Source: an uncultured Candidatus Saccharibacteria bacterium (GTDB taxonomy: Bacteria > Patescibacteriota > CPR2 > UBA1875 > CAIMLA01). Taken from it: DNA of 64,000 nt. Position numbers and translations under genes: made by a program. The stretch lies in NCBI GenBank assembly GCA_964501135.1, contig CAZCRI010000001.1, positions 64,393 to 128,392 of the forward strand, in the 5' to 3' direction. Below are positions 1 through 64,000 of the stretch, one piece after another. The notes below the pieces were generated by a model. The model ran no database searches. It was not told the DNA's origin and worked only from the letters and a program-made list of their open reading frames with translations. How positions within the stretch are numbered: position 1 is the stretch's first letter; every line of letters starts with the position of its first letter.

Positions 1-3000
1 GGCACGAAGACGGTTCGAATCAAGCTCTTTGATAAGGCAGGAAACTCGGTGACAAACATCACTGACACGATTTTTCTTGACCTAACTAGCCCTGACAGTA
101 TAAACCCAGTTGCGGCTTACTCGGACTCAGGAATGGTGACACCGATTTCGGAGACCGGTTATAGCAACGGGTGGTATAACCATGCCAACCCATACTTCAA
201 GTTTATTGCTACTGACCAAATTTCAGGTATAAAAGAGTTTCAATACTGCGTATACGGTGAGGATGGAAGCTGTAATTACGGCTTGAAGGCACCACTAACT
301 GCGAGCAAGATCACCGCCGAGGAGGACCCTGACCATTCATATATCGCAGGGACGAGCGTAGCGATGTCTGAGTACGGTGAGGGTATTTTCACTATCAAGG
401 TTGTGGGCTATGACTTTGCTGGGCGGGCCTCTACTGAAGCCAGCTATGTCTATAGTTACGACACCTCTTTGCCAGGGAATGTCTCCAGTCTCGAGGCGTC
501 ACCATCGGTTAACTTGGCGGTAGCAAACAATTCGATTGCAATAAGGTGGCGCAAGATGAATCCCCAGTCTGATATTGCGCCAGTCGAGAAGTATCGTATC
601 GAGCGTATCGAGGCAAATAGTTTCGTCATAAATCAGGTAGACCACACATCGGTGCCGGCCTACAACGGTGACTGGAGCAGTACGACAGGTTACGGTTCCA
701 TAACCTGCCTTGCCGCCGCCCCATACAGCTGTATAGATAAGGACGGCAGTAATATAGGTAACGCGACTTACGATGGTACCTACTTTACCTATACCGAGTA
801 TGCCAACATGCCAGAAAACTCTTCGAATCCATATACAGATTTATCATTAGATCCCTCTACTCGCTACGTCTTCAGGGTTATGGCGAAGGATTATGCCAAT
901 AGTGCTGGTGGAGGACTAACTGACGAAGGTTTTGGCTCCATACCAAACTCACCAGACTACGCTATATATGGCTATACGAAGGACAATGCAGCCCCCGAGC
1001 TGGCACCAACCAACGTTACGGCAGCAGCCTGTGATACTGGAGATGCTACCAACTGCCTAGATGGCGATATTGCTACTTATCGTGGTCATGAGGTGAAAGT
1101 AAGCTGGGACAAGGCGCAGGATAATGTTTCTGGTATTGGTTTTTATTACATATACCGTCACACGGGTGCTAGTACCGAGATGACGGGTTGGTCGATTGTC
1201 GGCAAGGTTGCTGAAGGAGAGAGCTACTACAATGTTTACAAAGCGGCTGATGACACCGTGATTGCAAATGACTATGATGACCCAGCTTCTTGGGTTTTGG
1301 TTGGCGATTTTGACGACCCGAGTAACGACGTCACGAACAGCAGACGGATTTTCTGGGACACCACAGTTACGGATGCCACCAGATATTCCTATCGCATCGT
1401 TGCCTACGACCAGGCAGAGCCAGGAGTACCGAATCATACAGCTATTGCTGCTGATATTTTTTATCTCGACACTACCAATGCCTATCCAGCGGTAGTACCA
1501 AATACTGGAATCCTGGTTCCGGATGTTACGGCGCCAATACTACCTAGTGACTTTAGTGCTAGAAATGGTGGCATTGAATATTCGAAGTCTGGTTGTTTGC
1601 CCTATGTGGACGGTACAGAGTGTCAACAAGCCTCGATAAGCTGGACTCAAACAAATGATAATACTGTTGGCACAGGGATAACCTACAAGCTTTTCCAGTC
1701 TGTTGCTGACACTAGTAGCTTTGTGGAGTTAACAGATGAGGAACAACACTCGACCTCATATGACCCAGAAGATCCTTCGGCACCAAGTCAAGAAGAACTT
1801 CTAGTTTACAACTTTAAGGTTTCTGGGCTGTATGACTTGACCAATTATTACTTTAAGATTCAGGTCTCTGATGGCTTTGGAAACATTGTTGAAAGTGGGC
1901 CGGTAATGATGACGACTGGTAATAGCGCGGCACCAACGGCGCCGGCGAATGTAAATGTGAATAATAACAACTCAAATGTAACTGATGCTGCCCATCAGCT
2001 TTATGTGTTGTTTTCGGGTAGCTATGCACCGAAGTTCAATCAGGCAACAAAGGCGAATGGAATAGTCCGCTACGATGTCTATATGACCCGAACGAACAAA
2101 AACCCCGACGTTGATGGTTCTATCACCCCCGCTGATAACAGCGATGACTGTACTACGGACGAGCTCACTGACGATTGCTGGATTCGTATCAACAATGCGG
2201 GTAGCCCAATTCGAACGGAAAGCTTGGCAACTCCTATCGGTGATGATTTATTAAATCAGTATGGCTTTTTGGCCACAAATTTGCAGGAGGCCTCGGAATA
2301 TTATTTCCGCGTTAGAGCAACTGACAACACAACCCCCGATGCGCTGACAGGGCCGCTCTCAGATATACCAGTGATTTCTGCTAGCACAATACATAATTCG
2401 GGCTGGGACATCACACGTGACTTGACGGCACCGGAGCTGCCTCAGAATGGCTTGGAAGTTCAAGTGAAGGACACCTATCCCAACTCGACAACAATGAGAA
2501 ACATCGTTAACTGGAAGATTCTTGCAGAACAACCCCTGAGACCAAAGCTAGGTTATGAGGAAAGTACAACCGATGGTGGCACCTGTAGCCTGGTTGTAAT
2601 TGACGGGACGAGCTACTGCAATGATTTTTACGCTTACGAAATATATCGTCAAATAAAAGATGCTAACGGTAACATCATCGAGGCATCAACTACCCTTGTT
2701 AGGACAGAGACAGATTCTGAAGCGAACTACTTTATTGATGAAATCAGCAATACAGAGCTGATAGATGGCATGGGAGAAGGGGCCTTGCTTACTGATCAGA
2801 AGATAACCTACTATGTTCAGGTGGTAGATGCTAGTTATGTAAACTTTGGTTATCCTGGCGGAACCCATATCAATGCGAGTGAAAATAAGTCAGCGAAACA
2901 ATATTCAGGGAATACTATCATTCCATCGAAAGCGACCCCGAGTGTAGAAGGAGCCGTTACAATTAGTAATGTTGGAGTAGCTAGCGCCAGCATCAGCTGG

Positions 3001-4572
3001 AATACAGATCAAGACACGGATGCCTTGGTAGAGTTCCGTGAGAAGTATCTGCGAAACGGTGATGGTAGCGTCAATCGGAGCCAGTTAAATACAAACGGTT
3101 CATATATGGTTATCGGGGCAAATACGAATCCTGGTGAGTCTACGGATGTCCAGCAGCACACGGTAAATCTCTTTGGCCTAAGGCCAAATACCCCATACGA
3201 CTATCGGATAGTCTCGCACAACTATCTGGGCAATAATGTTGATACCACAGGTATAACAATGCCAGGGCTAGAAACTATAGGTTTTACAGTAACTCCTGGC
3301 AGTGTGGTGACAACGACAACTGGTGCAACTATTAACTGGACAACAAATCTGGATGCTGACTCTGCCTTTGTAGAGTATCAGATGAACCTCGAGGGGAATG
3401 ATGAACCGCAAGGTAAGACAGTTGGAGTGAATCCGAGTGAAATTGTTAGTAGCCCAAGAGAACACACCGTTGTTATCTCCGGCCTCAAGTCGAATCGCAG
3501 CTATAGCTATAAGATAAAGTCTATCTCTAAGGACGGCTTTGTGGCTGAAGCTGGCTCGACAACCTTTGAAACCAAGACATTTGACACAGCTGCCTTTACC
3601 TTGGCACCTTCATCGTCAAACGTGGATGAGCGAAATATCACAGCAACATCGGCACAAATAGTGTGGCAGACTGCAGTCCCAACGACAAACTGGGTACGCT
3701 ACGGTACCGAAAGTGGCAATTATGCTTACGCAGCTGGAGATAACGGGCTTTCTACTTCTCACGCAGTTAAGATAGATGGACTTATCCCCGGGACAAGCTA
3801 CTTTTATATTATTGACGTCAAGGATGCTAATGATACCCCTTACACTTCTCAGGAGTATACCTTCACAGCAGTCTTAAAGCCAAAGATTAGCAACTTTAAG
3901 GTGGAAGAAACAACCCCTTACGCCTTTACTATAACTTGGGATACCAACATTGATACCGAGACTATGATTAACCTCGGTAAAGATACCGCTTATGGCCAGA
4001 AACGAGGCACCTCGGGGTGGACGAAAGTGCACAAACTTGTCGTTGATGGGCTCGACGACAATACTGAATATCATTTCCAGATAATAGCGAAAGACGAGAC
4101 TGGCTACGAGGTTGCGGACGAAGATAAAATTGTGCGTACTCCGATGGATAGGATTGGGCCAAGGATAACAAGCGTCAAGGTCGATGTCTTGCCTATGGCC
4201 GAAAACGACGCCAATTCCTCGGTTATAATCTCTTGGCAGACTGATAAGCCAGCTACTACCTTGGTCGAATACGACCCCGGTATCATCGGCGGTACCTATA
4301 ATAGTCGTTCGGTAGAAGACAGCGCCTTGAGTGGCTCCCATACTGTTATTGTAAAGGGTCTTACTCCAGCGTCCTCTTACCACTATCGTTTGGTGTCTAG
4401 AGACAAACGGGGGAACGAAACAATCTCTCAGGATTATACTTTTGTGACGCCGAGTAAGGAGAAATCCATATTACAGCTCATTCTGAAGTCGCTTGAGGAA
4501 ACTTTTGCTTGGACCAAGAATCTAAACCAATTTTTCGCTAATATCGGTAAACGCCTGACTGGTAAGAGTTAA
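1..4572 (+). CDS. Giant secreted/surface protein with tandem fibronectin type III-like (PAP N-terminal-like) repeats; 5' end runs off the window
   Basis: The reading frame is open from base 1, with no in-frame stop upstream of the GTG at 49. The ORF is >1500 aa and rich in Thr, Ser, Asn and Tyr. Repeating ~100-aa modules carry W..T / SW.T and Y.YRIVS / YHYRLVS motifs typical of FN3 beta-sandwich repeats. There is no C-terminal anchor. Confidence 0.7.
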   Translation, partial: GTKTVRIKLFDKAGNSVTNITDTIFLDLTSPDSINPVAAYSDSGMVTPISETGYSNGWYNHANPYFKFIATDQISGIKEFQYCVYGEDGSCNYGLKAPLTASKITAEEDPDHSYIAGTSVAMSEYGEGIFTIKVVGYDFAGRASTEASYVYSYDTSLPGNVSSLEASPSVNLAVANNSIAIRWRKMNPQSDIAPVEKYRIERIEANSFVINQVDHTSVPAYNGDWSSTTGYGSITCLAAAPYSCIDKDGSNIGNATYDGTYFTYTEYANMPENSSNPYTDLSLDPSTRYVFRVMAKDYANSAGGGLTDEGFGSIPNSPDYAIYGYTKDNAAPELAPTNVTAAACDTGDATNCLDGDIATYRGHEVKVSWDKAQDNVSGIGFYYIYRHTGASTEMTGWSIVGKVAEGESYYNVYKAADDTVIANDYDDPASWVLVGDFDDPSNDVTNSRRIFWDTTVTDATRYSYRIVAYDQAEPGVPNHTAIAADIFYLDTTNAYPAVVPNTGILVPDVTAPILPSDFSARNGGIEYSKSGCLPYVDGTECQQASISWTQTNDNTVGTGITYKLFQSVADTSSFVELTDEEQHSTSYDPEDPSAPSQEELLVYNFKVSGLYDLTNYYFKIQVSDGFGNIVESGPVMMTTGNSAAPTAPANVNVNNNNSNVTDAAHQLYVLFSGSYAPKFNQATKANGIVRYDVYMTRTNKNPDVDGSITPADNSDDCTTDELTDDCWIRINNAGSPIRTESLATPIGDDLLNQYGFLATNLQEASEYYFRVRATDNTTPDALTGPLSDIPVISASTIHNSGWDITRDLTAPELPQNGLEVQVKDTYPNSTTMRNIVNWKILAEQPLRPKLGYEESTTDGGTCSLVVIDGTSYCNDFYAYEIYRQIKDANGNIIEASTTLVRTETDSEANYFIDEISNTELIDGMGEGALLTDQKITYYVQVVDASYVNFGYPGGTHINASENKSAKQYSGNTIIPSKATPSVEGAVTISNVGVASASISWNTDQDTDALVEFREKYLRNGDGSVNRSQLNTNGSYMVIGANTNPGESTDVQQHTVNLFGLRPNTPYDYRIVSHNYLGNNVDTTGITMPGLETIGFTVTPGSVVTTTTGATINWTTNLDADSAFVEYQMNLEGNDEPQGKTVGVNPSEIVSSPREHTVVISGLKSNRSYSYKIKSISKDGFVAEAGSTTFETKTFDTAAFTLAPSSSNVDERNITATSAQIVWQTAVPTTNWVRYGTESGNYAYAAGDNGLSTSHAVKIDGLIPGTSYFYIIDVKDANDTPYTSQEYTFTAVLKPKISNFKVEETTPYAFTITWDTNIDTETMINLGKDTAYGQKRGTSGWTKVHKLVVDGLDDNTEYHFQIIAKDETGYEVADEDKIVRTPMDRIGPRITSVKVDVLPMAENDANSSVIISWQTDKPATTLVEYDPGIIGGTYNSRSVEDSALSGSHTVIVKGLTPASSYHYRLVSRDKRGNETISQDYTFVTPSKEKSILQLILKSLEETFAWTKNLNQFFANIGKRLTGKS

Positions 4573-4606
4573 GGGCTAGAATGCAGAGCATGACTGCTTT
4601 ATACTA

Positions 4607-5056
4607 GTGCTTATGCGAATCACTAAACAAGAAATAAAAAATAACGAGATTTCGGCGCGGAAATACCTGGAAGAGTATGGGATCAACGACGACTTGGTCT
4701 TTGACCATTTCGGTCTGCAATCGCTCAGCAGCGACGAATACTGGGAGCTCAAGAATTACTTTATCATTCGAGGTAAGTTCGAGGGCGAGATTCACTTCCA
4801 TGATAGACGTTTAGGTAGATTCACTCTCGGCGAAGATAAAGACAAAATGGAACTCATCGAGCCGCATCCGGGGCAAGTGTTTATGCAGTATGACTGTTTT
4901 GTCGAGCATGTGGCCTTTCGCGTCAAGGATATCGATGCTATAGCCAAGCAGTTTAAGGATAAAATACTCTCTACCTTTAATATAGAAGGGACCCGTGGAT
5001 TTAAGATCCAGGGCCCCGGAATTCTACTGATTGAGTTTCGGAATAACGAATTCTAG
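4607..5056 (+). CDS. Hypothetical protein, possibly a VOC/glyoxalase-fold (YecM-like) domain
   Basis: 149-aa ORF. The motif HVAFRVKDIDAI resembles VOC-family metal-binding strands. The assignment is weak. Confidence 0.3.
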   Translation: MLMRITKQEIKNNEISARKYLEEYGINDDLVFDHFGLQSLSSDEYWELKNYFIIRGKFEGEIHFHDRRLGRFTLGEDKDKMELIEPHPGQVFMQYDCFVEHVAFRVKDIDAIAKQFKDKILSTFNIEGTRGFKIQGPGILLIEFRNNEF

Positions 5057-6136
5057 CTAAACGTTGAACTTAAATATCATTACATCGCCATCGGTAGCTA
5101 TGTATTCTTTGCCCTCGAGGCGTACTTTACCGGCGGCTTTGGCGCCAGTCCAGCCCTTGTTCGCTACTAGGTCTTTGTAATTTACGACTTCTGCCTTGAT
5201 AAAACCACGTTCAAAGTCACCATGAATGACACCTGCTGCCTGTGGTGCAGTGGAGCCTTTCTTGATGGTCCAAGCGCGCGTTTCCTTTTCACCCGCAGTG
5301 AAGTAGGTCTGAAGACCCAGGAGATCAAACCCCTTTTTTACCAAGGTATCTAATCCTGGTTCATCTTGGCCTAACTCTGCTAGGTATTCTTGTTTTTCTT
5401 CATCCGAAAGCTCATTGAGCTCAGATTCAATCTTGGCAGAAATAAAGACGACGCTTTTTTCATCCAATCCAGTCTGCTTGATAATTTCAGCGGTATTCGC
5501 AAGGTGTTTTTCGTCGCCGTTTAGAATGTAGAGATGAGGTTTGGCACTGAGTAAGTTTAGGTCCTTTATGGCCTCCTGCTCTTTCTCGGTAAGGGTAAGG
5601 TCACGAACTGGCGTACCAGCATCAAGTGCGGCAGCAACCTTCTTGACTGCGGCTGCCACATCGCTCATTTTGGGATTTGCACGGACCTCCTTCTCGAGTT
5701 TTTGCATTCGCTTGATTACTGTTTCAATGTCAGCGAGAATCAGCTCCATTTTGATGGTTTCAATATCGGAGACTGGATTAATTTCTCCTGCAACGTGAAG
5801 AACATTAGTATCTTCAAAAACCCTGACCACCTCGGCGACGGCGTCACACTCGCGAATGTTAGAGAGGAACTTGTTTCCTAGTCCCTCGCCCTCAGAGGCG
5901 CCCTTTACGATACCCGCTATGTCTATGAATTCTACGATAGCTGGAACAATTACCTTTGTCGGGATGGAGTCTGCAATTAATTTTAGGCGCGCATCTGGAA
6001 CTGGCACAATCCCCACATTGGGATCAATCGTACAGAAAGGATAATTCTGTGCCTCTACCTGGTTTTTTGTAATGGCATTGAAAAGCGTACTTTTGCCGAC
6101 ATTCGGTAGGCCGACGATTCCGATAGATAGTCCCAT
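5057..6136 (-). CDS. ychF: Ribosome-binding ATPase YchF (Obg-family GTPase)
   Basis: N-terminal G1 motif GxxxxGKST, a C-terminal TGS domain, and the conserved sequence [23 protein letters not shown]. Confidence 0.9.
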
Positions 6137-6268
6137 GTTACTCCTGTCATCCTGAGGAGCCAGGCTAGAGCCTGACGACGTGAGGATCTTCTAATAAACA
6201 AGCTGTATTTTAGCATCTAGATAAGGAAAATGGTAGAGTGGGGAGTATCATAGAGCTGTTCAATCTGA

Positions 6269-6278
6269 TGCGGCCGCA
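6269..6278. promoter_or_regulatory. Perfect 10-bp palindrome TGCGGCCGCA ~65 bp upstream of the promoter, a candidate operator
   Basis: The identical palindrome is present upstream of both paralogous promoters (here and at 9661-9670). Confidence 0.35.
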
Positions 6279-6339
6279 CAAGATTAGACTGTTTTGTTCG
6301 TAATGTTTGTAGATTATCTCCAATATTCAGCATAAGCTA

Positions 6340-6367
6340 TTGGCAAAGCACCCCCACAGTGTACAAT
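6340..6367 (+). promoter_or_regulatory. Sigma70-like promoter TTGGCA-16 nt-TACAAT
   Basis: -35 and -10 hexamers with a 16-nt spacer ~30 nt upstream of the ATG at 6398. The same architecture is duplicated at 9734-9761. Confidence 0.5.
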
Positions 6368-6397
6368 AATAGTAGATTAATATTTGGCGGGGGGTAT

Positions 6398-9307
6398 ATG
6401 GCTAATGAAAACGGACCTATAGGCGGTTTCGCCGCTTTTGGGGGTAAGTACTCGAAGATTGTAACAAGCGTTTTGGGGGTCATTGTATTCACCGCGATTT
6501 TTATTGGACTGTATCTTTATCTTTTCAGTCCAATAGCAACGGTTAACGGTGAGCAAATTACTAAAAATCAGTTTACCAAAGAAACTGAAAACTATAACAA
6601 AATGGCTGCATTTATGGGGAACAGCGATTATTCAAAGTTTTCCACTATACGCGATTCTTTAGTAGAGCGAAAGCTAATCGATATTGCAGCCAGTAAATAT
6701 GGAATAAGTGTTTCTGAGGAAGATATTGCTGAGGAAGTAAAAAGCCAGGAAGACTCTTTTAAGAATGATAAGGTTGATTATAAGGATGCTTACGCGACCG
6801 CATATGGCCTTGACGGCGATGAGCTTACGACCGTTCTCAAATATAAACTCTTAAAAGAGAGGCTGGTTGATAAAGTTATCAAGCGCAAAGAAGGCAGACT
6901 GATTTATGCGAGGTTTAATCCTAATAATGGCGTCGAACAACTGCTTGGTGTCAAGGCTGCAGACCTAGATTCGAACGCTAAATCAATCATCACTAAATGG
7001 AAAAGCGAGCTAGACACTGGTGTTAGTTTTGATGAACTGTATAATCAAATCCAAAAGGATAATAAATACCCGGCGTATTACGGTGATACTTTTACATATG
7101 ATATACAGAGAGACAAAGTACCAGGTGAAGATGAAGCAATACTGGCGACCTCAGTTGGAGAATATAGTGATATTGCCAAAACAAAGACTTACTATGCTAT
7201 TTATTTTATAGATCAGGGCAGCAATGGAGAATACGATAAGTGGGAAGATTTTATTAAAGATTACTCGGCCAAGTATGTCAAATATCCCCTTATAAGCTAC
7301 AAGAAGTCATCGGCAATAAAAGTAGGTATTAATGCCGTTAAAAGTGAGATGCAGATACTTGCTCATGAGTTATTTGGTCTAAATATTGCATTTGCTGGGT
7401 GTGATGATTGTGCTGGATGTACTGGTGCAAAGGTAAAGGGGACGGTAAAGGATACACTTGGCAATGCACTAAGTGGTGTTTCTATGAGCGGCACATCAAA
7501 TAGTAGTGATTTTTGTTCAGGATCCACTTCTAGCTCAAAGGTCGCTTATTGTGGGTATAGAACCGACTCGGATTCTACGAGCAGTACGGGCGGCTATAGC
7601 ATGGGTAATAATGATGGGAAAAGCTGCCGATTTAATTGTGCTGGGGGAACTGTTGCAGTAAAGGCTTCTGTTTCTAAATACACTGATGATACGAAAACTG
7701 TTACTGTAACGAACGGTAGTACGAAGGATGTCGATTTTGAGTTGACCCCTGCATCATACACCTTAACAGTCATAGTTAAGGGCACCGGTACTGGTCCAGT
7801 AAAGTCACCTAGTGGCGGTATAGTTTGCAAAAAGGGAGATTCTTCCACTTCTGATGGCTGTACTGCAAAATATACTTATAACATTGCATCGGACAATGTA
7901 TATACAACCCTTACGGCATATCCAGATTCTGGTTCGGTGTTTGTTAGTTGGAGTGGAGGTGGTTGTAGTGGTAATGGTACCTGTCAACCGAATGTAGATA
8001 ATAATGTTACGGTTACGGCTACGATTGACCTTGCATCTTACACTATCACTCCATATGCCGAAACAGGCTGCTCTTTCGTCTCGAATACAAATGCCGCAGA
8101 ATCTGTCAGCTACGGAGGTTCGTCGAGTTGGTACTGGGGCCAGTCTGATGCAGGTCATAAGTTTATGGGATTCTCGGTTGACGGTGGACCCATCGTCGCA
8201 GGAAATGTAGCAGGTCAGTCTACAGTCTACCAGTTTACGTCTGTGATTACTTCTCATACCCTTCTGATTAAATGCACACCAATCACCTACGGCGTCACCG
8301 TTTCGAAGGCTGGCACTGGTACTGGTAGTATCTCGTTGAGCACTGGAACTTTGATTTCGGGAAGCCTTACAGGCTCTACCTTCCCACGCTCTGGAGTAGT
8401 AGGACATGGAACTACCTTGGGGATTTCGGCAATTCCAAACGCCACGTCGAGGGCTAGCTGGTCGGGCAACTGTAGTGGTTCTTCGACGGTTGCCGGGGCT
8501 ACAGTGGTAACCTCGCTCGCAAATATTATAGCTAACAAGACGTGTGTAATTACATTTGATCTGGTTGGAACGGTGAGTCCTGTGGTAGAGCTGATTTCTC
8601 CAAGTCCAACCGAGAACCCAGTGGATACCAATGGCGCAGTAATCCTTGCTACAAACTACACGAAGCTTGAAGCTAGACTCAGGATTCCTGGATATGTGTC
8701 AGCTAGCGGAGGAACTGCGAAGCTTGGGATTACTTATGCCGAGAATAAAGTAGGTGGTATCGCCAAGACAGTACAGGGGAGCGTAACAGGTCTCTCTTCG
8801 GAAGGTGCGATTAGCTTGATAGTTGACGCCAGCGATTTAGTAGCTGGACAGGTATATATCTGGGACGCATTTGGTCAGGTTGTTGACGGAAGTCCTCAGG
8901 GTACCAACGGATTTAGCGTTTCGAAAGATGAAGTAGAGAGCGCAGAACAATGGAAATTCATCTATCGAGTAGGAGGCACCGAAGGTGGCGGTGGCGGGGA
9001 AGTCGAAAACTTCTCATGCAAGGTAGTTCCTAGCAGCGGTACCACAGGGCTACCAGTAGGAATCTCAATCAATGGAGCCCCGGTTGAAACTACCACATAC
9101 GTAGTGACTACTGGCGACGGTAATACATTCGATGTCTTAGGGAAAGACTTGCCGTACTACTACAGCTATGACACAGTCGGATCATACACTGTTGGGGTGG
9201 CTCTCAAGACTGGGACTGCCTCTGGCTTGCCTTGTTCCACGACCATTCAGGTTAACGCGGGCACCGATGGGGGTGGCGGCAGCGAAGTATTAACGAACCA
9301 GAATTGA
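6398..9307 (+). CDS. Fused surface protein: N-terminal signal anchor plus SurA_N/PrsA-like chaperone module (degenerate parvulin), then a Cys-containing divergent InlB B-repeat region and a shared C-terminal module
   Basis: The start is the ATG at 6398, after a G-rich RBS. The N-terminal TM segment and the ATVNGEQITKNQF motif are typical of SurA/PrsA/PpiD N-domains. Later YTLTVIVKGTGTGPV...C repeats have the pattern W.G.C.G. The last ~310 aa are identical to the C-terminus of the 10780-12897 protein. Confidence 0.7.
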   Translation: MANENGPIGGFAAFGGKYSKIVTSVLGVIVFTAIFIGLYLYLFSPIATVNGEQITKNQFTKETENYNKMAAFMGNSDYSKFSTIRDSLVERKLIDIAASKYGISVSEEDIAEEVKSQEDSFKNDKVDYKDAYATAYGLDGDELTTVLKYKLLKERLVDKVIKRKEGRLIYARFNPNNGVEQLLGVKAADLDSNAKSIITKWKSELDTGVSFDELYNQIQKDNKYPAYYGDTFTYDIQRDKVPGEDEAILATSVGEYSDIAKTKTYYAIYFIDQGSNGEYDKWEDFIKDYSAKYVKYPLISYKKSSAIKVGINAVKSEMQILAHELFGLNIAFAGCDDCAGCTGAKVKGTVKDTLGNALSGVSMSGTSNSSDFCSGSTSSSKVAYCGYRTDSDSTSSTGGYSMGNNDGKSCRFNCAGGTVAVKASVSKYTDDTKTVTVTNGSTKDVDFELTPASYTLTVIVKGTGTGPVKSPSGGIVCKKGDSSTSDGCTAKYTYNIASDNVYTTLTAYPDSGSVFVSWSGGGCSGNGTCQPNVDNNVTVTATIDLASYTITPYAETGCSFVSNTNAAESVSYGGSSSWYWGQSDAGHKFMGFSVDGGPIVAGNVAGQSTVYQFTSVITSHTLLIKCTPITYGVTVSKAGTGTGSISLSTGTLISGSLTGSTFPRSGVVGHGTTLGISAIPNATSRASWSGNCSGSSTVAGATVVTSLANIIANKTCVITFDLVGTVSPVVELISPSPTENPVDTNGAVILATNYTKLEARLRIPGYVSASGGTAKLGITYAENKVGGIAKTVQGSVTGLSSEGAISLIVDASDLVAGQVYIWDAFGQVVDGSPQGTNGFSVSKDEVESAEQWKFIYRVGGTEGGGGGEVENFSCKVVPSSGTTGLPVGISINGAPVETTTYVVTTGDGNTFDVLGKDLPYYYSYDTVGSYTVGVALKTGTASGLPCSTTIQVNAGTDGGGGSEVLTNQN

Positions 9308-9587
9308 TTATTCCAAAGGAGATAGTAGGCATGAAGAATATATCGTTAAAATGGGTAATTATTGGGAGCTTGGTACTTTTGGTTATTGCCGCCGCTGGGG
9401 TAGCGACCTATGTTTGGACAAATGGCGAGCTGAAAGCGAAAAATACAACCACCACGACCACCAAGGCAACCACGAAGAAACTGAAAACAAATACTTCAAA
9501 GGTGGAGTCAACGAATACAGTAACAGTACCAGCAACTGCAGTGGATGCCAGTGGTGACGTCGACCTTTCAAAACTAAGGTAGGCAGC
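8381..9587 (+). repeat. 1.2-kb direct repeat, copy 1, 100% identical to 11971-13177
   Basis: Direct sequence comparison shows identity starting at TTCCCACGCTCTGGAGTAGTAGG and ending at AAACTAAGGTAGGCAGC. The flanks diverge to ~75% identity on the 5' side and are unrelated on the 3' side. Confidence 0.85.
9331..9582 (+). CDS. Small single-pass membrane protein with a Thr/Lys-rich tail (copy 1)
   Basis: AAGGAG RBS 8 nt upstream of the ATG at 9331. Hydrophobic helix IIGSLVLLVIAAAGVATYVW. Identical to 12921-13172. Confidence 0.45.
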   Translation: MKNISLKWVIIGSLVLLVIAAAGVATYVWTNGELKAKNTTTTTTKATTKKLKTNTSKVESTNTVTVPATAVDASGDVDLSKLR

Positions 9588-9651
9588 TTGTGGTCAAGTG
9601 TCTTAATGTAGATGCAGTATTTGTCTATAGATTTAAGGTTTTGGATTACGC

Positions 9652-9679
9652 CTAATCCTATGCGGCCGCACAGGATTAG
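9652..9679. promoter_or_regulatory. Hairpin/palindrome CTAATCCT-aTGCGGCCGCAc-AGGATTAG upstream of the promoter
   Basis: The TGCGGCCGCA palindrome is nested in an 8-bp inverted repeat. Copy A has a shorter flanking inverted repeat (AATCT/AGATT). Confidence 0.35.
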
Positions 9680-9733
9680 ACTGTTTTATTCGTAAGGTTA
9701 GTAGATTATCCCCAATATTCAGCTAAAAAGCTA

Positions 9734-9761
9734 TTGTCAAAGCATCTTGTCAGTGTACAAT
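9734..9761 (+). promoter_or_regulatory. Sigma70-like promoter TTGTCA-16 nt-TACAAT
   Basis: Paralogous to 6340-6367. Confidence 0.5.
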
Positions 9762-9790
9762 ATTAGTAGATTAATATTGGCGGGGGGTAT

Positions 9791-10780
9791 ATGGCTAATG
9801 AAAACGAACCAATAGGCGGTTTCGCCGCTTTTTGGAGTAAGTACTCGAAAAAAATTGAAGTAAGCGTAATGGTGTTACTGGGAGTTGTATTACTAGCGGT
9901 TGGCGGTTACTGGTTGTATCAGACACAAGTAGGTCCCGTGAAGAGAGATTACATTGCGACCTTTGATGGCAAAAAAATTACCGACAAGGATCTGAACAAG
10001 TTTATTTACAGTATTACCATGGGTGGGACTCCAGAGAGCCCCGATCTTGCAGACTATAAAGACGTGCCTAAGAGCCAGTTTCTCGACATGTACCTAGAGA
10101 GTTTGGTTCTTGAGCAGGAGAGCAAGAAACTGGGGGTTACAGTAGCGGATAGTGAGCTAGACGCTATGGTTAGCGAGAAATTCCCTTGGATGGAAAAGTC
10201 CAACATTCTCTTGCCAGACGTAAAAAATTATCAGTTGTATCTCGCTCGTAAAGACAAGTTGATGTCCAAAGTGCTAGGCGATAAGTCTGGGTACTGGATT
10301 ATGGCAAGAAACGACCTATATTTGCCAGATACAGGCAAAGAGATTACCCCAGAGAATAAGCAGAAAACAGACGAGCTGAAGACCTATACGGAGAGCTTTA
10401 TAAAAGATGTTTATGCCAAGCTAAGAGCTCGTACTCTCACTATTCAACAAGCAGTGGAGCTGGAAGTGGCTGACGCCAAGATTGGAAAGAACGCTCCCTC
10501 CGAAAACTCCGGTTTGCATAGCTTGTATTTCGATAGCGAAATGTTCAAGGAAAGAGCTGGACTGCTGAGTGACGCCAAGATTTTAGGTTCTATATCTGCG
10601 CTCAAGGCAGGCGAGTACACTGAGCCAGTGCACCTAGTGAATGAAGAGGGCACCGATATTGGTTGGTATATCATCTATATTGAAAAGTCAGACGCTAATC
10701 CTACGGGACAATCTTACGACGAGTGGCTCACAACAAAAAACACGGCTTATGGCGTGAAGACCTATTTGGAGGCAAAATAA
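9791..10780 (+). CDS. SurA_N/PrsA-like chaperone with degenerate parvulin-like C-terminus and an N-terminal signal anchor
   Basis: MANENEPIGGFAAF... N-terminus paralogous to 6398-9307 residues 1-~300. TM segment. The stop TAA overlaps the next ATG (TAATG). Confidence 0.65.
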   Translation: MANENEPIGGFAAFWSKYSKKIEVSVMVLLGVVLLAVGGYWLYQTQVGPVKRDYIATFDGKKITDKDLNKFIYSITMGGTPESPDLADYKDVPKSQFLDMYLESLVLEQESKKLGVTVADSELDAMVSEKFPWMEKSNILLPDVKNYQLYLARKDKLMSKVLGDKSGYWIMARNDLYLPDTGKEITPENKQKTDELKTYTESFIKDVYAKLRARTLTIQQAVELEVADAKIGKNAPSENSGLHSLYFDSEMFKERAGLLSDAKILGSISALKAGEYTEPVHLVNEEGTDIGWYIIYIEKSDANPTGQSYDEWLTTKNTAYGVKTYLEAK

Positions 10781-12897
10781 TGAAGAGTAAATTGTTATCT
10801 AAGGCTTCAATTATAGCGGCGACACTAGTTGTGGCTGCATTTTCGGTGGCAGTTGCATATGCCGCTTGCCCCTCTAGCGCTTCTCAGTCGGACGGAATTA
10901 ATACTCACTCCTCATCATCCCTCGCCGGGCTAATTGTTCAGATAAAGCACAATGATGTTTGGTACAACGACAGCATCACAGTCGCTCAAAAAGCCGGCTA
11001 TAGCGGAGAGTACATCGACTTAGTGAATTCCAGCGGCCAGGTGACCGGAACTACTACCTCAAAGACTTGGGACGCGGGCAGTACCTTCTATATCGCTGGC
11101 CAGAGCACGGCTTGTAAGCTAGATGGAGTTATCTGGATGGGCTATGGATTCTCGAACGCATATGGCAATAAATACGGCCTTGACTGCAAGAGTAGTAGCG
11201 GAACTCACCCAGAATTTAACATCAAAGACAATATTACCACTAGCAGTACTGGATGGTGGAAGTATTATGTCGACTCCAGCGGTGCAGATTTCGTGGAGGC
11301 TTTTAGAGCGTATACCTCAAGACCAAGTGATTCGCTTCTAGACGGTGCCGATAACGATAATCCAGTGGTTCGGTTTACGGTCGTTAACGGTTACACAGCA
11401 CGGGTAGTGCTCAACTATCAGCCTGTTCCTAAGTATACTTTATCTTACAACGCCAACGGTGGGACAGGGGCTCCAGCCAGTCAGAGCGTATTTTCAGGTT
11501 CGTCGACACCAGTGTCTGAGTCTGAGCCTAGCTATACAGGGCATACTTTTACTGGGTGGAAGGATAGCGCGGGTGTTAGTTATGCAAAAAAACAAAGTGT
11601 AACCCTAACTGCTAACAAGACTCTCTATGCCCAGTGGTCAACAGACACCTTCCCCATTACTCCAAGTGTTACGACCGGATGTAACATCAACCCTAACACA
11701 GTCCAGAACGTTAGTTACGGGACAAATTCAGTTGCCTTTACGGGCTCTGCCAACTCTGGTTACAGGTTCGATGGATTATCTGTCGACGGGATTACGACCG
11801 TCTTGGCGACCTCTCCATACATCTTTACAACTGTAACTGCACCTCATACTATAAGGGCCATGTGCACGCCATTAACCTACACTGTAACAATCTCCAAGGC
11901 GGGTACCGGTACTGGTAGCATTTCTCTTACCAGCGGTGCCTTGGTTTCTGGTAGTCTCACTGGGGCAACCTTCCCACGCTCTGGAGTAGTAGGACATGGA
12001 ACTACCTTGGGGATTTCGGCAATTCCAAACGCCACGTCGAGGGCTAGCTGGTCGGGCAACTGTAGTGGTTCTTCGACGGTTGCCGGGGCTACAGTGGTAA
12101 CCTCGCTCGCAAATATTATAGCTAACAAGACGTGTGTAATTACATTTGATCTGGTTGGAACGGTGAGTCCTGTGGTAGAGCTGATTTCTCCAAGTCCAAC
12201 CGAGAACCCAGTGGATACCAATGGCGCAGTAATCCTTGCTACAAACTACACGAAGCTTGAAGCTAGACTCAGGATTCCTGGATATGTGTCAGCTAGCGGA
12301 GGAACTGCGAAGCTTGGGATTACTTATGCCGAGAATAAAGTAGGTGGTATCGCCAAGACAGTACAGGGGAGCGTAACAGGTCTCTCTTCGGAAGGTGCGA
12401 TTAGCTTGATAGTTGACGCCAGCGATTTAGTAGCTGGACAGGTATATATCTGGGACGCATTTGGTCAGGTTGTTGACGGAAGTCCTCAGGGTACCAACGG
12501 ATTTAGCGTTTCGAAAGATGAAGTAGAGAGCGCAGAACAATGGAAATTCATCTATCGAGTAGGAGGCACCGAAGGTGGCGGTGGCGGGGAAGTCGAAAAC
12601 TTCTCATGCAAGGTAGTTCCTAGCAGCGGTACCACAGGGCTACCAGTAGGAATCTCAATCAATGGAGCCCCGGTTGAAACTACCACATACGTAGTGACTA
12701 CTGGCGACGGTAATACATTCGATGTCTTAGGGAAAGACTTGCCGTACTACTACAGCTATGACACAGTCGGATCATACACTGTTGGGGTGGCTCTCAAGAC
12801 TGGGACTGCCTCTGGCTTGCCTTGTTCCACGACCATTCAGGTTAACGCGGGCACCGATGGGGGTGGCGGCAGCGAAGTATTAACGAACCAGAATTGA
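10780..12897 (+). CDS. Secreted surface protein with a signal peptide, a Flg_new (Listeria-Bacteroides) repeat, divergent InlB B-repeats and the shared C-terminal module
   Basis: GGAGG RBS. Signal peptide MKSKLLSKASIIAATLVVAAFSVAVAYA. YTLSYNANGG...YTGHTFTGWKD...TLYAQW matches the Flg_new pattern. YTVTISKAGTGTGSIS...WSGNCSG matches the InlB B-repeat pattern. The C-terminal ~310 aa are identical to 6398-9307. Confidence 0.7.
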   Translation: MKSKLLSKASIIAATLVVAAFSVAVAYAACPSSASQSDGINTHSSSSLAGLIVQIKHNDVWYNDSITVAQKAGYSGEYIDLVNSSGQVTGTTTSKTWDAGSTFYIAGQSTACKLDGVIWMGYGFSNAYGNKYGLDCKSSSGTHPEFNIKDNITTSSTGWWKYYVDSSGADFVEAFRAYTSRPSDSLLDGADNDNPVVRFTVVNGYTARVVLNYQPVPKYTLSYNANGGTGAPASQSVFSGSSTPVSESEPSYTGHTFTGWKDSAGVSYAKKQSVTLTANKTLYAQWSTDTFPITPSVTTGCNINPNTVQNVSYGTNSVAFTGSANSGYRFDGLSVDGITTVLATSPYIFTTVTAPHTIRAMCTPLTYTVTISKAGTGTGSISLTSGALVSGSLTGATFPRSGVVGHGTTLGISAIPNATSRASWSGNCSGSSTVAGATVVTSLANIIANKTCVITFDLVGTVSPVVELISPSPTENPVDTNGAVILATNYTKLEARLRIPGYVSASGGTAKLGITYAENKVGGIAKTVQGSVTGLSSEGAISLIVDASDLVAGQVYIWDAFGQVVDGSPQGTNGFSVSKDEVESAEQWKFIYRVGGTEGGGGGEVENFSCKVVPSSGTTGLPVGISINGAPVETTTYVVTTGDGNTFDVLGKDLPYYYSYDTVGSYTVGVALKTGTASGLPCSTTIQVNAGTDGGGGSEVLTNQN

Positions 12898-13177
12898 TTA
12901 TTCCAAAGGAGATAGTAGGCATGAAGAATATATCGTTAAAATGGGTAATTATTGGGAGCTTGGTACTTTTGGTTATTGCCGCCGCTGGGGTAGCGACCTA
13001 TGTTTGGACAAATGGCGAGCTGAAAGCGAAAAATACAACCACCACGACCACCAAGGCAACCACGAAGAAACTGAAAACAAATACTTCAAAGGTGGAGTCA
13101 ACGAATACAGTAACAGTACCAGCAACTGCAGTGGATGCCAGTGGTGACGTCGACCTTTCAAAACTAAGGTAGGCAGC
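11971..13177 (+). repeat. 1.2-kb direct repeat, copy 2
   Basis: 100% identical to 8381-9587. Confidence 0.85.
12921..13172 (+). CDS. Small single-pass membrane protein with a Thr/Lys-rich tail (copy 2)
   Basis: Identical to 9331-9582. Confidence 0.45.
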   Translation: MKNISLKWVIIGSLVLLVIAAAGVATYVWTNGELKAKNTTTTTTKATTKKLKTNTSKVESTNTVTVPATAVDASGDVDLSKLR

Positions 13178-13239
13178 CCGGTAACAGTTAACAAGACCCG
13201 GTATTTGTAATAAAATAGATTGAGGAAGAGGAATAGAAC

Positions 13240-14271
13240 TTGGGATTATTTGGAGGCGAAACAGATTTTATAGGAGTTGACATTGGGAGCACGGCTGTGC
13301 GCCTGGTTCAGCTTAGAAAGACCATGGGTAAATACAACCTAGTGGCTTTTGGTAGTGCTCAGTTGCCACCAAGCATCTCTCAGAGTGATTCCAAGCTGGA
13401 TATGCAGGCTCTGGCTCAGGTAATTAAGAAGTTGGTAAAGACCTCAAAGATATCGACCAAGAATGTAGTTGCTTCGCTTTCTGGCTCATCCATTTTTACT
13501 ACCGTAGTGAAGTTGCCACCAATGGAAAAGAGCGAGATTGCCAAGGCGATAAAATATCAGGCGGAGCAAAATATTCCTCTGAAGGCGGAAGATGCGCAGT
13601 ATGACTGGCAAGTGGTGCGAGAGAATCCTACCACCAAAGAGGTAGCCGTGATGATTGTAGCTGCCCCGAAGGTGAAAACTGACCGTACGATAGAACTCTT
13701 TGAGATGGCAGATATGGATGTGATTTACCTGGAGACCAACGGAATTGCTGTGGCGCGTTCCCTAATCTCTGGCTCCGAACCACTAGTAATGGTAGTTGAC
13801 ATGGGGGCCACCACTACCGAACTTACTATTGTAGAGAACGGCGTTGTTTCTCATGTTCGTACCGTAAACTCAGCTGGGTATGCCCTGACTCGCGTGATTG
13901 CCCAAAACTTAGGTCTAGACAACACTCAGTCCGAGCAATTCAAGCGCAAATTTGGTCTTTCTCAGGATAAACTCGAGGGTCAGGTGTTCCGTACAATGCA
14001 ACCAATTCTTTCTACAATTACCGAAGAGATTGAGCGCTCGGTAAAGTTTTACGCTGAACAGTATGGCAGTAGTGTTACCAAGATTATACTGACCGGTGGC
14101 ACAGCCCGTATGCCTGAACTGGGCAACTATATCAAGGCCACCCTAGGGCTAGAGGTTTCTTATGGTAACCCCTGGGTAAATGTTATTGCAAATGCCGATG
14201 TAACAGAAAAGCTAAACCAGAATGCACCAGAGTTTGCGGTTGCTGTTGGCTTGGCAATGAGGGAGAACTAG
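13240..14271 (+). CDS. pilM: Type IV pilus assembly protein PilM (actin-like ATPase fold)
   Basis: 343 aa. IGVDIGSTAVRLVQL is an actin-like phosphate-1 motif. First gene of the pilMNO block. Confidence 0.85.
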   Translation: MGLFGGETDFIGVDIGSTAVRLVQLRKTMGKYNLVAFGSAQLPPSISQSDSKLDMQALAQVIKKLVKTSKISTKNVVASLSGSSIFTTVVKLPPMEKSEIAKAIKYQAEQNIPLKAEDAQYDWQVVRENPTTKEVAVMIVAAPKVKTDRTIELFEMADMDVIYLETNGIAVARSLISGSEPLVMVVDMGATTTELTIVENGVVSHVRTVNSAGYALTRVIAQNLGLDNTQSEQFKRKFGLSQDKLEGQVFRTMQPILSTITEEIERSVKFYAEQYGSSVTKIILTGGTARMPELGNYIKATLGLEVSYGNPWVNVIANADVTEKLNQNAPEFAVAVGLAMREN

Positions 14272-14829
14272 ATGAGTAAGATTAACCTGATCCCAGAGGT
14301 TCGCCAAAAGAAGATTAAGATTGCGCAGACCAATAAGATGGTTACTTCGGCCGCGATTGTGCTCGGTATTGCAACTGTTGCGGCGGTGATGTCTCTGGCC
14401 GCATATGCTGCAGTACTGACAACCCAAAAAAGCCTGATTGAAAAGGATATTACTAAAGTCCAGGATAGCCTTGATACCATGAAGGACCTTGAAACTACAG
14501 TTTCGAATCTCGAGAACGGTCTATCAAACATAAAAGGGATTATTAATGGCGGCAAGGATTGGAACAACCTGCTGGGACATTTTGAAAAATTCACACCTTC
14601 CGATATTCAGATCACAAACTTCGCGGTTGATGGCGGTCGGGTTTCGTTATCTCTAAAAGGTAAAGAAGTTAAATCGATCGATCGCTTTATTACTTCTTTT
14701 TCTAACGCTAAGGATCCAGACAATCAAAATTACTTTACCGACGTAGTGGTCAGCGGCTACAGCAAGGACGAGACTATCGGAGTAACATTTTCAGCGAAAT
14801 TTAATTTGAACGAGGCGGTGGTATGGTAA
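14272..14829 (+). CDS. pilN: Type IV pilus assembly protein PilN
   Basis: Starts MSKINLIPEV..., has a single N-terminal TM helix, and follows pilM. Confidence 0.7.
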   Translation: MSKINLIPEVRQKKIKIAQTNKMVTSAAIVLGIATVAAVMSLAAYAAVLTTQKSLIEKDITKVQDSLDTMKDLETTVSNLENGLSNIKGIINGGKDWNNLLGHFEKFTPSDIQITNFAVDGGRVSLSLKGKEVKSIDRFITSFSNAKDPDNQNYFTDVVVSGYSKDETIGVTFSAKFNLNEAVVW

Positions 14830-15380
14830 AAGATCAAGTAATTAAGTACAACTACGCCGTTATAGTTGCTTCAGGTGCCGCCGTAGCATTACTACTAGCT
14901 GGTATTTTTATCGTAAAGCCACTTCTTGAGACGGTTGGTAAAATGGACAAGGAAAAGCAGGCAAAGTCGGCGACACTAGCTGAAATGAAGAAACGAGAGA
15001 GTGTTCTCTTGGGGCTCAAGGATCAGGAAGACCAGCTGACAAAAGATTCCGAAACTATTACGAATGCTTTGCCTACTCAGGCAGACATTGGGAGGCTATT
15101 TATTCAGCTCGATACTCTCGCCAAAGATAGTGGGGGCACCCTAAAGTCGGTATCTCAAACCAATACACAGGCGCCGGCAAAAAGCACCTTTAGTGGTGTT
15201 GCCGAGAATACATATTCTATTCCAGTGGAAATGCCGACTTACTTTGCGCTTAAGCAGTTTATAGCTAACTCCAAAGATGCTCTGAGGTTACTTTCTATCG
15301 AAAATTTGAAGATTAGCTCTACTGAGGCCGGGCAACTTTCGGTAAGTATTACCGCTAAATCTTATGCGAGGACAAAGTGA
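14823..15380 (+). CDS. pilO: Type IV pilus assembly protein PilO-like
   Basis: N-terminal TM, a coiled-coil region and a C-terminal globular region. Synteny between pilN and pilB. Confidence 0.6.
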   Translation: MVKDQVIKYNYAVIVASGAAVALLLAGIFIVKPLLETVGKMDKEKQAKSATLAEMKKRESVLLGLKDQEDQLTKDSETITNALPTQADIGRLFIQLDTLAKDSGGTLKSVSQTNTQAPAKSTFSGVAENTYSIPVEMPTYFALKQFIANSKDALRLLSIENLKISSTEAGQLSVSITAKSYARTK

Positions 15381-15640
15381 TGACGAAAAAAGAGATAGGT
15401 CTAGCCGCAGTTTCTGGCGTGGTGCTAATAGCAGCCGTTTACTTTATGTATACTATGCTCTTTCCTAAAGCAACGTCTGTAAAGAGCACTAAAAAAACTA
15501 CAGGTACACAGAGTGAAACAAACACGATTACCGGGAACTTCGATGAAGAGACGCTAAGTAAAATTAAGAAATACAAGGACTACGGGGAGGCATCGCTTGA
15601 CAATATAGGTCGAGTAAATCCATTTGGTCCCCTGAACTAG
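15377..15640 (+). CDS. Small membrane-anchored protein (PilP-like position); hypothetical
   Basis: 87 aa with an N-terminal TM. The gene is translationally coupled within the pilus operon. Confidence 0.35.
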   Translation: MMTKKEIGLAAVSGVVLIAAVYFMYTMLFPKATSVKSTKKTTGTQSETNTITGNFDEETLSKIKKYKDYGEASLDNIGRVNPFGPLN

Positions 15641-15642
15641 AA

Positions 15643-17412
15643 GTGTATACCAAAGACGAGCAAAAATTTGAGGATGTACTAGCACAACTCAAGTTGATTA
15701 CGCCTGAGCAGATTGATTTGGTCAAAATAGAAAGCGCACGTTCGGGGAAAACCTTCGAAGATGTGCTCTCTGATATGAAAATCATCTCCTTGGAGAATAT
15801 TGTGAAGGCCTCTGCGGTCAGCCGCGGTCTTGCTTATGTTGATCTTACTAAGTTCAAGGTAGACAGCGCGGTTCTGAAATATATCCCAAAGGATCTGTCA
15901 GAAAAATTTCAGGCAGTACCTTTTGGTATCTCTGATAATAAGATCAACGTCGCCATGATTGATCCGAATAACGTACAAGCGATAGATTTTATCGAAAAGA
16001 AGAGCAAGATGACGGCCGCAGCATATATGGCTTCTGCAGAGAGTATTCGCAACGTTCTTGATCAATATCAAGACATCAGCTCTGAAGTAAGTAGAGATTT
16101 AGGTGGAAGCCAATCGGATACCGCAGCCGACAAAAACGCAGGCTCTGCCGACAATGAAAACAACTTGATTCAAGACGCACCAGTAACTAGGGCGGTAAAC
16201 ACAATCCTAGATTATGCGGCACGTTCCAAGGCTTCTGATATCCACATTGAGCCTCGAGAGAAAACGGTGAAAGTTCGGTATCGAGTGGACGGTATTTTGC
16301 ATGATGAGATGAACCTGCCCCTCCATATACACCCTGCTCTAGTATCTCGCATCAAGATTCTTTCGAACATGAAGATAGACGAACACCGAGTCCCACAGGA
16401 TGGTAGATTCGACTTAAAAAGCGCCGGCAAGGACATTGACCTTCGTGTTTCAATTTCTCCCACAATTTATGGCGAGAAAATCGTAATTCGTTTACTTGAT
16501 AAGAGTGGTGGACTAATAACACTGGATGACCTCGGTATTTATGGACGAGCGTTCAAGATTATTTCGGCCGGCGCCAAGCGACCACACGGAATGGTCCTCT
16601 CTACTGGTCCTACCGGCTCTGGTAAAACTACTACCTTGTACGCCCTCCTCAATAAAATGAATAGACCAGAGGTAAATATCGTTACCCTCGAGGACCCGGT
16701 TGAGTACCAGGTAGATGGTGTAAATCAAATACAGATAAATAATGGTGTGGGCCTCACCTTTGCTTCAGGTCTCAGGTCTATCCTGCGTCAGGATCCAAAT
16801 ATCATAATGGTTGGTGAAATTCGTGATGCGGAAACGGCTAATTTGGCCGTTCAATCGGCCCTTACTGGACATACTGTGCTATCTACGCTCCATACCAACA
16901 GTGCGTCTGGGGTACTACCTCGTCTACTTGATATGGAAATTGAGCCCTTCTTGATTGCTAGTACAGTCAGTACTGTTATTGGGCAGAGACTAGTGCGTAA
17001 GATTTGTCCATCTTGTAAGGAAGCGTACGAAGCTCCGGAGAACCTGGCTCAGGCTATTAGAAAGACGGTTGGTAAGTATCTACCGAGCAAAGTCCATCCA
17101 GATAAGGCAAAGGAGGATATGGTTGGATATACAGGGCTACCATTTGCTGAAGACACAAAGATAACTCTTTACAGAGGTAAGGGGTGTGATCAATGTATGA
17201 ATACTGGTTATCTCGGTCGAATCGGTATCTTTGAGGTTTTTGCGATGTCTCCGGTGATGGAGAAGCTACTCCAGCAGCATGCAACGACGCTAGATATCCA
17301 AAATCAAGCAATTTCCGAAGGAATGGTAACGATGAGAGAAGATGGTTTTCTGAAGGCTCTCACCGGTGTTACCAGTATTGAAGAAGTTGTTGCGAAAGCC
17401 GCCGAAAATTAG
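15643..17412 (+). CDS. pilB: Type IV pilus assembly ATPase PilB (GspE family)
   Basis: GTG start. T2SSE_N-like N-domain. Walker A motif GPTGSGKTTT. Tetracysteine motif CPSCK...CDQC. Confidence 0.9.
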   Translation: MYTKDEQKFEDVLAQLKLITPEQIDLVKIESARSGKTFEDVLSDMKIISLENIVKASAVSRGLAYVDLTKFKVDSAVLKYIPKDLSEKFQAVPFGISDNKINVAMIDPNNVQAIDFIEKKSKMTAAAYMASAESIRNVLDQYQDISSEVSRDLGGSQSDTAADKNAGSADNENNLIQDAPVTRAVNTILDYAARSKASDIHIEPREKTVKVRYRVDGILHDEMNLPLHIHPALVSRIKILSNMKIDEHRVPQDGRFDLKSAGKDIDLRVSISPTIYGEKIVIRLLDKSGGLITLDDLGIYGRAFKIISAGAKRPHGMVLSTGPTGSGKTTTLYALLNKMNRPEVNIVTLEDPVEYQVDGVNQIQINNGVGLTFASGLRSILRQDPNIIMVGEIRDAETANLAVQSALTGHTVLSTLHTNSASGVLPRLLDMEIEPFLIASTVSTVIGQRLVRKICPSCKEAYEAPENLAQAIRKTVGKYLPSKVHPDKAKEDMVGYTGLPFAEDTKITLYRGKGCDQCMNTGYLGRIGIFEVFAMSPVMEKLLQQHATTLDIQNQAISEGMVTMREDGFLKALTGVTSIEEVVAKAAEN

Positions 17413-17475
17413 GACCTATTTCCTAGATAGTAATCATATATTCTGTTATGATAATAGCAGAATGCAGGAGGGAAG

Positions 17476-18540
17476 ATGCCGGAACTAAAAATTGAAACTC
17501 TACTAGAAGAAGTAGTAAAAAAGAATGCCTCGGACTTACACCTGACAGTTGGTGCTAGTCCAATATTGCGTATTGATGGTGCTATTTCCCCAATGACTCA
17601 GTTTCCGGCCCTTGACGAGAAAGACATTGAACAGCTGATTTTTTCGGTAGTTGACGATATACAGAAAGATATTCTTCTGAAAGACAAGGAAGTGGACTTC
17701 TCTTTTGCCTTTGGTGACATTGCTCGTTTTCGTGCAAATGCTTACCACCAGAAAGGTAACGTTGGGTTAGCGCTCCGCTTAATTCCAGCAAAGATCAAAA
17801 GTACCGAAGAGTTGGGGCTTCCTCAGATTATAAATAATTTTACAGATATTCCACGAGGATTGGTCCTAGTCACCGGTCCTACCGGCTCTGGTAAATCTAC
17901 CACCCTGGCCGCAATGATTGACCGAATCAATATAGGCAAAGGGATGCACATCATCACAATCGAAGACCCAATCGAGTACACTCATAGTCATAAGAAATCT
18001 ATTATTGAGCAACGTGAAGTTCATTATGATACTAGATCGTTCTCGGCAGCGCTTCGTAGTGCTCTTCGCGAAGATCCAGACGTTGTTCTTATCGGAGAGA
18101 TGCGTGACCTGGAGACTATTTCGGCGGCGATTACTATCGCTGAAACGGGACACTTGGTCCTAGCTACTCTACACACAAATAATGCAGCACAGTCTATTGA
18201 TCGTATGATTGATGTCTTTCCTCCTTACCAACAGCAGCAAGTCCGTGTACAGCTCTCCAATATTCTGCAGGGTGTGGTTTCTCAACGTCTAGTACCAACG
18301 ATTGGTGGCGGACGCCAAGCTGTGGCGGAAATTATGGTAAGTACGCCTGCCGTGCGTAATATCATTCGTGAAGGTAAGACACATCAGCTTGATGCGGTAA
18401 TCCAGACAAGCGCAGATCAGGGTATGATCTCTATGGATAAGGCTCTGGTTTCTGCGGTTAAGTCAGGTACTATTACCTCGGAGGAGGCGCGCGGTTATTG
18501 TATCGACCCTTCTGAGTTTGAGCGATTGATGCACGGTTAA
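17476..18540 (+). CDS. pilT: Twitching motility (retraction) ATPase PilT
   Basis: Walker A motif GPTGSGKSTT, the ~350-aa length typical of PilT, and the AIRNLIREGK motif. Confidence 0.9.
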   Translation: MPELKIETLLEEVVKKNASDLHLTVGASPILRIDGAISPMTQFPALDEKDIEQLIFSVVDDIQKDILLKDKEVDFSFAFGDIARFRANAYHQKGNVGLALRLIPAKIKSTEELGLPQIINNFTDIPRGLVLVTGPTGSGKSTTLAAMIDRINIGKGMHIITIEDPIEYTHSHKKSIIEQREVHYDTRSFSAALRSALREDPDVVLIGEMRDLETISAAITIAETGHLVLATLHTNNAAQSIDRMIDVFPPYQQQQVRVQLSNILQGVVSQRLVPTIGGGRQAVAEIMVSTPAVRNIIREGKTHQLDAVIQTSADQGMISMDKALVSAVKSGTITSEEARGYCIDPSEFERLMHG

Positions 18541-18551
18541 GTGAGTGAAAA

Positions 18552-19745
18552 ATGATTACATTTAGTTATAAAGCGAAAAATAGTGACGGCGAGTTTGTCA
18601 AAGGGCAGATAGAGGCGCAGAACGAGTCGGCAGCAGCGAAGGTTCTCAGCGGCAAGAAGCTATACCCGATTGAAATCTCTATGCAGCAAGAGGCCGGACT
18701 CACGATTTTCAACCGTGTGAGCATGAAGGAGAAGCTGCTCTTTACTAGGCAGCTTTCGGCGACGCTTTCGGCCGGCCTCCCGATTACTCAGGCTCTCGAG
18801 ACCATAGCGGAACAAACTAGGGCAAAGGCTCTGCAGCAGATTATTGCTAAAATTGTAGGTGACGTCGAAGGTGGTATGTCGCTATCATCATCCTTTTCTC
18901 GCTTCCCACAGGTATTTACTCGCATCGACATTGCTCTTGTAGAGTCAGGAGAGGCTAGCGGTACTTTGGATAAGGTGCTGATTCGGCTCGCTGATAGTAT
19001 TGAAAAAGACTACAAAATGCTCAAGAAGGTTCGTAGTGCACTAGCGTACCCACTTTTTATCCTTGGAGTGGTAGCAATCGTTGTGACTCTGATGACCGTG
19101 TATGTAATGCCACAAATGGAGAAGCTGTACAAGGACTTTAACTCTGACCTACCGGCAATTACTCGGTCACTTTTGGCGACGAGTCATTTCCTGGCGAATT
19201 ATGGGGTATTTGTCATTTTCGCAATTGTAATGGCTGCAGTATTTTTGCGTTTTTACCTTACTACAAAACCAGGGCGATACATTTGGGATAACGTACGTTT
19301 GAAGCTTCCGATCTTGGCGCCATTCCTTAGAAGTCTTTATGCAGCAAGGTTTTCGCGAACCATGGCAGGGCTCGTAGGCTCGGGTGTCTCCTTGCTGGAC
19401 TCTCTTAACATTACCGCTAGTGCAGTCGGTAATGTGGTCGTAGCCGAGGCAATTTATGAAGCGGCAAAAGAGGTTAAAGGAGGCAAGCCCCTATCAAAGC
19501 CGCTCCGTGATAGCGGTGTCTTTTCGCCAATTGTGCCGCAGATGGTCAGTGTGGGAGAACAGACTGGAGAGATGGATGCGATGTTTAGTAATCTCGCTGA
19601 TTACTTTGACGACGAGGTAGACAACTTTATCCGTAGTATCACCAGCATCCTGGAGCCATTTATTATTGTAATCATGGGTAGTATCGTTGCGGTTATCCTG
19701 GTCGCCGTGATGATGCCAGTTTATAACATCGGTAAGATTTTCTAG
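18552..19745 (+). CDS. pilC: Type IV pilus inner-membrane platform protein PilC (GspF family)
   Basis: 397 aa with duplicated GspF domains and 3-4 TM helices. Confidence 0.9.
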   Translation: MITFSYKAKNSDGEFVKGQIEAQNESAAAKVLSGKKLYPIEISMQQEAGLTIFNRVSMKEKLLFTRQLSATLSAGLPITQALETIAEQTRAKALQQIIAKIVGDVEGGMSLSSSFSRFPQVFTRIDIALVESGEASGTLDKVLIRLADSIEKDYKMLKKVRSALAYPLFILGVVAIVVTLMTVYVMPQMEKLYKDFNSDLPAITRSLLATSHFLANYGVFVIFAIVMAAVFLRFYLTTKPGRYIWDNVRLKLPILAPFLRSLYAARFSRTMAGLVGSGVSLLDSLNITASAVGNVVVAEAIYEAAKEVKGGKPLSKPLRDSGVFSPIVPQMVSVGEQTGEMDAMFSNLADYFDDEVDNFIRSITSILEPFIIVIMGSIVAVILVAVMMPVYNIGKIF

Positions 19746-19799
19746 CTTGACACTCGGGTAGTTAGTTTTATACTTATAAGTAATAACAACGGAGGGAAA

Positions 19800-20330
19800 A
19801 TGACACTAAGAAAAGAAGTAAAAGGTTTTACCCTGATAGAGCTGATGGTAGTAATGGCAATTATTGCCGTACTAGCAACTCTTATCATTGGAGCTATCCA
19901 GCTTGCTAGAACAACAGCAACTGAAACGGCACATCGTTCAAATGCCAAGACAGTTCAGACGGCACTTGAGAGTACTTTTGCCAAGAACCGTCGCTACTGT
20001 GATGCGACATCAGAAGCTGCAGCTGCAGGGACAAAGGTTGTTTGCGGTTCCTATAGTTTGAGTGCCATTACTGCTAATGATCTTTTGAAGACAAGCCTAT
20101 CTACGGGGGTTAGCACAGACGCACCTTGTAATAGCGGTGGAATAAGAGAAGGCGGCGGTGCAGTACGTGTACAGCAGTCTGCTTACGCAATACTAACAGC
20201 AAACGCTGCTTGTAACGCTTGGACTTCCTTCGAGGATGTTATCCAGGTAAACGGTGACGTCACTTCAGCCAATATGCAGTCAGGGGACTATGCATTTAGT
20301 AATACCGATTTAGGCGTTGCAGCAGAGTAA
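19800..20330 (+). CDS. pilA: Type IV (major) pilin with class III signal peptide
   Basis: KGFTLIELMVVMAII prepilin motif: cleavage after Gly, Glu at +5. The C-terminal region carries Cys pairs. Confidence 0.8.
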   Translation: MTLRKEVKGFTLIELMVVMAIIAVLATLIIGAIQLARTTATETAHRSNAKTVQTALESTFAKNRRYCDATSEAAAAGTKVVCGSYSLSAITANDLLKTSLSTGVSTDAPCNSGGIREGGGAVRVQQSAYAILTANAACNAWTSFEDVIQVNGDVTSANMQSGDYAFSNTDLGVAAE

Positions 20331-20343
20331 TACAATCTAACAT

Positions 20344-20371
20344 AAAGAGGTTGCTTCGGTAGCCTCTTTTT
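20344..20371 (+). terminator. Rho-independent terminator after the pilin gene
   Basis: AAGAGG...CCTCTT hairpin followed by a T5 run. Confidence 0.55.
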
Positions 20372-20466
20372 ATATTTCTACTATTATCAGGGCTAATCTC
20401 GCTAGGTCGTAACAAAAGGGCGTGGCAGAGCTATCCTATTTATCAGTTTCCGATTATAATTAAGTA

Positions 20467-21294
20467 ATGCTATATATGTTATATCTATTTATATTTATTT
20501 TAGGTCTAGTACTTGGTTCTTTTGTAAATGCCCTAGAGTATCGGGTAGAAAAAAATATTTCTATTGGAGGTCGGTCATTTTGTCCAAAGTGTAAGCATCT
20601 GCTTGCGTGGTATGACTTGGTTCCGGTATTTTCTTGGATTGGGCTTGGTGGCAAATGTAGGTATTGTAAAGAACCTATCTCTGCTCAATATCCGATCGTA
20701 GAAGTTATTAGCGGTTTTTCTTTGGTTATTATGGCCTTTTCTTATGGGATAGCAGGACGAATACAATCGTTATTGATTGGAACTCCTGTGGGAATATATT
20801 ATGCCTTTTTGTTGTTGCTTGGGGCTGCAATAGTTTCTACTGTTCTTATTTTGGTCGCCTTACACGACTATAAGACAGGATATGTATTATCGGGATATGT
20901 TTATCTGGCTGCAGCAGTGGCACTTGTTTTGGCGGTTTACACCGTGGATGGGTTCGCGGGGTGGCAGGTGTTACAGCTATATATCTATACGGCTCTCGGG
21001 GCAGCACTGCCCTTTGGACTAATCTGGGCGGTTTCGCGCGGCAAGTGGATGGGGGCTGGGGATATCGAGCTGGCCTTCTTGATCGGCCTGCTACTAGGAT
21101 GGCCAGGTACCATAATCTCGATGTACTTTTCGTTTATCGTCGGTTCTGTCGTGGGACTTCTGCTCGTTCTCAACAAGCGCACAAAGCTAAAGTCAGAAAT
21201 TTCTTTCGGCCCCTTTCTGATAGCTGGGGTCTACTTTGCCCTACTTTTTTCACAGCAAATAGCTGATGGTTATGTTAGAATATTCCTAGGCTAG
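20467..21294 (+). CDS. pilD: Prepilin peptidase PilD (A24 family) / N-methyltransferase
   Basis: N-terminal CPKC...CRYC zinc motifs. A polytopic membrane protein directly downstream of the pilin gene. Confidence 0.85.
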   Translation: MLYMLYLFIFILGLVLGSFVNALEYRVEKNISIGGRSFCPKCKHLLAWYDLVPVFSWIGLGGKCRYCKEPISAQYPIVEVISGFSLVIMAFSYGIAGRIQSLLIGTPVGIYYAFLLLLGAAIVSTVLILVALHDYKTGYVLSGYVYLAAAVALVLAVYTVDGFAGWQVLQLYIYTALGAALPFGLIWAVSRGKWMGAGDIELAFLIGLLLGWPGTIISMYFSFIVGSVVGLLLVLNKRTKLKSEISFGPFLIAGVYFALLFSQQIADGYVRIFLG

Positions 21295-21300
21295 GAGGGC

Positions 21301-21963
21301 ATGATTACAATACTAAAAAGCAAGAAAAGTGGTTTCACAATCGTTGAGATCATGGTTGTGATGGCGATAATGGCGATGATGTCCGTACTCGGTATTTTGG
21401 CTATGGTCGGCATTAACAATGGCGTTATCGCGGATCGTGCGGCAGAGAGTATCCTGAACCAGATCAGAGAGGCACAAAACAAAGCATTCTCTGTGGCTTC
21501 GGTAAAAGACGCAACTACTGGCCAGACCATCTATCCAGTTGCTTGGGGTGTAACGGTGACTAAGTCACAGGACGGTCAGGGAGTTTCTTCGTTTTATATT
21601 CAGGAAATCGGCAAGACGGATAAATTTGTCTTAACTAAGATGGCTGGAGAGACAGCAATCGCAAGTTATTCTGTGGATAGCTTGATACCGGAGGATACAG
21701 GGACAAACCCAGATTCGGTCTCTTTGATTTATACGGCACCATTTGGTGGATATTTTGCCTCTACCAAGGATCAGACGAATTTATGTCAAACTGACGATGC
21801 TGCCTATTGTTCTACTTTAGACGTGATACCTTATGATTTTCGATATGCAAGTGCAGGGAATGCAAATAGCATAAAGGCAAAGATAGACATAAACATATCT
21901 TTTCGTGGCTCCACGAAGGCGATAACGGTAGAGAATAACGGACAGGCGGGGATTAGTGAGTAG
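21301..21963 (+). CDS. Minor pilin / pseudopilin
   Basis: SGFTIVEIMVV prepilin motif with Glu at +5. Confidence 0.7.
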   Translation: MITILKSKKSGFTIVEIMVVMAIMAMMSVLGILAMVGINNGVIADRAAESILNQIREAQNKAFSVASVKDATTGQTIYPVAWGVTVTKSQDGQGVSSFYIQEIGKTDKFVLTKMAGETAIASYSVDSLIPEDTGTNPDSVSLIYTAPFGGYFASTKDQTNLCQTDDAAYCSTLDVIPYDFRYASAGNANSIKAKIDINISFRGSTKAITVENNGQAGISE

Positions 21964-22456
21964 AAAAGGCGAAAGTATAGTCGAGGTTGTGGTGGCTTGT
22001 GGCATCTTGTCACTTCTCTTTGCGGGTGTAGTCACTATGATTGTCTCGTCGGTTGCCCTGAATAATGACGCTAGACTTCGCATGGAGGCCGTATCTCTGG
22101 CCCAGAGCAAGCTAAACACATATGTAGTTGGCGGAGCTGGAGAACTTCAGAGTGGCAGTTGTTTGATTGGTATTACCGTTGGAGATGTTGCAACACCTGT
22201 GAGCGGAGATATTGTCCCCGACGGAGGTTGCAAACAAGTTAGTGACGGCAATCTTAAAGAATATTTAGATAAAATAGCCGTAGATCCTACAAAGTGTGAT
22301 TATATTTCTGTTCGCAAACCAAGCGCAGCAGAGGAGGCAAGTATTGGACTACTCGGAGATAATGCATTTGTGGTTGTTGAGTCTCATGTCCGATGGGTTT
22401 CAAGGGGGTTAGGCCCTGAGAGTTATGTAATCAGTAAATTGCAGGCTGCAAGATGA
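21956..22456 (+). CDS. Minor pilin (PilV-like)
   Basis: KGESIVEVVVA prepilin-like motif with Glu at +5. Confidence 0.6.
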   Translation: MSRKGESIVEVVVACGILSLLFAGVVTMIVSSVALNNDARLRMEAVSLAQSKLNTYVVGGAGELQSGSCLIGITVGDVATPVSGDIVPDGGCKQVSDGNLKEYLDKIAVDPTKCDYISVRKPSAAEEASIGLLGDNAFVVVESHVRWVSRGLGPESYVISKLQAAR

Positions 22457-23025
22457 TAGTACAAAAGAGAGGTATGACCATTATTGAGCTCGTAATCGCA
22501 GTAACGCTATTTACCGTGGTGGTGACTTTGGCAATTGGTGGTTTTACTGCCGTAGCTCGGATGAAGACATTGATGGTAGATATGAAGAATACTCAGCAGA
22601 AAGCGCGCCTAATCTACGAGACAGTCTATCGCTTTGCAAAGGAAGCGGATGTGGTCACGGTTTCCTCGGATCACAATAAGCTAGTACTAGATTATTTCGA
22701 TGATGCTGGAAGCAGGGAGGTTCAGAAGATTTTTGTTCTAGAAGACGAACAATCGGCGAGTTTCATGTACTATTCGTGTCTAGGTACAGATAATTATGCA
22801 GAGGGGGAATATGATACCAACATTGCTTGCAATAAAGAAGAGCTCCTAACCGGGACTAGAACTAGTACTTATGAGATAACCAAAGTAAATGGCGAAGGAT
22901 TTTTTACTTACGAGAAGAGTATTCCACCTACCCTGAGTCTACGTATGGTGATCAAAAATACCCGCTCGGATAATGATCCCGAGATTAAGCTAGACAATGT
23001 AATCATTCTGGAGAATGTAAAATGA
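22453..23025 (+). CDS. Minor pilin (PilW-like)
   Basis: RGMTIIELVIAV prepilin motif. Confidence 0.65.
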   Translation: MIVQKRGMTIIELVIAVTLFTVVVTLAIGGFTAVARMKTLMVDMKNTQQKARLIYETVYRFAKEADVVTVSSDHNKLVLDYFDDAGSREVQKIFVLEDEQSASFMYYSCLGTDNYAEGEYDTNIACNKEELLTGTRTSTYEITKVNGEGFFTYEKSIPPTLSLRMVIKNTRSDNDPEIKLDNVIILENVK

Positions 23026-24530
23026 GACAGAGGGGAGCATCCTTAGTTTGGACTGTAATTGTTTGTGGGGTTCTTATGATTGTGGCGACTACAATGTCGA
23101 CAGCAATCGTTAAGGAGTCTCAGATGAGTGTCCGCATGGATGATTCAGCGAGGGCTTATGCAGCTGCAGAGTCGGGTGTAACGTGGGCAAAGTGGTGTCT
23201 GGCCTCCAGGGGTGTGTCCGGTGGCTGTTTCACAACCACGAATATGGCAGAAGCACTTTGGGACTCGTCTGGTAATATCCTAGGACCATATGAAAGCGGT
23301 ACTTTCAAGATAACGGACACCAAAAATGAGGTAAGCTACAAGGTGACGATTACGGCCGGTTGCTCTCTGGACCAAATTACAGCAAAAACCTGTGCTGGTG
23401 CAGATTATATTATTTTGAGCCGGGGGAGCTCTGGTACAGTAAATCGCAGCATCGAGTATTCGCTCGGCAAGAGTACTTCCGAGGTTGCTTATAATAACGA
23501 TACAGTAACTTCGAGCCAAAATCGGCTTGAAGATAAGTTGACAATAAACGGCAGCTTTTCAGCGGAGTTCTATTATTGGCAACCAGAGCCTGCAAACCCC
23601 TTAGATACGAAAATATTAAAATTTAAAAATATTGTTAACGACTCTTACGTTGGTGTAGAGCTACTCGCGAATGGCTTTGATATTGCGTCTTCGAATGGCA
23701 CAAAAACGACGAATACAACGATTCCTGTCGATACTACTACTCTGAGTAGGCCATTTGGCACTAGAATCTCGCTTCAATATATCAAGGGGGTTGCCTTCAA
23801 GATGGATGTTTATTCGCTTTCGGAAACCTCTGGGAAATACGTGTGCAGTGGTACCAAAACGGTTCGTTTTGATCCAGACGCACCGAACCTAATGGGTGCA
23901 GAAAATGCCAAACTTACTATCGAGGGAGGCAGCGTGAGCGTAAGTGATGAAAAAATTAGCACGATATATTATCACAAGTATAACGTTGATTCAAAATATG
24001 GTGCTATAGCCAACTTTAGGTGGTCCGGGATTACAACAACAGCAGCGATTGCCGCGCCTCCGGCCGAAGTTGTTAGTGATCCGACCGGTGATGTGAATAT
24101 TACTCGTTTCATTTCTTACCCGGGAAATACTACTATGCCGACAATTACGGCTACATTAAATCGAAGTAATGATGCAGGTGATCCCGTGGGGACACTGGTT
24201 CTCACAGCTTCTGGTAGCGGTCAAAGTACATATTCTGTGGTTCAATCACTGACCGGCCTAGATCCTTGGGTTGACTTACTGGGTTCGGGGAATCCCGCAG
24301 TAACCGGTACAATCTCGGCGGGACAGACATTTACCTTTAATCTGTACTCAATTCACCATACCTACACCGGAAACAACAGCTATTATACTTTCCCAGCCGT
24401 GAAAATTACTGGTTCGGCGATAAAGAGTGAAATAAAGTTTGACCGCTTCTGCCTAGACGTGGATGAGGCAGGTAATGGAGCTGTTGCTGACGCAGATTCT
24501 GAGAATCCCCAGTGCAACTATACTCCTTAG
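23022..24530 (+). CDS. Large PilX-like minor pilin / candidate pilus tip adhesin
   Basis: N-terminal QRGASLVWTVIV hydrophobic segment (PilX_N-like, no Glu at +5). 502 aa with a Thr/Ser/Asn-rich globular region. Last gene of the pilus operon. Confidence 0.55.
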   Translation: MRQRGASLVWTVIVCGVLMIVATTMSTAIVKESQMSVRMDDSARAYAAAESGVTWAKWCLASRGVSGGCFTTTNMAEALWDSSGNILGPYESGTFKITDTKNEVSYKVTITAGCSLDQITAKTCAGADYIILSRGSSGTVNRSIEYSLGKSTSEVAYNNDTVTSSQNRLEDKLTINGSFSAEFYYWQPEPANPLDTKILKFKNIVNDSYVGVELLANGFDIASSNGTKTTNTTIPVDTTTLSRPFGTRISLQYIKGVAFKMDVYSLSETSGKYVCSGTKTVRFDPDAPNLMGAENAKLTIEGGSVSVSDEKISTIYYHKYNVDSKYGAIANFRWSGITTTAAIAAPPAEVVSDPTGDVNITRFISYPGNTTMPTITATLNRSNDAGDPVGTLVLTASGSGQSTYSVVQSLTGLDPWVDLLGSGNPAVTGTISAGQTFTFNLYSIHHTYTGNNSYYTFPAVKITGSAIKSEIKFDRFCLDVDEAGNGAVADADSENPQCNYTP

Positions 24531-24532
24531 AA

Positions 24533-25471
24533 CTATTTGCTGTGAAAAGCCTTGTGGACTTCTCGTAGTTGCTTGTTGGTGACATGAGTATATATTTGCG
24601 TTGTTGTGATGCTGGAGTGGCCGAGCATTTCCTGAACGCTTCGTAGATCAGCCCCGTTTATTAAAAGGTCGGTGGCGAAACTGTGGCGCATAACGTGCGG
24701 AGTAACATCCTTGATGATACCGGCTAGTTTCGTGTACTTTTTGATAATTCGCTGAACACTGCGGGGAGTAAGGCGCATATACTCACCGTTTTCTTCACTG
24801 TCTTTGAGTCCACCAACGTGAGTGAATAGGGGTTTCTCATCTCTGGATCGGATCTTGAGATAGTCAGAAATGGCGTCTTTGGCTGCGTCGGAGAGAAAGA
24901 CAATCCGTTCCTTGTCTCCCTTGCCCCGGACCATAAATTCGCCACGTTCGAGATTGATGTCATCGATGTCGAGGGCAGTAAGTTCACTAACCCGGAGCCC
25001 AGTGGAAAAGAGGGTCTGGATGATAGCTTTATCTCTCAGCGTAATCTCGTTATTTTTATTTGGGTTTTTCTCGGGTGCCCTTAGAAGTTCCTCGACCTCG
25101 GTGATTTCTAGAAAGGTAAAAGACTTCTTACTAGCCCCAGAGAGCTCCAATTTCTCCGCAGCCAGACAAGGTATGTCACGCTTCGCGAGATACTTTAGAA
25201 AGGCACGCAGGGCTATTACATGGTAATTCTGGGTTATCTTCTCCAGACTTTCCCCGCGGCCACTGTCCAGTCGGTTTAGGTACAACCGATATTTACGAAC
25301 GAGATTTGCCGTAACATCGCCAGGGCGAATATTCTCTCGACGTTTTTCTTTTTGGGCAAACGCGAGAAATCTGCCAAGATAGTGCTCATAATTGCGTATA
25401 GTAAGTTCACTGTGCCCACGCTCGATTTCACAGTATTCTAGAAACTCATTGATTAGGTCTTCTAGATCCAT
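24533..25471 (-). CDS. xerC: Tyrosine recombinase XerC/XerD family
   Basis: Catalytic signature R...HxxR...Y in ...HVMRHSFATDLLINGADLRSVQEMLGHSSITTTQIYTHV. Confidence 0.85.
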   Translation of the reverse strand: MDLEDLINEFLEYCEIERGHSELTIRNYEHYLGRFLAFAQKEKRRENIRPGDVTANLVRKYRLYLNRLDSGRGESLEKITQNYHVIALRAFLKYLAKRDIPCLAAEKLELSGASKKSFTFLEITEVEELLRAPEKNPNKNNEITLRDKAIIQTLFSTGLRVSELTALDIDDINLERGEFMVRGKGDKERIVFLSDAAKDAISDYLKIRSRDEKPLFTHVGGLKDSEENGEYMRLTPRSVQRIIKKYTKLAGIIKDVTPHVMRHSFATDLLINGADLRSVQEMLGHSSITTTQIYTHVTNKQLREVHKAFHSK

Positions 25472-25611
25472 AATACTAATATACTCGTTTGGAACATATT
25501 GTGCGACACAAAGTGCAGTGTTTTCGTTCGTGCGTTGACAAAGTATCCTCTTGGCACCATAATAATTTTATTGATTGCAGTGAAGGATATGGCTGCTTAA
25601 CGTGGAGGGGT

Positions 25612-27441
25612 ATGATTCGACGCACTAGGAGTCGCAAGGGTTTATCAATAACCTACTATAGCTCCAGAATAAACAACGAACTTTTTGAAAGAGGCTTTCA
25701 GAAGAGATTTGCCCTTTTTCTTTTGTTATTTTTCGTATTTCAGGCCCTTAGTCCCTTTCTAAGTGTGGTGCGTAAGGGTTTTGTTCGAGCGGCTTCGCCA
25801 ACCCTAAGTCGCGTTGTACCGATCGCCGACACTGGTACTACAGTAAGCAATTCTCTGGTTGTGGTTCAATCGAATGTTGACCTAAACTCAGCTACCATAA
25901 GCCACACTACGGCTAGGATCGTGCAATATAGCAATTCCGTATGGGCTGATAAGGCTAGTTTTGCAACCGCCACTTATGAAGCGACCTCAAAAACCATTAT
26001 CTTTGATCCCGGTGAAACAATTGCCAACTACTTCACTACGAACGGCAAGTACTCGATAGTATTAGAGGGAGTAATTGATGCTAATGGTAATACGGTAACC
26101 GGGTGGACAAGCACTGACGTCGACAGTCACGATTTTACTTTTGGTACAGTGGCTACAGATAGCTCTGCTCCGGTAATTTCAGCAGTAAATTATTCCAGCG
26201 TTACTGATTCGGCAGCAACTTTTACATGGCATACAGATGAAGCAGCTACTTATAGTGTTTCAGCGGCAACTCACACGTACTTCACAGCTCATCCTGACAC
26301 CTACGATATCTGGTCACCAGTGACAAGGGTGTATACAGATTCTGGGAATAACCATACACTGACTTTGTCAGGGTTATTGGCAAATACCATCTACCACTTT
26401 CGTGTGATTTCCACAGATACGGCTGGTAATGCGGTTCAATCCGCTGATGCAACCTTTGTAACAGCTGCAGATGCTACCGCGCCGACGTTAACTCTGACGG
26501 CGCCAAGTGGAGTGTCGGGCAACGTTATCCTGACTGCGAATGAAGCCCTTGATCCGACAACGGTTTCGGCTGCAAACGTAAAGGTTTGGAAATGCGTTAC
26601 GGACAGTTATGCAGTCTGTCCGCTGCCTCCTGTGGCAGTTACCCTCGCCACCCCAGCACTTTCAAATGGTGACAAGACCATAACCTTGAATCCAAGTGGG
26701 AGCCTACAGTATTCCACAAGGTATTTTGTAACCGCAGAGAATGTAAAGGACACATCCGGGAACTTACTTACAGGTTGGACTTGGACGACAAATGAGCAGG
26801 CAGGTCATTACTTCGACACTGTCAACGAGTTAGGACAGGCCTATGACGTCACGAATACTGAACAGACTTATGTAATCGGAGGAGTGAGTTTTCGCTTTCA
26901 CGATGCAGATACAGGGAATGCTGGGGGAAACCTCAGCACTGATGATACCATCACGGGCCTAGACCTAAATGTAGTTTCAGTGACGAGTGGAAATACTGCC
27001 CCAAGCGGCAAGAAGGTACTATCGGCATATGACATCACGGCTTACGACCAGGCAAAGCAGCCGTTTAGTTCTGGTTTTAAATTGAGCCTGACGATTCCTT
27101 ACCCTAGTGGCTATTCTTATCAATCCGGAGATGTCGTTGCTTATTGGACTGGTAGTCAGTGGAGTACAGTAGAGGAGCTGTCGCACACTACTAGCGCGAT
27201 TACAGTTGATACTACTCATTTCTCTGAATATGCTATCTTACAGGCGGCGTCAACTACGAGCACAGGCACAAATACTACGGGGACAAATGGTGATACCGTC
27301 TCGGAGAGTGGTGCTACTACTCTGCCGGCAACGGGGGCAAGCCTGCTTAATATCTTACTCAATATGCTGCTTGCCGTCTCGTGTGTACTGGTTCTCTCGA
27401 TGGTAACTCGAAGAACAAGACTCTCATTCATTCTAGAATAA
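25612..27441 (+). CDS. LPXTG-anchored cell-surface protein with FN3-like and SbsA-Ig/Big-like domains
   Basis: GGAGGGG RBS followed by an ATG, and an N-terminal signal/TM segment. The C-terminus LPATG is followed by a hydrophobic stretch and an RRTR tail, which is a sortase sorting signal. Internal W.T.....Y.V motifs. Confidence 0.65.
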   Translation: MIRRTRSRKGLSITYYSSRINNELFERGFQKRFALFLLLFFVFQALSPFLSVVRKGFVRAASPTLSRVVPIADTGTTVSNSLVVVQSNVDLNSATISHTTARIVQYSNSVWADKASFATATYEATSKTIIFDPGETIANYFTTNGKYSIVLEGVIDANGNTVTGWTSTDVDSHDFTFGTVATDSSAPVISAVNYSSVTDSAATFTWHTDEAATYSVSAATHTYFTAHPDTYDIWSPVTRVYTDSGNNHTLTLSGLLANTIYHFRVISTDTAGNAVQSADATFVTAADATAPTLTLTAPSGVSGNVILTANEALDPTTVSAANVKVWKCVTDSYAVCPLPPVAVTLATPALSNGDKTITLNPSGSLQYSTRYFVTAENVKDTSGNLLTGWTWTTNEQAGHYFDTVNELGQAYDVTNTEQTYVIGGVSFRFHDADTGNAGGNLSTDDTITGLDLNVVSVTSGNTAPSGKKVLSAYDITAYDQAKQPFSSGFKLSLTIPYPSGYSYQSGDVVAYWTGSQWSTVEELSHTTSAITVDTTHFSEYAILQAASTTSTGTNTTGTNGDTVSESGATTLPATGASLLNILLNMLLAVSCVLVLSMVTRRTRLSFILE

Positions 27442-27509
27442 GGTGCGAATCTTTGGCAGATATTCCTCGGTCGTGGCTTTTCTAGTTCAAACTTGCTAAA
27501 ATACATAAG

Positions 27510-28313
27510 ATGAATATACCTACAGCTATTATTTTTGGACTGATACAGGGTTTTGGGGAGATGTTGCCAATATCGAGCTCAGCCCACCTAGTTCTTTTCC
27601 CATATCTATTTGGATTTACCGACCCGGGACTTGCCTTTGACGTTGCCTTACATCTGGGCACCCTAGCGGCCATTCTAGGCTACTTTTGGCGTGATTGGGC
27701 AGATATGGCGGCAGTGCTCCTAAAACTTGCCAGGGAGCGTAAGGTGACCTCACAGAGCCAAAAGCTTGCAGGCTTGTTGTTTGTAGCTAGTGTCCCTGGG
27801 GCAATCTTTGGTTTTCTCCTGGGGGATTTGGCCGAGAGTACATTTCGGAACCCACTTTTAATTGCCTTTACCCTGGTCGTGGCGGGTGTTTTACTTTACT
27901 TTGCGGATCATACCGATAAAGGCGGACGCACGCTCAAGGAGCTTCGGGTTCGTGACGCTGTAGTCATTGGATTAGCGCAAGCGGTGGCGATAATCCCGGG
28001 TGTTTCTAGGTCTGGAGCCACTATTACTGCAGGGCTCTTCTCTGGAATTAAGCGTGAGGAAGCAGCACGCTTTTCCTTCCTGATGTCGGCGCCGATTATC
28101 GCTGGTGCCGCTCTGGTAAAGGTAACGAAGCTTGATGCTTCCATGGTGGCATCGTTCCCGTTCTGGGTTGCGATGTTCGCTGCGGTAATCTCCTCGATAC
28201 TAGCTATCCGTCTGCTGCTGAGCCTGGTGCGTAAACAGCATTTCGACGTCTTTGTTTGGTATCGTTTCGCCTTGGCGGCGGTTGTTTTGATAGTTTATTT
28301 ATTGAAAGGATAG
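27510..28313 (+). CDS. uppP: Undecaprenyl-diphosphatase UppP/BacA
   Basis: Conserved GFGEMLPISSSAHL and SRSGATI motifs. Polytopic membrane protein. Confidence 0.9.
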   Translation: MNIPTAIIFGLIQGFGEMLPISSSAHLVLFPYLFGFTDPGLAFDVALHLGTLAAILGYFWRDWADMAAVLLKLARERKVTSQSQKLAGLLFVASVPGAIFGFLLGDLAESTFRNPLLIAFTLVVAGVLLYFADHTDKGGRTLKELRVRDAVVIGLAQAVAIIPGVSRSGATITAGLFSGIKREEAARFSFLMSAPIIAGAALVKVTKLDASMVASFPFWVAMFAAVISSILAIRLLLSLVRKQHFDVFVWYRFALAAVVLIVYLLKG

Positions 28314-28314
28314 C

Positions 28315-28779
28315 ATGTTACTAAATTCCCTGATTGTTTTTGTTTTGGCGGCGATGCCAATAATCGAGCTTCGTGGCGCACTCCCAATCGCAATTTTCTC
28401 TTATGGAATGTCACCTTGGTTTGCCTACGTCCTCTGTGTCATTGGCTCATTTGCTCCGACTATCGTGATTGTGTATCTTTTGGGGCCAGTTTCGGACTTT
28501 TTGCGTAAACATATCCGCTTCTTTGAATGGTTCTTTGCTAAGCTTTTTCACTATGCCCGAGATAAGCATAGTAAGAAGATAGAGACTCTGAAGGATGCAA
28601 CAGTATTTATCATTGCGGCTTTGCCAATTCCGCTAGCTGGTGCTTGGAGTGCCGCTCTTGCAGCTTTCGTCTTTAATGTACCACCGAAGAAGTCATTGCC
28701 TTTGATGTTTGCCGGAACAATGGTTGCAGGGGCTGCTGTGCTGATTATCACTCTCGGTTTCAAGGCGGTGGTGAAATGA
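28315..28779 (+). CDS. Small membrane protein, putative small multidrug-export (COG2426/Sm_multidrug_ex) family
   Basis: 154 aa with 4 TM helices and the characteristic IELRGALPIAI motif. Confidence 0.45.
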   Translation: MLLNSLIVFVLAAMPIIELRGALPIAIFSYGMSPWFAYVLCVIGSFAPTIVIVYLLGPVSDFLRKHIRFFEWFFAKLFHYARDKHSKKIETLKDATVFIIAALPIPLAGAWSAALAAFVFNVPPKKSLPLMFAGTMVAGAAVLIITLGFKAVVK

Positions 28780-30041
28780 GTATCGTAACGACAAAACTAA
28801 AGAACGGCATTCGAGTTATTACCGACGAAGTTCCAGCGGCCGAATCGTTTACCTTGCTGGTCCTCATTCGCACCGGTTCCCGTAACGAAACTCCCGACAT
28901 CTGGGGGATATCACACTTTTTGGAGCATATGGCCTTCAAGGGAATCCCGAGTTTCCCAACTGCAGAGTTGTTAAACAAAGAACTGGATTCACTTGGCGCT
29001 ATGTATAATGCCTTTACTTCCAAGGAGTATACGGGATATTACGTGAAGGGAAGCAAGTACATCTTTGATCGAGCCCTCTCGATTATAAGTGAGATGACAA
29101 CAAGCCCGATTATTCTCGACGAAGAGGTTGATCGCGAACGCGGAACAATCGTCGAAGAAATAAACATGTATGAGGATGATCCAAGACGCAAGATTATGGA
29201 TAACTTCGAGGAGTCACTCTATACCAACTTGCAGGTGGCGCAGAATGTGACTGGGACCAAGCAGTCGCTCGCTGGAATTCATGCCAAGGAAATTCACGAA
29301 TATCGGGACAAGCATTATGTCGCCGAGAACTTATATATTTCGATTGCGGGTGCTGTGCCCTCAGGAATCGTTGAGCAGCTGGAGAAATTATTTGCAGCCG
29401 TTCCGGCCCAGAAGACAGCTTTCCTTCCCGAGATAGAGCATGCAGTAAAAAAAGTAAACATTGAATACAAGGACACCCAGCAGACTCATATGGCGATCGG
29501 TTTCCCGGGGGTGGCTATGAACGATGGGGAGATGGAAGTTGCAAAGTTACTCTCGATTATTCTGGGTGGCAATATGAGCTCTAGGATGTTCAGCGAAGTG
29601 AGGGAGCGCCGAGGGCTTGCTTACTATATTCGCACTTATAGCGACAATATGTACGATACCGGCGCGTTTGCAACGTTTGCCAGCGTCAATAACGAGAAAG
29701 CGGTGGAGGCTGCTAGCGTAATGGCGGATGTGTATCAGGGAGTACTGGGGAATGTTTCTCCAGAAGAACTGCGTAGAGCCAAGGATTTTGCCACCGGGAT
29801 GCTTACCCTCCAATACGAAGATAGTGAGTATCGAAGTGAGGTAAATGCCATGATGTCCTTGTATGAGATTACTCTCGCAAATCTGCAAGAGAGAATTGCC
29901 ACGATTGAAGCGATAACCTTAGAACAAGTCCACGCAGTGGCGGAAAAATTGCTCAATTTCGACCGGGTTTGCCTTTCGCTCATCGGACCCTTTAAAAACG
30001 AAGCAGAATTTGCTAAAATACTGGAGTTAAAAAGTAAATAA
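28776..30041 (+). CDS. M16-family zinc peptidase (insulinase/pitrilysin-like)
   Basis: Inverted zinc motif HFLEHMAFKG (HxxEH) near the N-terminus. 421 aa. Confidence 0.85.
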   Translation: MSIVTTKLKNGIRVITDEVPAAESFTLLVLIRTGSRNETPDIWGISHFLEHMAFKGIPSFPTAELLNKELDSLGAMYNAFTSKEYTGYYVKGSKYIFDRALSIISEMTTSPIILDEEVDRERGTIVEEINMYEDDPRRKIMDNFEESLYTNLQVAQNVTGTKQSLAGIHAKEIHEYRDKHYVAENLYISIAGAVPSGIVEQLEKLFAAVPAQKTAFLPEIEHAVKKVNIEYKDTQQTHMAIGFPGVAMNDGEMEVAKLLSIILGGNMSSRMFSEVRERRGLAYYIRTYSDNMYDTGAFATFASVNNEKAVEAASVMADVYQGVLGNVSPEELRRAKDFATGMLTLQYEDSEYRSEVNAMMSLYEITLANLQERIATIEAITLEQVHAVAEKLLNFDRVCLSLIGPFKNEAEFAKILELKSK

Positions 30042-30046
30042 AGTCC

Positions 30047-30667
30047 TTGCGGCAGAAAAGGAAAGAGATGACAAAGGAACAGACATTTATTGCGATTAAG
30101 GCTGAGGGGATTCAGCGTCATTTAATCGGTGAGATTATCACTAGATTTGAAAGGCGTGGTCTCAAGCTCGCAGCAATGAAGATGATGGTAGCCACCGCTG
30201 ACATAGTAGGTCAGCATTATCCAGATAGTGATGATTGGTACATCCCAACAGGCACTAAAGCGATCGAAGGTGCAGCTAGTCGCGGGATAACCATGAAGGA
30301 AACTCCAAAGGAGGTAGCGACTGTAATCCGCAACAACCTCGTCGATCACTTTTTAAATCGCCCAATCATTTGTATGATCTGGGAAGGGGCACACGCAGTA
30401 CAGATCGGACGCAAGACTGTTGGCGCCACAAATCCACTAGATGCTGCTCCTGGCACTATCCGTGGTGACCTTACGGTAGATTCTTATGAGCTGGCCGACA
30501 AGGCAGGACGTGTAGTACGCACCATCGTACACGCATCGGGTAGCGTTGAGGAAGCCAAGACCGAGATTGCCCTTTGGTTTAAGCCTGAGGAAATCATCGA
30601 ATACGACATGATCACTGCAGAGGTAATGTACGGTAACGACTGGGGTCGCGTAAAAAACGTCAAATAG
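30047..30667 (+). CDS. ndk: Nucleoside-diphosphate kinase with a ~55-aa internal insertion
   Basis: N-terminus EQTFIAIKAEGIQRHLIGEIITRFERRG matches NDK. Catalytic His is retained in TIVHASGS. The protein is 206 aa, against ~140-150 aa for canonical NDK. Confidence 0.75.
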   Translation: MRQKRKEMTKEQTFIAIKAEGIQRHLIGEIITRFERRGLKLAAMKMMVATADIVGQHYPDSDDWYIPTGTKAIEGAASRGITMKETPKEVATVIRNNLVDHFLNRPIICMIWEGAHAVQIGRKTVGATNPLDAAPGTIRGDLTVDSYELADKAGRVVRTIVHASGSVEEAKTEIALWFKPEEIIEYDMITAEVMYGNDWGRVKNVK

Positions 30668-30674
30668 TATTATA

Positions 30675-30703
30675 AAAAAGCGGCCCCAGGGGCCGCTTTT
30701 AGA
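30675..30703. terminator. Bidirectional rho-independent terminator
   Basis: AAAAAGCGGCCCCAGGGGCCGCTTTT: a perfect GC-rich hairpin with an A-run and a T-run on opposite sides, between convergent genes. Confidence 0.8.
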
Positions 30704-31291
30704 TTATAAATTTGCTAGGATTCGTTTGTATTCTTCGAAGCTAGAGTAGAGGAATGCCCGCATACCATAGGCACTTGCCGCATCAACGATTTTAGGGTCG
30801 CTGTCAAAAAAGATGATTTCCTCGGGTAACATCTGTAGCTTGTTGGTAACGTAGTCAAAGTATTGAGTGCTGGGCTTTTTGGCGCCTATTTCATATGAAG
30901 CAAAAATTCCATCAAAGTAATTACTGAGTCCAGCGTCTTCCCAGAGATACTCGGCACGGTTTATTTCTTGGTTGGTAGCGATATAGCATTTGGTATCTTG
31001 GTCTCGTAGTTTGACTACCGAATCGATAAGTTCCTTGTTCAGGTTTGGGAGAATGTCAGAAAACCAGTATTCGATCAGTTCACTTGTATCCCCTGGGTAG
31101 CCCCAATCATCCTTTACTTTGTCGAGCTCTGTATAAAGGTCGGCTTTCCCGAGCTGGCAATCGCCATAAACAACCTTAAAAAAGGGTAATAGCCTCTCGA
31201 TTGGTGTTTGGTATTCCTTGGCAAATCTTTCCGAAAAGAAACCCGTACTAACAATAACGCCATCAACGTCATATAGAATCGCTCTAATCAT
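30704..31291 (-). CDS. HAD-superfamily hydrolase (subfamily IA-like)
   Basis: Motif I YDVDGVI near the N-terminus and C-terminal Asp motifs. Confidence 0.75.
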   Translation of the reverse strand: MIRAILYDVDGVIVSTGFFSERFAKEYQTPIERLLPFFKVVYGDCQLGKADLYTELDKVKDDWGYPGDTSELIEYWFSDILPNLNKELIDSVVKLRDQDTKCYIATNQEINRAEYLWEDAGLSNYFDGIFASYEIGAKKPSTQYFDYVTNKLQMLPEEIIFFDSDPKIVDAASAYGMRAFLYSSFEEYKRILANL

Positions 31292-31312
31292 AATTTCTCC
31301 CTGATAAAAATT

Positions 31313-31389
31313 TGGTGCGCCCGAGAGGAATTGAACCTCTGGCCTAGACGTTAGGAGTGTCTCGCTCTATCCAACTGAGCTACGGGCGC
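31313..31389 (-). tRNA. tRNA-Arg (anticodon CCT), 3' CCA encoded
   Basis: The reverse complement folds as a cloverleaf: GCGCCCG acceptor stem, GCTC/GAGC D-stem, anticodon loop CU-CCU-AA, AGAGG/CCTCT T-stem, TTCAATT T-loop, discriminator A, then CCA. Confidence 0.8.
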
Positions 31390-31461
31390 GCGTCGGAGGC
31401 TGCTCTAGAGGTTGGATGCTCATCAATAGATGGCGTCTGCACCCTTTCGCAGTTCCTCCTT

Positions 31462-31489
31462 TTCCGACAAAAATTTCTTTTTTGTCGGT
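31462..31489. terminator. Hairpin CCGACAAAAA-ttt-cTTTTTTGTCGG upstream of tRNA-Arg
   Basis: 10-bp stem with an internal T-run. Terminator-like on either strand. Confidence 0.4.
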
Positions 31490-31597
31490 TACGAAGGCAG
31501 GCTATATCTTAGCATTTTACGAGTAATTTCGGAAGAGTGACAATTTAAGACTATCATTCTCGATGAATATTTTAAGGATTTCATTTATACTTAATTT

Positions 31598-32080
31598 ATG
31601 TCCCGAGGAATAGTGCCTCTTGAAGGCGAAAAGATATTACTAGTAGCGCATAAGTCCCCAGTAGCTATTTGGAAGCAATTGCTTATTGCTGTTTGCTTAC
31701 TATTTGTAGCTTCCTTGAGCTTGTTTTTTGGAGCAAACGAATATTTATTTCTTTTTGCTCTTGGGTTATATATAGCCTTGGTGTTATATGCTTTTGCACT
31801 ATTTCGAATCTGGTTTTATGACATTTATGTGGTTACTAATATGAGAGTTGTGATCTCGGAACAGATGGGCTTGTTTCATCATGAAAATTCCGAGATAGAT
31901 GCCAGGGACATTGTGGAGGTTAGAAGCGTGCGTAAGGGTATAGCGTCTACAATACTGAGGCACGGCGCAGTTGTGGTTGTTACCAGACAGTCTAGGGAGA
32001 TGATGCTTTCCCCTGTTTTTGATCCAGATTACATAGCTCAAACTATTCGCACCCTAGGTTCTGCTACACAGCGGCGGTAA
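31598..32080 (+). CDS. Membrane protein with a bacterial PH (bPH_2/YdbS-like) domain
   Basis: Two TM helices followed by a ~90-aa PH-like domain, matching the DUF304 architecture. Confidence 0.45.
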   Translation: MSRGIVPLEGEKILLVAHKSPVAIWKQLLIAVCLLFVASLSLFFGANEYLFLFALGLYIALVLYAFALFRIWFYDIYVVTNMRVVISEQMGLFHHENSEIDARDIVEVRSVRKGIASTILRHGAVVVVTRQSREMMLSPVFDPDYIAQTIRTLGSATQRR

Positions 32081-32143
32081 CGAAAATGTGGTTGTACTCT
32101 TTTCGATAAATCTGTAAAATTATAAGCAAGTAAGCTTAAAGGA

Positions 32144-33178
32144 GTGGTTATGGCTTTTAAGTCAAAAAAGTCGACTGTTGACGTCGCTGGAAATCCTGTT
32201 TCGGCAGGAAACGCCCTGTCTGGTAAGGTAAAGAAACTTTTTCCGAAGCGTCATTCAGAGGGGTCAAGTACTAAGAAAAGTAAAGTAATGAATTTTGCCA
32301 ATCCGAAGGGGATTGCCATGATTGCGGGTAGTGCAGTAGCCCTATTTCTTATTGTTATGGGCGTTGGTATTTATGCCTTTGCTTGGGATGATAGCTTTAC
32401 GAAAGCGGTTTCGGTGGTTCCTTATCCTGCTGCTTATGTAAACGGCCGTTTTGTCATGTATCGCGACTATTTAGAGCAACTCGATGTGATTAAGAATTAC
32501 GATAAGGAATTTAAAAAAGTAGATTTCAAGACTGCGGATGGTAAAAAGGTTCTTGCTCAGGCGAAGAAAGATACCATGAATCGTCTTATAGAGGATGCAC
32601 TGGTTTCAAATGAAGCAGTTCGACTCAAAGTAAAACTGGCCACCAAGGACTTGAACGACAAGTTTGATGCGCTTGTAAAGAGCAACGGTGGGACGAAAAG
32701 TTTTGCAGATGTCTTGAAGCAGTATTACAAGCTCACACCAAACGAATTTAAGGAAGAGATTTATCGACCACGATTGCTCAGACAAATGTTAGCCGATAAA
32801 TATGCTTCGGATGACAGTGTTAATGCAGATGCAAAGAAAAAAGCCGAGGACGTACTTTCCAAGGTAAAAGCTGGTGCCGACTTTGCCGAAACTGCAAAGA
32901 AATACTCTCAGGACACTAGCGCCTCAAACGGCGGCGATCTTGGTTACTTTGGTAAGGGTAAGATGGTTCCTGAATTCGAGAAGGCAGCCTTTGCTCTAAA
33001 ATCAGGGGAAGTTAGTGGCGTTGTAAAGACTGTATATGGATATCACATCATTAAGATAACAGATGTTAAGGGCGACGAAATCAAGGCCTCACACATCCTA
33101 ATCAAGACGAAAGACTTCAATACTTGGCTTGCAGATTCAGTAAAGAGTGCCAAGAAAACAATCTACATCAAACAATAA
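32144..33178 (+). CDS. prsA: PrsA/SurA-like foldase with an intact parvulin-type PPIase domain
   Basis: N-terminal TM. The C-terminal sequence [43 protein letters not shown] is a classic PpiC rotamase signature. Confidence 0.85.
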
Positions 33179-33186
33179 TTACCTAT

Positions 33187-33210
33187 AAAACCCCGCTCCG
33201 GCGGGGTTTT
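33187..33210 (+). terminator. Rho-independent terminator
   Basis: AAAACCCCGCTCCGGCGGGGTTTT hairpin followed by a T-run. Confidence 0.8.
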
Positions 33211-33219
33211 ATAAAAAAA

Positions 33220-33248
33220 GAAAACCCGCAAAGTGCACGGGTTTTCCG
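33220..33248 (-). terminator. Rho-independent terminator for the convergent minus-strand gene
   Basis: GAAAACCCGcaaagtgcaCGGGTTTTCC hairpin. Confidence 0.6.
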
Positions 33249-33270
33249 GTGCCATTTGCGGGGCAATGCC

Positions 33271-33648
33271 TTAGCGGCGAGTGTTCTGGAGCGGGAGCTT
33301 GTATCCCTTGTACTCCTCGATGGAGATGTATCCGGGGTGTTCGGCGCCAGGTCCAGTTGTTGCCACCAGACTCCCTGCCGGCAGCTGTAGGTCTCTCTGG
33401 GGCATAACAAGCTCTGCAGCCCCCTTGTTGGGGTAGAGGTTGTGTCCCAGTGAAACTGCCATCTGGAAGCGATTCCCTGTTGCGGTGACAAGAGTCATTA
33501 CTCTCTCGCCACCCTCAAAGGTGGTTCGTACGATTCTCGAAACTCCCCAGTAGCGGATGTTTCCCTTCTGGTTGAGTACGATGGCGTAACTCTTCCTCGG
33601 TGCGTTGGCAGGGACCTTCATTTTCTTGCCGTTGCGCCGTTTCGTCAT
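33271..33648 (-). CDS. Hypothetical protein (high-GC orphan)
   Basis: 125-aa ORF with a basic N-terminus and no recognisable motifs. G+C is visibly elevated against the flanks. Confidence 0.4.
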   Translation of the reverse strand: MTKRRNGKKMKVPANAPRKSYAIVLNQKGNIRYWGVSRIVRTTFEGGERVMTLVTATGNRFQMAVSLGHNLYPNKGAAELVMPQRDLQLPAGSLVATTGPGAEHPGYISIEEYKGYKLPLQNTRR

Positions 33649-33753
33649 GATGTCCCTCCTTCGGGACGAGGTTGGAATGAGCTGAGATATTGTATAACAA
33701 AAATAGACTTTTGTAAAGTCTATTTAAGTAAGTTCTTATTGATTTAGGGTTAC

Positions 33754-35079
33754 TTAGTTTAGTTCAGTTGAGACAACGGATACAATATTCGAAACAGCAG
33801 CTTCTGCTGCTTCTTTGGTAGCGGCCTCGGCCATCACGCGGACCAATGGTTCGGTTCCGGAAGGGCGAACGAGGATACGTCCCTCATTGGCGAGCCTAGC
33901 CTCTTCCTGGTGGATAACATCCTGTACAGCTGTGTTTGTAGACAGCTCTGATTTTTTTGCGGCCGGTACATTAATTAAAACTTGCGGATATTTACGCATT
34001 ATTTTCGTAAGCTCACTCATTTTTTTGCCACTTTCTTTTAGTGCTGCAGCGAGTTGCAGAGCTGTGACGAGTCCATCTCCTGTGGTGTTGTGTTCAAAAA
34101 AGACAATGTGCCCAGATTGTTCGCCTCCAAAGGTAGCGCCTGTTTTTTTCATTTCCGTAAGCACATAGCGATCACCAACGTCGGTTTTAACTAGTTGGAT
34201 TCCTTGCTTGGCCATTGCCTTGTCCAGCCCCATGTTAGCCATAACTGTAGTAACGACGGTATCGTTTGCGAGTTTACCTTGATCTTTCAGGTGACGGGCA
34301 CAAATCGCCATGATGTAGTCGCCGTCGATATTTTCCCCATTCTCATCAACTGCGAGTACGCGGTCTGCATCACCGTCGTGAGCAAAGCCAAAGTCGGCAT
34401 TGGTCTTGCGCACTAGCTCAGAGATGGGCCCTAAATTTGTCGAGCCGCAATTCACGTTTATGTCGTCTCCAGTGAAGCTTTCGTTGATAGCGTGTACATC
34501 TGCCCCAAGCACACGAAAAGCCTCGGGAGTGGCTCTATATGCCGCACCATGGCCACAATCTATCGCTACCGTGAGGCCAGAAAGATCTCCATGGATGGTA
34601 CTGACCGCATGGCTGGTGTAATGTTTAGTGGCTTTGGCCATCTGGGTCGCTTTGGCTGTGTTTGTAGGAATATCCTTTGGATTTAGGTTTAAGACAAAAT
34701 CTTCGATTTTTGCCTCTTCAACATCAGAAAGTTTTCCTCCAGCGGAGTTGAAAAATTTGATCCCGTTATACTGTGGTGGGTTATGGGAGGCGGAGATTAC
34801 GATACCGCCGGAAGCCCCGGTTTCTTTTAGTAGAAAAGCGATAGCTGGTGTTGGGATAACTCCGCAACTTACAACCTCTATTCCTTGGGCGCAAAGGCCT
34901 GCAGTGACAGCCTGTTCTAGGTCTTCGCCACTTCCTCTGGTATCGCGTCCAATAATTATAGTTCCTTTACTATTGGCCAGGAATTTGCCAGCTGCAAATC
35001 CAAGTTTAGTGGCTAGCTCTAGGGTGAGCTCGGAATAGGCAATACCACGGACCCCATCTGTACCAAAAAGATTACCCAC
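33754..35079 (-). CDS. glmM: Phosphoglucosamine mutase GlmM
   Basis: The active-site Ser motif GIVISASHNP and the N-terminus MGNLFGTDGVRG are typical of GlmM. Confidence 0.9.
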   Translation of the reverse strand: MGNLFGTDGVRGIAYSELTLELATKLGFAAGKFLANSKGTIIIGRDTRGSGEDLEQAVTAGLCAQGIEVVSCGVIPTPAIAFLLKETGASGGIVISASHNPPQYNGIKFFNSAGGKLSDVEEAKIEDFVLNLNPKDIPTNTAKATQMAKATKHYTSHAVSTIHGDLSGLTVAIDCGHGAAYRATPEAFRVLGADVHAINESFTGDDINVNCGSTNLGPISELVRKTNADFGFAHDGDADRVLAVDENGENIDGDYIMAICARHLKDQGKLANDTVVTTVMANMGLDKAMAKQGIQLVKTDVGDRYVLTEMKKTGATFGGEQSGHIVFFEHNTTGDGLVTALQLAAALKESGKKMSELTKIMRKYPQVLINVPAAKKSELSTNTAVQDVIHQEEARLANEGRILVRPSGTEPLVRVMAEAATKEAAEAAVSNIVSVVSTELN

Positions 35080-35584
35080 GTCTTTCTCCCAGTAGTTCGC
35101 GGGCCTTCTCGATGAAGAGGAGGTCTCTTTCGTGGATAAAAATACTTCTTGGACCTGTAGGATGCTCTTTTTCGATTGTATTTACGGCATCAGAAAGCGG
35201 CATCCACTCAAGGGAGAAATCCTCGGCGATTTCCTTTTCGGTAAATTCTGGTTCGCATACTTTGTTTGTTAACTCTGCAAGATAGCAGTAACTAAGCTGA
35301 AGGAATTCAAATTCATCGCGATATTCAATGATTAAGCCAATTTCGTCAGTAACCTTGATTTCGCAGCCTGTTTCTTCCAGCACTTCTCGTTCGAGGGCCT
35401 CCATAATTGACTCGCCAGGATCGATGCCCCCGCCGGGGAGTTTGTGCATGCTGTATTTACCAACAAGAAGAAGAGCGATCTCGCCTTTGTCGTTTAAGAC
35501 TACCGCCCTTGCTGCTCTTCGTATTTTGTAAGATTGTCTTTTCTCTTCGTGATTTCCGGGATAAATTTCTTTGATTAGTTCCAT
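35072..35584 (-). CDS. NUDIX hydrolase
   Basis: NUDIX box GGGIDPGESIMEALEREVLEETG. The ATG at 35584 is preceded by TATAAT only ~8 nt upstream, suggesting a leaderless transcript. Confidence 0.8.
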   Translation of the reverse strand: MELIKEIYPGNHEEKRQSYKIRRAARAVVLNDKGEIALLLVGKYSMHKLPGGGIDPGESIMEALEREVLEETGCEIKVTDEIGLIIEYRDEFEFLQLSYCYLAELTNKVCEPEFTEKEIAEDFSLEWMPLSDAVNTIEKEHPTGPRSIFIHERDLLFIEKARELLGERRG

Positions 35585-35632
35585 GTGATGATTATAACAT
35601 ATGAAATATTGAATTATTTCAGATAAAGAAAG

Positions 35633-35650
35633 CGCCCCGATTCCGGGGCA
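35633..35650 (-). terminator. GC hairpin GCCCCGgaatcGGGGC downstream of the GreA-like gene
   Basis: 6-bp GC stem. Confidence 0.4.
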
Positions 35651-35686
35651 CATTCTTCGTGCTTCGAAATTGGGGCGTGGTGGCTG

Positions 35687-36196
35687 CTATTGCAGCCAGT
35701 CTACCGTGTAGGTCGTGTTGACGATACGGACAGTGTCGCCAGCTCGCTTGCCCATGAGAGCTTCTGCGAGCGGAGTCTCCTGCGCGAGAACCGTGATGGT
35801 AACCGGATCTGTCCCCGGGATCGGGACGTAGTCGATCGTCTTCCCGGTCTTGCCAGGAACAATGAAGGCCAGCACGTCTTTCTCTCGGCCAGTACTTGCA
35901 CTGAGCATAGCCAACGTATAGAACTGGACGGTATCGTGCTTGTTCTTGTGCCACCCTTCAGGCATGAGCGACATCTCGCCGAGCCCAGCCTGGAACTTGG
36001 CAACGGTGTCGCGTGCCGCCTGAGCCATAGCTTGCTGCTGGCTCCGGTTTGTGTCGCTTGCGGACTCCATCTTGCTGGGGTAGCCGGCGGCCTCCTTTTC
36101 GAAATAGCGGACCTGATCCTCTGCTTCTGCGACGAGCTCCTTGATCGCAACGAGTGCGAGATCAAAGATTGCTGCCTTGTCGAATTCCGGAGTCAT
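35687..36196 (-). CDS. GreA/GreB-family transcription elongation factor-like protein
   Basis: The C-terminal sequence PGTDPVTITVLAQETPLAEALMGKRAGDTVRI resembles the Gre FKBP-like C-domain. AGGAGG RBS before the ATG at 36196. The ORF is high-GC. Confidence 0.55.
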   Translation of the reverse strand: MTPEFDKAAIFDLALVAIKELVAEAEDQVRYFEKEAAGYPSKMESASDTNRSQQQAMAQAARDTVAKFQAGLGEMSLMPEGWHKNKHDTVQFYTLAMLSASTGREKDVLAFIVPGKTGKTIDYVPIPGTDPVTITVLAQETPLAEALMGKRAGDTVRIVNTTYTVDWLQ

Positions 36197-36370
36197 CTCC
36201 GAAACCTCCTGTCGGCTAGGTGATGGAAACAATGAACGATAAGCATTTTCACATAGATTTGAGTTTTTGTCAATGTTTATTTTTCTTCAGTTTTATTCCT
36301 TATACACTTTCTTTATATTCCCGTAGAATGCTTTCATGCTGAAGTAATAAGACTGAAGCTGCTCCTTGAA

Positions 36371-36378
36371 GGGGGGGG
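36371..36378. repeat. G8 homopolymer tract at the 5' end of the radical SAM gene
   Basis: GGGGGGGG immediately upstream of the candidate GTG start at 36387, inside the alternative TTG-initiated frame. Confidence 0.5.
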
Positions 36379-36386
36379 AAGTTAAG

Positions 36387-37349
36387 GTGAACACTGCCAA
36401 TGATTCACTCCGAGTTCGTGTTACACCGTATTGCAACCTGAATTGTGGTTTTTGCCACGAGGAAGGCGGCGATGCATCCTGCCAGGTCAGTCTCGACCAG
36501 ATTGTCGCGGCAACCGAGTTCGCTTGCAAGCACGGCTTCTGCAAGTTCCACCTGACAGGTGGAGAACCCACACTGCATCCTGGCATCATCGATATCGTTC
36601 GTATCATTACCGGTGCCGGGTACCCTTGTGGTATCACCACGAACGGGCAGTTCCAGCCGAAGCTCCTCTCGGAGCTGAGGGAGGCTGGAGTTACTAGCCT
36701 CAACTTCTCTGTTCATACAGTCGACGCTTCTGCCTGGGCTCAGGTCCAGCAGAGTACTGACATCAAGAAGGCGGAAATCCAGATAGCTCGTGCAATCACG
36801 AATATCCGGGAGTCTGTCGCACTTGGAATCAGGACGAAGGTCAATATCGTGGTCGGCGACGACCCCGAAATGGCCATCGGCGTCATTGAAGAACTGCGAG
36901 AGTCTGGCGTAGAATACAGACTTCTCAACGTTCTCGGCTCGAATAACTCGCTCATCAGCATCACCGACGTTCTCGGCCATTACGATGCCGAGATGGTCGA
37001 AGAGACGCGAGTTATGGGTTCGAGCCAGTACAGGGCAACCTATACCAGCACGGTCGGTAACCTTGTGGTGAAAGAAATCCACCAGCACAGGGAACTGACT
37101 GTCTGCAAGGGTTGTAAGGAGAACTGCCAGGAGGGCTTCTACGGTATCCGGATTATCCCGATGGATGACTTGCTTCACGCACGTCTTTGCGTTCATCGTA
37201 CTTCCGAGACTACCCTGATGCCCTTGGAGCAGTTCGAGACCAGCCCGCAGCTCGATGCCATCAAGGCAAGTGGCGGTCTCAACAACGAGCACAAGGAGGT
37301 GTACCATGGTAGCACCTACTTCTCCAGAGCATCCATTTGTGGTGCTTGA
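36387..37349 (+). CDS. Radical SAM enzyme of the MoaA/viperin superfamily, with a C-terminal Cys cluster
   Basis: CNLNCGFC (CxxxCxxC) motif. FHLTGGEPTLHP and ITTNGQ...SLNFSVHTVD are MoaA-like. The C-terminal sequence CKGCKENC...ARLC suggests an auxiliary Fe-S cluster. The start could be the TTG at 36366 or the GTG at 36387. Confidence 0.8.
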   Translation: MNTANDSLRVRVTPYCNLNCGFCHEEGGDASCQVSLDQIVAATEFACKHGFCKFHLTGGEPTLHPGIIDIVRIITGAGYPCGITTNGQFQPKLLSELREAGVTSLNFSVHTVDASAWAQVQQSTDIKKAEIQIARAITNIRESVALGIRTKVNIVVGDDPEMAIGVIEELRESGVEYRLLNVLGSNNSLISITDVLGHYDAEMVEETRVMGSSQYRATYTSTVGNLVVKEIHQHRELTVCKGCKENCQEGFYGIRIIPMDDLLHARLCVHRTSETTLMPLEQFETSPQLDAIKASGGLNNEHKEVYHGSTYFSRASICGA

Positions 37350-37866
37350 GTCGAGGGACTACTGCGGCAAGACAACGGTCAGCACAGAGCTGACTGCACT
37401 CCTCAGGGCTACCTTGGTCAAGACTCCAATGGAGCCCGTCGCACAGTTCAGGGAAACTTACGACTGTTGCGAGAACTACGACGCTCGGTTCCTGTACTAC
37501 TTGAGCACTCTCTGCTTGGCTTCCAAGGCCATCGCGGAGGCCCTCAAGGTTGGACCGGTCGTCTGCGACCGGTACATCCACTCGGCCGTGGTCTACCACC
37601 ACGTTCTCGGAGTGGACACCTCGATGGTCGATATCGAGAAACTGGGGTTGGTTGTCCCTACCCTCACGGTTTGCCTCACCGCTAACAACGAAGTTCTTGC
37701 AAAAAGGAAGCGGGAGCGGGGCGAGGTCAGGCGAGACAACATCGAGGGTACGGTTGGCTTGCTTGACCGCGTCGACCAGATGATGCTGTCTGAGATACCA
37801 ACCCATATCGACACCAGCTATACAACGCCCCTCGAGGCAGCTCGGCTCATCGCCGCCATGCTCTAG
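37306..37866 (+). CDS. Thymidylate-kinase-family (d)NMP kinase
   Basis: GGAGGTG RBS followed by an ATG. P-loop FVVLESRDYCGKTTV. The sequence VCDRYIHSAVVYHH is a DRY-type motif of the Tmk family. Confidence 0.6.
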   Translation: MVAPTSPEHPFVVLESRDYCGKTTVSTELTALLRATLVKTPMEPVAQFRETYDCCENYDARFLYYLSTLCLASKAIAEALKVGPVVCDRYIHSAVVYHHVLGVDTSMVDIEKLGLVVPTLTVCLTANNEVLAKRKRERGEVRRDNIEGTVGLLDRVDQMMLSEIPTHIDTSYTTPLEAARLIAAML

Positions 37867-37873
37867 GGCACAC

Positions 37874-37909
37874 AGGGCTTCGCCCGGAGAAGGACTCCGG
37901 TCGGAGCCC
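37874..37909 (+). terminator. GC-rich hairpin at the 3' edge of the high-GC island
   Basis: CCGGAGaaggaCTCCGG sits within the sequence GGGCTTCGCCCGGAG...CGGAGCCC. Confidence 0.4.
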
Positions 37910-37952
37910 TTCTTCATTTTACAAAGAAGTTTGTTTGTGGTAACTTTTCATT

Positions 37953-38465
37953 ATGAATATTGAAGTAGAAAAGAAGTTCGAAATATCAGATTACAACACC
38001 GTGAAAGGGGAGATAGAGGCTCTCGGTGCCAATAAGGTGTCTACTACTAACGATGTCGATGTTTATTTTGTTGTTCCTCAGATAGTGCCGAACACCAGAT
38101 ATCTCAGAGTTAGAACAAAAAATAGTAAAGCGACCATGGCATACCATGAGGTAATAAATGACGTCGAGACCAAAGAGTGGGAGTCTGATGTCACGGATGG
38201 GGATATTGTCAAAACTATTATTGGCAAACTTGGGTTCGAAGAAGATGTTACTGTGAACAAAACTAGAGAGAAATATATTCTTGGTGGTTCAGAGATTCTT
38301 GTTGATCATATAGAGGGACTTGGATATTTTCTAGAGATTGAATCTCCAGACGAAGAACAACTAGACAGTATCGCAAATAAAATCACTTTGGGTTCTCAGG
38401 TATCTGGACAGGGGTACCCCGATATGGTCAGAACCAAGAAGAATCATGAGACAAGCACTAAATAG
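37953..38465 (+). CDS. CYTH-domain protein (triphosphate tunnel metalloenzyme; class IV adenylate cyclase/triphosphatase family)
   Basis: The N-terminal sequence EVEKKFEI matches the ExExK signature. Confidence 0.6.
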   Translation: MNIEVEKKFEISDYNTVKGEIEALGANKVSTTNDVDVYFVVPQIVPNTRYLRVRTKNSKATMAYHEVINDVETKEWESDVTDGDIVKTIIGKLGFEEDVTVNKTREKYILGGSEILVDHIEGLGYFLEIESPDEEQLDSIANKITLGSQVSGQGYPDMVRTKKNHETSTK

Positions 38466-40164
38466 CAACTCTTTAAGATGTAATGACAAAACTCTTTACC
38501 GGAGTTTTTTTGCAAACTATTCTTTTGTAGTCTCATCCCCAGGAGGCGCAATACTAGCTGGAACCTTCACGGATCATGTGGGCGGCCCAGGGCTCCATCA
38601 AAAGGTTCCGCTAAGGAACTATCTCGGTTTAACCCTTATCGACAAAGAGGAGATAGTCTTTGAGAACTTTGGAACCTATGATAGTTTCTCGGGCTCCTTT
38701 GTCCTTTTTGATGTTAAGCAGGAACATATTGATAAACTAAAGACTTTACAGACAATGATTTCTGATACCCTCGGAAAGAAGATAGGCCTAAAGGTAGGGA
38801 TATTAAATGAGTTACCTAGAAGGACGGGCCTGAACAACCCAGGTACAAACGCCGCTAATTTATCGGTAGCCTATTTGCTGCTAACAGGCCAGATAGAGCT
38901 TTCTGATCTTAAAGACTTTCAGAATATCTCTGCTACGTTAGAAACGGATAAGAGGGATTTGTTAGTATCGGTTGCTAAGCGCTTCCATTCCATTTGGTTA
39001 GGAAGAAAAAGTGCGGGATTTGGGGTTTTGGCAAACATGGTTTCTTTTCCGGACATACTTGTTTACAATCCAAGAGCTAATTACCCAGTACTGCCCTTGA
39101 GAAATATATTTAAGCCAGAGGTCGCGGGGGAGTTGCCTTTTGATATTGTGATAATTGGTACTTCCGATAGATACGATATTGATTTTTCCTTGAGAAGATA
39201 TGACGAGGTCGGCGATTTATTTTCCATTTCTGACAGCGACGTAAAACAATTTGAAGAAGCATTTAAAATTGATGAGCCTAGAGCAAAAAACTTCTCTGTC
39301 GAGTTACGAAAAAGTTACTTTCAGGCGGTAAGCGAAACCGGCCTTGCGGCAGCAATTGTTGCGGGTAAATTTATTGAGAACCCAAATATCGAGAATCAAA
39401 AGCTCTGTTTGCAGGTTTTTAATAGCTCTTACGATATGATCAATTTATTTGGTCAGAACTTTTCCAGGAAAGAGAAAGTCCATTCTTTTATCAGGAAATA
39501 TTTCCATGAAGTTCAGCCGGACATACCTTTTGCACTTACAACTGGTATTACAAATAATCTAATATTAGTTACCCCCAAGGATTCAACAAGGGAATACCTC
39601 GATAAACTTATTGAATACGTGAACAGTAAAATTAGTTTTGAAATTTCGTTGCCTTTTATTTCTTGGCTTGACGAAAACGATGAGGAAGGGGTGGTGGTTG
39701 AAAAGTGGGACAAGATTCGTCTCCAACCCACATATTTACCAAGTGGTTGTTTGTACCTTTATAGCTTAGCGGTTATGGAGACGAACGTTTCCTTGGTTGC
39801 AATAGACAACAGAGAGACACTTGAGACTGAGTACGACATCTTGTTGGATGAAGACGATAAACGTATATATGTAAATGGCAAACGAGTTACATCGAGGGAA
39901 TTGCCAACCGTTGCGGCCACAATTAACCTATTTACGTGTTTGTTTTCAGCTTCTGACCTTACCGTTTCATCTTTTGATTTGCCTGACCAATCATACTTTA
40001 TTGATCGAAACGAACTTCAGAGCAAGATTGTAAGTCCACTCAAAATATATGTGGAAAAAACGCTGGGGAAACACCTAAACCTAAAAATTAGCGGTAATAT
40101 TGCTGACTACAAAGTTACTTTGTTTTCTTCTGATCTAAAAATTGGTCTTATAAAAAGAATTTAA
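38446..40164 (+). CDS. GHMP-kinase-like N-terminal domain protein with a long C-terminal extension
   Basis: SSPGGAILAGTFTDHVGG resembles GHMP motif I (APGKVILFGEHAVV). LPRRTGLNNPGTNAANLSVA resembles the ATP-binding motif PxGSGLGSSAA. 572 aa. Confidence 0.5.
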   Translation: MRQALNSNSLRCNDKTLYRSFFANYSFVVSSPGGAILAGTFTDHVGGPGLHQKVPLRNYLGLTLIDKEEIVFENFGTYDSFSGSFVLFDVKQEHIDKLKTLQTMISDTLGKKIGLKVGILNELPRRTGLNNPGTNAANLSVAYLLLTGQIELSDLKDFQNISATLETDKRDLLVSVAKRFHSIWLGRKSAGFGVLANMVSFPDILVYNPRANYPVLPLRNIFKPEVAGELPFDIVIIGTSDRYDIDFSLRRYDEVGDLFSISDSDVKQFEEAFKIDEPRAKNFSVELRKSYFQAVSETGLAAAIVAGKFIENPNIENQKLCLQVFNSSYDMINLFGQNFSRKEKVHSFIRKYFHEVQPDIPFALTTGITNNLILVTPKDSTREYLDKLIEYVNSKISFEISLPFISWLDENDEEGVVVEKWDKIRLQPTYLPSGCLYLYSLAVMETNVSLVAIDNRETLETEYDILLDEDDKRIYVNGKRVTSRELPTVAATINLFTCLFSASDLTVSSFDLPDQSYFIDRNELQSKIVSPLKIYVEKTLGKHLNLKISGNIADYKVTLFSSDLKIGLIKRI

Positions 40165-40178
40165 TTTCCTGAATGGCA

Positions 40179-40754
40179 CTAAATCTTTGGGGGTTTCTCG
40201 GAGAAGTTAATCTGTTGCCAGCTGCAAACTTCTTCTTCGGTAACATCGTAGTATTTTGTGTAGACATTCTCGACACTACCGTGAAGTCCCTCTTTCCAGT
40301 CGAAACCTAAGTCAGCAGCCGCTTTGCGTACAGCTTCTTCACTTGGTCCTTCAATCTCGGCAAGTGGTGGAATCCAGGGCCAGGTGTCTATGGTTATTTC
40401 GCACTCATGATATTGCCATTTTTCACGGAGGGTTTTTTGCTGCGATTTTGTTTTGAGCCCAATCGCGTGAAGGAGCTCTAGAGTCTTATCGTAATCATTA
40501 ACCTCGACCATGATTTCCTTTGTCCCGTGGAGAGATCGGTCTAGTAGTTGCTTGTAACTCAGGGTGATGGCCTTGCCTTCATCTCGAACGCGAACCCAGC
40601 CACCGTCTTTGCCAAGCGATTTGTCTGAAAAGTCTAAAGCCTCTCTTTTCATTAAGATTTCTGGGTGGACCTGAGTGGCCCCTAGCTTGGCCAGAGTTTT
40701 CTGCACCGCAATTTTGTCGATATCACAAAATTTAATTTCAATTTCTGTTTCCAT
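40179..40754 (-). CDS. CYTH-domain protein (second copy, convergent)
   Basis: METEIEIKF N-terminal ExExK signature. Confidence 0.55.
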   Translation of the reverse strand: METEIEIKFCDIDKIAVQKTLAKLGATQVHPEILMKREALDFSDKSLGKDGGWVRVRDEGKAITLSYKQLLDRSLHGTKEIMVEVNDYDKTLELLHAIGLKTKSQQKTLREKWQYHECEITIDTWPWIPPLAEIEGPSEEAVRKAAADLGFDWKEGLHGSVENVYTKYYDVTEEEVCSWQQINFSEKPPKI

Positions 40755-40854
40755 GTGCAAATTATATCATGAGAGTACAATACCCGTGCAGAAAGGCTAT
40801 ATTTAGGCTATAATACCGTCCAGTGACTGCAAGACGCAGTGAGAAAAGGAAGAG

Positions 40855-42441
40855 ATGATAAGCGTAAAAAACCTGACTTATACCGTCAGTACCAGAAATA
40901 TCCTTGATGACATCACCCTGACGATAGCCGATGGCGACAGGGTGGCTATTGTTGGTCCCAACGGTGCGGGAAAAAGTACCTTTCTGAAGGTGGTTCTTGG
41001 AAAGATAGAGCCCAGCGAAGGGAAGATATTTGTTTCGGGTGGTACTGGAGAAGTTGGCTATATGCCTCAGCACCTTGCTGACCTAGGCGAGCTACCTGAG
41101 ATAAGTGTGCTCAATTTTATGCTCTCGGGACGCAAACTAGATACGCTAATGGCGACGATCGAAGCCAAGCTTGCCGAGATGAATCAACCAGGACTCTCTG
41201 AGGATGAGTCGATGCGCCTCGCGCATGAATACTCAGAGGCTTTTGAGCAGTTCATGACCGGTGGTGGCTATGATGCCGAGGGTGAACTCCTCGAGGTTCT
41301 AGTGGGGATGGGTCTTTCCGGACTTGATCTCGATCAGGATATAAATACTCTTAGTGGTGGCCAGAAGACGAAACTTGCGTTTGCACGTGTCCTATTTGCC
41401 CGTTCTCGCGTCATGATTCTCGATGAACCAACTAATCACCTCGATGAGAAAACTATCGATTTCGTCGTAGATTATCTGCTGAATTTTGACGGAACGCTGA
41501 TTATGGTTTCTCATGTGCCAAGCATCCTGGATCAGTTGGTAACGAAGATAATCTCTCTAGATGGTAGAGGAGGAGCGGTGATATATCGCGGCAATTTTAC
41601 GGAATTCCAAAAGAAGAAGAGCCAGCGGGATACTGATATGGCAAAGCTACGCCACGAGCAAGAAAAAGAAGAAGAGAAACTAATTGCCTTTATTGATCGT
41701 TGGCGGAGCCAGAAACCGAAACAGGTACATGATAGGGAGCGAAAACTTGAGAAATTACGAAGCGAAATGGTGGAGGCTCCGATAGCTCAGGCTCAGATTT
41801 CTGTGAAATTTCCAATCACTGTTGAGCCCGTGCAAAAGGTTCTGACAGCACGCGGAATCGCGAAGTCTTACGGTAATAAACGAGTTCTATACGATGTTGT
41901 TTTGGATTTTCAGCGTGGGGAGCGTGTGGCTATCATGGGTCCAAATGGAGCTGGTAAGAGTACTTTAATGAAGATAATTGCTGGTCGTCTTGAACAAGAT
42001 GCGGGTACCGTGGAGTTTGGTGACCGCGTGGATTTGGGGTATTACGCCCAAGAACATGAGTCCTTAACCCTTACAAATTCAGTGCTGGACGAAATGCTGA
42101 GCGTTCCACAAATGACCCAGGCCAGAGGACGATCGATACTAGCGCACTTTCTTTTCCAGGGGGACAGGGTTGCGACCAAGGTTGGTTCACTGAGTCTGGG
42201 TGAGCGTAGTAGACTCGCGATGGCAAAGCTCGTGGCGTCGGGGCACAATCTATTGTTGCTCGATGAACCGACAAACCATCTTGACGTTTTTGCTCGTGAA
42301 CAAGTAAAGACAGCTCTCGCGAATTATGAAGGCACAGTACTAATTATTTCTCATGATCGCGACTTTGTAGAAGGAATTGGAGTCGATAAGATACTATTGC
42401 TTCCCGAAAACAAATTTGGATTTGTAGGACAGGTCGGCTAG
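40855..42441 (+). CDS. ABC-F family ATPase (two ABC domains, no TMD; EttA/Uup-like translation factor)
   Basis: Two Walker A sites (GPNGAGKST twice), LSGGQ signatures and a Lys/Glu-rich inter-domain linker. Confidence 0.9.
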   Translation: MISVKNLTYTVSTRNILDDITLTIADGDRVAIVGPNGAGKSTFLKVVLGKIEPSEGKIFVSGGTGEVGYMPQHLADLGELPEISVLNFMLSGRKLDTLMATIEAKLAEMNQPGLSEDESMRLAHEYSEAFEQFMTGGGYDAEGELLEVLVGMGLSGLDLDQDINTLSGGQKTKLAFARVLFARSRVMILDEPTNHLDEKTIDFVVDYLLNFDGTLIMVSHVPSILDQLVTKIISLDGRGGAVIYRGNFTEFQKKKSQRDTDMAKLRHEQEKEEEKLIAFIDRWRSQKPKQVHDRERKLEKLRSEMVEAPIAQAQISVKFPITVEPVQKVLTARGIAKSYGNKRVLYDVVLDFQRGERVAIMGPNGAGKSTLMKIIAGRLEQDAGTVEFGDRVDLGYYAQEHESLTLTNSVLDEMLSVPQMTQARGRSILAHFLFQGDRVATKVGSLSLGERSRLAMAKLVASGHNLLLLDEPTNHLDVFAREQVKTALANYEGTVLIISHDRDFVEGIGVDKILLLPENKFGFVGQVG

Positions 42442-43205
42442 AAATGTTTGCTTTTGCTTCCTGCTAGGAATCGTGTGAGCAAAAGGAGCACAATTAGTAC
42501 GCCAGCTTCAAACAACATTAGCAGCGTGATCCCTTGGAAGATAGGGGCGAGAATATCGATAAAGAATTGTAAAGTCTTGCCAATACCTTTCCACAGAAAG
42601 AAATCTTTTGTGTAGTAAAAGAGCCCACCAATTAGAATGGCTAAAAATACCAGGATTGGCATTGAGCTGAGGTCTGCCTCCGAAGGGTCTCCCGCTAGAG
42701 CGCAAGAGACTGCTATGTAGTAAAAAAGGTAGTTTTGCCAATGAGTAGGGTTTAGAAGGAGCCATTCCAAACTTTGCAGAAAGGTTTCTGGTGTTAGTGG
42801 CGTTAGGATAGTAATATTTGGAAGCGCCCATACATATGCAAGATAGGTAGCAAGCCCACAGCCCAGGATAGGGGCAATACCTATAACCAGTGTTCGTATC
42901 GGCCCAACCTTTCTGTGTTCTACATAGCCAAGCCGATAACCGCCACCCTCAACTTTTTTGGGTGAGAAGAGCGATAATTTGGATATTGGTACCCAAAGCA
43001 AAAGGCAAAGCAGGGCGTGGCTGAGCTCATGAATCACGGTTCCGATAAAGAATAGATAGTTTACAAATACCGACGAGCGAAACCAGCGTTGGCTGATTTG
43101 CGAAAGGTTAGCGCCGATTAGTTTGTAGAAAAAGTTGAGAATAATAAGCAGGGAGACAAAACCTAGAAACCACATGGTAGAATCGGGAAGAGTGATCGGC
43201 CTCAT
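42438..43205 (-). CDS. Polytopic membrane protein with an HExxH motif (putative membrane metalloprotease-like)
   Basis: IHELSHAL sits within a TM region. At least 6 TM helices. Confidence 0.4.
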   Translation of the reverse strand: MRPITLPDSTMWFLGFVSLLIILNFFYKLIGANLSQISQRWFRSSVFVNYLFFIGTVIHELSHALLCLLLWVPISKLSLFSPKKVEGGGYRLGYVEHRKVGPIRTLVIGIAPILGCGLATYLAYVWALPNITILTPLTPETFLQSLEWLLLNPTHWQNYLFYYIAVSCALAGDPSEADLSSMPILVFLAILIGGLFYYTKDFFLWKGIGKTLQFFIDILAPIFQGITLLMLFEAGVLIVLLLLTRFLAGSKSKHF

Positions 43206-43561
43206 TAGCGACCTTGCTCACGAGAATGTATGCGATTCTCGATAATTGTTTTCAGTAGAGGTTTTGTTAGTGGCTTGTCTTGGGTGAAGTGAATGGTCGT
43301 TCCGGATATTTTAAAATTAGAGAGCTCTGGTATTTCTGCCGCAATATTCTTGTCCTGTGAAACCAGACTATAGTGGTCCTTGAAAGCTGCTATAGAAAAC
43401 AAAGCCTTGCCTTGGTATTTGTACGCTGGGATGTTGTAAGCGAAAACTTCCTCGCCTTCAGGAAATAATTCATGAACCCAAGCACGAATCTCGGTAAGAG
43501 GTACTTTGAAAGTTTCTGGAATTTCCCGGTAATATTTATCAACGGTTTGGTCTGTGTTCAT
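43205..43561 (-). CDS. DUF1801 (YdhG-like) family protein
   Basis: ~118 aa with the pattern typical of DUF1801. Two paralogues lie in the window, at 46087 and 50504. Confidence 0.4.
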   Translation of the reverse strand: MNTDQTVDKYYREIPETFKVPLTEIRAWVHELFPEGEEVFAYNIPAYKYQGKALFSIAAFKDHYSLVSQDKNIAAEIPELSNFKISGTTIHFTQDKPLTKPLLKTIIENRIHSREQGR

Positions 43562-43642
43562 GACTATATTCTAGCACAAATAAGGGCTGTTCCTTAGAAC
43601 AGCCCAGTAAATAGGGAGGGTTTAGATTTGAGGGGTGCTAGA

Positions 43643-44110
43643 TTATGCTTTTGGGCCTTTGCCTCGACCTTCGCCGTGACCGCCAAGGTGTAATAGGCTC
43701 ATATCGATGCCATTATCTTTGGCCCACTGCTCTAGTGCAGTTCTAGAGGCCTCCATCTTGGCATGATGTTCTGTTTCGGTTAGAGTTTGATCCCGGTTCT
43801 CCTCTCGTTCAGCTTCGATTTCCTTGAGTTTGTTTTCGATAAGGGTCTTTTGTGCTGCGGTAATAGTACCGGCATCAACTTTAGCCTGAAGTTCTGCAGA
43901 GCGCTCAGTAGCTCTGTTTGCTGCTTCTTCGGTGTGAAGTTCGTCCACAACTTTTTGGACTTCCGTTTGGTTTAGGTTGAACTTTGTGGCAATTCGAGCG
44001 GCAAGTGTCTCGCCGCTGGCATTTGCGGAAGCCATGTTGGCTCCAAGTAGGGTCATCGAGCTAATGGCGGCAATAGCGACGCCAAGAGCTATCTTTTGTT
44101 TTCTTTTCAT
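43643..44110 (-). CDS. Secreted hypothetical protein with a signal peptide and a coiled-coil
   Basis: MKRKQKIALGVAIAAISSMTLLGANMASA signal peptide. Ala/Glu-rich coiled-coil. GHGEGRGKGPKA tail. Confidence 0.4.
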   Translation of the reverse strand: MKRKQKIALGVAIAAISSMTLLGANMASANASGETLAARIATKFNLNQTEVQKVVDELHTEEAANRATERSAELQAKVDAGTITAAQKTLIENKLKEIEAEREENRDQTLTETEHHAKMEASRTALEQWAKDNGIDMSLLHLGGHGEGRGKGPKA

Positions 44111-44207
44111 TTCATACTCCTTTTTAGTACCAGAGATTTTCGACCAGGCCCTCACTGGGACTATTCTGCTGGTATAGTCAGTCTAGAGAGTGAAACTGTG
44201 AAAGAGC

Positions 44208-45230
44208 TTAGAGTGATTCAAAGAGTAGTTTTGTAATGTCGACAGATTTTTCTGATGAGATTTCAATTATTTCTAGTTTGTTACTATTGGCAATCTCTCG
44301 GCTTTGCTCTAGGTTGGGAATCAAATCACTAAGCGACTGAAGATAAGTTTTGTGCAGGGTAGCAAGACGCTCAGCTCGGATTTCGTCTTCGCAATCTATG
44401 AAAATGATCTTCCCTCCAAGATATCTGTACAGTTCCTTTCCTGGAGTCAGTCCGTAACCAACCTCAACGAAGACATTGGCGGCACCTTTGGTTCTTGCAA
44501 GCTCTGCAGAAAGTAGTCTAAGCCATGGTTCGGCAATCACCTTTGTAATTTTGTCCGGTGTTTCCGCTGCTATTTTTACCAAATCCTGCCCCTTGAAGTG
44601 GGTTTTCAGCAAGGGTCTTAGCTGTTTGGAGAGGGAATCGGTTTCTATCCAGACATTTTGGGATTCCGGTGTACAGATATCCTTAAGCAGGGTGGATTTG
44701 CCAGACCCAGGTTTGCCCACCACCAGAAAAAAGTTTTTTATTCCGAGAGTTTTCTCGAGAAGAGCCGTTACCACCATTGGACTTACCATTTGTGAGAGGG
44801 CAATGAGATCAAGGTTCTCGGCGGCTGCACGAGCTCCAGTCGCGGAGATGGTTTCCATTCCTTCATTGGCTAGTAGGTATTGGTAGTCTCGGATTCTGAA
44901 ATCGGCATAATTTTGTTCCATCACCGCTTTTTCGTGCTTAAAATCAGCTTCGGAGCGCATGCCACGAATCATGATTAACTCTTCGCCTTTGATACCGCCG
45001 GCACTAAACTCGTCAAAAGTAAGAACCTGAACCTCTTTTGGAAGGTCATAGCTCAGCCAGAGTTTTTTGCATTCTTCTGGAGTAAACAGGTATTCTTTAT
45101 TGCCATCTCGAGAACAGATGATTGTAGTAGGACCGAGAATGTTGCACGCTCGTTTTACAATTTCTAGGTGTCCGTAGGTTGGCGGGCAAAAAGAACCAGG
45201 AAAAACCGCTTTTTGCTTTGTGACCTGCAT
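44208..45230 (-). CDS. coaD: Bifunctional protein: phosphopantetheine adenylyltransferase (CoaD)-like N-domain fused to a P-loop kinase domain
   Basis: FPGSFCPPTYGHLEIV matches the T/HxGH motif. IRGMRSEADFKHEKAVMEQN matches the CoaD motif IRGLRAVADFEYE. The C-terminal domain has the Walker A motif GKPGSGKST. Confidence 0.6.
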   Translation of the reverse strand: MQVTKQKAVFPGSFCPPTYGHLEIVKRACNILGPTTIICSRDGNKEYLFTPEECKKLWLSYDLPKEVQVLTFDEFSAGGIKGEELIMIRGMRSEADFKHEKAVMEQNYADFRIRDYQYLLANEGMETISATGARAAAENLDLIALSQMVSPMVVTALLEKTLGIKNFFLVVGKPGSGKSTLLKDICTPESQNVWIETDSLSKQLRPLLKTHFKGQDLVKIAAETPDKITKVIAEPWLRLLSAELARTKGAANVFVEVGYGLTPGKELYRYLGGKIIFIDCEDEIRAERLATLHKTYLQSLSDLIPNLEQSREIANSNKLEIIEISSEKSVDITKLLFESL

Positions 45231-46037
45231 TTATTTTGGAAGTAGCGACTTCATCTGTTTTGCAATCAGGTTGGTTGCAAATACTGGGTTTAGACGATAA
45301 AGCATGTTCATCATATTACTGTCTTTGCCTGTAAATATTTGAAGTTTATTCTTTTCCATTCCAGCGATGATAATCTTGGCAGCATCACTAGCAGAAAGCA
45401 TAGGGAAGTTCTGGGCCTTGTCGTCTGCGCCAGCTGGTACCTTCATTCCGGAATTCTCAGCGATATTTGTGGCGGTAGCACCCGGGAAAACTACTGAAAC
45501 GTTTACACCAGTGTCATGAAGCTCAGCATAGAGCCCCTCGGTCATCAGCTTTACAGCGGCTTTGCTGGCGCCATAAACTGCTTGACCAGGAACAGGTAAG
45601 AACCCACCCATGCTGGAAACATTAACAATATAACCTTCGGGACGCTTTAGTAGCTCTGGTAAGAATGACTTCACCATGTAGAGTGTTCCGTAGAAATTCA
45701 CATTCATGACGCGCTCAACGGCATCGTACTGTAGATCATTGATGCGGACAAAAGGCTGAATGATGCCAGCGACATTCATGATACCATCAACGGCACCATG
45801 TGCAGCAATTACGCTCTTTGGAAGAGCTTCTACCACGGCTTTATCAGAAATATTTGCAACGTGAGTCGAAATATCAGTGGCTTTTTTACCGACGGCTTCT
45901 TTTAGTTCAGCTAGAGCTTGTTCGTGCATATCAACGGCGGCAACTTTGGCCCCCTTGGCGAGTAGTGCAAGTACAATTTCTTTACCAATTCCACTGCCAG
46001 CACCGGTAACAACGATCACTTTGTTTTCTAATTTCAT
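45231..46037 (-). CDS. Short-chain dehydrogenase/reductase (SDR)
   Basis: Rossmann-fold motif VTGAGSGIGKEI. Catalytic YGASKAA (YxxxK) motif. AAGGAG RBS before the ATG at 46037. Confidence 0.85.
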   Translation of the reverse strand: MKLENKVIVVTGAGSGIGKEIVLALLAKGAKVAAVDMHEQALAELKEAVGKKATDISTHVANISDKAVVEALPKSVIAAHGAVDGIMNVAGIIQPFVRINDLQYDAVERVMNVNFYGTLYMVKSFLPELLKRPEGYIVNVSSMGGFLPVPGQAVYGASKAAVKLMTEGLYAELHDTGVNVSVVFPGATATNIAENSGMKVPAGADDKAQNFPMLSASDAAKIIIAGMEKNKLQIFTGKDSNMMNMLYRLNPVFATNLIAKQMKSLLPK

Positions 46038-46086
46038 AATTTCTCCTTTACTCAATTTTAGCACAGACGAGAGCCGGAGAGGAGCC

Positions 46087-46452
46087 TTACTTTGCTTCGT
46101 TTTCTTCGGCCTTTGCTAGCAGAATCTCGCTGATTTCTGCCCTAGGTATTTCTTGGTCAAATCGAATTTGCACAGTTTTGCTTCCGGTTTTATACCCCTT
46201 GTCTTCTAGCGCCTTGCGGATGGCGGGATCGAGGACAAAAGCCAGCCCAAAGCTGACGTGGTTTGTGAATACCGAAAATCCGCCAAGCAGACCATGGTAC
46301 TTGTAAAACGGCACACCCCAGCTAATGCTTTCTGTGGCTTCTGGAATCGTAGTTTGTACGAGTTCCCGTAGCTCTAGAAGATGAGGTCTGGCTTCTGGTT
46401 CCGCGCTAGCGATATATGCGTCTACATTTTCTGCAACATAATTTCTCATCAT
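46087..46452 (-). CDS. DUF1801 (YdhG-like) family protein
   Basis: 121 aa, paralogous in pattern to 43205-43561. Confidence 0.4.
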   Translation of the reverse strand: MMRNYVAENVDAYIASAEPEARPHLLELRELVQTTIPEATESISWGVPFYKYHGLLGGFSVFTNHVSFGLAFVLDPAIRKALEDKGYKTGSKTVQIRFDQEIPRAEISEILLAKAEENEAK

Positions 46453-46463
46453 GTTCTCCTGAA

Positions 46464-46967
46464 TTACATTTTACGGCTGTCATAAGCCCAATGGAGAAGG
46501 GCTTGGCGCTGTCGTTTGCGACACGAAAGGTCTCCGGGGTGGCTGTTCATCTGTAGCTGGGTAATGTGCCTCTGCATCGCTTGCCAGCGACGAATCTGTC
46601 GGTCGTCTTCTTCAGGGATTCTGCGACCTAGATAATACCGGCAATACCACTGAAACCAACCCCTGGGGTCCTCTGGAAATATCCAGCCCTTAGCTCGCCA
46701 GACCGAGAGTGGCTGCGAGGCATTCACTCCAAAACAATTTAGTTCGGGATTGTGATATTCGTGGCAAAGTTTGGCACTATCGAACCACTCAGTGGGAAAC
46801 TCGGCTCTACAGTCGGTCATATATTTGCCGCCGAAAACACCTAGAGTAAGCATCTCCTGCGGGGTTAGTTCTGGCCGAAAACGGGGATCAAAGTTCTCAC
46901 CCACAGGTTCGTTGAGTTCATATTCGTATTTTTGCTGCATCGTATCACTGACGCTAATCCTGGTCAT
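46464..46967 (-). CDS. Hypothetical protein
   Basis: 167-aa ORF rich in Trp, Arg and Cys. No motif recognised. Confidence 0.35.
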   Translation of the reverse strand: MTRISVSDTMQQKYEYELNEPVGENFDPRFRPELTPQEMLTLGVFGGKYMTDCRAEFPTEWFDSAKLCHEYHNPELNCFGVNASQPLSVWRAKGWIFPEDPRGWFQWYCRYYLGRRIPEEDDRQIRRWQAMQRHITQLQMNSHPGDLSCRKRQRQALLHWAYDSRKM

Positions 46968-46970
46968 TAT

Positions 46971-47747
46971 TTAACCTTTCGGGAACCAAGGGATTAGAGG
47001 GCTGGTTCTTCGTTTATACTCATCCCAGAGAGGAGCACCGGCAAAGTGTTTTTCGGTAAGGGGAATACCAGAGACAAAGACGATGAGAAGGGTGATGGTA
47101 ATTGGGGTGATTATGCTCCATGTCAGGCCGGTAAGTAGTAGAGTGTAGAGAAATATTCCCCACCACATAGTAACTTCGCCAAAGTAGTTTGGATGGCGAG
47201 AGTATTTCCAGAGCCCCTGATTCATTATTTTTCCTTTGTTGTCAGGATTAGAAACGAATAGCCGTAATTGTTTATCAGCAACCGCCTCGAAAATATAGCC
47301 AAATGCCCAGATTCCAATCCCGATTAATGAAAGATAGTTCCAGGTGGTGGGTGTATAAACTAGCAGCATTGAGGCTGCACCAAGGAGAAACATAAGTCCT
47401 CCCTGAAGCACAAAGACGTAAACATAAGCCTGCAGCTTAGGGAATCTTTTCCAGTTGGCTCTCATTTCGGCATAGCGGAGGTCCTCTGTCTTACTTGCTG
47501 CATGGCGTTTGTGAAGGTGACTGAATAGTCGATATCCCCAAAATAGTGTTATGGCAAAGAGGATGGTAGTACTTGGTGAGTAGTTTCCGGTAACTAATAG
47601 TGCTACGAGCACGATGAACGGCTGTGCAAGTCCCCAAGCCTCGTCGGCAACATCGAGGCGATTGAGCCGGAGGCCGTAAATATACCATAGAGTGACATAT
47701 ACAAGTAAAGCCCCCGTGATGATTGCTAGGTAGAGAAGAGGCCCCAT
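46971..47747 (-). CDS. DUF1295/ICMT-like membrane protein (isoprenylcysteine carboxyl methyltransferase / steroid reductase-like fold)
   Basis: The C-terminal sequence GLWKYSRHPNYFGEVTMWWGIFL is characteristic of this family. Multiple TM helices. Confidence 0.5.
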   Translation of the reverse strand: MGPLLYLAIITGALLVYVTLWYIYGLRLNRLDVADEAWGLAQPFIVLVALLVTGNYSPSTTILFAITLFWGYRLFSHLHKRHAASKTEDLRYAEMRANWKRFPKLQAYVYVFVLQGGLMFLLGAASMLLVYTPTTWNYLSLIGIGIWAFGYIFEAVADKQLRLFVSNPDNKGKIMNQGLWKYSRHPNYFGEVTMWWGIFLYTLLLTGLTWSIITPITITLLIVFVSGIPLTEKHFAGAPLWDEYKRRTSPLIPWFPKG

Positions 47748-48139
47748 TACATTATCTTCTTACCGATAAAGTACGAAGCAGTGGCGACAACTCCGGTGAT
47801 TGTAGTTCCCCAAGCTAGGTCGATAAGGGTAATCGAGAGTGGCCATGATTTCATCACGGCATAGTTCGTAAGGTCATAGGTGGCGTAAGCAAAGAAGCCA
47901 AAGAGGGCGCCGTAGAGAAGCGCTTGCTGCCAGCCTTTGTCTAAGTTTGGCAGTACAGCGAAGATTAGGATTCCGATAATGTATATCAGGTAGAAGATAA
48001 TGGCCGCAAACCAATTTGGTTGTGGGCTCAGTCCCGGGATAGTCTTGAAGTAAAGGTCTTTGGCGATAACTCCAATCCAGAGCATATCGATTACAAAGAA
48101 GATTGGTACAGTAGCGAGGTAAAGCAATAATTCTTTCAT
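47747..48139 (-). CDS. Small polytopic membrane protein (DUF2177-like)
   Basis: 130 aa with 4 TM helices. Confidence 0.35.
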   Translation of the reverse strand: MKELLLYLATVPIFFVIDMLWIGVIAKDLYFKTIPGLSPQPNWFAAIIFYLIYIIGILIFAVLPNLDKGWQQALLYGALFGFFAYATYDLTNYAVMKSWPLSITLIDLAWGTTITGVVATASYFIGKKIM

Positions 48140-48148
48140 ATCCAGCTC

Positions 48149-48583
48149 CTATTTAATCTCTAATTGATACTTGAAACGGTTTGCCTTTACCATGCCGAGA
48201 CTCTCGTACAATTTCTGGGCGTCGGTTGCAGTTTCAAGACAGGTAAGGAATATAGATTTGTATTCATTATTTCTTGCAAAATCTTGTAGATAGCCGAAGA
48301 GTTTTTTGGCTACACCTTGTCCTCGGTATTTCTCACTAACGCAGACATTAAAGACCTCGATTGCCGGCTGGAAAGAAAAGGTGAAAAGGTCAATCCGGTA
48401 AAGAGTAAGGCTACCAACTACTTTGCCGTCGTGTTTCGCTACGATTATTTGGTAATTTTGGCTCCCGGGGTCGTAATGATGGTCGTAGTTTATCTGGTTG
48501 TTACTCTCATCGAAGCACTCATCAATCAGTGATTTGTAGGCTGCAAGGTCTGTTTTTTGTAATTGTTCAATAATGGTATCCAT
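48149..48583 (-). CDS. GNAT family N-acetyltransferase
   Basis: Acetyl-CoA-binding motif RGQGVAKKLF. Confidence 0.8.
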   Translation of the reverse strand: MDTIIEQLQKTDLAAYKSLIDECFDESNNQINYDHHYDPGSQNYQIIVAKHDGKVVGSLTLYRIDLFTFSFQPAIEVFNVCVSEKYRGQGVAKKLFGYLQDFARNNEYKSIFLTCLETATDAQKLYESLGMVKANRFKYQLEIK

Positions 48584-48662
48584 AACCTCATTTTAACATA
48601 TAAACGAAAGAGACCCACCAGCGGGGAGTGGGTCTCCTCGTAGTGGGCCTTGATGGTTGAGC

Positions 48663-49394
48663 TTAGCTCGAAGGTGCCGGCTGCTTCTGCTCGCTCGCGA
48701 GCTTCTCGACATCAGTGACCAATCCCATGGCCACGAGATCGCGGAGAATTCGCTTGTGACCGCAGATCACTCCTTCGGGATTTACGATCCAGTCTTCACC
48801 GCGGTTGAAGAAGCCCCCGTTGATGTACTGGGGCATGTAGCGCCAGATAGGATCGTCCGGGAAGTACCGTGACATGTTCCGTGCGTGAGGAATGACCCGA
48901 TCAATGACGCCCTGGAGAGAGCCAGGGTACTTGACAGGAATCCACATCACGGCCAGGATCAGGGTGTGAGCTGCAATCCTGCGCCGCAGAGCGGCAGGCG
49001 GTTCCGCGCCGTTCTCGTCCAGAGGCGTGTTCAGGTATGCGGTGGACCGAACGGCGTGAAGGCCGGCTCGGTACAGATCTCCGTCGCCGTACTCATCATT
49101 GAGTCCTGAAACCGCGAGATATCGGCGCCAAGGCTCCCGGATAAGCCGGTCTTGCTTGATGGCTTCGAGACCAATCCGAATCTGTTCCGGATCTTCCTGG
49201 CAGTTGATCTCGAACCTGTTGCCAACCTCGGGGAACTCTGCGAAGAGTTCATCGACTTGGCCTCCTGAGAAGAGGCCGTTGACCGAGATTGCGATTGCTT
49301 TGGCGGCAATCTCCGCGGCCTTCTTGTCCGGTACGATATGCGGGTACGTGTGGAAGAAACGCTTCACGTTTCCTACTGCGTACAAAGTACTCAC
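48663..49394 (-). CDS. Hypothetical protein (high-GC island)
   Basis: 243-aa ORF with no recognised motif and strongly elevated G+C. Confidence 0.4.
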   Translation of the reverse strand: MSTLYAVGNVKRFFHTYPHIVPDKKAAEIAAKAIAISVNGLFSGGQVDELFAEFPEVGNRFEINCQEDPEQIRIGLEAIKQDRLIREPWRRYLAVSGLNDEYGDGDLYRAGLHAVRSTAYLNTPLDENGAEPPAALRRRIAAHTLILAVMWIPVKYPGSLQGVIDRVIPHARNMSRYFPDDPIWRYMPQYINGGFFNRGEDWIVNPEGVICGHKRILRDLVAMGLVTDVEKLASEQKQPAPSS

Positions 49395-49534
49395 CTCCTG
49401 GTGCCAAGTTGGGATTCACTAGTGAATCGCCTACATTATGGCGGTATTTTACCAGAAGATGCCGTATTTTTCAAGCTTGGAGAAAGGAAATAGGCAATAA
49501 AAAAGAAGCACCGACTGATGCTTCTTCTTAGGTT

Positions 49535-49717
49535 CTAGAATACTTGAGCAAGTATCCAGACGGCGACGGCCAGCAGGATGAAGAACAATCCTAAGCCGAC
49601 AGGGGAACCCCAGCTGAACCAAGACCCCCAGGCGCGCCAATGTTTCATCGAGGATTCATCGGCATCCTTCCAGGCCTTGTACTCCGCAAGCTGTTCTTCC
49701 AGAGATTTTTTAGCCAT
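49535..49717 (-). CDS. Small membrane protein (hypothetical)
   Basis: 60 aa with a Trp-rich C-terminal TM helix (WRAWGSWFSWGSPVGLGLFFILLAVAVWILAQVF). Confidence 0.3.
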   Translation of the reverse strand: MAKKSLEEQLAEYKAWKDADESSMKHWRAWGSWFSWGSPVGLGLFFILLAVAVWILAQVF

Positions 49718-49892
49718 AGTAGACTCCTTATTAAATTAATAATACGAGCCTCTATACGGGGTGTATGCCAGTGACAATTTATTCTCGAGGCGAAGATTGC
49801 CGTGAATCTGGGCTTACTAACAGGTTGATTATATCATATTTTTTTGCTGTTAGTGACACACATGAAGAAAATATTTGAGATAATACTATTGA

Positions 49893-49922
49893 CAGCTAGT
49901 GATTTTTTGGTACTATTGCTCT
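49893..49922 (+). promoter_or_regulatory. Sigma70-like promoter TTGACA-16/17 nt-TACTAT
   Basis: A consensus -35 and a near-consensus -10 in an AT-rich spacer upstream of the acidic micro-protein pair. Confidence 0.45.
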
Positions 49923-50006
49923 AATAATTCGCCTTCGCATAAAGACTGCTTGTGTGTCAGTCAGATTGTGAGCCACGAATTTGTACCAGAAAAGGAGGTG
50001 AGTCAA

Positions 50007-50120
50007 GTGGTTACTGATGGACCGACGACTGGCTGGGATCAAGACGACGACCGTGGGGAACCTCGTCCCGAACCGACGCCTACCGCTCCTGGACCCGATG
50101 AATTCTCCGACGAGGGCTAG
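50007..50120 (+). CDS. Highly acidic 37-aa micro-protein
   Basis: AAGGAGGTG RBS 7 nt before the GTG. Peptide VVTDGPTTGWDQDDDRGEPRPEPTPTAPGPDEFSDEG. Confidence 0.45.
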   Translation: MVTDGPTTGWDQDDDRGEPRPEPTPTAPGPDEFSDEG

Positions 50121-50177
50121 GTAGCCCTCCGTCCTGATGTACGAAGTCAATCCACTACCACTGTACAGGGAGGAGGT

Positions 50178-50312
50178 ATGATCATGGCCCCTGACGAGCC
50201 CTATGACGATGGTAGTCTGTCTGGTGACGTCGATGTTCTCGATCTCGTGACCGAGACCATCGAGCCCGACACCAGCGGAGCCGACGACTACAGCGCTGAC
50301 TCCCAGCCGTAG
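50178..50312 (+). CDS. Highly acidic 44-aa micro-protein
   Basis: GGGAGGAGG RBS. Peptide MIMAPDEPYDDGSLSGDVDVLDLVTETIEPDTSGADDYSADSQP. Confidence 0.45.
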   Translation: MIMAPDEPYDDGSLSGDVDVLDLVTETIEPDTSGADDYSADSQP

Positions 50313-50337
50313 ACCACGGCTTCAGCCTCAAGCCCAT

Positions 50338-50376
50338 AAGGCCCGGTAACCCGAGAAGGGGTGCCGGGCCTTTCGG
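50338..50376 (+). terminator. GC-rich hairpin terminator
   Basis: GGCCCGGtaacccgagaaggggtgCCGGGCC followed by TTTCGG. Confidence 0.55.
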
Positions 50377-50503
50377 ATTTATTTAACAATAGCTGAGTTC
50401 GATGCTTTCCGTTTTATCGTCGTTAGAAGGATAGTTAACGTGTCTAAGACTAGTTATATAAAGGGTCTAAAGCGGAGAGTCACGGTATTATTTGAAAAAA
50501 TAG

Positions 50504-50893
50504 TTATTCGTTATGTTTTTTCATAGCCTGGATGCTGTCTTTTACTAATTTTTTGACTAGACCCGCCGGGATCTCGCCGTTTGCAGGGAAGCTAAGAATC
50601 GCTTTGGTAGTTTTGTACTCTTTGAGAATATTTGCAAGGTTTTCCAGTGCTGGTGGTCGCACATGAAGGCGGATGTGTGGTGCTTTGTAGCTAAACCACG
50701 CAAACATTCCGTTGTAATCATATCCCTCGTAGGAGTATCCGGGCATCTCAAAATATTGCATGGTTTCGATTGATCCAGGAGCAGCTTCACTTATGGCGGC
50801 TCGAATCTCCTCTAGCTTGTCCCGAATTTCTGTGGGGCAGCTCGCAATATATTCATCTACGGTCTTAATCGTTCTTTCCATGTCTCTCTCCAT
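50504..50893 (-). CDS. DUF1801 (YdhG-like) family protein
   Basis: Start at MERDMERTIK, preceded on the coding strand by TATAAT 4 nt upstream (leaderless). Confidence 0.45.
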   Translation of the reverse strand: MERDMERTIKTVDEYIASCPTEIRDKLEEIRAAISEAAPGSIETMQYFEMPGYSYEGYDYNGMFAWFSYKAPHIRLHVRPPALENLANILKEYKTTKAILSFPANGEIPAGLVKKLVKDSIQAMKKHNE

Positions 50894-51023
50894 TTGTATT
50901 ATAGCCCCGACAAAATACAGACCTGAAGGATAAACTACCGAATGGTAAATTATATGGCGTCTTCTATTTGGCGAAGCGCTTAGTACAGAGTTTATGGAAG
51001 TGTAAACAGGTCTAGAGCAAAGA

Positions 51024-52115
51024 CTATCTAGTATTATCAATTTCTTTCTTGGCTGTTTTTAGAAACTTTCCGAACTGTCGATCTTTCTCCCTTTTTTCTA
51101 CTTCGTTCATCTCATAGTACTCAGACTCCTTCTTTAGGGTAATGTAGTTGTTGTACTGCTCCGGGTTAATTTCTCCTTTTCCGAGTGCAGACAGTATTGT
51201 GCATCCTGGCTCATGCATATGAGTACAATTTCCAAATTTACACTCTTTCGATAGGGCGGTTATCACGGCAAAGGAATCATCTATGCCACTGCTTAGATCC
51301 GTGATTCCGACCTCTCGCATACCTGGATTGTCTATCACGATACCGCCGTTATCTAGTAAATACAGCTGTCTGTTTGTGGTGACGTGTTTCCCTCTGCCTG
51401 CCGCATCACTGATGGCGCCAGTCTTGATTTCGCTACTACCCAGAAGTTGGTTTATAATCGTGGACTTACCAACTCCGGATGAGCCAAGAAAACAATAGGT
51501 CTTCCCTCTGACGATATATTTCGTCAGTGCCTCGAGCCCCTCGTCCGAGACGGTGTTGGTTGCGATTATGTCGATATCACCGAGCCTATCCCGTATTTCC
51601 GCTAGTTTCTCTCCTAGCTCTTCGCTGGGGATTAAATCTACTTTGTTCAAGATTATTACCGGCTTTATCTTATGGTCTCTTACAATCGCGAGATATCTTT
51701 CAAAACGATTTAGGTTGTAGTCCCGATCAACTGATTCGACGATGAGTGCGACGTCAATGTTTGTCGCGATTATCTGGACAATATTCTTTTCGCCGGGTCT
51801 GTTCCTATCACTTCGTTTTCGCTCGATCGTAGTTGCTCTTGGCAAAAAGTTGTGGATTATCGCCCGTCCTTCCTCAAGCTCGGTGATAGCTACCCAGTCA
51901 CCGACAGCGGGGAAGTCTTTCCTAGAGGCAGCTTGTTGGATCTGTTTCCCCGTGACTCTAGCGAGAAATTCACCATTTTCACCAAGAACTTTATATAAGC
52001 CAGAATACTCAGATGTAACTCGGGCGATAGAGAAAGTATCAAGGCCTAATCTCTTGCGATTAGTCTCAAAGGAATCATTATATCCCAGGTCTTTTAGTTT
52101 TATCGTCATTTCCAT
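51024..52115 (-). CDS. rsgA: Ribosome small-subunit-dependent GTPase A
   Basis: Circularly permuted GTPase motifs, GSSGVGKSTIINQL, and the C-terminal zinc motif CKFGNCTHMHEPGC. Confidence 0.85.
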   Translation of the reverse strand: MEMTIKLKDLGYNDSFETNRKRLGLDTFSIARVTSEYSGLYKVLGENGEFLARVTGKQIQQAASRKDFPAVGDWVAITELEEGRAIIHNFLPRATTIERKRSDRNRPGEKNIVQIIATNIDVALIVESVDRDYNLNRFERYLAIVRDHKIKPVIILNKVDLIPSEELGEKLAEIRDRLGDIDIIATNTVSDEGLEALTKYIVRGKTYCFLGSSGVGKSTIINQLLGSSEIKTGAISDAAGRGKHVTTNRQLYLLDNGGIVIDNPGMREVGITDLSSGIDDSFAVITALSKECKFGNCTHMHEPGCTILSALGKGEINPEQYNNYITLKKESEYYEMNEVEKREKDRQFGKFLKTAKKEIDNTR

Positions 52116-52149
52116 ATCATTTCTCCGAAACTATTATACCCTAGTATTA

Positions 52150-52221
52150 ATCGTCAAAAACATAAGCTACCTTGCGGTAGCTTATAAACTGTTCTATTCG
52201 GCGAAGCAAAAGGCGCGGAGG
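52150..52221 (-). repeat. Intergenic module copy A (partial: hairpin plus the GTTCTATTCGGCGAAGC motif)
   Basis: AAGCTACCttgcGGTAGCTT hairpin and the conserved motif abutting the stop codon of the gene at 52222. Confidence 0.6.
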
Positions 52222-52590
52222 TTATATGTAGCGCTTTTTGTCGTGGACGCATAAAGTACCTTCTTCGTTGACCCACTTCTTCTCTTCCTTCTCTAGAAAT
52301 GCCTCGATTCCGTTGTCTCTGATAAACTCCAGGTTCTCTATTTCGCTCATTCCATATCTCTCTTGGTATCGTTCGTCCAGCTTTCGAATGCTTTCACAGG
52401 GGAATTTTTCACACTGAAAGCAGTATTCGCCGGTTCTTTTGGTGCACAGTTTTCGGCTACATTTTAAACACCTGCCGTTTACTTTTCTTCCAGAGAAGCA
52501 CCCAGGGCACTTGTTTTCAGCTCTCAAATGTAGCTGGCATAGACCGCAGTTCATGCCACAAGGAGCGATAAGCTCTTTTTTCATCTTCAT
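52222..52590 (-). CDS. DUF3795-like Cys-rich protein
   Basis: At least 12 Cys in CxxC-type pairs near the N-terminus (CGMNCGLC..CPGC..C..C). Confidence 0.45.
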   Translation of the reverse strand: MKMKKELIAPCGMNCGLCQLHLRAENKCPGCFSGRKVNGRCLKCSRKLCTKRTGEYCFQCEKFPCESIRKLDERYQERYGMSEIENLEFIRDNGIEAFLEKEEKKWVNEEGTLCVHDKKRYI

Positions 52591-52650
52591 GATTATATTA
52601 TAGCAAAACAGAATAGTGCTGTCGTAATTGCGAAACCATTTCTGGTTCTA

Positions 52651-52686
52651 GTGTTCTATTTGGCGAAGAAGTACTCTGCGCAGGAG
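52651..52686 (-). repeat. Intergenic module copy B (partial: GTTCTATTTGGCGAAG motif)
   Basis: Conserved motif immediately after the stop codon of the gene at 52687. Confidence 0.5.
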
Positions 52687-53082
52687 TCAGAGTGAGGTAA
52701 TTTGATTTATCAACCTCTTGTATTCATCTCTCATGTTCAGTTTTGAAATTTCGCAATCACCAAACCATCCGAAATCTGTCGATTCGTGATCAAGTTCAAT
52801 CTCTTCTAGTTGTGCCGAACAGCTATAAACCAGAACGATAAAGTGATACTCGGCAATATCGGTTTTCGAGACAAAAGAAAAGGTGCTTATTGGATTGCCG
52901 ACCGATACTTTTTCCGCTCCCAGTTCTTCCTTTAGCTCACGTTTCAAAGCTTCCTCTGGACTTTCCCCAAATTCTATCCTGCCGCCCGGTAGTTCCCAAA
53001 CATTATTATTGTCTTTGACTAATAATACCTTGCTGCCATTTCTGATAATCGCTTTAGTCGTAGTTCTCTGTAATTTTTTCAT
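52687..53082 (-). CDS. NUDIX hydrolase
   Basis: NUDIX box GGRIEFGESPEEALKRELKEELG. Confidence 0.8.
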   Translation of the reverse strand: MKKLQRTTTKAIIRNGSKVLLVKDNNNVWELPGGRIEFGESPEEALKRELKEELGAEKVSVGNPISTFSFVSKTDIAEYHFIVLVYSCSAQLEEIELDHESTDFGWFGDCEISKLNMRDEYKRLINQITSL

Positions 53083-53103
53083 AAATATTATTATATCAAA
53101 AAA

Positions 53104-53203
53104 CGTCTTAGCAGATAAAGTTTTCTACGTCATTAATAGAAATAAGCTACCTTGCGGCAGCTTATTTAGTAGGTTCTATTTGGCGAAGCGGGAGGCGCTG
53201 GAG
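53104..53203 (-). repeat. Intergenic module copy C (full length)
   Basis: GCTTAGCAG...TTTTCTACGTCATTAATAGAAATAAGCT-hairpin-AGCTTATTTAGTAGGTTCTATTTGGCGAAGCGGGAGGCGC. An extended -10 TGATATAAT lies 7 nt before the ATG of 52687-53082. Confidence 0.7.
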
Positions 53204-53692
53204 CTATTTTTTATTATTCATAATTTCTAAAAGCTCGGCTGCAGTTTCTTTTGGATTTTGTTCCGAATTATCAATAACGGTGCCGTATCCGGGATTGTTA
53301 ATCTTAATTTTATAGTGGTAATGGATTCTATCCACCTCTTTACTGTCAAGCTCTCGATTCCCCCTGTTTGTTATTACCTTTTCGAGTTTTGGGCTAAGAG
53401 TGAAGGCATGTATTTCCGTTCCTAAATTATCCAATTCAGATACAATTTTTTTATAGCTCTCCTTCGTCAGAGGATAGGGAATAATAACATTATAATTATT
53501 TTTTGCGAAAGATTTAATCACTTCAGCGCCGACCTTGTGCACCATCGGTATTGCCTTATCAATTGGTAGCCAATCAATAAAGTGTCTGATGCTATCAAAT
53601 TCAACGAGAGCAGTATCTGGAATCATTTTTTGAAGAATTTCAGATACAGTAGACTTGCCTGCATTTATTGATCCGTTTATAAAAATAATCAT
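53204..53692 (-). CDS. P-loop NTPase / small-molecule kinase-like protein (AAA_33-like)
   Basis: The N-terminal Walker A motif IFINGSINAGKSTV. 162 aa. Confidence 0.5.
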   Translation of the reverse strand: MIIFINGSINAGKSTVSEILQKMIPDTALVEFDSIRHFIDWLPIDKAIPMVHKVGAEVIKSFAKNNYNVIIPYPLTKESYKKIVSELDNLGTEIHAFTLSPKLEKVITNRGNRELDSKEVDRIHYHYKIKINNPGYGTVIDNSEQNPKETAAELLEIMNNKK

Positions 53693-53712
53693 ACGCTTAT
53701 TTTATCACAAAA

Positions 53713-53813
53713 AGCGCTTAGCAGGTTAACTGTTTTGCGTCATTAATAGAAATAAGCTACCCCAAGGTAGCTTATTTAGTATGTTCCATTTGGCGAGGCA
53801 CTCAGCGCGGGAA
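53713..53813 (-). repeat. Intergenic module copy D (full length)
   Basis: Hairpin variant AAGCTACCccaaGGTAGCTT, a perfect stem. Extended -10 TGATAAAAT. Confidence 0.7.
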
Positions 53814-54296
53814 CTAATTAACTTTAGATAAATATTTTTTTAATGCAGCAATCTTTTGATTATCAGCATCGCCCTTTCTCTCTTTTCGATAGTTATCTTT
53901 CAACGATGCTTCATACGCCCTTAAATATTGCGATGCATCTAAAACATAGAATCTTGCCCCTTGCTTGTCTACAGGGGTTAATTTTTCAATTGTCAGTCCT
54001 GAATGTTGTTTGGATTCTTCAAGAGAACCGAAAGCAATCCAGCCCTCAATTTCTTTATGAGAGAATTCATGCTCATGCTCATCATCCATTCTAAACCCCA
54101 TTGACTCGAGATACCCCTTAAAATCTAACCACCTATCTTTTAAATAAGTTTCGGGTATTAAATAATCTATGTCGTCTACAGGATTTAACGGCTCGATTAT
54201 TTGGTACAAACCCAAGGAGCCATATAGGACTGGGGTAATTCCCCATTTATTTAGGATCTTTGTAACTCTAATAAAATCATTGAACTTTTTTTGCAT
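53814..54296 (-). CDS. Nucleotidyltransferase-fold protein (Lnu/ANT-like minimal NTase)
   Basis: PVLYGSLGLY...DDIDYLIP matches the hG[GS]...DxD NTase motif. 160 aa. Confidence 0.45.
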   Translation of the reverse strand: MQKKFNDFIRVTKILNKWGITPVLYGSLGLYQIIEPLNPVDDIDYLIPETYLKDRWLDFKGYLESMGFRMDDEHEHEFSHKEIEGWIAFGSLEESKQHSGLTIEKLTPVDKQGARFYVLDASQYLRAYEASLKDNYRKERKGDADNQKIAALKKYLSKVN

Positions 54297-54316
54297 GTGT
54301 AAATCTTATCAAAAAA

Positions 54317-54420
54317 TGTGCTTAGCAGATAGCTAAAATTGCGTCATTAATATAAATAAACTACCTTGCGGCAGCTTATTAGACTTGTTCCATTTGGCGA
54401 ACCACTCAGCGCAGGAACCA
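54317..54420 (-). repeat. Intergenic module copy E (full length)
   Basis: Hairpin variant AAACTACCttgcGGCAGCTT. Extended -10 TGATAAGAT. Confidence 0.7.
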
Positions 54421-54585
54421 ACTATGAATATGAAAATATTATGAAAAGCGCCCCAACCAACTTGTGGGTGGAGCGCAGCCAGGACCAGGATGAAATCCTG
54501 CTCGAACTGACTTTGTACCATGTGAATTTAGGACCTTGGTACGAGATCCTGTCCGCTCAAATTTGAGCGCTTCTTGCTGCCCGAA

Positions 54586-54687
54586 CTATTTCTTCGGTTC
54601 GGGCGTCTTCGTGCCCGGCTCGGGCTTCTCCTTGACGGTGATCGCGGACACCTTCTGGGCGTCCAAGACCGCTTTGCACTTAGACAT
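54586..54687 (-). CDS. 33-aa Lys-rich peptide with a single Cys (candidate precursor peptide)
   Basis: GGAAGGAGGTG RBS 3 nt upstream of the ATG, which overlaps the stop of the YkgJ-like gene. Peptide MSKCKAVLDAQKVSAITVKEKPEPGTKTPEPKK. Confidence 0.35.
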   Translation of the reverse strand: MSKCKAVLDAQKVSAITVKEKPEPGTKTPEPKK

Positions 54688-55258
54688 GGTTGTCACCTCC
54701 TTCCCCAACTAGGATATCGATTGAGGCGATCGCCTCGAATGAGTTGGGACCGTCGGGGAAAGACGATATCTCGTCGATTTCCGCGTACTCATCGGTGAGA
54801 CTCCGGATCGTTCCCGGGGAAACGGAACGAAGAATCTCGATGACTGTGCGGAAGAAGGACATCCTCTTTTCGCCTTGAAGCTCTCGGGAGAACTGGCAGT
54901 CCTCGTGCAATACGAGCTGCACTATGCCTTCGTACATGGCGAACCCGACAGGGTACATCCGGCATACGAGAGGCCGAGAGTTGTAGATTGTACACAAGCC
55001 TTCGGCTCGTAGTCTGCAAGGTGGCTTTGGCTTGTCGATCAGGATGTGACCGTCGACTTCTTCGAAGGAGTGCAGGAAGTGCAGTCCTTTGTTGATCTCG
55101 ACTATCGGTACACCCAGCTCGTATAGAGATTCGGCTTCCTCTCCTAGAAGCCAGACGTAGCCTTCACAGTCGTGGTCTTTGCAGTCGGCACAAATCATGC
55201 CGATTGTCTCGTAGATACGCCCAAACGCGTCGTATAGCGTTCTTAAGTCCTTGTTCAA
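54680..55258 (-). CDS. YkgJ-family (UPF0153, CxxCxxCC-type) putative Fe-S/zinc cluster protein
   Basis: CADCKDHDC near the N-terminus. PPCRLRAEGLCTIYNSRPLVCRMYP matches the family signature C.IY..RP..CR.YP. AGGAGG RBS before the TTG start. Confidence 0.6.
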   Translation of the reverse strand: MNKDLRTLYDAFGRIYETIGMICADCKDHDCEGYVWLLGEEAESLYELGVPIVEINKGLHFLHSFEEVDGHILIDKPKPPCRLRAEGLCTIYNSRPLVCRMYPVGFAMYEGIVQLVLHEDCQFSRELQGEKRMSFFRTVIEILRSVSPGTIRSLTDEYAEIDEISSFPDGPNSFEAIASIDILVGEGGDNHV

Positions 55259-55260
55259 CT

Positions 55261-56172
55261 TCAGCCTCCTTTCAGAATCGGGCAGCGTGAGGTGTCGTTG
55301 AGGCAGATACTGATTCCCGAGGCGTTGTATACCGCGTAGCGGCAGGACCGGGGTATCTGCTGTGTAGTGTGGTAGAGCGTGTGGTCGTTCATAAAATCCT
55401 CATCGAGTAGCGCCCCGATCAAAGACTCGGGACTGTGCAGAGCAAGCTCTGCACAGGGGTATACCACCCCTCTGTAATCGATGTAGGCAGAACGGGTCGA
55501 GATCTCGCAGGAGCAATCGAGGGGACTGCTACCGAGCTCGAGGGTCGGATCCAACTGAGAGCGAATGATTCTCAGCTTTTCAGCTAGGTCCATTCCACCA
55601 AGTCCGAGGTAGCTATTCTTACTGGCCCTGCCTTCGCAGTTGATCTCATTGAAGTGGAAACTACCAACGCCCAACCCGATCAGCTCCAGGACTATTTCGT
55701 CCAGGCTTCTAAGGTTGAGTGAGTTGATAGTCAGATAGACGGTAACAGGTTTTCCGGTTTCGACTATCTTTGACAGGGTTGCAACAGTCTTGCGGAACGA
55801 TCCCGTTCCTCGAATCAGATCGTGAATACGTTCGGTTCCTTCGACACTGACTCCAATCTGGTCGATGAGACCTTCGTTGATGACTGAAGTCGTTGCCTCT
55901 TGGTAGGTCCCGTTGGTGATGATGCTGGTCGAGATACCGAGCGTTTTCGCTTGCCGTAGCAGGAGGTGAAGGTCCTTCCGGGTGAAAGGTTCCCCGCCCG
56001 TGATAAACACCCTCTGACATCCCAGCGAAGCAATCTTCCTCAGGATCTGAACAGACGCTTCGGTGCTTGTCTCACCGGTTTCTAGATCACCGATGATGCA
56101 GTGGGTGCATTGCAGGTTGCAGTTGCGGGTGATCTCCCAGTGCCAGTCTCGGAGTGTCGGGGGGTTATCCAT
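55261..56172 (-). CDS. Radical SAM / SPASM-domain enzyme (second of a pair)
   Basis: CNLQCTHC (CxxxCxxC), GGEP, and a C-terminal Cys-rich region (C..C..C...C) consistent with SPASM/twitch auxiliary clusters. Confidence 0.8.
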   Translation of the reverse strand: MDNPPTLRDWHWEITRNCNLQCTHCIIGDLETGETSTEASVQILRKIASLGCQRVFITGGEPFTRKDLHLLLRQAKTLGISTSIITNGTYQEATTSVINEGLIDQIGVSVEGTERIHDLIRGTGSFRKTVATLSKIVETGKPVTVYLTINSLNLRSLDEIVLELIGLGVGSFHFNEINCEGRASKNSYLGLGGMDLAEKLRIIRSQLDPTLELGSSPLDCSCEISTRSAYIDYRGVVYPCAELALHSPESLIGALLDEDFMNDHTLYHTTQQIPRSCRYAVYNASGISICLNDTSRCPILKGG

Positions 56173-57469
56173 GATCCGGCCCTGCGAAGTCGATCGCACC
56201 AACTTGTGCGAGCAGGGAGACGAGTCTCCTCATCTCGTTGGTTTCGACCCGTTTGGCGTTCAGCTCGATGAGCTCAGCCTCAGAGGTGATGCCGCCGAGA
56301 ATCTGTTTGAGGATGTGGATGCACAGGGCATCAATCTCGATCGTTTGATACCGGGTGACCAGGTAGGCTTCCTTATGGGCCGTGTTAATCCTGGCGTACG
56401 AGTTGGGTCGGAAAGACCGCATCTCGGACAGAAAGTCCGGCGATGTGGTCTTAGTGGGCAGCTCGGCGTTATTCGTGATAGTCAGCGCTTCGTTGCCCCT
56501 TACAGCGTAGTCTACGCTGTAGGTTTGCGCCGAGTTCGCGTCGACCTTGCACCCGCAAAGGCATTCGGTCAGGACGTCGCAACCGACGCACGGTCTCTCA
56601 ATCCATCCAAGATCTCTGAACTCCGAGAGTTCCGGATTGCTCCAGATGGTTTCGAAGTCCTCGGTCAGGATGTTGCCGTATACCCGTTCTGATTGGTTGC
56701 AGGTACGGACGTTGCCGTTGGGGTTGACGGCGGCGAAGGTGACTCCAGCGCCGCAGTCCGCGGTCATCTGCTCGGGGATCAGGCGATCGTCGAGACAGAA
56801 GGGAATTGCAGTACCCCAACCGACGGGGATGTTGAAGTCGTCGCGACCCTGGATCATCTGACCCAGCGCAATGCGGAACTGCTCGGTCGAGGGCTTCATC
56901 TGCGTAGAGCTTTGGCTTCCTAAGCCACCGTCTTCGTATCTGTCTACAAAGACGCTTTCCATGCCCATCTCCTTGGCCAGACGGATCAGATCGTACATCT
57001 GGTCGAAGTTCTGGGCCGTGAGGACCGGGATGCAGCGAACGTCGAATCCTCGCTCGACGTATTTCATGATCGAGCTCGTGGCCTGCTTGAAGCTCCCGGC
57101 CTTGTTCGTAAGGTAGTCGTGAGTATTCTCCATGCCATGGAGCGGTACGCCGATGCACGCGAGCTTGGTCGAGAGGCCATCGAGGTACACTTGGCCGTTC
57201 GTAACGATGGTCACGGATGACTGTGTAGACAGCAGCTCGATGTACTCGTTGAGCTTTACTGTCCCTAGGAGACTGGGTTCACCTCCGATGAGGTAGACGT
57301 GGGGGATCTTCGATGCGTGAACCCTGGCGACGATCTGGTCTATGATGGCCGGGTCGATCCTGCTGTTGCGGTTGGGGTTGTAGCAGAACTTGCACTGCTG
57401 GTTACACGCGTAGGTGGTTTCGATGTGAACGAGATGCGGAACACTCGGTGCGATAATCTGGCAGGGCAT
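56165..57469 (-). CDS. Radical SAM / SPASM-domain enzyme (first of a pair) with a ~100-aa C-terminal extension
   Basis: CNQQCKFC, GGEP, and the SPASM cysteines CGAG...C...PCVGCDVLTECLCGCK. The extra C-terminal alpha-helical-looking region could be an RRE-like domain. Confidence 0.8.
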   Translation of the reverse strand: MPCQIIAPSVPHLVHIETTYACNQQCKFCYNPNRNSRIDPAIIDQIVARVHASKIPHVYLIGGEPSLLGTVKLNEYIELLSTQSSVTIVTNGQVYLDGLSTKLACIGVPLHGMENTHDYLTNKAGSFKQATSSIMKYVERGFDVRCIPVLTAQNFDQMYDLIRLAKEMGMESVFVDRYEDGGLGSQSSTQMKPSTEQFRIALGQMIQGRDDFNIPVGWGTAIPFCLDDRLIPEQMTADCGAGVTFAAVNPNGNVRTCNQSERVYGNILTEDFETIWSNPELSEFRDLGWIERPCVGCDVLTECLCGCKVDANSAQTYSVDYAVRGNEALTITNNAELPTKTTSPDFLSEMRSFRPNSYARINTAHKEAYLVTRYQTIEIDALCIHILKQILGGITSEAELIELNAKRVETNEMRRLVSLLAQVGAIDFAGPDHG

Positions 57470-57474
57470 CGCGG

Positions 57475-57780
57475 TTACCTCCCGTTTCTCTTCATGACTT
57501 CAAGGATGGTGTCGAAGTTGTCGTTCTCCGCGGACTTACACCGCTTCACGGCACCACACTTGGTGCATTTGAAGGTAATGATGTAGCCCAGTCCTTTCGT
57601 CTCGATCGAGATGGGCTCCATGAGCCCCTGGCATTCTGACTGTCGATCTCCAGGATTGATATCCACGTGTTTGCTGTGAAGACACTCGGGGCAGTGGTTA
57701 GTATAACCATTGCCGACGGTTGTGTGTCCACAGTGTTCGCAGATAAAATCCTCGATGTTACGAGTAAATCGCTTACTCAT
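57475..57780 (-). CDS. RNHCP-domain zinc-ribbon protein
   Basis: CEHCGHTTVGNGYTNHCPEC matches the xNHCP motif between two CxxC pairs. A second knuckle is CTKCGAVKRC. AAAGGGAG RBS before the ATG at 57780. Confidence 0.55.
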   Translation of the reverse strand: MSKRFTRNIEDFICEHCGHTTVGNGYTNHCPECLHSKHVDINPGDRQSECQGLMEPISIETKGLGYIITFKCTKCGAVKRCKSAENDNFDTILEVMKRNGR

Positions 57781-57949
57781 CGAAGACACTCCCTTTCTGG
57801 GGTTTGGATAGTTTTCAAGGAACCGTTCTGTTAACAGGTTCTCTATGATATAGAGCACCAGTTAACCATGATTTATACCACTTACAGAGCGTTATGTCAA
57901 TCTAAATCAGGCAGTAAGCGCTGACGGAGATCGTTTGCTACAAGGTAAA

Positions 57950-57977
57950 AAAGACGGTATCTTTGATACCGTCTAGA
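57950..57977 (-). terminator. Rho-independent terminator after the GNAT gene
   Basis: GACGGTATCaaagaTACCGTC hairpin followed by a T-run on the minus strand. Confidence 0.6.
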
Positions 57978-57985
57978 AAGTCATA

Positions 57986-58444
57986 TTATCGACATTTGAT
58001 ATTTTTTACATACACCGCACAGGGATTTCCGGGACTCCATCCAGGGTAGGGTTCTATCACGTCTACTTTTACAAATCCATTCTTTTCATAAAAAGATCTA
58101 GTGCTTACATAGGGTTCATATTCAGCGCTCTCGTCGAGCGTTTTTACTTCGATATAGATTTTTTCTGAATATTCTTTTTCGATGTGCTCGAGTAGTTTAG
58201 TCCCAAGTCCGGAGCGTTGGCGGTCTCTTAATACTGCGAAGTGCTTAATCTCCACAGTTTCAGAGGACTTGTCTTCTAGGATCACGAAGGCTTGGACTCC
58301 GGCATCCTCTACCAAGTACGTCGGTAAACTTAATATATGTTTAGAAATCTCTGACAATTCTTTTACATCAAACCATTCCGGCAGTTCTTTTGCGATAGCA
58401 ATGCAGGAGTCGAAATCTTCTTTTCTTGCCTTTCTAATTTCCAT
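57986..58444 (-). CDS. GNAT family N-acetyltransferase
   Basis: QRSGLGTKLL acetyl-CoA-binding motif. Confidence 0.8.
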   Translation of the reverse strand: MEIRKARKEDFDSCIAIAKELPEWFDVKELSEISKHILSLPTYLVEDAGVQAFVILEDKSSETVEIKHFAVLRDRQRSGLGTKLLEHIEKEYSEKIYIEVKTLDESAEYEPYVSTRSFYEKNGFVKVDVIEPYPGWSPGNPCAVYVKNIKCR

Positions 58445-58465
58445 GTCTAAATGATACCACGAAAA

Positions 58466-58565
58466 TACTTAGCAGATTAATCGAATTGCGTCATTAATAT
58501 AATAAGCTGACCGAAGTCAGCTTATTAAGTATGTTCCATTTGGCGAGCCGGAGGGCGCCAAGGCC
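58466..58565 (-). repeat. Intergenic module copy F (full length)
   Basis: Hairpin variant AAGCTGACcgaaGTCAGCTT, with compensatory changes against copies C-E. Extended -10 TGGTATCAT. Confidence 0.7.
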
Positions 58566-58622
58566 ATAGTTTGAACTTAAATGAGACAAATGAGACACCT
58601 AGCAGGTAGTCTTTTAGTTGTT

Positions 58623-59162
58623 CTAAATGATACCCTGACTGGACAAGACGCCAAGTAGGCTCATGATAAATATCAAACAAATGCCAATGATTGCCAAGAC
58701 ATTCCATACTTTCTTTGGCTTCTTATACCAACAGAAGATTCCCGTAGAGAATAATGCTGAATAGATTAGCATTTCTGGAAGCCCAATTAGGTGAGCATGC
58801 CATGGGATTATAGTATAGAGAACCCCTTCAAATGAGCCAGGCCCAGGTAGTTGTGGCGCAAAGAGCGTAAACCCAACTATCAGCATAAATAAATACAGCC
58901 AACCGTTCTTCTTTTCTAGGAAAATAGAACGAAATGGGAAAAGAAATACTGACATAAATAATCCAAGTATAATTTGTAATGACGGCCCCATAGCCACAAT
59001 TGCGGAGTCAATGGGTCGCATTAGCGATGAGAGTACATCAGAAGAAAATAACTCTTTGTAGCCCATAAAGATAAGAGCAAAGATTCCTGCTACAAAATAC
59101 GTTATTGTATGCAGAGCAACGATACGCCAACTGAACTCTAGAAATTCCTTTTTATTTTTCAT
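58623..59162 (-). CDS. Polytopic membrane protein (hypothetical)
   Basis: 179 aa with 5-6 TM helices. AAGGAGG RBS. Confidence 0.4.
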   Translation of the reverse strand: MKNKKEFLEFSWRIVALHTITYFVAGIFALIFMGYKELFSSDVLSSLMRPIDSAIVAMGPSLQIILGLFMSVFLFPFRSIFLEKKNGWLYLFMLIVGFTLFAPQLPGPGSFEGVLYTIIPWHAHLIGLPEMLIYSALFSTGIFCWYKKPKKVWNVLAIIGICLIFIMSLLGVLSSQGII

Positions 59163-59197
59163 TGTTTCCTCCTTGTCAAGATAATCATAACATAAAG

Positions 59198-59300
59198 TGC
59201 TTAGCAGCTAGAGTATTTTGCGTCATTAATAGAAATAAGCTGACCGAAGTCAGCTTATTAAGTATGTTCTATTTAGCGAAGCGGGAGACGTCAAGACTGC
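59198..59300 (-). repeat. Intergenic module copy G (full length)
   Basis: Same hairpin variant as copy F. GCTTAGCAG and GCGTCATTAATAGAAATAAGCT are conserved. Confidence 0.7.
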
Positions 59301-59304
59301 CCAG

Positions 59305-60078
59305 TTAAGCTGCTTTCTTCAATTTTGTCATATCTAATAAACAGTCAATATCCCATCCAAAGATAGTTGGAAGTGCAACGTTCTCGAAACTGCCAAAGTC
59401 TGTGTGTGGCAAGTCCCTCCAGTTGCTAAGCCTGTTATTCGCTACCGCGTATAGTTGTATGCCAAGCATAGTCGGAACTACTTTTGTATATGGAAATGTT
59501 CGTTTGTCTTCAAGGGCTTGGTGATCTGCGGAGTAATGATTAGTGATTAGGCCTTTGTTATAGAGTGCAACTAAGTCTTTATCTATATCGATACCTAGTG
59601 ATTCAAGTTCATTTGTAGAAAAACATAAATCACGTTTTTGAACGTCAGTAGCCGATCCAGCATTAATAGCTTTTGCTTCATCGCCAAGCTTCAACCATAG
59701 GCTATTTAATGTGTGGTAGATAACATAGTGAAATAATAACTGTTGTGAAGATAGCGACTTAATAATATCGGTATAGTAGATTCCGCGATCGTCTTTTCCA
59801 TCACTTGAGCGTGATGATGCCAAAATACCACCAAAATATTCAGCACAAACGTAGTCATCAGAATATGCACCGTTCCAGAATACATCTCTTGCAATCCTTA
59901 AGTTCGCTATTTTACCGTCATTTATGTTATTAATCTTTTTTTGAGCGGCTACAATAATTTTGTCCCTGCCAGCGGCATAAACATTTGCCAAATCAGCAGC
60001 TATAGTCTCAGCAGTTTTACCAAGAAGTTTATTTGCTACAGTAAGAGCTGCTCCTGTTGTCACAATATCTACCACCAT
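59305..60078 (-). CDS. Hypothetical protein
   Basis: 257-aa ORF with an AAGGAG RBS. No motif recognised. Confidence 0.35.
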   Translation of the reverse strand: MVVDIVTTGAALTVANKLLGKTAETIAADLANVYAAGRDKIIVAAQKKINNINDGKIANLRIARDVFWNGAYSDDYVCAEYFGGILASSRSSDGKDDRGIYYTDIIKSLSSQQLLFHYVIYHTLNSLWLKLGDEAKAINAGSATDVQKRDLCFSTNELESLGIDIDKDLVALYNKGLITNHYSADHQALEDKRTFPYTKVVPTMLGIQLYAVANNRLSNWRDLPHTDFGSFENVALPTIFGWDIDCLLDMTKLKKAA

Positions 60079-60082
60079 GAAT

Positions 60083-60119
60083 CTCCTTTACAAAAGCTGC
60101 AAACCCATCGGCTTGCAGC
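60083..60119 (-). terminator. Long hairpin terminator downstream of tRNA-Asp
   Basis: ACAAAAGCTGCAAacccatcggcTTGCAGCTTTTGT: a 13-bp perfect stem followed by a T-run. Confidence 0.6.
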
Positions 60120-60190
60120 TTTTGTAAGTCGACCGGTATTAGCGGCCCCCATGTTATTTATTTGGAACATTAGTTCCATCTTGCTTACTT

Positions 60191-60267
60191 TGGCGATCCA
60201 GATGGGACTCGAACCCACGACCTCCGCCGTGACAGGGCGGCGCTCTAACCAGCTGAGCTACTGGACC
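60191..60267 (-). tRNA. tRNA-Asp (anticodon GTC), 3' CCA encoded
   Basis: The reverse complement is GGTCCAGTAGCTCAGCTGGTTAGAGCGCCGCCCTGTCACGGCGGAGGTCGTGGGTTCGAGTCCCATCTGGATCGCCA. Anticodon stem CCGCC/GGCGG, anticodon loop CU-GUC-AC, GTTCGAGTC T-loop. Confidence 0.8.
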
Positions 60268-60312
60268 GAATGAGCGAAATGCTTATTTCGCGAATAAATT
60301 GTGAAGCTGGTT

Positions 60313-60373
60313 CCAGCTGCCCCGACGATAAACCAAGTTTATGTCGGGATCCCGATTTAGCATCGGGGAGCTA
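60313..60373. repeat. Structured direct repeat (two hairpins), left copy flanking the GIY-YIG gene
   Basis: GCTGCCCCGACgataaaccaagtttatGTCGGGATCCCGATttagcATCGGGG shares GCTGCCCCGACG, GTCGGGATCCCGATTT and CATCGGGG with the copy at 60704-60760. Confidence 0.65.
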
Positions 60374-60378
60374 CCGGG

Positions 60379-60642
60379 CTACGCCGACTTGATAATACCG
60401 TCGCGTATTATCTTCTCGATGTAGTCTTTTCTTTTCCAGCTTTTCACCTTTAGTTCGACAGTTCTAGCCGTGCTAGTTGAGTCGAATTCTTGGGTGAAAA
60501 CCAGTTTGTAGGGTACGTTTCTCTTTGTGTATGTTGATCTACCAGAGTTGTGTTCCTGGAGTCTCCCCTCGGGGTTATTTGTACTCCCGACGTAAAAAGA
60601 ACCATTCTTTTCGCTCTGTAATATATAAACAAAACAACTCAT
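60379..60642 (-). CDS. GIY-YIG nuclease-family protein (small, standalone)
   Basis: FYVGSTNNPEGRLQEHNSG is the GIY-YIG core (Y..G.T.N...R..EH). 87 aa counted from the ATG at 60642. Confidence 0.65.
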   Translation of the reverse strand: MSCFVYILQSEKNGSFYVGSTNNPEGRLQEHNSGRSTYTKRNVPYKLVFTQEFDSTSTARTVELKVKSWKRKDYIEKIIRDGIIKSA

Positions 60643-60703
60643 CCCATCATCCTGTTTGTCTGGATGCAGTACGATTTGCTTATACCGATAAAGCACTTTC
60701 GTC

Positions 60704-60760
60704 GCTGCCCCGACGTTACAGTCGGGATCCCGATTTCATTTATGAACATCGGGGTCACCG
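60704..60760. repeat. Structured direct repeat, right copy flanking the GIY-YIG gene
   Basis: GCTGCCCCGACgttacaGTCGGGATCCCGATttcatttatgaacATCGGGG. Confidence 0.65.
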
Positions 60761-60914
60761 CTATATATCGAGAAGAATTATAACAAATAATTGGGAGTAT
60801 TTCAAGGGTTTGTATGAGCAAAGCTAAATTATTAGAATAGCTGAGCTTAGGGTTGCAGAAAGTAGATAATTGTGTTAATATATCGGTTCGTGTCCACCTA
60901 GGGGAAGGAATCAC

Positions 60915-61283
60915 GTGAGTTATCACCTGGAGATCGAGAGTCATGTCAGTGAGTCGGGGACGATTCATGAGGTGTGTCTCGCCGGGCTGTACAACAGCGC
61001 GGATATCGAGGACCTCCTACGGCTTCGGGATCGCTTGAACATGAGAGCCTCTGGTGACGTCATCATCGACGTTACGAAGGCCTACATTGACACTACCGCT
61101 GAGGGCGCTTTTGCCTCCATCGGTCGCGATCTCGCAAAGCACGGAAGGATGCTCCACCTGGTAGTCGGGGAGCGTGGCCGGCCCAACATGGCCGACATCA
61201 ACGCCCGCTTTCAGGGCATTTCGTTTCACAAGGACATGCGCTCGGCCATGGAATCGGCCGGCGCGGTCACGGTCGCGGCCTAG
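60915..61283 (+). CDS. STAS-domain-like protein (anti-sigma-factor antagonist-like); hypothetical
   Basis: ~120 aa with a pattern of alternating hydrophobic residues and the sequence DVTKAYIDTTAEGAF. The call is weak. High G+C. Confidence 0.35.
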   Translation: MSYHLEIESHVSESGTIHEVCLAGLYNSADIEDLLRLRDRLNMRASGDVIIDVTKAYIDTTAEGAFASIGRDLAKHGRMLHLVVGERGRPNMADINARFQGISFHKDMRSAMESAGAVTVAA

Positions 61284-61405
61284 CCGTGAAGACGAGCCAC
61301 CTGCGTTTAGCAGGTGGCTCGCGTCCATTTATGGTATATTTGCATATATTTTCAGCTTCTTCTCAGTTAACTATCCTAAAGTATGGAAAATAACGAGGAG
61401 ATATC

Positions 61406-61861
61406 ATGGCTGAAGAAACTAAGAAACAAGAAAAAGTAACCCCGGAAACCAAACAGATGGCGACATTAGCAGCTGCTTTTGTGCTGGTATTTGTGCTTGG
61501 CGGAGGCCTAGGTTATGTAGGTGCCACTGCACTCAAGGGACAGAACGGAATTGCCCGAAGAAATCAGATTACTGCAAATGCATTCGGCAGTGAAGATAGT
61601 ACTTTTGGCCGAGGTATGATGGGCGGCCGGGGCGGCATGGGACTTGGTAGACGCCAGTCTGGTGAAGTGACCGCGATTGATGGCAACAAAATTACCATTA
61701 AGCTACCAAATGGTAATACGGAAACCATCACAGTAAGCGATAGCACCGCCTATAAAACGGTAACGACGGGCACCAGGGATAGTGTAAAAGTTGGTAGCAC
61801 CATTGCCGTAACAGGCGTGGACACTAGTAGTAGCGCAGTGACGCAGATTACTGTTCAGTAA
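61406..61861 (+). CDS. Membrane-anchored/secreted hypothetical protein (DUF5666-like beta-rich C-domain)
   Basis: N-terminal TM, a Gly/Arg/Met-rich linker, and the C-terminal sequence GEVTAIDGNKITIKLPNGNTETITV. Confidence 0.4.
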   Translation: MAEETKKQEKVTPETKQMATLAAAFVLVFVLGGGLGYVGATALKGQNGIARRNQITANAFGSEDSTFGRGMMGGRGGMGLGRRQSGEVTAIDGNKITIKLPNGNTETITVSDSTAYKTVTTGTRDSVKVGSTIAVTGVDTSSSAVTQITVQ

Positions 61862-61877
61862 TTAACTAGTTTCTTCT

Positions 61878-61905
61878 TTATGACAAGCTCGGCACCGCCG
61901 AGCTT
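61878..61905 (+). terminator. Rho-independent terminator
   Basis: CAAGCTCGGCaccgCCGAGCTTG followed by TTTTGTT. Confidence 0.7.
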
Positions 61906-61916
61906 GTTTTGTTATA

Positions 61917-61958
61917 AAAAAGAAGCAGCCCCCATCGCAAGTAGCAATGGGGGCTGCG
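61917..61958 (-). terminator. Rho-independent terminator for the convergent minus-strand gene
   Basis: GCAGCCCCCAtcgcaagtagcaaTGGGGGCTGC hairpin, flanked by an A-run on the plus strand. Confidence 0.6.
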
Positions 61959-61976
61959 CGTTTCTGTCCGCGGGAG

Positions 61977-62831
61977 TTACGGGGTGGGCGTTGTAGCCAC
62001 CGACCAGTGGTTCTGGTACTTCACCGGTATCTGGTAGGCCGCCTCGGGATAGTCGACTTGGATATGGAAGTCCGTTTCGCTTGCTTTCGCAGCCTCGCTG
62101 TTGTAGATCTCAGCGTTCAGGTCACGCTCCACGGCGAGCGAATGGACTTTGCTCCACACCAGTCTCCGCTGTTCGGCAATCAGCGCCGCCGGGATGGTAC
62201 TGCTGTAGGTCGAACCCTTGTCGAGGTCTGCAATCTCGCCATCCAGGTCGGACACCTTACGACGCATCTCGTTGAACCAGATGGCATCCTTGTCAAGCGC
62301 CGGGACGTAGATGGTTGTGAAGATATCTTGATCCATCTCGTCCATCCAGAAGAGTTTGTCTATAGCTCGCAGACGCGTCTTCGAGACCTCGATGCGAGGA
62401 TTGCGCTCGTCTTTGGAGTAGTAGACGGATGGCGAACCGCTGACTTCGACCGATCTGCCGTTGATATTGATAGTCGCCCACCGTTTATCCTCACTCACGC
62501 GCGAGGCCACGTAGTAGGGCTTTCCGTGGAGAGGCAGGAGTTTCTGGGTCGTTTTGATGTTTGGTATCGTGCATACGACCACGATGGCTGTGACAAACAG
62601 GGCGAGCATCAGAAAGATGGCAGAGCCACTCGCAGCCAGGATGACGTCTGACTTCAAGGTAGCTCGCGTCCAGTCAGGGTCACCCCTGTGCACGAAGTAT
62701 GCACGAGCCCCGCCAATAGCCGTGAGTAGTACCCAGAGAGCAAGCGCGACGTGAAGAGCGGTGATATGGATGCCAAGAATGTACACGGTGTATCCTTCCG
62801 CCGATGGATTTTGGGAAACGCGCACCAGCAT
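61977..62831 (-). CDS. Membrane protein (hypothetical, high-GC)
   Basis: 284-aa ORF with two TM helices near the N-terminus. Confidence 0.35.
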   Translation of the reverse strand: MLVRVSQNPSAEGYTVYILGIHITALHVALALWVLLTAIGGARAYFVHRGDPDWTRATLKSDVILAASGSAIFLMLALFVTAIVVVCTIPNIKTTQKLLPLHGKPYYVASRVSEDKRWATININGRSVEVSGSPSVYYSKDERNPRIEVSKTRLRAIDKLFWMDEMDQDIFTTIYVPALDKDAIWFNEMRRKVSDLDGEIADLDKGSTYSSTIPAALIAEQRRLVWSKVHSLAVERDLNAEIYNSEAAKASETDFHIQVDYPEAAYQIPVKYQNHWSVATTPTP

Positions 62832-62913
62832 TTTACTACTACAGAGCGATTCTGTCCATATTTGCTCGCTATTTTCTCAGCAAAAACTCAGCTTTCGGAG
62901 TAAAATAGAGAGT

Positions 62914-63591
62914 ATGAGAATATTAGTAGTAGAAGATGAACATAAAATTGCAGCTGCAATCAAAAAGGGGCTGACCCAGGAGTCGTTTGCAGTCGATACT
63001 GTTTTTGATGGCGATGACGGTATGGATAACGCCCTCTCTGAAGAGTATGACTTGGTAATTTTGGATCGGATGTTGCCTGGTACCTATGATGGAATCAGCA
63101 TCATCAAAGAAATGCGCAAGCAGGGCGTCCATACACCGGTACTTTTTGTAACCGCCAAGGATAGTGTGGGAGATCGAGTGGACGGACTTGATGCCGGAGC
63201 CGACGATTACCTAGTGAAGCCATTTGCCTTTGAGGAGCTCCTAGCTCGGGTACGAGCCTTACTGCGTCGCCCTCAAGACAATCTAAATCCTGTGCTCAAA
63301 TATGCTGATCTAGAGCTCGACCCGGCTAATTTTTCGGTAAAACGAGCCGGTAAACTGATAGAGCTCACTAGTAAGGAGTTCGCGCTCCTCGAATACTTGA
63401 TTCGCAACCCGGAGCGGGTAGTGACCAAAGAGGGCATCATTACCCATGTTTGGGACTATGATGCTGACATTTTGCCCAATACGGTTGAGGTATACATCGG
63501 ATATCTTCGCAATAAAATTGATACCAAGGAGCTAAAGTCGCTAATTCAGACGAGGCGCGGCTTTGGTTATATGCTCAAGGAAGGAAAGTAA
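62914..63591 (+). CDS. OmpR/PhoB-family response regulator
   Basis: Receiver domain MRILVVEDEHKIA...LILDRMLPG with the phospho-Asp context. C-terminal winged-helix motif (GYMLKEGK). Confidence 0.85.
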   Translation: MRILVVEDEHKIAAAIKKGLTQESFAVDTVFDGDDGMDNALSEEYDLVILDRMLPGTYDGISIIKEMRKQGVHTPVLFVTAKDSVGDRVDGLDAGADDYLVKPFAFEELLARVRALLRRPQDNLNPVLKYADLELDPANFSVKRAGKLIELTSKEFALLEYLIRNPERVVTKEGIITHVWDYDADILPNTVEVYIGYLRNKIDTKELKSLIQTRRGFGYMLKEGK

Positions 63592-64000
63592 TGTTTCGTT
63601 CAGCGGTTCTAAAACTAACAATTCAGTACATGGTAGTGATCATGGTGATCAGTGCTTTCTTTAGTGTAAACCTTTATCGAATCTCTACAGATGAGCTGGA
63701 TCGAAGCCTCAACAAGCAACAGCAACTCTTCCAAGGCCGTGCGGGCAATATGATGCGTCCACTTATTGATGACAGTAACTTTCAGGATGCGAGGCGCGCT
63801 CAGCTTACCGATGCGAAACAGAACGTTTTATATCAACTTCTTTATACAAACATCGTGATTCTGTTTATTTCTGGGGGTCTCAGCTACGTTTTTGCTAGAC
63901 TTACCATTCAGCCGATAGAGGAGGCGCATGAAAAACAGAAACGTTTTACCTCTGACGCCTCCCATGAACTTCGCACGCCTCTGGCTGCAATGCGCGCCGA
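63591..64000 (+). CDS. Sensor histidine kinase (3' end truncated by the window edge)
   Basis: Start codon overlaps the response-regulator stop (TAATG). TM helices, then the H-box SDASHELRTPLAAMRA. Confidence 0.7.
   Translation, partial: MFRSAVLKLTIQYMVVIMVISAFFSVNLYRISTDELDRSLNKQQQLFQGRAGNMMRPLIDDSNFQDARRAQLTDAKQNVLYQLLYTNIVILFISGGLSYVFARLTIQPIEEAHEKQKRFTSDASHELRTPLAAMRA

What the first reader, a model, noticed from the sequence alone, without database searches (positions are those of the whole stretch)
6250..13200. Two paralogous surface-protein loci, one fused and one split, sharing a perfectly identical 1.2-kb 3' module and a downstream small ORF
Locus A (6255-9587) and locus B (9647-13177) begin with a diverged ~200-bp duplicated block, identical at about 85-90% of nucleotides by eye. 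The block contains the palindrome TGCGGCCGCA, a TTGNCA-16-TACAAT promoter, a G-rich RBS and the shared N-terminus MANEN(G/E)PIGGFAAF.

In B the SurA/PrsA-like chaperone module (329 aa) and the adhesin-like module are separate genes joined by a TAATG overlap. The adhesin-like module has a signal peptide, a Flg_new repeat, InlB B-repeats and a novel ~300-aa Gly-rich C-domain. In A the two modules are one 982-aa ORF. The junction retains a hydrophobic segment, ...SAIKVGINAVKSEMQILAHELFGLNIAFAGC, that aligns with B's signal peptide ...ASIIAATLVVAAFSVAVAYAAC. That alignment is a fingerprint of gene fusion by stop-codon loss, or of a recent pseudogenising read-through.

The last 1206 bp of both loci (8381-9587 and 11971-13177) are 100% identical, and include an 83-aa TM protein gene. 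Upstream of the identical stretch, identity drops abruptly to ~75%. That pattern implies recent gene conversion or recombination homogenising the 3' module. It may be a cassette-like mechanism for varying surface adhesins. It could instead be an assembly collapse of a repeat.
Basis: seen in the sequence. Interest (0 to 1): 0.6.

Follow-up and report, generated by a model that had tools for sequence, protein, structure and literature searches.

The report
Tandem surface-protein genes sharing identical tail
Two neighbouring surface-protein gene units, next to the pilus operon of a Saccharibacteria-like bacterium, carry an exactly identical 1.2-kb 3' end that was recently copied from one to the other; the "fused" and "split" layouts are both old and conserved, so no recent fusion or gene decay is involved.

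Summary
Window 8378-9587 and 11968-13177 are a perfect 1210-bp direct repeat. It covers the last 309 codons of two surface-protein genes and an 83-aa membrane-protein gene. A 197-bp promoter/5' block (6262-6456, 9654-9849) is 88.8% identical. Immediately left of the perfect tract, synonymous sites are saturated, so one recent non-reciprocal copying event (gene conversion or 3'-end replacement) between old paralogues fits best. Two contigs from a separate assembly start 30 nt inside the repeat and run into the two different right flanks, which argues against a false tandem join.

The fusion interpretation fails. The fused layout of locus A, junction included, recurs in proteins 42-51% identical from other genomes. 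The split layout of locus B, with the same GGAGGCAA-ATAATG overlap, recurs in a third genome at 55-61% identity. All sit between ychF and pilM. Fused forms outnumber split forms, so an old fission in the B lineage is more parsimonious.

The N-terminal module is PrsA/SurA-like by sequence profile and predicted fold. Most of the shared tail has no detectable homologue. Its last ~95 residues are a family-specific domain followed by a G-G-E-V-type C-terminal motif. No further copies and no silent cassettes were found in the window. This is an ordinary evolutionary process acting on an uncharacterised protein family.

The parts
5057..6136 (-). ychF GTPase gene. It marks the conserved left border of the site.
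   Evidence: Pfam YchF-GTPase_C and MMR_HSR1. It has the same position and orientation in L003, L005 and L008.
6262..6456 (+). 5' block of locus A. It holds the palindrome AATCTGATGCGGCCGCACAAGATT (6262-6285), the promoter-like TTGGCA-16-TACAAT (6340-6367), the G-rich RBS, and the first 20 codons.
   Evidence: 88.8% identical to 9654-9849. Promoter scan. pS is 0.16 in the first 20 codons. The core promoter and 5'UTR are also conserved upstream of the L005 668-aa gene.
6398..9307 (+). Gene A, 969 aa. Order of parts: N-terminal TM helix, PrsA/SurA-like module, low-confidence linker (residues 298-335), Cys-rich transthyretin/CarboxypepD_reg-like domain, Flg_new_2-like repeats, an orphan stretch, and the family tail domain followed by GGGGSEVLTNQN.
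   Evidence: (identical NCBI-sourced protein P0001).
8378..9587 (+). Copy 1 of the perfect 1210-bp repeat. It spans the last 309 codons of A, a 23-nt spacer, the 83-aa ORF, and 5 further nt.
9331..9582 (+). Small ORF, copy 1 (83 aa). It has an N-terminal hydrophobic helix and a Thr/Lys-rich tail.
   Evidence: AGGAG RBS seen in the sequence. KD 2.75. No Pfam family above its cut-off. No homologue in L003, L005 or L008. The same protein lies on a separate NCBI contig, L011.
9654..9849 (+). 5' block of locus B. It holds the palindrome AATCCTATGCGGCCGCACAGGATT (9654-9677), TTGTCA-16-TACAAT (9734-9761), the RBS, and the first 20 codons.
9791..10780 (+). Gene B1, 329 aa. It is a TM-anchored PrsA/SurA-like protein that stands alone.
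   Evidence: Pfam SurA_N_2 and SurA_N_3. 61% identical to the 325-aa gene of L008. Only 27-29% identical to A's N-terminal module over ~200 residues that include the near-identical first ~20. An exact copy lies on Logan contig L001.
10780..12897 (+). Gene B2, 705 aa. Order of parts: signal peptide, a head domain orthologous to P0005, a Flg_new repeat, an A-type Flg_new_2-like domain, and the shared tail. Its start overlaps the B1 stop (TAATG).
11968..13177 (+). Copy 2 of the perfect 1210-bp repeat.
12921..13172 (+). Small ORF, copy 2 (83 aa).
13240..14271 (+). pilM, the first gene of the type IV pilus operon (pilMNO, pilB, pilT, pilC, pilin and further genes). It marks the conserved right border of the site.
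   Evidence: Pfam PilM_2 at 6e-51. T2SSE and N_methyl downstream. Synteny in three other genomes. Promoter-like TTAACA-17-TAAAAT at 13188-13216.

Best explanation
The region holds two real, tandem, anciently diverged members of one protein family. The family occupies a fixed site between ychF and the pilM-led type IV pilus operon in Saccharibacteria-like genomes.

Each unit has its own sigma-70-like promoter. Each encodes a membrane-anchored PrsA/SurA-like foldase module and a beta-rich extracellular passenger. The passenger ends in a family-specific tail domain followed by a G-G-E-[VI]-type C-terminal motif. In A-type units, module and passenger are one polypeptide. It would have an N-terminal signal-anchor with the rest outside the cell. 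In B-type units they are two translationally coupled genes, and the passenger has its own cleavable signal peptide. Both layouts are old.

B2 is a chimera of a B-type head and an A-type tail. The perfect 1210-bp identity comes from one recent non-reciprocal homologous recombination event, either gene conversion or duplicative 3'-end replacement. That event overwrote the C-terminal 309 codons of one paralogue, together with the downstream small gene, using the other paralogue's sequence. Its left end lies in frame inside a conserved repeat domain. Its right end lies where homology stops. The 89%-identical 5' block reflects an older exchange, selection on a shared regulatory element, or both.

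Shown: the repeat, its boundaries, the age contrast, conservation of both architectures, the synteny, and the foldase-like fold.

Inferred: the recombination mechanism and its direction (unresolved), the surface or adhesin role, the foldase-client relationship, and any link to the pilus.
For: - A perfect 1210-bp tract lies next to sequence with saturated synonymous divergence. pS is 0.80 in the adjacent 35 codons, 0.84 in the preceding domain and 0.81 in the foldase modules.
- The two right-hand junctions are recovered separately in an independent k-mer assembly of run ERR3839025. L001 equals window 9558-11328 and L002 starts at 13148. Both begin exactly 30 nt inside the repeat.
- The A-type fusion and its junction are conserved in P0002 and P0003.
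- The B-type split and its overlap junction are conserved in L008-L010.
- The family sits at the ychF-pilM site in L005-L007 and L008-L010. It sits directly upstream of pilM in the P0002 genome and next to ychF in L003.
- No internal DNA repeats occur in the L003, L005 or L008 loci, so the homogenisation is specific to this lineage.
- B2's Flg_new_2-like domain is A-type: 62.5% identical to P0002, and absent from the B-type orthologue P0005.
- A sister-strain contig, L011, is 99.5% identical across the small ORF and pilM. It drops to about 60% from position 12858 leftwards, which shows allelic replacement at this tail between strains.
- The foldase module matches SurA (6.7e-8), PrsA (2.4e-6) and the PrsA parvulin domain (5.6e-5) by sequence profile. 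The predicted structure matches LIC12922 (PDB 3nrk, also the top hit of the sequence-profile search), PrsA, PEB4 and SurA.
- Saccharibacteria are naturally competent and recombine with ~1-kb homology arms (PMC10633639).
Against: - No homology exists to the right of the tract. A simple two-sided conversion between pre-existing homologues is therefore not enough, and the right junction needs an illegitimate or duplication-type join.
- Nucleotide identity left of the tract is only ~68%, and the longest identical run is 11 nt. That is poor substrate for RecA-type initiation.
- Donor and recipient cannot be assigned.
- Perfect identity of the two copies could be overstated if a short-read assembler merged near-identical copies.
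- Logan run ERR3839025 may be the same read set as the source assembly. In that case it is independent in method only.
- Function is not supported by any experiment.
- The shared tail has no detectable homologue outside this genome, and its single-sequence structure prediction failed.
Confidence: 0.7

Rival explanations
1. Whole-unit tandem duplication followed by head replacement. One unit (promoter, head, tail, small ORF) duplicated recently. The head of one copy was then replaced by a divergent allele, for example taken up by natural transformation.
For: The layout is P-head-tail-s / P-head-tail-s with sharp outer ends. A's first 1.64 kb has unusually low GC3 (0.31-0.36) against 0.46-0.50 in neighbouring genes, which hints at a different history. 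Saccharibacteria are competent for transformation. Between-strain allelic replacement is seen at this locus.
Against: The two promoter blocks differ by 11% throughout while the tails differ by 0%. One recent duplication therefore cannot explain both. An incoming head would need homology left of the promoter block, and none exists. Both head types are vertically conserved at this site in related genomes, at divergences similar to other envelope genes. Other low-GC stretches occur in the window.
Confidence: 0.15
2. Assembly artefact. Either the two tails are near-identical but not identical and were flattened to one consensus, or the tandem arrangement is a chimera of two strains carrying alternative alleles at one site.
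For: A 1.2-kb exact repeat cannot be spanned by short reads. The source appears to be a metagenome-derived assembly, because the related sequences come from metagenome samples and MAG records. Strain variation exists at this locus. The Logan contig of the repeat itself could not be retrieved.
Against: Logan contigs L001 and L002 show k-mer paths from the repeat end into both different right flanks. One of these is the spacer that leads into locus B's promoter. A two-allele bubble would not create a small-ORF-to-spacer-to-promoter-B junction. The promoter blocks are distinct, at 89% identity. Tandem pairs of this family are normal in relatives.
Confidence: 0.1
3. Programmed cassette-type surface variation. 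The conserved 5' block and 3' tail would serve as recombination anchors for regularly swapping variable heads.
For: The pattern is conserved ends around variable middles. The tail allele is replaced between strains with a breakpoint in the DNA that encodes the conserved C-terminal motif. Surface proteins of an epibiont are plausible targets of diversifying selection.
Against: There are only two copies, and both have promoter-like sites, an RBS and intact ORFs. No silent or truncated copies occur in 64 kb. No homogenisation is seen in three related loci. No site-specific recombinase or recombination-initiating element was found next to the two loci. The part that is identical is the part that would have to vary.
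Confidence: 0.05
4. Locus A is a recent fusion by stop-codon loss, or a decaying read-through, of an originally split gene pair.
For: The A junction aligns positionally with B2's signal peptide, and both end in A-x-A-x-C.
Against: The fused junction is conserved in orthologues at 42-51% identity, and other fused paralogues exist. The junction is not hydrophobic in any fused member. A and B foldase modules are only 27-29% identical, with saturated dS.
Confidence: 0.02

Closest known systems
Helicobacter pylori babA/babB/babC outer-membrane adhesin paralogues (recalled from general knowledge, not tested here)
   Same: These are paralogous surface-protein genes with near-identical end segments and divergent middles. 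Non-reciprocal recombination between loci produces chimeric genes and homogenises the ends.
   Different: The Bab loci are dispersed rather than tandem. They have no foldase module and no co-converted downstream gene. Their exchange has been shown experimentally and is frequent, whereas here a single event is inferred from sequence.
Neisseria pilE/pilS, Borrelia vlsE and Mycoplasma MgPa-type antigenic-variation cassettes (general knowledge)
   Same: Recombination between repeated segments of surface-protein genes, with conserved flanks around variable parts.
   Different: Those systems have one expression site and many promoterless silent cassettes, and the exchanged segment is the variable one. 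Here there are two complete expressed-looking units, no silent copies in the window, and the exchanged segment is identical.
PrsA / SurA / PpiD / PEB4 extracytoplasmic foldases
   Same: A SurA_N-type domain scores above the Pfam cut-off. Sequence profile and predicted fold match SurA, PrsA and PEB4. The N-terminal TM anchor resembles that of PpiD.
   Different: No Pfam rotamase hit appears. Bona fide PPIases found by the profile search do carry PF00639. In most family members the module is covalently fused to a large beta-rich passenger. I found no description of this in the few papers searched.
Listeria InlB-type / Flg_new (List_Bact_rpt) repeat surface proteins
   Same: B2 has one Flg_new repeat above the cut-off (44.1 bits). 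A and B2 have weak Flg_new_2 matches.
   Different: There are no LRR domains and no GW or LPXTG anchor. The Flg_new_2 hits fall below Pfam's cut-off. The tail domain and C-terminal motif are specific to this family.

Membership tests
Intragenomic gene conversion / concerted evolution of tandem paralogues | An identical tract embedded in anciently diverged homologous sequence | tested here: met
   There are 0 differences in 1210 bp. pS is 0.80 in the 35 codons immediately to the left and 0.84 in the next domain.
Intragenomic gene conversion / concerted evolution of tandem paralogues | Both tract ends lie within pre-existing homology | tested here: inconclusive
   The left end lies in frame inside a homologous repeat domain. 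The right end coincides with the end of all detectable similarity, where the local alignment scores no better than shuffles.
Intragenomic gene conversion / concerted evolution of tandem paralogues | Both copies physically exist with distinct flanks | tested here: met
   Logan contigs L001 and L002 run from 30 nt inside the repeat into the two different right flanks. The left flanks and read depth were not testable.
Programmed antigenic-variation cassette system | One expression site plus promoterless or truncated silent donor copies | tested here: not met
   Both units have promoter-like sites matching 10 of 12 positions, an RBS and complete ORFs. There is no third copy of either block in 64 kb. 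The rest of the genome was not available.
PrsA/SurA/PpiD-type foldase | SurA_N-type chaperone domain | tested here: met
   In A, PF13624 scores 49.3 bits (cut-off 27.2) and PF13623 scores 41.3 bits (cut-off 28.5). In B1, PF13623 scores 31.5 and PF13624 scores 30.5. PDB profile hits are SurA at 6.7e-8 and PrsA at 2.4e-6. Foldseek hits include PrsA, PEB4 and SurA.
PrsA/SurA/PpiD-type foldase | Parvulin PPIase domain with catalytic residues | tested here: inconclusive
   The profile matches isolated PrsA and PpiC parvulin domains (1zk6 at 5.6e-5, 2m08 at 8.7e-4). No Pfam rotamase hit appears at E<=0.01. Catalytic residues were not examined.
PrsA/SurA/PpiD-type foldase | Membrane tether (TM helix as in PpiD, or lipid anchor as in PrsA) | tested here: met
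   Every member examined (A, B1, P0002, P0003 and the L005 668-aa protein) has a single N-terminal hydrophobic helix, with KD 15-residue means of 2.4-3.2. This rests on a hydropathy calculation only, without a dedicated predictor.
Flg_new / InlB B-repeat surface proteins | Repeat domain above Pfam's gathering score | tested here: met
   Met for B2 only: PF09479 scores 44.1-45.9 bits against a cut-off of 27. PF18998 scores 16.4-21.9 bits in A and B2, below its cut-off of 23.6.
Bacterial lipoprotein | Lipobox [LVI][ASTVI][GAS]C at the end of the signal peptide | tested here: inconclusive
   B2 has VAYAAC and P0005 has VVRAAC. A Cys is present, but position -3 is Tyr or Arg. The motif also reads as an AxA signal-peptidase-I site. 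No predictor was available.

The most novel reading that the evidence does not exclude
The family itself may be new biology. It would be a dedicated extracytoplasmic foldase coupled to its own surface client, usually covalently and sometimes through translational coupling. It is positioned at the type IV pilus operon of Saccharibacteria and ends in a conserved G-G-E-[VI]-x-P C-terminal tag that could act as a sorting or processing signal. Rapid tail turnover, both between strains and between paralogues, would then tune epibiont-host recognition.
Probability: 0.2. Interest if true: 0.6.

Novelty: new member of a known kind. Interest (0 to 1): 0.33.

Why it matters
The process itself is textbook: recent homogenisation of the 3' ends of two tandem surface-protein paralogues.

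The value of the follow-up lies in three points:
- It removes a tempting but wrong story (recent fusion or pseudogene), using cross-genome evidence.
- It defines a conserved, uncharacterised family of PrsA/SurA-like foldase-passenger proteins at the ychF-pilM site next to the twitching-type pilus operon of Saccharibacteria. These are organisms whose host attachment depends on pili and on poorly known adhesins (PMC11623550, PMC10633639).
- It shows that the tails of these proteins turn over quickly between strains yet are identical within this genome. That marks them as candidates for host-interaction determinants, and orthologues could be tested in the genetically tractable Saccharibacteria strains.

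Tried and rejected
- Single-sequence AlphaFold of the shared tail gave pLDDT 32 and was unusable.
- A full HMMER scan of 1.84 billion representatives with the tail found only the two window proteins. Pfam at E<=1 found nothing.
- Exact look-ups of protein A, of P0001 and of the 92-aa TTG version of the small ORF were not on record. The Logan contig of the repeat itself could therefore not be checked.
- A metagenome scan for a 24-mer at the tail end returned no hits.
- The genome-contig scan returned only two distant loci and not the source genome.
It was rerun as A4.
- I first read L003 as a 'fused plus split' pair. I withdrew this because the second gene is interrupted by a run of N and continues in another frame.
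- An apparent by-eye similarity between 6196-6261 and 9588-9653 was rejected by a shuffle test.
- The palindrome as a terminator hairpin got weak or no support. It is not the minimum-energy fold in copy A, the z-score is -2.1 in copy B, and the terminator scan does not call it.
- Base composition as a clue to donor direction gave a low GC3 for A's head only. This is suggestive but not decisive, because other low-GC stretches exist in the window.
- The profile search with A3 returned only B-type relatives and distant true PPIases. It could not give the fused-versus-split census.
- The literature searches found no description of this family. The searches were few and the library is incomplete.

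Full report
**1. What is in the sequence**

The main features:
- The two copies are in register at an offset of 3590 nt. The perfect block is 8378-9587 = 11968-13177, 1210 bp.
- blastn extends the similarity to 8273-9587 vs 11863-13177 (1315 bp). All 34 mismatches lie in the first 105 bp.
- A second, shorter duplicated block, 6262-6456 vs 9654-9849, is 88.8% identical over 197 bp.
- Neither block has a third copy in the 64-kb window.
- Beyond the outer ends of both blocks, local alignments score no better than shuffled sequence.

The 5' block contains:
- the palindrome ATGCGGCCGCAC, found twice in the window against 0.16 expected;
- a TTGGCA/TTGTCA-16-TACAAT promoter-like site matching 10 of 12 positions;
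- a G-rich RBS;
- the first 20 codons.

The genes:

| Gene | Coordinates | Length | Note |
|---|---|---|---|
| A | 6398-9307 | 969 aa | The 982-aa GTG ORF starts just upstream of, and overlaps, the -10 box. The identical NCBI-sourced protein in the collection is 969 aa. |
| B1 | 9791-10780 | 329 aa | |
| B2 | 10780-12897 | 705 aa | Overlaps B1 by TAATG, with GGAGG upstream. |
| small ORF | 9331-9582 and 12921-13172 | 83 aa | Two identical copies. |

**2. Is the tandem repeat real?**

Exact-protein look-ups found two short contigs from a Logan assembly of run ERR3839025. L001 equals window 9558-11328 at 100% identity. L002 starts at 13148 and carries pilM.

Both contigs begin exactly 30 nt inside the right end of the repeat. 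A k=31 graph would break there if the repeat end branches into two different continuations. One continuation is the 66-nt spacer leading into locus B's promoter, and the other is the pilM promoter. This supports a true tandem arrangement.

A mixture of two alternative alleles at one site would not produce a path from the small ORF through the spacer into promoter B.

Three things remain untested:
- the left junctions;
- read depth;
- whether the two copies are exactly identical in the reads.

I also do not know whether this run is the source of the assembly.

**3. Age structure**

| Segment | pS | dN |
|---|---|---|
| 35 codons just left of the perfect tract | 0.80 (saturated) | 0.15 |
| Preceding Flg_new_2-like domain | 0.84 | 0.52 |
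| Foldase modules, after codon 20 | 0.81 | 0.85 |
| First 20 codons | 0.16 | 0.07 |

The picture is two very old paralogues, one very recent copy event over the tail and small ORF, and a 5' block of intermediate divergence. The left boundary is in frame, and the differences next to it are mostly third-position changes.

**4. Fused versus split**

A homology search with protein A found three proteins: the identical NCBI-sourced P0001, P0002 (1111 aa, 51% identity) and P0003 (869 aa, 42%). P0002 and P0003 both carry SurA_N and Flg_new_2 in a single chain.

The three-way alignment shows that the junction itself is conserved...YVKY...FG..A.A[SG]C..C.GC.G..., followed by a Cys-rich domain.

Genomic context of the relatives:

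| Genome / locus | Arrangement |
|---|---|
| P0003 genome (L005-L007) | ychF(-), P0003, a 668-aa fused SurA_N protein, pilM |
| P0002 genome | a 1239-aa SurA_N + Flg_new protein, P0002, a 136-aa ORF, pilM |
| L003 (a Candidatus Saccharibacteria MAG) | ychF(-), a 709-aa fused member, then a second member broken only by a run of N |
| L008-L010 | ychF(-), a 325-aa SurA_N gene, P0005, pilM |

The search with B1 joined to the first ~400 residues of B2 found P0005 (481 aa). It is 55-56% identical to the first ~310 residues of B2.

In L008-L010 the 325-aa gene is 61% identical to B1. The overlap junction is the same: ACCAGGAGGCAAGATAATG there, TTGGAGGCAAAATAATG here.

The window genome is about equally distant from the L005 and L008 genomes. 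YchF is ~76% identical, PilM 66%, PilB ~70% and PilT ~82%.

Both architectures are therefore old and under selection.

Hydropathy agrees with this:
- Fused proteins have one N-terminal TM helix.
- Their junction is not membrane-like (0.8-1.36).
- B2 and P0005 have real signal-peptide cores (2.6).

At least four fused lineages exist against one split lineage, so fission in the B lineage is the more parsimonious reading. This is an inference, because no rooted tree was made.

**5. What the proteins are**

A profile of eight N-terminal modules hits several solved structures:
- SurA (1m5y) at 6.7e-8;
- PrsA (6vj4) at 2.4e-6;
- the isolated PrsA parvulin domain (1zk6) at 5.6e-5.

An AlphaFold model of A residues 1-460 was built on a four-sequence alignment.
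- Overall pLDDT is 70.
- The foldase-like core scores 75-94.
- The junction, residues 298-335, scores below 50.

By Foldseek the model matches LIC12922 (PDB 3nrk, also the top hit of the sequence-profile search), PrsA, PEB4 and SurA over the N-terminal part. The domain after the junction matches transthyretin-like carboxypeptidase-regulatory domains. That agrees with a weak Pfam CarboxypepD_reg hit.

The shared tail is 309 aa and 14.9% Gly.
- It has no homologue at E<=1e-3 among 1.84 billion representatives other than the two window proteins.
- It has no Pfam match.
- Its last ~95 residues match an HMM built from the tails of six relatives, at 35 bits.

All family members end in P..G[SG]GGE[VI].P(N). 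In the window proteins the ending is GGGGSEVLTNQN. No other ORF of 80 aa or more in the window or in loci L003, L005 and L008 has this ending.

B2 is a mosaic. Its head and Flg_new repeat are B-type. Its next domain is A-type: 62.5% identical to P0002, against 48.6% for A's own copy, and absent from P0005.

**6. Mechanism**

One recent non-reciprocal copy of the tail and the small ORF between the two units explains the data. A clean two-sided conversion is not sufficient, because homology ends at the right boundary. A duplicative or illegitimate right join is needed. The direction is unresolved.

Clues to direction, none of them decisive:
- Neither L005 nor L008 has a small ORF before pilM.
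- The P0002 genome has a 136-aa ORF after its A-type gene.
- A's head has low GC3.

No related locus shows internal DNA repeats, so this is a lineage-specific event rather than a standing property of the family.

A 691-bp contig from another NCBI assembly (L011) is 99.5% identical over the small ORF and pilM. It becomes about 60% identical from position 12858 leftwards. The tail allele is therefore also replaced between strains, and the breakpoint lies in the DNA encoding the conserved C-terminal motif.

Saccharibacteria are naturally competent and recombine with ~1-kb homology arms (PMC10633639), so such exchanges are mechanistically plausible.

The 1210-bp direct repeats should also allow loop-out deletion of 8378-11967. 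That would remove B1 and the B2 head. This is a prediction and has not been observed.

**7. The 5' block**

The core promoter, 5'UTR and RBS (CAGTGTACAAT..TAGATTAATATT..GGGGGG..ATGGCTAA) recur almost unchanged upstream of the 668-aa gene in L005. That protein is only ~27% identical to A. Part of the 89% identity within the window is therefore regulatory constraint.

The upstream palindrome region and the near-identical first 20 codons are specific to the window. They point to an older exchange.

The palindrome keeps its symmetry through paired changes between the two copies. It folds only weakly as RNA and is not called as a terminator. A dimeric DNA-binding site is the likelier reading, but this is untested.

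**8. Comparison with known systems, and verdict**

The process is ordinary concerted evolution of paralogous surface-protein genes. It resembles the H. pylori bab paralogues, as recalled from general knowledge. It fails the defining test of cassette-type antigenic variation, because there are no silent copies and both units look expressed.

The protein family resembles a PrsA/SurA-type foldase. It meets the SurA_N and membrane-tether criteria. The parvulin criterion is inconclusive.

The downstream operon matches the T4P-1 gene set described for Nanosynbacter lyticus TM7x (PMC11623550). The genes upstream of pilM are not discussed there.

Overall:
- The recombination reading is supported.
- The fusion reading is refuted.
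- The cassette reading is unsupported.
- Interest is modest, and rests mainly on the uncharacterised foldase-passenger family and its fast-changing tail.

Noticed in passing
window 9260-9304 and 12850-12894; L003 11900-11977 and 14400-14474; L005 12540-12610 and 14660-14735; L008 11380-11446: Every member of the family ends with a Cys-bracketed ~95-aa tail domain followed by P..G[SG]GGE[VI].P(N)-COOH. No hydrophobic segment follows it. No other ORF of 80 aa or more in the window or in these three loci has this ending. It could be a sorting or processing tag.
   Followed up: partly
window 6262-6285 and 9654-9677: The 24-nt palindrome AATCTGATGCGGCCGCACAAGATT / AATCCTATGCGGCCGCACAGGATT keeps its symmetry through paired changes (T-A to C-G). 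It contains the only two GCGGCCGC-core matches in the window and lies ~55 nt upstream of the -35 box. It may be a site for a dimeric regulator. Support for an RNA hairpin is weak.
   Followed up: partly
L005 12690-12740 vs window 6355-6405 and 9749-9798: The core promoter, short 5'UTR and G-rich RBS are almost identical in a genome whose PilM is only 66% identical. They lie upstream of a family member that is only ~27% identical in protein sequence.
   Followed up: partly
window 6398-8038: The first 1.64 kb of gene A has GC3 of 0.31-0.36. The shared tail, small ORF, B1, B2, pilM and ychF have 0.46-0.50. This may reflect a different history for A's head, although other low-GC stretches exist in the window.
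   Followed up: partly
L011 1-60 vs window 12809-12868: A contig from another NCBI assembly (GCA_013572825.1) is 99.5% identical over the small ORF and pilM. It is only ~60% identical in the last codons of the upstream surface protein. This is a sharp inter-strain recombination breakpoint.
   Followed up: partly
window 13240-24530: A complete type IV pilus operon follows: pilM, pilN, pilO, pilB (T2SSE + MshEN), pilT, pilC, a pilin with an N_methyl motif, a prepilin-peptidase-sized ORF, several small ORFs, and a 502-aa ORF with no Pfam hit. In L008 the gene at the corresponding position carries Flg_new_2 + DUF5648.
   Followed up: partly
window 49-4572: A 1507-aa ORF carries fn3 and multiple Pur_ac_phosph_N domains. 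L005-L007 have a ~2500-aa RCC1/WD40 + Pur_ac_phosph_N protein at the equivalent upstream position. It looks like another large, variable surface protein.
   Followed up: no
L004 5484-6827: A distant homologue (25% identity, covering the foldase module and the Cys-rich domain) lies on a 7.6-kb contig binned as Prolixibacteraceae. This could be a mis-binned Patescibacteria contig or a wider distribution of the fusion.
   Followed up: no
L001 end = window 11328: The Logan contig stops inside the B2 head at 11328, which is not a repeat boundary. This could be a coverage drop or strain variation in the head. The cause is unexplained.
   Followed up: no
L003 13200-13300: The second family member in this Saccharibacteria MAG is interrupted by a run of N and continues in another frame. 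An automatic annotation would wrongly show it as split.
   Followed up: yes

Follow-up and report, generated by a model that had tools for sequence, protein, structure and literature searches.

Why does a low-GC genome carry short, sharply bounded blocks of GC-rich genes, and where did these genes come from? A sequence-only reading of the 64,000-nt stretch of DNA analysed here (the window) had placed such blocks, estimated at ~55-60% G+C, at 33271-33648, 35655-37910, 48600-50400, 54570-57870, 60900-61300 and 61960-62830. It had proposed that, if the organism is an epibiotic CPR bacterium such as the Saccharibacteria, they were transferred to it from a high-GC actinobacterial host.

Discrete GC-rich transcription units in a lower-GC window

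The six blocks have G+C contents of 0.558, 0.549, 0.529, 0.545, 0.596 and 0.563 in window order, confirming discrete blocks of 53-60% in DNA that averages 44.7% elsewhere (0.461 window-wide, 0.447 outside the six blocks and 0.433 in the non-block share of 33250-62850). The measured values correspond to the lower part of the original estimate. Composition is not uniform: the s.d. of G+C across 300-nt windows is 0.051, whereas binomial sampling would give 0.029. Low-GC patches are present as well, at 53204-54296 (0.35), 37953-40164 and 59305-60078.

On the G+C profile, block edges lie within ~80 nt of gene starts or stops. Intergenic DNA has a mean G+C of 0.41, and coding DNA alone carries the enrichment. 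Two blocks had to be redrawn: 48600-50400 consists of two units (48663-49394 and ~49990-50400) with low-GC DNA between them, and 35655-37910 is interrupted by an AT-rich divergent-promoter gap (36233-36365, G+C 0.32). Each block is a self-contained transcription unit, either a lone gene or a single operon, under its own promoter and terminator. The predicted content of orphan genes, radical-SAM systems and an acidic micro-protein unit was borne out, and most islands do adjoin terminator hairpins or a repeated intergenic module. Antisense ORFs of at least 80 aa, said to appear in the blocks alone, are enriched there (1.31 per kb, 62% of length) and also occur elsewhere (0.49 per kb, 16%); they follow the GC3-rich coding sequence, as expected of a side effect of G+C.

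Sharp borders in a metagenome-derived contig could also betray a chimera, in which assembly or binning joined GC-rich fragments of another organism to a low-GC contig. We consider this negligible. Two junctions are found again, 100% identical, in Logan assemblies made independently from run ERR3839025 (L093, matching window 33126-35048, and L092, matching 60222-61369), equivalent low-GC/high-GC junctions are found in other samples or assemblies (L003, L086/L087, L090/L091 and L174), and the borders fall at promoters and terminators, not at arbitrary points.

A second codon class shared by all islands

A second, GC3-rich codon class is common to all blocks. GC3 is 0.64-0.75 in 11 island genes versus a mean of 0.44 (s.d. 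0.059) in 59 other genes (Mann-Whitney p=1.7e-7). The excess G+C lies mainly at third codon positions, with GC1 at 0.56 versus 0.51 and GC2 at 0.42 versus 0.38. Relative synonymous codon usage correlates among three island groups (r 0.62-0.84) and hardly or inversely with the background (-0.29 to +0.04). Tetranucleotide correlations between island groups are 0.59-0.66. Pooled, the islands have a composition-normalised tetranucleotide signature that correlates with that of the first 33 kb at only r=0.33, whereas size-matched non-island gene sets give 0.71±0.03 (minimum 0.59).

Orphan islands

Island 1 (33271..33648, minus strand) is a stand-alone 125-aa orphan gene with GC3 0.66, whose protein matches no family in Pfam, NCBIfam or PHROGs; a promoter-like site precedes it at 33717-33689, a pair of terminator hairpins follows at 33247-33182, and its junction with glmM is the one reproduced in L093. 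Island 3a (48663..49394, minus strand) is likewise a stand-alone gene, encoding a 243-aa orphan (GC3 0.68) between a promoter at 49474-49446 and a terminator at 48639-48607; homologue searches returned none, and the orthologous site in the close relative L086 lacks it. Island 3b (49990..50400, plus strand) is an acidic micro-protein unit made up of a 44-aa ORF (50178-50312, directly after GGGAGGAGG) and the acidic tail of an upstream ORF, with a promoter-like site at 49889-49916 and a terminator at 50355-50374. Island 5 (60915..61283, plus strand) encodes a 122-aa orphan with GC3 0.75 and is reproduced in L092. Island 6 (61977..62831, minus strand) encodes a 284-aa orphan with predicted N-terminal membrane helices (GC3 0.70); its promoter lies at 62858-62830, its 14-bp terminator at 61957-61925. 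The plus-strand ORF overlapping it (61947-62651) was taken as an antisense artefact. The promoter- and terminator-like sites flanking islands 1, 3a, 3b and 6 count in favour of stand-alone units. Islands 1, 3a, 5 and 6 have no detectable homologues and no assignable donor. The orphans behave as accessory genes.

Island 2: a radical-SAM and kinase trio beside low-GC partners

Island 2 holds three genes. The first (35687..36232, minus strand) encodes a 181-aa protein with a weakly GreA/Rnk-like C-terminus (GC3 0.69). The second (36366..37349, plus strand) encodes a MoaA-like radical-SAM protein of 327 aa (GC3 0.65; PF04055, E=3e-21) that stays under all NCBIfam cut-offs. Only ~11 close homologues were found among 5.8 billion proteins, the sole named one from a Woesebacteria MAG; the family is narrow and CPR-type. 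The third (37255..37866, plus strand; true start probably the ATG near 37306) encodes a thymidylate-kinase-like protein (PF02223, GC3 0.72) that matches PADLOC PDC-M51B (E=5e-23) and VakA (E=3e-11). Downstream, at 37953..40164 on the plus strand, lie genes for a CYTH protein (170 aa, Pfam CYTH) and a 572-aa protein, with GC3 0.39; both are syntenic with the trio in relatives.

The pairing of a radical-SAM protein with a kinase matching PDC-M51B and VakA resembles prokaryotic viperin (pVip) with its nucleotide kinase and the PADLOC candidate PDC-M51, and the adjoining triphosphate-binding CYTH proteins fit the comparison. Unlike pVip, the island 2 radical-SAM protein scores higher with MoaA than with viperin models, far under both cut-offs.

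We compared relatives over ±10 kb around each locus. In the close relative L086 (ABC-F 97% identical in amino acids, 14 syntenic genes) the trio has GC3 of 0.70, 0.60 and 0.70, with neighbours at 0.34-0.55. In L091 the values are 0.57, 0.58 and 0.61, against 0.30 for the adjoining CYTH gene and 0.22 for the 572-aa gene; the radical-SAM orthologue in L088 has 0.47. The 181-aa protein is 72% identical to its orthologue in L086 and 46% identical to that in L090/L091, where GC3 is 0.57. From kinase to CYTH gene, GC3 steps from 0.72 to 0.39 in the window, from 0.70 to 0.34 in L086 and from 0.61 to 0.30 in L091.

Island 4: a conserved radical-SAM operon

Island 4 (54441..57900, minus strand) is a five-gene operon with GC3 0.62-0.75. 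It encodes an RNHCP protein (57783-57475, Pfam), a 434-aa radical-SAM/SPASM protein (57469-56165, Pfam), a 313-aa radical-SAM protein (56202-55261), a 192-aa CxxCxxCC-like protein (55258-54680) and a micro-peptide beginning MSKCKAVLD (54687-54586), all on the minus strand. Its promoter (TTGACA-17-TATAAA, ~57900-57872) and terminator (54476-54441) can be read directly from the sequence. A radical-SAM/SPASM protein with a second radical-SAM enzyme, small Cys-rich accessory proteins and a conserved micro-peptide of 25-36 aa recall the PqqA/PqqE, MftA/MftC and sactipeptide clusters. Unlike these, island 4 reaches no curated family cut-off and includes an RNHCP protein, and in its peptide conservation covers the N-terminal 21 residues, which include a single Cys.

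The operon is kept in L001, L003, L004, L174 and ~60 metagenome loci. Close homologues of the 434-aa protein are mostly metagenomic proteins without a taxon label; the labelled ones are assigned to Parcubacteria, Berkelbacteria, Staskawiczbacteria, Nealsonbacteria, the 'Patescibacteria group' and one Caldithrix. Across 42 CPR contigs the operon is usually like its flanks (median GC3 difference ~0); in no fewer than four clades it stands out as a GC3-rich island with sharp edges, at 0.66-0.78 against flanks of 0.34-0.54. Not one contig, among 80 loci, places either large island in equally GC-rich surroundings.

In the window, island 4 adjoins a low-GC GNAT acetyltransferase gene (57986..58444, minus strand, Pfam), an adjacency kept in L003 and L174. 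From GNAT to operon, GC3 rises from 0.39 to 0.62-0.75 in the window, from 0.32 to 0.56-0.68 in L003 and from 0.30 to 0.56-0.66 in L174. The homology between window and L003 is a single block (58474..54441) that terminates at two copies of the intergenic module, and this GNAT-plus-operon block was found in three differing neighbourhoods. Fourfold sites agree at 0.63-0.76 across the operon (n=383) but at 0.32 across the adjacent GNAT gene (n=38, one gene).

Age of the compositional contrast

In the flanks, window and L086 agree at 0.37 of fourfold sites (n=1209), where chance alone predicts 0.26. The decay factor for a G+C deviation is ~0.35 per lineage; L091 stands at the random level of identity to both genomes. 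Outgroups were too saturated to polarise AT-to-GC against GC-to-AT changes. Since orthologues in relatives keep the GC3 step at the same junctions despite near-saturated synonymous sites, the contrast of islands 2 and 4 is old and no fresh scar, and it is tied to their gene families. By protein identities, trio genes and neighbours share the same branching order. In the variable half of the window, close relatives differ in gene content because whole units have been inserted or deleted amid conserved anchor genes.

Origin of the islands

For the actinobacterial-host origin we find no support. The organism does appear CPR/Patescibacteria-like, whereas the Saccharibacteria assignment gained no backing. 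None of the close hits of islands 2 and 4 carries an Actinobacteria label; the named close hits are all CPR but for the one Caldithrix, and the homologues of these two largest islands, Patescibacteria-labelled or metagenomic and syntenic within CPR genomes, point to the lineage of the flanking genes. Island composition does exceed the background, the origin of the orphans leaves room for an actinobacterial donor, and we calculate that one transfer from a donor with GC3 ~0.94, just before the split of window and L086, could leave GC4 ~0.62. However, the contrast persists in L091 at random synonymous identity, and by the decay factor above one transfer older than that split would require GC4 >1; a single old transfer followed by neutral decay does not fit the numbers. 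GC3 of 0.64-0.75 with modest GC1 and GC2 shifts is also unlike genomes of 65-72% G+C. Phage and plasmid collections hold many actinobacterial phages and plasmids, and searches of them gave no phage match and plasmid matches at best 26% identical. A study of aquifer Patescibacteria (PMC12455944) describes numerous genomic islands in these genomes, places 83% of detected transfers within the phylum and attributes a single one of 131 inferred donor events to Actinomycetota. Host-to-epibiont transfer is therefore very improbable.

The blocks also invite comparison with composition-detected genomic islands and the amelioration model of Lawrence and Ochman: recent one-off gains, from donors of ~55-60% G+C within or outside CPR, that have yet to ameliorate. 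Sharp edges, deviant G+C, codon usage and oligonucleotides, accessory or orphan content, a variable region near a tRNA gene (here tRNA-Asp) and the absence of island 3a from L086 all agree with this. Codon-position G+C has a known relation to genomic G+C, and the GC1, GC2 and GC3 shifts would resemble genes equilibrated at ~55%. Unlike classical islands as compared here, the blocks are GC-richer rather than AT-richer than the host genome and have neither mobility genes such as an integrase nor att repeats; viral, plasmid, phage and JGI metagenome collections yielded no donor homologue. The explanation, which would chiefly concern islands 1, 3a, 3b, 5 and 6, fails for islands 2 and 4 because their contrast predates the split of synonymously saturated lineages, and the orphans have the same codon class as these two; we regard it as unlikely. 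To a similar degree we doubt purely vertical descent with gene-specific upkeep of high GC3, in which synonymous-site selection or a local GC-biased process would oppose the genome's AT pressure. The same-junction step in three to four lineages despite near-random fourfold-site identity, the shared branching order, the reduced synonymous divergence of island genes (as in strongly codon-biased genes), the single codon class, the 80 loci lacking any GC-rich donor context and the AT-rich promoter DNA within island 2 fit this account. Against it stand the presence or absence of island 3a, the accessory behaviour of the orphans, the three neighbourhoods of the GNAT-plus-operon block, the many low-GC CPR clades in which the operon has no GC3 excess, and the shift of GC1 and GC2 too. 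A probable pilin gene (19800-20330), if highly expressed, would with its GC3 of 0.34 oppose expression-linked codon choice.

On balance we lean towards reading the blocks as accessory units of CPR bacteria that persistently use a GC-rich codon class, and not as actinobacterial-host genes. Islands 2 and 4 provide the CPR-type homologues. Each transcription unit would move or recombine as a whole between CPR lineages, and its GC-rich third positions may be kept by re-exchange faster than amelioration or by a GC-favouring force, such as biased gene conversion where accessory loci recombine often, or synonymous-site selection. Mobility is suggested by the ends of the L003 block, the loss or gain of island 3a relative to L086 and the operon's lower synonymous divergence, although the last could stem from codon-usage selection instead of recent exchange. 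Against CPR accessory units count the absence of integrases, transposases and flanking direct repeats at any island, and the finding that no contig carries a large island in an equally GC-rich genome, which leaves any donor pool hypothetical. Intra-phylum exchange in Patescibacteria (PMC12455944) offers the same picture of CPR-type homologues, small and numerous islands and no evident non-CPR donor; the parts of that study consulted describe neither a shared GC3-rich codon class nor orthologous islands that keep their contrast.

A module-punctuated gene array

The blocks sit in the hypervariable half of the window, which includes a gene array and tRNA-Asp(GTC) (60191..60267, minus strand); the tRNA gene marks the array's upstream end and is separated from island 5 by 650 nt. 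Between DUF2177 and RsgA, L086 has wholly different gene content. The array (50930..59302, minus strand) consists of co-oriented small genes (DUF1801, RsgA, DUF3795, NUDIX, a CPT-like kinase, a 160-aa protein, GNAT with island 4, and 179-aa and 257-aa proteins) separated by a repeated ~120-nt module. Full copies of the module lie at 59302-59182, 58567-58447, 54422-54299, 53816-53695 and 53206-53087 (nhmmer E=1e-34 to 1e-37) and partial copies at 52686-52591, 52221-52158 and 50983-50930, all on the minus strand; its hairpin was examined for covariation. Small co-oriented cassette-type genes (GNAT, NUDIX, DUF1801, phosphotransferase), each with an imperfect-hairpin repeat of ~120 nt after it, gene content that varies among relatives and composition that varies by unit all recall integron cassettes and CALIN elements. 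Unlike integrons, the window has no integron integrase and the module no RYYYAAC/GTTRRRY core. The module instead looks like an intrinsic terminator with a promoter downstream of it, which gives every array gene a promoter of its own.

Discrete high-G+C blocks with GC-rich third codon positions

We measured base composition across the window, where the sequence-only reading had described sharply bounded high-G+C blocks in a low-G+C background. The blocks exist and a uniform composition is ruled out: G+C is 0.461 over the window, 0.53-0.60 in the six named blocks and 0.447 in the remainder, and the standard deviation over 300-nt windows (0.051) is not quite twice the binomial expectation of 0.029. 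The excess is located at the third codon positions of the island genes. GC3 ranges from 0.64 to 0.75 in the 11 island genes, compared with a mean of 0.44 (s.d. 0.059) in the 59 other genes (Mann-Whitney p=1.7e-7); GC1 is 0.56 versus 0.51 and GC2 0.42 versus 0.38. Each step in G+C lies at most about 80 nt from a gene end. Composition-normalised tetranucleotide signatures give r=0.33 between the pooled islands and the first 33 kb, against r=0.71±0.03 (minimum 0.59) for size-matched ordinary gene sets. The first 33 kb, which holds a type IV pilus cluster, large surface proteins and housekeeping genes, is even in composition. In their deviating composition and codon usage and their sharp borders, the blocks have the properties by which genomic islands are recognized.

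Several details of the proposed mosaic needed revision. The block at 48600-50400 is GC-rich but is not a single block, consisting of two units with low-GC DNA between them, and the block at 35655-37910, also GC-rich, contains an AT-rich divergent promoter gap with a G+C of 0.32. The mosaic departs from the background of about 0.46 both upward and downward: the high side was correctly noticed, but low-GC patches at 53204-54296, 37953-40164 and 59305-60078 had gone unlisted. Genes in these patches have a GC3 of 0.31-0.39, and the patches a G+C of 0.35-0.40. Long antisense open reading frames (ORFs), said to appear only in the blocks, are enriched there but not exclusive to them, with those of at least 80 aa covering 62% of island length and 16% of the sequence elsewhere. 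This agrees with the earlier reading of them as a side effect, here of GC-rich third positions.

All the blocks are transcription units complete in themselves. A lone orphan gene makes up each of islands 1, 3a and 6 (125, 243 and 284 aa, respectively), preceded by a promoter-like site and followed by a strong terminator hairpin. Island 5 is a single orphan gene of 122 aa for which neither promoter nor terminator was identified, and island 3b is a small plus-strand unit encoding a 44-aa acidic peptide preceded by a strong Shine-Dalgarno sequence. Island 2 is a divergent pair: one arm encodes a 181-aa protein with a weakly GreA/Rnk-like C-terminus, and on the other a gene for a MoaA-like radical-SAM protein precedes one for a thymidylate-kinase-like protein. 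The kinase is hit by two models, the PADLOC candidate PDC-M51B (E=5e-23) and VakA, the viperin-associated kinase. The operon of island 4, which has a TTGACA-17-TATAAA promoter and a terminator of its own, encodes in order an RNHCP zinc-ribbon protein, a 434-aa radical-SAM/SPASM protein, a 313-aa radical-SAM protein, a 192-aa Cys-rich protein and a 33-aa peptide (MSKCKAVLDAQKVSAITVKEKPEPGTKTPEPKK), the gene for which overlaps the 192-aa gene at its stop codon. Misassembly does not account for the blocks: two island junctions recur at 100% identity in independent Logan assemblies of run ERR3839025, and equivalent low-GC/high-GC junctions are also found in other samples.

The blocks also share a codon class. 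Third-position C rises from 0.23 in the background to 0.34-0.44 in the islands, and third-position G from 0.21 to 0.26-0.30. Relative synonymous codon usage (RSCU) correlates at 0.62-0.84 among island 2, island 4 and the orphans, and at -0.29 to +0.04 with the background. The orphans therefore resemble islands 2 and 4, whose affiliation to CPR bacteria is established, a likeness in composition that is suggestive only.

Genes of the two largest islands have CPR-type close homologues

Atypical G+C is routinely taken as a sign that genes were recently acquired by horizontal transfer; in an epibiont it is also taken to point to the host. Transfer from an actinobacterial host had been offered as a natural explanation of the blocks if the organism is an epibiotic CPR bacterium, to be abandoned if the closest homologues of island genes lay in the lineage of the flanking genes. 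That is what we find for the two largest islands, 2 and 4, whose close homologues are of CPR type only. The 434-aa radical-SAM protein of island 4 has hundreds of strong homologues, the named ones being from Parcubacteria, Berkelbacteria, Staskawiczbacteria, Nealsonbacteria, the 'Patescibacteria group' and one Caldithrix; its plasmid matches are at most 26% identical and reflect generic radical-SAM similarity. The whole operon is kept in other loci at 74% (L001), 88% (L003), 61% (L004/L005) and about 77-79% (L174) identity. The family of the 327-aa radical-SAM protein of island 2 is narrow: a set of 5.8 billion proteins includes about 11 close homologues, and the only named one comes from a Woesebacteria metagenome-assembled genome (60% identity). 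Neither radical-SAM protein has a close hit labelled Actinobacteria. The best matches of GlmM, from a genome scan and an exhaustive representative search, are only about 50% identical, fall in Firmicutes and Actinomycetota, and are uninformative on the organism. The explanation by an actinobacterial host is not supported and, the nearest relatives of the island genes being other CPR bacteria, composition here gives no host signal; the usual step from composition to recent transfer and host fails.

No integrase or transposase Pfam domain was found in the genes scanned between 33 and 64 kb, where the sole nuclease-like gene encodes a small GIY-YIG protein (60379-60696), and no direct repeats flanking the islands were found. 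Phage collections gave no match to the island-2 kinase or to the 243- and 284-aa orphans, and plasmid collections gave none to these two orphans.

The window is an instance of the already known picture of genomic islands in Patescibacteria. An aquifer survey describes hundreds of such islands in 125 Patescibacteria genomes, with 83% of inferred transfers within the phylum and one donor event from Actinomycetota (PMC12455944). What the window adds is a compositional contrast common to diverged relatives.

Diverged relatives carry the same contrast

Locus L086 (GCA_041738615.1) is syntenic with the window over 33.7-48.1 kb, with identities of 97% for the ABC-F protein and 91% for the NUDIX and SDR proteins. 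The drop in GC3 at the end of island 2 is present in both. In the window, GC3 is 0.69 for the 181-aa gene, 0.65 for the radical-SAM gene and 0.72 for the kinase gene, falling to 0.39 in the next genes, for a CYTH protein and a 572-aa protein; the corresponding values are 0.70, 0.60, 0.70, 0.34 and 0.44 in L086, and 0.57, 0.58, 0.61, 0.30 and 0.22 in the related L090/L091. The Woesebacteria locus L088, for which there is no value for the 181-aa and kinase genes, has 0.47 for the radical-SAM gene and 0.35 for the next CYTH gene. Similarly, GC3 steps up from the GNAT gene to the island-4 operon from 0.39 to 0.62-0.75 in the window, from 0.32 to 0.56-0.68 in L003 and from 0.30 to 0.56-0.66 in L174. 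Because the contrast is common to diverged relatives at the same junctions, composition-based detectors would flag old, lineage-typical genes as foreign.

We estimated the age of the contrast at fourfold-degenerate sites of conserved residues. Fourfold identity between the flanking genes of the window and L086 is 37% (n=1209), against a random expectation of 26%, and in a two-state (GC/AT) treatment the per-lineage decay factor for a compositional deviation is about 0.35. Given the present fourfold G+C (GC4) of about 0.62 in the islands and 0.44 in the flanks, neutral amelioration would need a GC4 of about 0.94 at the split between the window and L086. For L091, a deeper lineage, the fourfold identities are at the random level, so no starting composition would leave the observed contrast. 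Island genes and their neighbours share one branching order in protein identities, and a shared vertical backbone is therefore the simplest reading. These comparisons, with their modest site numbers, argue that the contrast in islands 2 and 4 is old and that a single old transfer followed by neutral decay does not explain it.

The island-4 operon allowed a broader comparison. An alignment of 38 homologues, used to scan metagenomes, yielded 80 loci, of which the 42 with enough flanking sequence were used. Operon GC3 follows flank GC3 across these loci (r=0.75), and the median difference is about 0 (Wilcoxon p=0.27), so that a GC-rich state is not intrinsic to the operon everywhere; the excess is confined to certain clades. 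In at least four clades of the protein tree (window/L003; L108; L111/L117/L120/L122; L164/L169/L170/L172), operon GC3 is nevertheless 0.66-0.78 with flanks at 0.34-0.54, and the borders of the GC3-rich stretch are exactly those of the operon genes. None of the loci has an operon of at least 0.66 GC3 within equally GC-rich flanks; that is, a GC-rich donor population is unseen among them.

Possible exchange in a hypervariable region and candidate causes of persistence

Our preferred reading is that the blocks are accessory transcription units of CPR bacteria, persistently GC-rich in codon class, within a hypervariable region. Gene content between the anchor genes DUF2177 and RsgA differs wholly between the window (GNAT, island 3a, a 60-aa gene, island 3b and DUF1801) and L086 (small ORFs, YtxH, a racemase, a 266-aa gene and pyrE-like and pyrF-like genes). 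Absence from the orthologous site in a close relative is seen for island 3a, in L086; islands 2 and 4 are present in relatives (L086 and L091 for island 2, L003 and L174 for island 4).

The persistence of the contrast may be due either to repeated exchange or to a GC-favouring force, and this is the sole part of the analysis with real potential for novelty. Nucleotide homology between the window and L003 is confined to one block (58474..54441) ending at both flanking copies of a ~120-nt intergenic module. In this block the GNAT gene is 66-72% and the operon 76-92% identical at the nucleotide level. Fourfold identity is 0.63-0.76 in the operon (n=383) and 0.32 in the GNAT gene, a single flank gene with n=38. 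Either the operon was exchanged more recently than the GNAT gene or its synonymous sites evolve several-fold slower. Slow synonymous evolution is known from strongly codon-biased genes, so codon selection could mimic the gap. Polarising the synonymous changes between the window and L003 with L174 and L001 placed G/C in the outgroup at about 52% of both site classes, the outgroups being saturated. A more far-reaching account, which we consider less likely, is that the blocks would be not transfer scars but operons whose third positions resist the AT pressure acting on their neighbours and are kept GC-rich through biased gene conversion or synonymous-site selection, with the state inherited with the gene family across Patescibacteria and reached independently by the operon in several clades. 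Active maintenance, if it proves to be the case, would make these operons a small natural system in which to test forces that favour G+C in reduced genomes.

Two features of the hypervariable stretch were observed besides. In L086 the pyrE-like (phosphoribosyltransferase, GC3 0.76) and pyrF-like (OMP decarboxylase, GC3 0.78) genes at 19906-21359 adjoin a module copy and occupy a slot where the window carries other genes. The gene for the 60-aa membrane micro-protein (49535-49717, GC3 0.64) and its upstream sequence (window 49500-49836; L086 16755-17087) are 84.7% identical at the nucleotide level, next to a DUF2177 gene of only 76% identity, and form a conserved islet.

Radical-SAM systems of islands 4 and 2

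The 434-aa protein of island 4 has the domains of a peptide maturase, a radical-SAM core (PF04055, E=8e-14) and a SPASM domain (PF13186, E=3e-8), and a possible precursor lies in the same operon: the ORF beginning MSKCKAVLD (54687-54586), kept in about 60 cassette loci. We infer that this micro-peptide is a putative substrate of the radical-SAM/SPASM system. Island 4 reaches the cut-off of no curated system (mycofactocin, PQQ, sactipeptide and others), the best NCBIfam scores being 67-104 bits against cut-offs of 265-625, and the micro-peptide matches no NCBIfam model. Its ORF lies on the minus strand directly 3' of the 192-aa gene and is mostly uncalled in the loci that carry it (among L001-L172). 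The first ~21 residues follow the pattern MSKCKAVLD[SAG]xK[VI]xx[IL]x[VL]Kx[KR] and are followed by a variable Lys-rich tail. The peptide is kept in every operon clade, across radical-SAM proteins that are 48-88% identical, and looks like a candidate substrate of a CPR-wide system. For CPR annotation, this is a widespread five-gene radical-SAM operon with a conserved and largely unannotated micro-peptide.

The radical-SAM protein of island 2 falls short of the curated prokaryotic viperin (pVip) family: it scores 50 bits against the viperin model NF038283 (cut-off 180), MoaA models score it higher (108 bits), and its PADLOC pVip match spans only the generic radical-SAM core. The MoaA (GTP 3',8-cyclase) score is itself below the cut-off of 325, and Mob_synth_C (PF06463) was not found in the protein or its close homologues. 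A conserved cluster (window 35687-40760; L086 2694-9993; L091; L088 9436-12089) comprises genes for the GreA/Rnk-like 181-aa protein, the MoaA-like radical-SAM protein, the thymidylate-kinase-like protein (PDC-M51B/VakA), a CYTH protein and the 572-aa protein, which has no Pfam match; after these comes another gene for a CYTH protein or for a kinase. The conserved GC3 step runs through it. Its content suggests a nucleotide-modifying, possibly defence-related, system. A radical-SAM/CYTH/ArgRS arrangement in L004 was rejected as island-2 synteny, its radical-SAM protein being non-homologous and the 572-aa protein of the window not being an ArgRS.

Orphan islands

None of the 125-, 243-, 122- and 284-aa orphans has a match in Pfam, NCBIfam or PHROGs, and the four are also without relatives in viral and JGI metagenome contigs scanned with 8-mer seeds. 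The 243-, 284- and 122-aa proteins have no match in the PDB, and the 243- and 284-aa proteins none in phage and plasmid collections. Single-sequence AlphaFold models of the latter two were too poor to use (pLDDT 47.6 and 53.7, respectively).

A module-punctuated gene array near tRNA-Asp

In a 9-kb array on the minus strand next to tRNA-Asp, from 59.3 to 50.9 kb, a ~120-nt module follows nearly every gene (50930-59302; five full and three partial copies). It starts with a conserved box, CGCTTCGCCAAATRGAAC, straight after the stop codon, followed by an 11-bp covarying hairpin (97.7% of cells paired, three pairs changed on both sides; two copies show a bulged outer stem), a U-rich tail, the conserved motifs TCTATTAATGACGCAA and CTGCTAAG, and an extended -10 near the next start codon. 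The simplest reading of the module is a terminator joined to a promoter. It matches no known RNA and nothing in viral contigs. Island 4 with its GNAT gene fills exactly one inter-module slot. L086 carries the module between different genes (17938-19704), and it is absent from L001-L005 and L174.

The array genes (GNAT, NUDIX, DUF1801, DUF3795 and a CPT-like kinase) are of the kinds usual in integron cassettes, but no integron integrase is among the scanned window genes and the module contains no GTTRRRY, the core of an attC site. Derivation of the module from tRNA-Asp as an att site was also rejected, since only TCGCCAAA and a displaced ATGGAAC are common to the tRNA 3' end. This 3' end, TCGCCAAAGTAAGCAAGATGGAAC, has both in common with the module box, which may be coincidence. 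On either side of the tRNA-Asp gene (region 60079-60378) lie the GIY-YIG nuclease gene (60379-60696) and an 18-bp hairpin (60088-60127). Such a module-punctuated variable gene array should be useful for CPR annotation.

Outside the array, the 3' ends of two large surface-protein genes share a 1.3-kb duplication (8273-9587 and 11863-13177) of 97.4% identity, which includes two identical 92-aa ORFs (9304-9582 and 12894-13172).

Follow-up and report, generated by a model that had tools for sequence, protein, structure and literature searches.

The locus examined here places a MoaA-like radical SAM (rSAM) enzyme next to a nucleotide kinase and opposite a GreA-like gene, which raises the question of whether these genes serve molybdenum cofactor synthesis, a viperin-type antiviral pathway or some other nucleotide chemistry. 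They lie in a 64-kb stretch of DNA from a Patescibacteria genome, which was analyzed as a whole and is referred to below as the window. The genes first flagged there make up the high-GC half of a cassette of six genes, rare and hitherto undescribed, that encodes a Gre-like protein, the rSAM enzyme, a Tmk-like kinase, a CYTH enzyme (CYTH-A), a 572-aa protein and a second CYTH enzyme (CYTH-B), and no published description of this module was found in the searchable literature. Judged from its sequences, the product of the module is probably a modified nucleotide, and its Gre-like factor appears to provide a tie to RNA polymerase.

Layout and Base Composition of the Locus

The features of the locus, with coordinates counted from the first base of the window, are as follows:

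35632–35651, minus strand: intrinsic terminator 3′ of the Gre-like gene, with an 8-bp stem (7 GC pairs), a 4-nt loop and the tail TTTCTTTAT (T-run)
35687–36196, minus strand: Gre-fold factor, 169 aa, extendable to TTG 36232
36197–36386, no strand: AT-rich divergent control region with two promoter-like sites, a leader and a G8 Shine-Dalgarno run
36273–36245, minus strand: promoter-like site of the Gre-like gene
36301–36329, plus strand: promoter-like site of the rSAM gene
36387–37349, plus strand: radical SAM enzyme, 320 aa, of an uncurated MoaA-fold family
37306–37866, plus strand: Tmk-family NMP kinase, 186 aa, likeliest start ATG 37306 after AAGGAGG
37874–37910, plus strand: GC-rich hairpin, terminator-like or attenuator, 3′ of the kinase stop codon
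37953–38465, plus strand: CYTH-A, triphosphate-tunnel enzyme, 170 aa, of the type adjoining rSAM in Patescibacteria loci
38446–40164, plus strand: 572-aa protein, function unassigned, overlapping CYTH-A by 20 nt
40179–40760, minus strand: CYTH-B, second CYTH enzyme, 193 aa, of the type adjoining rSAM in Actinomycetes and some Patescibacteria

The segment from 35655 to 37910 had been described as a high-GC island, and its base composition bears this out: G+C is 0.575 in the Gre-like gene, 0.541 in the rSAM gene and 0.572 in the Tmk-like gene, compared with 0.461 in the window overall and 0.39–0.48, gene by gene, for the flanking genes, while GC3 is 0.71, 0.645, and 0.73, respectively, against 0.39–0.48 in the flanks. 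The segment is therefore real as an island, but the module does not end with it and runs on to ~40760. With regard to the proposed horizontal transfer, its composition is foreign-like, but it does not represent a simple recent insertion, because the same gene-specific pattern has been kept in three diverged genomes. Both hairpins reported at the borders of the island were recovered, with predicted folding energies of −22.6 kcal/mol (z −4.46) at 35632–35651 and −27.9 kcal/mol (z −4.09) at 37874–37910, and in each case none of 200 shuffles folded equally well. An upstream NUDIX ORF has its likely start at 35584, which would leave it clear of the Gre-like gene's terminator, and an ndk gene is located 5 kb upstream of the module.

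The control region between the two divergent genes has a G+C content of 0.344 across 36233–36386 and contains the promoter-like sequences TTGACA-17-GAAAAT with a TG and TATACA-17-TAGAAT. The likeliest start of the rSAM gene is GTG 36387 rather than TTG 36366, since homologues start with MN(T/A)ANDSLR and the GTG is common to all three close relatives. This start places the G8 run (36371–36378) in the rSAM 5′ leader, at the Shine-Dalgarno position, where relatives have G6 or AGGAGGGG; the homopolymer noted at the 5′ end of the gene is thus present, though as a variant of the ribosome-binding site and not as a coding homopolymer. The leader is conserved to the point of being alignable with those of the related loci L014 and L015, and a weak CUCCUU/GGGGGG hairpin is predicted in it from three sequences. 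The 572-aa protein has orthologues solely in the closest relatives, L001/L014 and L015, and a PDB search returned no relative of it. All three have a weak match to the galactokinase signature PF10509 at residues 18–50 (E 0.006–0.025, below cut-off), which suggests that the protein is possibly a divergent GHMP/galactokinase-like one.

A Radical SAM Family Distinct From MoaA and Viperin

The motifs by which the rSAM enzyme was recognized are confirmed (CNLNCGFCHEEG, TGGEPTL, TTNGQ, and NFSVHT; Pfam Radical_SAM E = 3e-21). Its cluster loop, C16-x3-C20-x-F-C23-H-x-E-G, follows the AbmM-like pattern CxxxCxFCHxEG, and an auxiliary motif, C240-x2-C243-x3-C247-x-EGFYGxR255…C268, is located toward the C-terminus. 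Within the family, CxxxCx[FYW]CHxEG is found in 50 of 50 members and CxxCx3-8CxExFYGxR in 48 of 50, and the four C-terminal cysteines (C240, C243, C247, and C268) are invariant over the 50 sequences. The GG tail and the CxxCx13C motif, both present in all 17 MoaA matches, occur in none of the 50 family members, and the tail of the window enzyme (…SICGA) is unconserved, with pLDDT below 50. The family is rare, with 271 clusters among 1.84 billion.

A structural model of the enzyme (pLDDT 90.3) matches the MoaA fold best, along its full length (TM 0.62); BlsE, AbmM, and viperins come next, interspersed with peptide maturases such as SkfB and PqqE. Of these closest solved relatives, MoaA, BlsE, and viperin all act on nucleotides or nucleosides. 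AbmM likewise has a nucleotide or nucleoside substrate (PMC12691670); the similarity of the window enzyme to AbmM (8WM2) spans residues 9–112 alone by phmmer (E 5e-17), and the Foldseek match (E 3e-9, TM 0.52–0.58) ranks below that of MoaA.

The view that this enzyme is not the MoaA of molybdenum cofactor (Moco) synthesis is upheld by the curated models, whose moaA equivalogs give about a third of their cut-offs: 108 against 325.25 bits for TIGR02668 (moaA_archaeal), 91.6 against 284.05 for TIGR02666, and 92.4 against 231 for NF001199. The same shortfall is seen in the relatives at L009, L024, L094, L096, and L049, and Mob_synth_C (PF06463) has no match in the window enzyme. In Staphylococcus aureus MoaA, the residues in contact with GTP are R17, K69, R71, N124, K163, R192, R266, and R268. 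A profile alignment to 1TV7 shows equivalents of R17, N124, S126, N165, and R192 to be conserved in the rSAM family. At R71 the family has a nearly invariant His, the K163 position varies, and R266/R268 lack a confident alignment. The initial annotation had noted that other molybdopterin genes are missing from the window, and tblastn of the full 64 kb agrees in finding no MoaC-like sequence (all E > 0.18); nor is there one among the gene families common to at least 7 of the 94 loci compared.

Membership in the viperins, including the prokaryotic pVips, had been entertained as well and is not borne out, on three counts. The enzyme scores 50.2 bits against a cut-off of 180 for NF038283, the PADLOC pVip models align to residues 17–164 alone, which is the generic rSAM core, and the conserved C-terminal auxiliary-cluster cysteine motif is present; viperins are, to our knowledge, single-cluster enzymes that lack an auxiliary Fe–S site. 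The rSAM family is distinct from both MoaA and viperin and has no curated model, and the alternative wording offered for it, a novel MoaA-like nucleotide-modifying system, is consistent with the evidence.

Kinase, CYTH, and Gre-Like Partners

The coupling of the kinase to the rSAM gene is substantiated by a 44-nt overlap of their ORFs, which is identical in L014. Its assignment to the Tmk family is also sound (PF02223, 35 bits against a cut-off of 27), and the P-loop (LESRDYCGKTT), the DRY motif (CDRY), and the basic LID (KRKRERGEVRR) are conserved among module kinases. A housekeeping tmk would be a single, essential copy that does not depend on accessory modules. The present gene encodes a dedicated kinase and differs from an ordinary housekeeping tmk: the protein scores 41.4 bits against the cut-off of 83.25 for TIGR00041 and matches a solved Tmk with an E of only 0.006, its GC3 (0.73) is foreign, and Tmk-type kinases are linked to rSAM across phyla in 18 loci, including those of Kitasatospora (L072) and Ignavibacteriota (L016). 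In L014, the module kinase is duplicated as two paralogues, and the locus also encodes a uridine-kinase-like protein and a NUDIX protein. The kinase of the 20 Patescibacteria-type loci is Tmk-type in 14 and Adk-type in 4, and this swap is a non-orthologous displacement of one function.

The pairing of rSAM and kinase had been read correctly, but a near-universal CYTH partner just outside the flagged segment had been missed. Of the 94 loci, 84 have a CYTH gene that adjoins the rSAM gene, lies no more than 600 bp away or is fused to it, and such cases span Actinomycetota, Bacillota, and Patescibacteria; rSAM-CYTH fusion proteins are encoded at L027, L049, and L054, and the L049 protein (551 aa) was confirmed by Pfam. 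CYTH-A (PF01928 E 2e-18, 67 bits) scores 65.5 bits for TIGR00318, over the cut-off of 57.95, and is 57–64% identical to the rSAM-linked CYTH proteins of L001, L002, and L015 and 32–35% identical to those of L004–L013. CYTH-B (PF01928 E 1.5e-10, 41.6 bits) is below the TIGR00318 cut-off at 37.2 bits and 43% identical to the rSAM-adjacent CYTH of Streptomyces (L024); its subtype accounts for 57 of 75 rSAM-linked CYTH proteins. The ExExK motif can be read in both sequences, as IEVEKK in CYTH-A and EIEIK in CYTH-B, and the closest solved relatives include both cyclases and triphosphatases. As a terminator-like hairpin sits between the kinase gene and CYTH-A, and the G+C content of CYTH-A is native-like, co-expression in this genome is only presumed.

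The divergent gene likened to greA indeed encodes a Gre fold, but it is a conserved and sometimes fused component of the module and not a mere neighbor on the island. Its product, identical to the 169-aa protein P0085 in public data, has an AlphaFold model (pLDDT 91.9) in which helices 7–38 and 45–76 form an antiparallel coiled coil followed by a C-terminal GreA_GreB-type β domain, and its top PDB folds by Foldseek are Gfh1-RNAP (3AOI, E 3e-5), Gfh1, GreA (1GRJ), a GreA/Gfh1 chimera, and Rnk (3BMB). The window protein scores 19.2 bits for PF01272, against a cut-off of 26.9, and has no match to PF03449 (GreA_GreB_N); among the family members listed, most have a precomputed PF01272 match and none a PF03449 match. 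GreA and GreB act in the secondary channel of RNA polymerase, where acidic tip residues (D41/E44 in E. coli) drive transcript cleavage. The coiled-coil tip of the present family is conserved at M43, S45, D48, and T49, with S45 and D48 invariant, and has the consensus SRYDTFKEE, from which the window protein has diverged to SASDTNRSQ.

The Gre-fold factor is present in 18 of 20 Patescibacteria-type loci, and when family members were sampled starting with the Gre-like gene, both of the two examined adjoined the rSAM gene. Among the loci read outside Patescibacteria, it was found in L016 (Ignavibacteriota) alone and in no Actinomycete or Bacillus locus, and this near-absence indicates that the core chemistry does not include coupling to RNA polymerase. 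Three proteins fuse the two partners: P0215 joins the rSAM enzyme to a complete Gre-like module in which the tip motif is present (hhalign 98.5%, E 1.7e-15), P0318 also carries an ESRYDT tip motif, and P0231 is encoded in a kinase/rSAM::Gre/CYTH locus (L185) on a contig recorded in 4 samples. Each comes from automated assemblies and is the sole member of its cluster, and a lost stop codon or sequencing error may be the source of the P0215 and P0318 fusions. What the analysis shows directly is which families the proteins belong to, how they are predicted to fold, and which genes are linked or fused.

Proposed Function and Comparison With Known Systems

The explanation preferred here, to which a probability of about 0.5 is assigned, is that the module makes and handles a modified nucleotide and is coupled to RNA polymerase through the Gre-like factor; the nucleotide substrate, the order of steps, RNA polymerase binding and the biological role are what we infer. 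At its core, a two-cluster rSAM enzyme would work with a CYTH triphosphate-tunnel enzyme. The Tmk-type kinase, together with cellular Ndk, would channel one nucleoside monophosphate into the di-/triphosphate pool, after which the rSAM enzyme would modify the sugar or base-sugar part of this nucleotide by radical chemistry. The triphosphate of the resulting product, or of a by-product, would then be the target of CYTH, which would either hydrolyze it, to finish or detoxify the compound, or cyclize it, and the Gre-fold protein, as a putative secondary-channel-type factor, would tie this chemistry to RNA polymerase. The product may affect transcription by being delivered to the active site or by being excised from stalled transcripts, and a role in conflict or growth control is more likely than a housekeeping role. 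It is suggested more tentatively that the rSAM complex docks on RNA polymerase via its dedicated, sometimes fused, Gre-type factor, so that a modified NTP is made or delivered right at the nucleotide-entry channel or the extruded 3′ end of nascent RNA is modified; tiny-genome Patescibacteria would thereby gain an unknown route to switch off or proof-read transcription.

It is possible, if unlikely, that the genes are instead a nucleoside antimetabolite (antibiotic) cassette resembling thmABC or AbmM/AbmG, which belong to the albomycin thiofuranose system. The rSAM enzyme would remodel a nucleotide sugar, the kinase would be biosynthetic, CYTH (joined by NUDIX or MazG elsewhere) would dephosphorylate the product for release and shield the producer, and the Gre-like factor would be an extra layer of self-resistance that rescues the producer's RNA polymerase. 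The AbmM-like N-terminal half of the enzyme, with its phmmer match and common CNLxCxFCHxEG loop, is consistent with this, as is the recurrence of NUDIX or MazG-like genes nearby and the frequency of the rSAM-CYTH pair in Actinomycetes; on a Bacillus cereus plasmid, moreover, rSAM-CYTH is flanked by two ATP-grasp ligases and an MFS exporter, beside a cyclodipeptide synthase. The proven precedent is thmABC, which makes 4′-thiothymidine with an rSAM enzyme, a nucleoside kinase and an NTPase that confers self-resistance (PMC12691670), though ThmA has no detectable similarity to AbmM according to its authors (PMC12691670) and by inference falls outside the window rSAM family. Exporter and tailoring genes are also absent from the window and most Patescibacteria loci, the AbmM similarity ends past ~110 residues, and it would be unusual for a resistance factor to be fused with the enzyme that makes the product.

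An antiviral chain-terminator system, which would follow the logic of viperin plus kinase without containing a viperin, is doubtful. Upon infection, the rSAM enzyme would make a 3′-modified NTP that poisons phage polymerases, while Gre-stimulated cleavage would save the host polymerase and CYTH would clear the pool. The kinase does match the PADLOC model VakA (E 3e-11; 9e-21 for the L009 kinase) and the candidate defense model PDC-M51B (E 5e-23, 79.8 bits), but PDC-M51A has no match among seven neighboring proteins, leaving the PDC-M51 pair incomplete, and no paper mentioning that system was found. The patchy, rare distribution of the family and the faster divergence of the module genes from those of relatives (63–72% identity, against 78–93% for the flanks) would suit defense, and some loci lie near AbiEi, SocA/Panacea, HicA, or restriction genes or a Schlafen-like helicase with MazG; among the 143 neighboring ORFs, however, housekeeping genes and two-component systems predominate, with defense models not enriched. 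Phage and viral collections contain almost no full-length rSAM relatives, which gives no sign of an arms race, and the viperin score and auxiliary cluster described above argue in the same direction.

A signaling module, in which the rSAM enzyme and a class IV-type cyclase CYTH make an unusual cyclic or modified nucleotide messenger that is read by RNA polymerase and the Gre-like factor, as ppGpp is with DksA, under two-component control, is rather improbable. CYTH-A exceeds the cut-off of TIGR00318, the curated model for class IV adenylate cyclases, though this model also catches triphosphatase CYTH proteins. The mostly housekeeping context would fit signaling, as would the HisKA_7TM kinase and response regulator that flank the module in one clade and the Crp-type cNMP-binding regulator and response regulator adjoining L185, but the Crp neighbor occurs at one locus only and no receptor domain is kept across loci. 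Finally, a genuine GTP 3′,8-cyclase (MoaA) that serves molybdenum cofactor synthesis, with a housekeeping tmk beside it, is highly improbable and already contradicted by the sequence tests, the top curated and fold matches to MoaA and the conserved R17, N124, S126, N165, and R192 equivalents being set against the equivalog scores, the missing Mob_synth_C domain, GG tail, CxxCx13C and R71, the lack of moaC in the window, and a kinase that is below the Tmk cut-off, duplicated in L014 and Adk-type in other loci.

Read as a nucleotide-modifying module coupled to RNA polymerase, the cassette resembles several known systems in part. With MoaA/MoaC, it has in common two Fe–S sites, one with CxxxCxxC at the N-terminus and one with a CxxC-containing motif at the C-terminus, and, as far as they align, several nucleotide-contacting positions, and CYTH could handle a triphosphate as MoaC does in forming a cyclic phosphate; unlike that system, its partner is CYTH in place of MoaC and Moco context is absent. 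As in the pVip/VakA systems, whose viperins make 3′-deoxy-3′,4′-didehydro-NTPs and protect against phage, a homologous rSAM core is paired with a Tmk-like NMP kinase, but the module has an obligatory CYTH and a Gre-like protein, whereas the pVip components of PADLOC 2.0 are viperins and kinases only. The enzyme has the CNLxCxFCHxEG loop and N-terminal half of AbmM, and the three-function layout of an rSAM enzyme, a P-loop nucleoside/nucleotide kinase, and an NTP phosphohydrolase is that of thmABC, with the difference that the phosphohydrolase of the module is CYTH. The predicted coiled-coil hairpin and the GreA_GreB C-terminal domain are shared with Gre, Gfh1, and Rnk, but the conserved tip motif of the window family, M-x-S-R-Y-D-T-x-K-E-E, differs from the D41/E44 of GreA, the GreA_GreB_N Pfam match is missing, and, unlike other Gre-family genes, this one is genetically bound to, and at times fused with, a radical SAM enzyme, its RNA polymerase binding being putative. 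The association of a Gre-like factor with a putative nucleotide-making enzyme is, in turn, reminiscent of DksA and ppGpp.

Composition and gene starts of the module

The segment highlighted by the initial annotation forms part of a six-gene module encoding a radical SAM enzyme (rSAM), a Gre-like protein, a Tmk-like kinase, two CYTH proteins and a 572-aa protein, the first three of which are given here as read from their ORFs.

Genes of the module in the window
35687-36232, minus strand: Gre-like ORF, 181 aa
36366-37349, plus strand: radical SAM ORF, 327 aa
37255-37866, plus strand: Tmk-like ORF
37953-38465, plus strand: CYTH-A, of the type linked to rSAM in the window's own clade
38446-40164, plus strand: 572-aa protein, translationally coupled to CYTH-A
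40179-40760, minus strand: CYTH-B, 43% identical to a Streptomyces rSAM-adjacent CYTH

The elevated G+C originally described for this segment is confirmed, with 400-nt windows from 35600 to 37800 reaching 0.55-0.575 and either side lying at ∼0.40-0.48. By gene, G+C is 0.575 (Gre-like), 0.541 (rSAM) and 0.572 (kinase), against 0.461 for the entire window, and GC3 is 0.71, 0.645 and 0.73, respectively; glmM, NUDIX, CYTH-A, the 572-aa gene, CYTH-B, ABC-F and PpiC range from 0.39 to 0.48. The two bounding hairpins are also borne out (z = -4.5 and -4.1, with 0/200 shuffled controls folding as well), and the first corresponds to a classical intrinsic terminator of the minus-strand Gre-like gene.

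From homologues and a DNA alignment of three sequences, rSAM most likely begins at GTG 36387. The G8 run that had been noted at the 5′ end of this gene is present at 36371-36378, but with this start it would lie in the leader and not in coding sequence, and therefore represent a Shine-Dalgarno variant; this position, together with the G6 or AGGAGGGG found at the same place in relatives, led us to discard a phase-variable coding tract. The kinase most likely starts at ATG 37306, downstream of AAGGAGG, and overlaps rSAM by 44 nt, an overlap kept in L014, the syntenic locus of a Patescibacteria MAG. The DNA of the rSAM leader is conserved between the window (36325-36400), L014 (7939-8014) and a second close relative, L015 (4342-4417), and a small hairpin pairing CUCCUU with the G-run Shine-Dalgarno is possible, if weakly indicated by these three sequences only. 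An Rfam search in and around the module returned no RNA element. A second G+C bump (0.55, window 33200-33650) overlaps a 125-aa ORF (33271-33648, minus strand) that has no Pfam match, is conserved in the related locus L001, and has at its edge only sub-threshold Rfam matches, on a terminator-looking stretch.

The window is syntenic with L014 through PpiC, the 125-aa ORF, glmM, NUDIX, the module and ABC-F, with protein identities of 78-93% in the flanks and 63-72% in the module. High GC3 of exactly the Gre-like, rSAM and kinase genes (window 35687-37866) recurs in L014 and L015, even though two low-GC genes lie between Gre-like and rSAM in L014, and all three genomes have low-GC CYTH-A and 572-aa genes. 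Because this gene-specific pattern is kept across three diverged genomes, a simple recent island insertion with amelioration was not adopted.

A distinct radical SAM family coupled to CYTH

The 320-aa rSAM protein matches only the generic Radical_SAM domain in Pfam. Its top NCBIfam matches are MoaA models at approximately one third of their cut-offs (108 vs 325 bits), the viperin model scores 50 vs 180 bits, PADLOC pVip models cover the rSAM core only, and none of the family members scored, the window protein and its relatives, is named by an NCBIfam model. In an alignment of 50 family members, the invariant positions comprise C16-x3-C20-x-F-C23-H-x-E-G, TGGEP, T84 and G87 of the TTNG motif, S108, N153 and, towards the C-terminus, C240-x2-C243-x3..7-C247-x-EGFYGxR255 followed by C268. 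Motif counts set the family cleanly apart from MoaA.

Motif counts in the rSAM family and in MoaA matches
CxxxCx[FYW]CHxEG: family 50/50; MoaA matches 0/17
Family auxiliary motif: family 48/50; MoaA matches 0/17
GG tail: family 0/50; MoaA matches 17/17
CxxCx13C: family 0/50; MoaA matches 17/17

These scores and motifs speak against MoaA and against the viperin/pVip identity first proposed for the enzyme. The reported lack of molybdopterin genes holds for moaC, no MoaC-like sequence having been found within the 64-kb window. The protein instead belongs to a distinct radical SAM family of two-cluster type. In a PDB profile search with the family, Staphylococcus aureus MoaA ranks first (E 3e-29, with the alignment reaching through the CxxC motif), followed by AbmM (8WM2), aligned over the N-terminal half only and sharing CNLSCSFCHNEG, and then BlsE, with viperins lower down, interspersed with PqqE, SkfB and other peptide maturases. 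With the AlphaFold model (pLDDT 90.3), the match to MoaA spans the full length (TM 0.62), and AbmM and viperins are matched with E 3e-9 and ∼1e-8, respectively. MoaA, AbmM, BlsE and viperin act on nucleotides or nucleosides; the substrates of SkfB, SuiB and PqqE, the peptide maturases ranking among the matches, are neither. AbmM replaces oxygen by sulfur in the thiofuranose of albomycin (PMC12691670). Two more radical SAM genes lie in tandem in the window (55261-56202 and 56165-57469, both minus strand, overlapping by 38 nt); among solved structures they are closest to the peptide maturases SkfB and PqqE (E 8e-16 and 9e-11), and they may constitute a RiPP-type maturase pair unrelated to the module.

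A word-indexed search recovered only ∼53 relatives without Mob_synth_C, and an exhaustive profile search at E <= 1e-30 yielded 271 clusters (50% identity) among 1.84 billion representatives. GTDB species representatives hold at least 178 relatives, the best 80 of which derive mostly from Actinomycetes, alongside Thermoactinomycetaceae, Patescibacteria and a small number of other groups. We rejected a phage origin, as a phage collection gave partial rSAM-core matches only and no full-length member, and IMG/VR gave ∼5 full-length members, at least one of which (L107) was called as a provirus on a contig of an isolate genome.

The predominant neighbour of rSAM is CYTH. When the ORFs of 94 rSAM loci were clustered and ORF-calling artefacts corrected, 84 of these loci had CYTH next to rSAM, within 600 bp of it or fused to it, with fusions in L027, L049 and L054; the L049 protein of Thermoactinomyces daqus (551 aa) carries Radical_SAM and CYTH domains on one chain. 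The genetic coupling of rSAM to CYTH is tight, and sometimes physical. On a Bacillus cereus plasmid (L094; NZ_CP063160, 149179-155743) the pair sits within an apparent biosynthetic cluster in the order ATP-grasp, rSAM, CYTH, hypothetical, ATP-grasp, MFS, with a cyclodipeptide synthase/P450 pair a few kb upstream. Other fusions in the family are P0207 (606 aa) and P0291 (570 aa), one with an N-terminal SorC-type sugar-binding domain and the other with C-terminal TPR repeats.

Gre-fold and kinase partners in Patescibacteria

Among 20 non-redundant Patescibacteria-type loci, a Gre-like gene is present in 18, CYTH in 16, a Tmk-type kinase in 14 with an Adk-type in four more, and a SAM methyltransferase in five. 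A dedicated NMP-kinase function is kept via non-orthologous displacement, and the pairing of rSAM with a Tmk-family kinase to which the initial annotation had drawn attention recurs in 14 of the 20 loci. A nucleoside diphosphate kinase gene (window 30047-30667, plus strand, two-stretch NDK match), 5 kb upstream of the module, is probably housekeeping and would supply the NDP-to-NTP step. The 572-aa protein has no relative in Pfam, NCBIfam, PADLOC or PDB; in all three of its orthologues, residues 18-50 give a sub-threshold match to PF10509, the galactokinase signature, which hints at a divergent GHMP-type kinase.

The Gre-like family has at least 277 members of ∼162 aa, those with a source name coming from Patescibacteria, and among the members listed most have a precomputed PF01272 match and none has GreA_GreB_N. 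Its conserved segment, GAMxSRYDTFKEEAQYLAGG, includes invariant S45 and D48, and reads SKMESASDTNRSQQQ in the window protein. The predicted structure (pLDDT 91.9) consists of a coiled-coil hairpin (helices 7-38 and 45-76) and a beta domain, with RNA polymerase-bound Gfh1, Gfh1, GreA, a GreA/Gfh1 chimera and Rnk as top matches. From the Gre side, both family members picked for long contigs adjoin rSAM (2/2), and a metagenome scan by one peptide pattern only gave seven loci. The Gre-fold partner is conserved in Patescibacteria, candidate fusions included. Three proteins, each a singleton cluster out of automated assemblies, suggest rSAM::Gre fusions: P0215, which aligns with the coiled coil, with the tip motif and with the greater part of the C-terminal domain (hhalign 98.5%, E 1.7e-15); P0318, with an ESRYDT tip motif and a sub-threshold C-terminal GreA_GreB match (19.7 bits); and P0231, with an above-cut-off PF01272 match (27.2 bits) on a contig recorded in four samples, in the order Adk/AAA_17 kinase, rSAM::Gre, CYTH (minus strand).

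In a module variant (L098:7026-8051, L104:1179-2180, L097:8064-8735), the order is Gre-like, Tmk, a MoaA-like protein and then CYTH, of which CYTH lies on the opposite strand; this MoaA-like protein lacks an N-terminal CxxxCxxC, and GALEP stands where GGEP would be expected. Its C-terminal end in L098 and L104, LRLTVxPFCNFNCR...GWCMEEPG, resembles a circularly permuted radical SAM cluster loop.

Proposed role and known nucleotide-remodelling systems

We propose that the kinase and Ndk would feed one nucleotide, the sugar or base-sugar of which rSAM would alter, that CYTH would hydrolyse or cyclise the triphosphate, and that the Gre-like factor may connect the product to RNA polymerase. The product might alternatively be an exported antimetabolite, as suggested by the B. 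cereus plasmid pair lying between two ATP-grasp ligases in company with an MFS transporter, or a cyclic-nucleotide signal read together with the Gre-like factor. Neighbours of the fusion gene in one rSAM::Gre locus (L185:199-4649) include genes for a response regulator, a cNMP-binding regulator of Crp type and a NUDIX hydrolase, as well as several small P-loop kinases, a possible hint of cyclic-nucleotide output. A further alternative is a viperin-like antiviral terminator. Defence models are not enriched among the 143 ORFs neighbouring the 20 Patescibacteria-type loci; these neighbours are mainly histidine kinases, response regulators, ABC transporters and housekeeping genes, and a few single loci adjoin toxin-antitoxin, restriction or Schlafen-helicase/MazG genes.

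Viperin, MoaA and AbmM, radical SAM enzymes that remodel nucleotides, lead respectively to antiviral chain terminators, a cofactor pathway and thionucleoside antibiotics. The present family forms a fourth branch beside them, and its apparently new partner set comprises CYTH in nearly all cases, joined in Patescibacteria by a dedicated NMP kinase and a Gre-type RNA polymerase factor. In the searchable literature we found no link between radical SAM enzymes and CYTH, or between such enzymes and a Gre factor plus kinase, and no mention of PDC-M51; most subscription journals lie outside it, so an earlier description is possible. We know of no earlier case of a small-molecule-making enzyme tethered to the RNA polymerase secondary channel, and a physical Gre link would be the first that we are aware of. 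A product that proved to be a new nucleotide analogue would be a candidate antimicrobial or antiviral scaffold, and although Patescibacteria are hard to grow, culturable homologues in Streptomyces, Thermoactinomyces and the B. cereus plasmid make the core chemistry directly testable.

The nearest functional precedent is thmABC, in which an rSAM together with a nucleoside kinase and an NTPase is enough for 4′-thiothymidine production and the NTPase alone confers self-resistance (PMC12691670). The two systems are alike in their set of rSAM, kinase and phosphohydrolase but differ in the enzyme itself, as ThmA is not AbmM-like according to its authors (PMC12691670) and so, by inference, falls outside the rSAM family of the module. 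The module probably belongs with the rSAM-based nucleotide-analogue modules that have a dedicated kinase, and there is a real possibility that its proposed coupling to RNA polymerase makes it categorically new among them.
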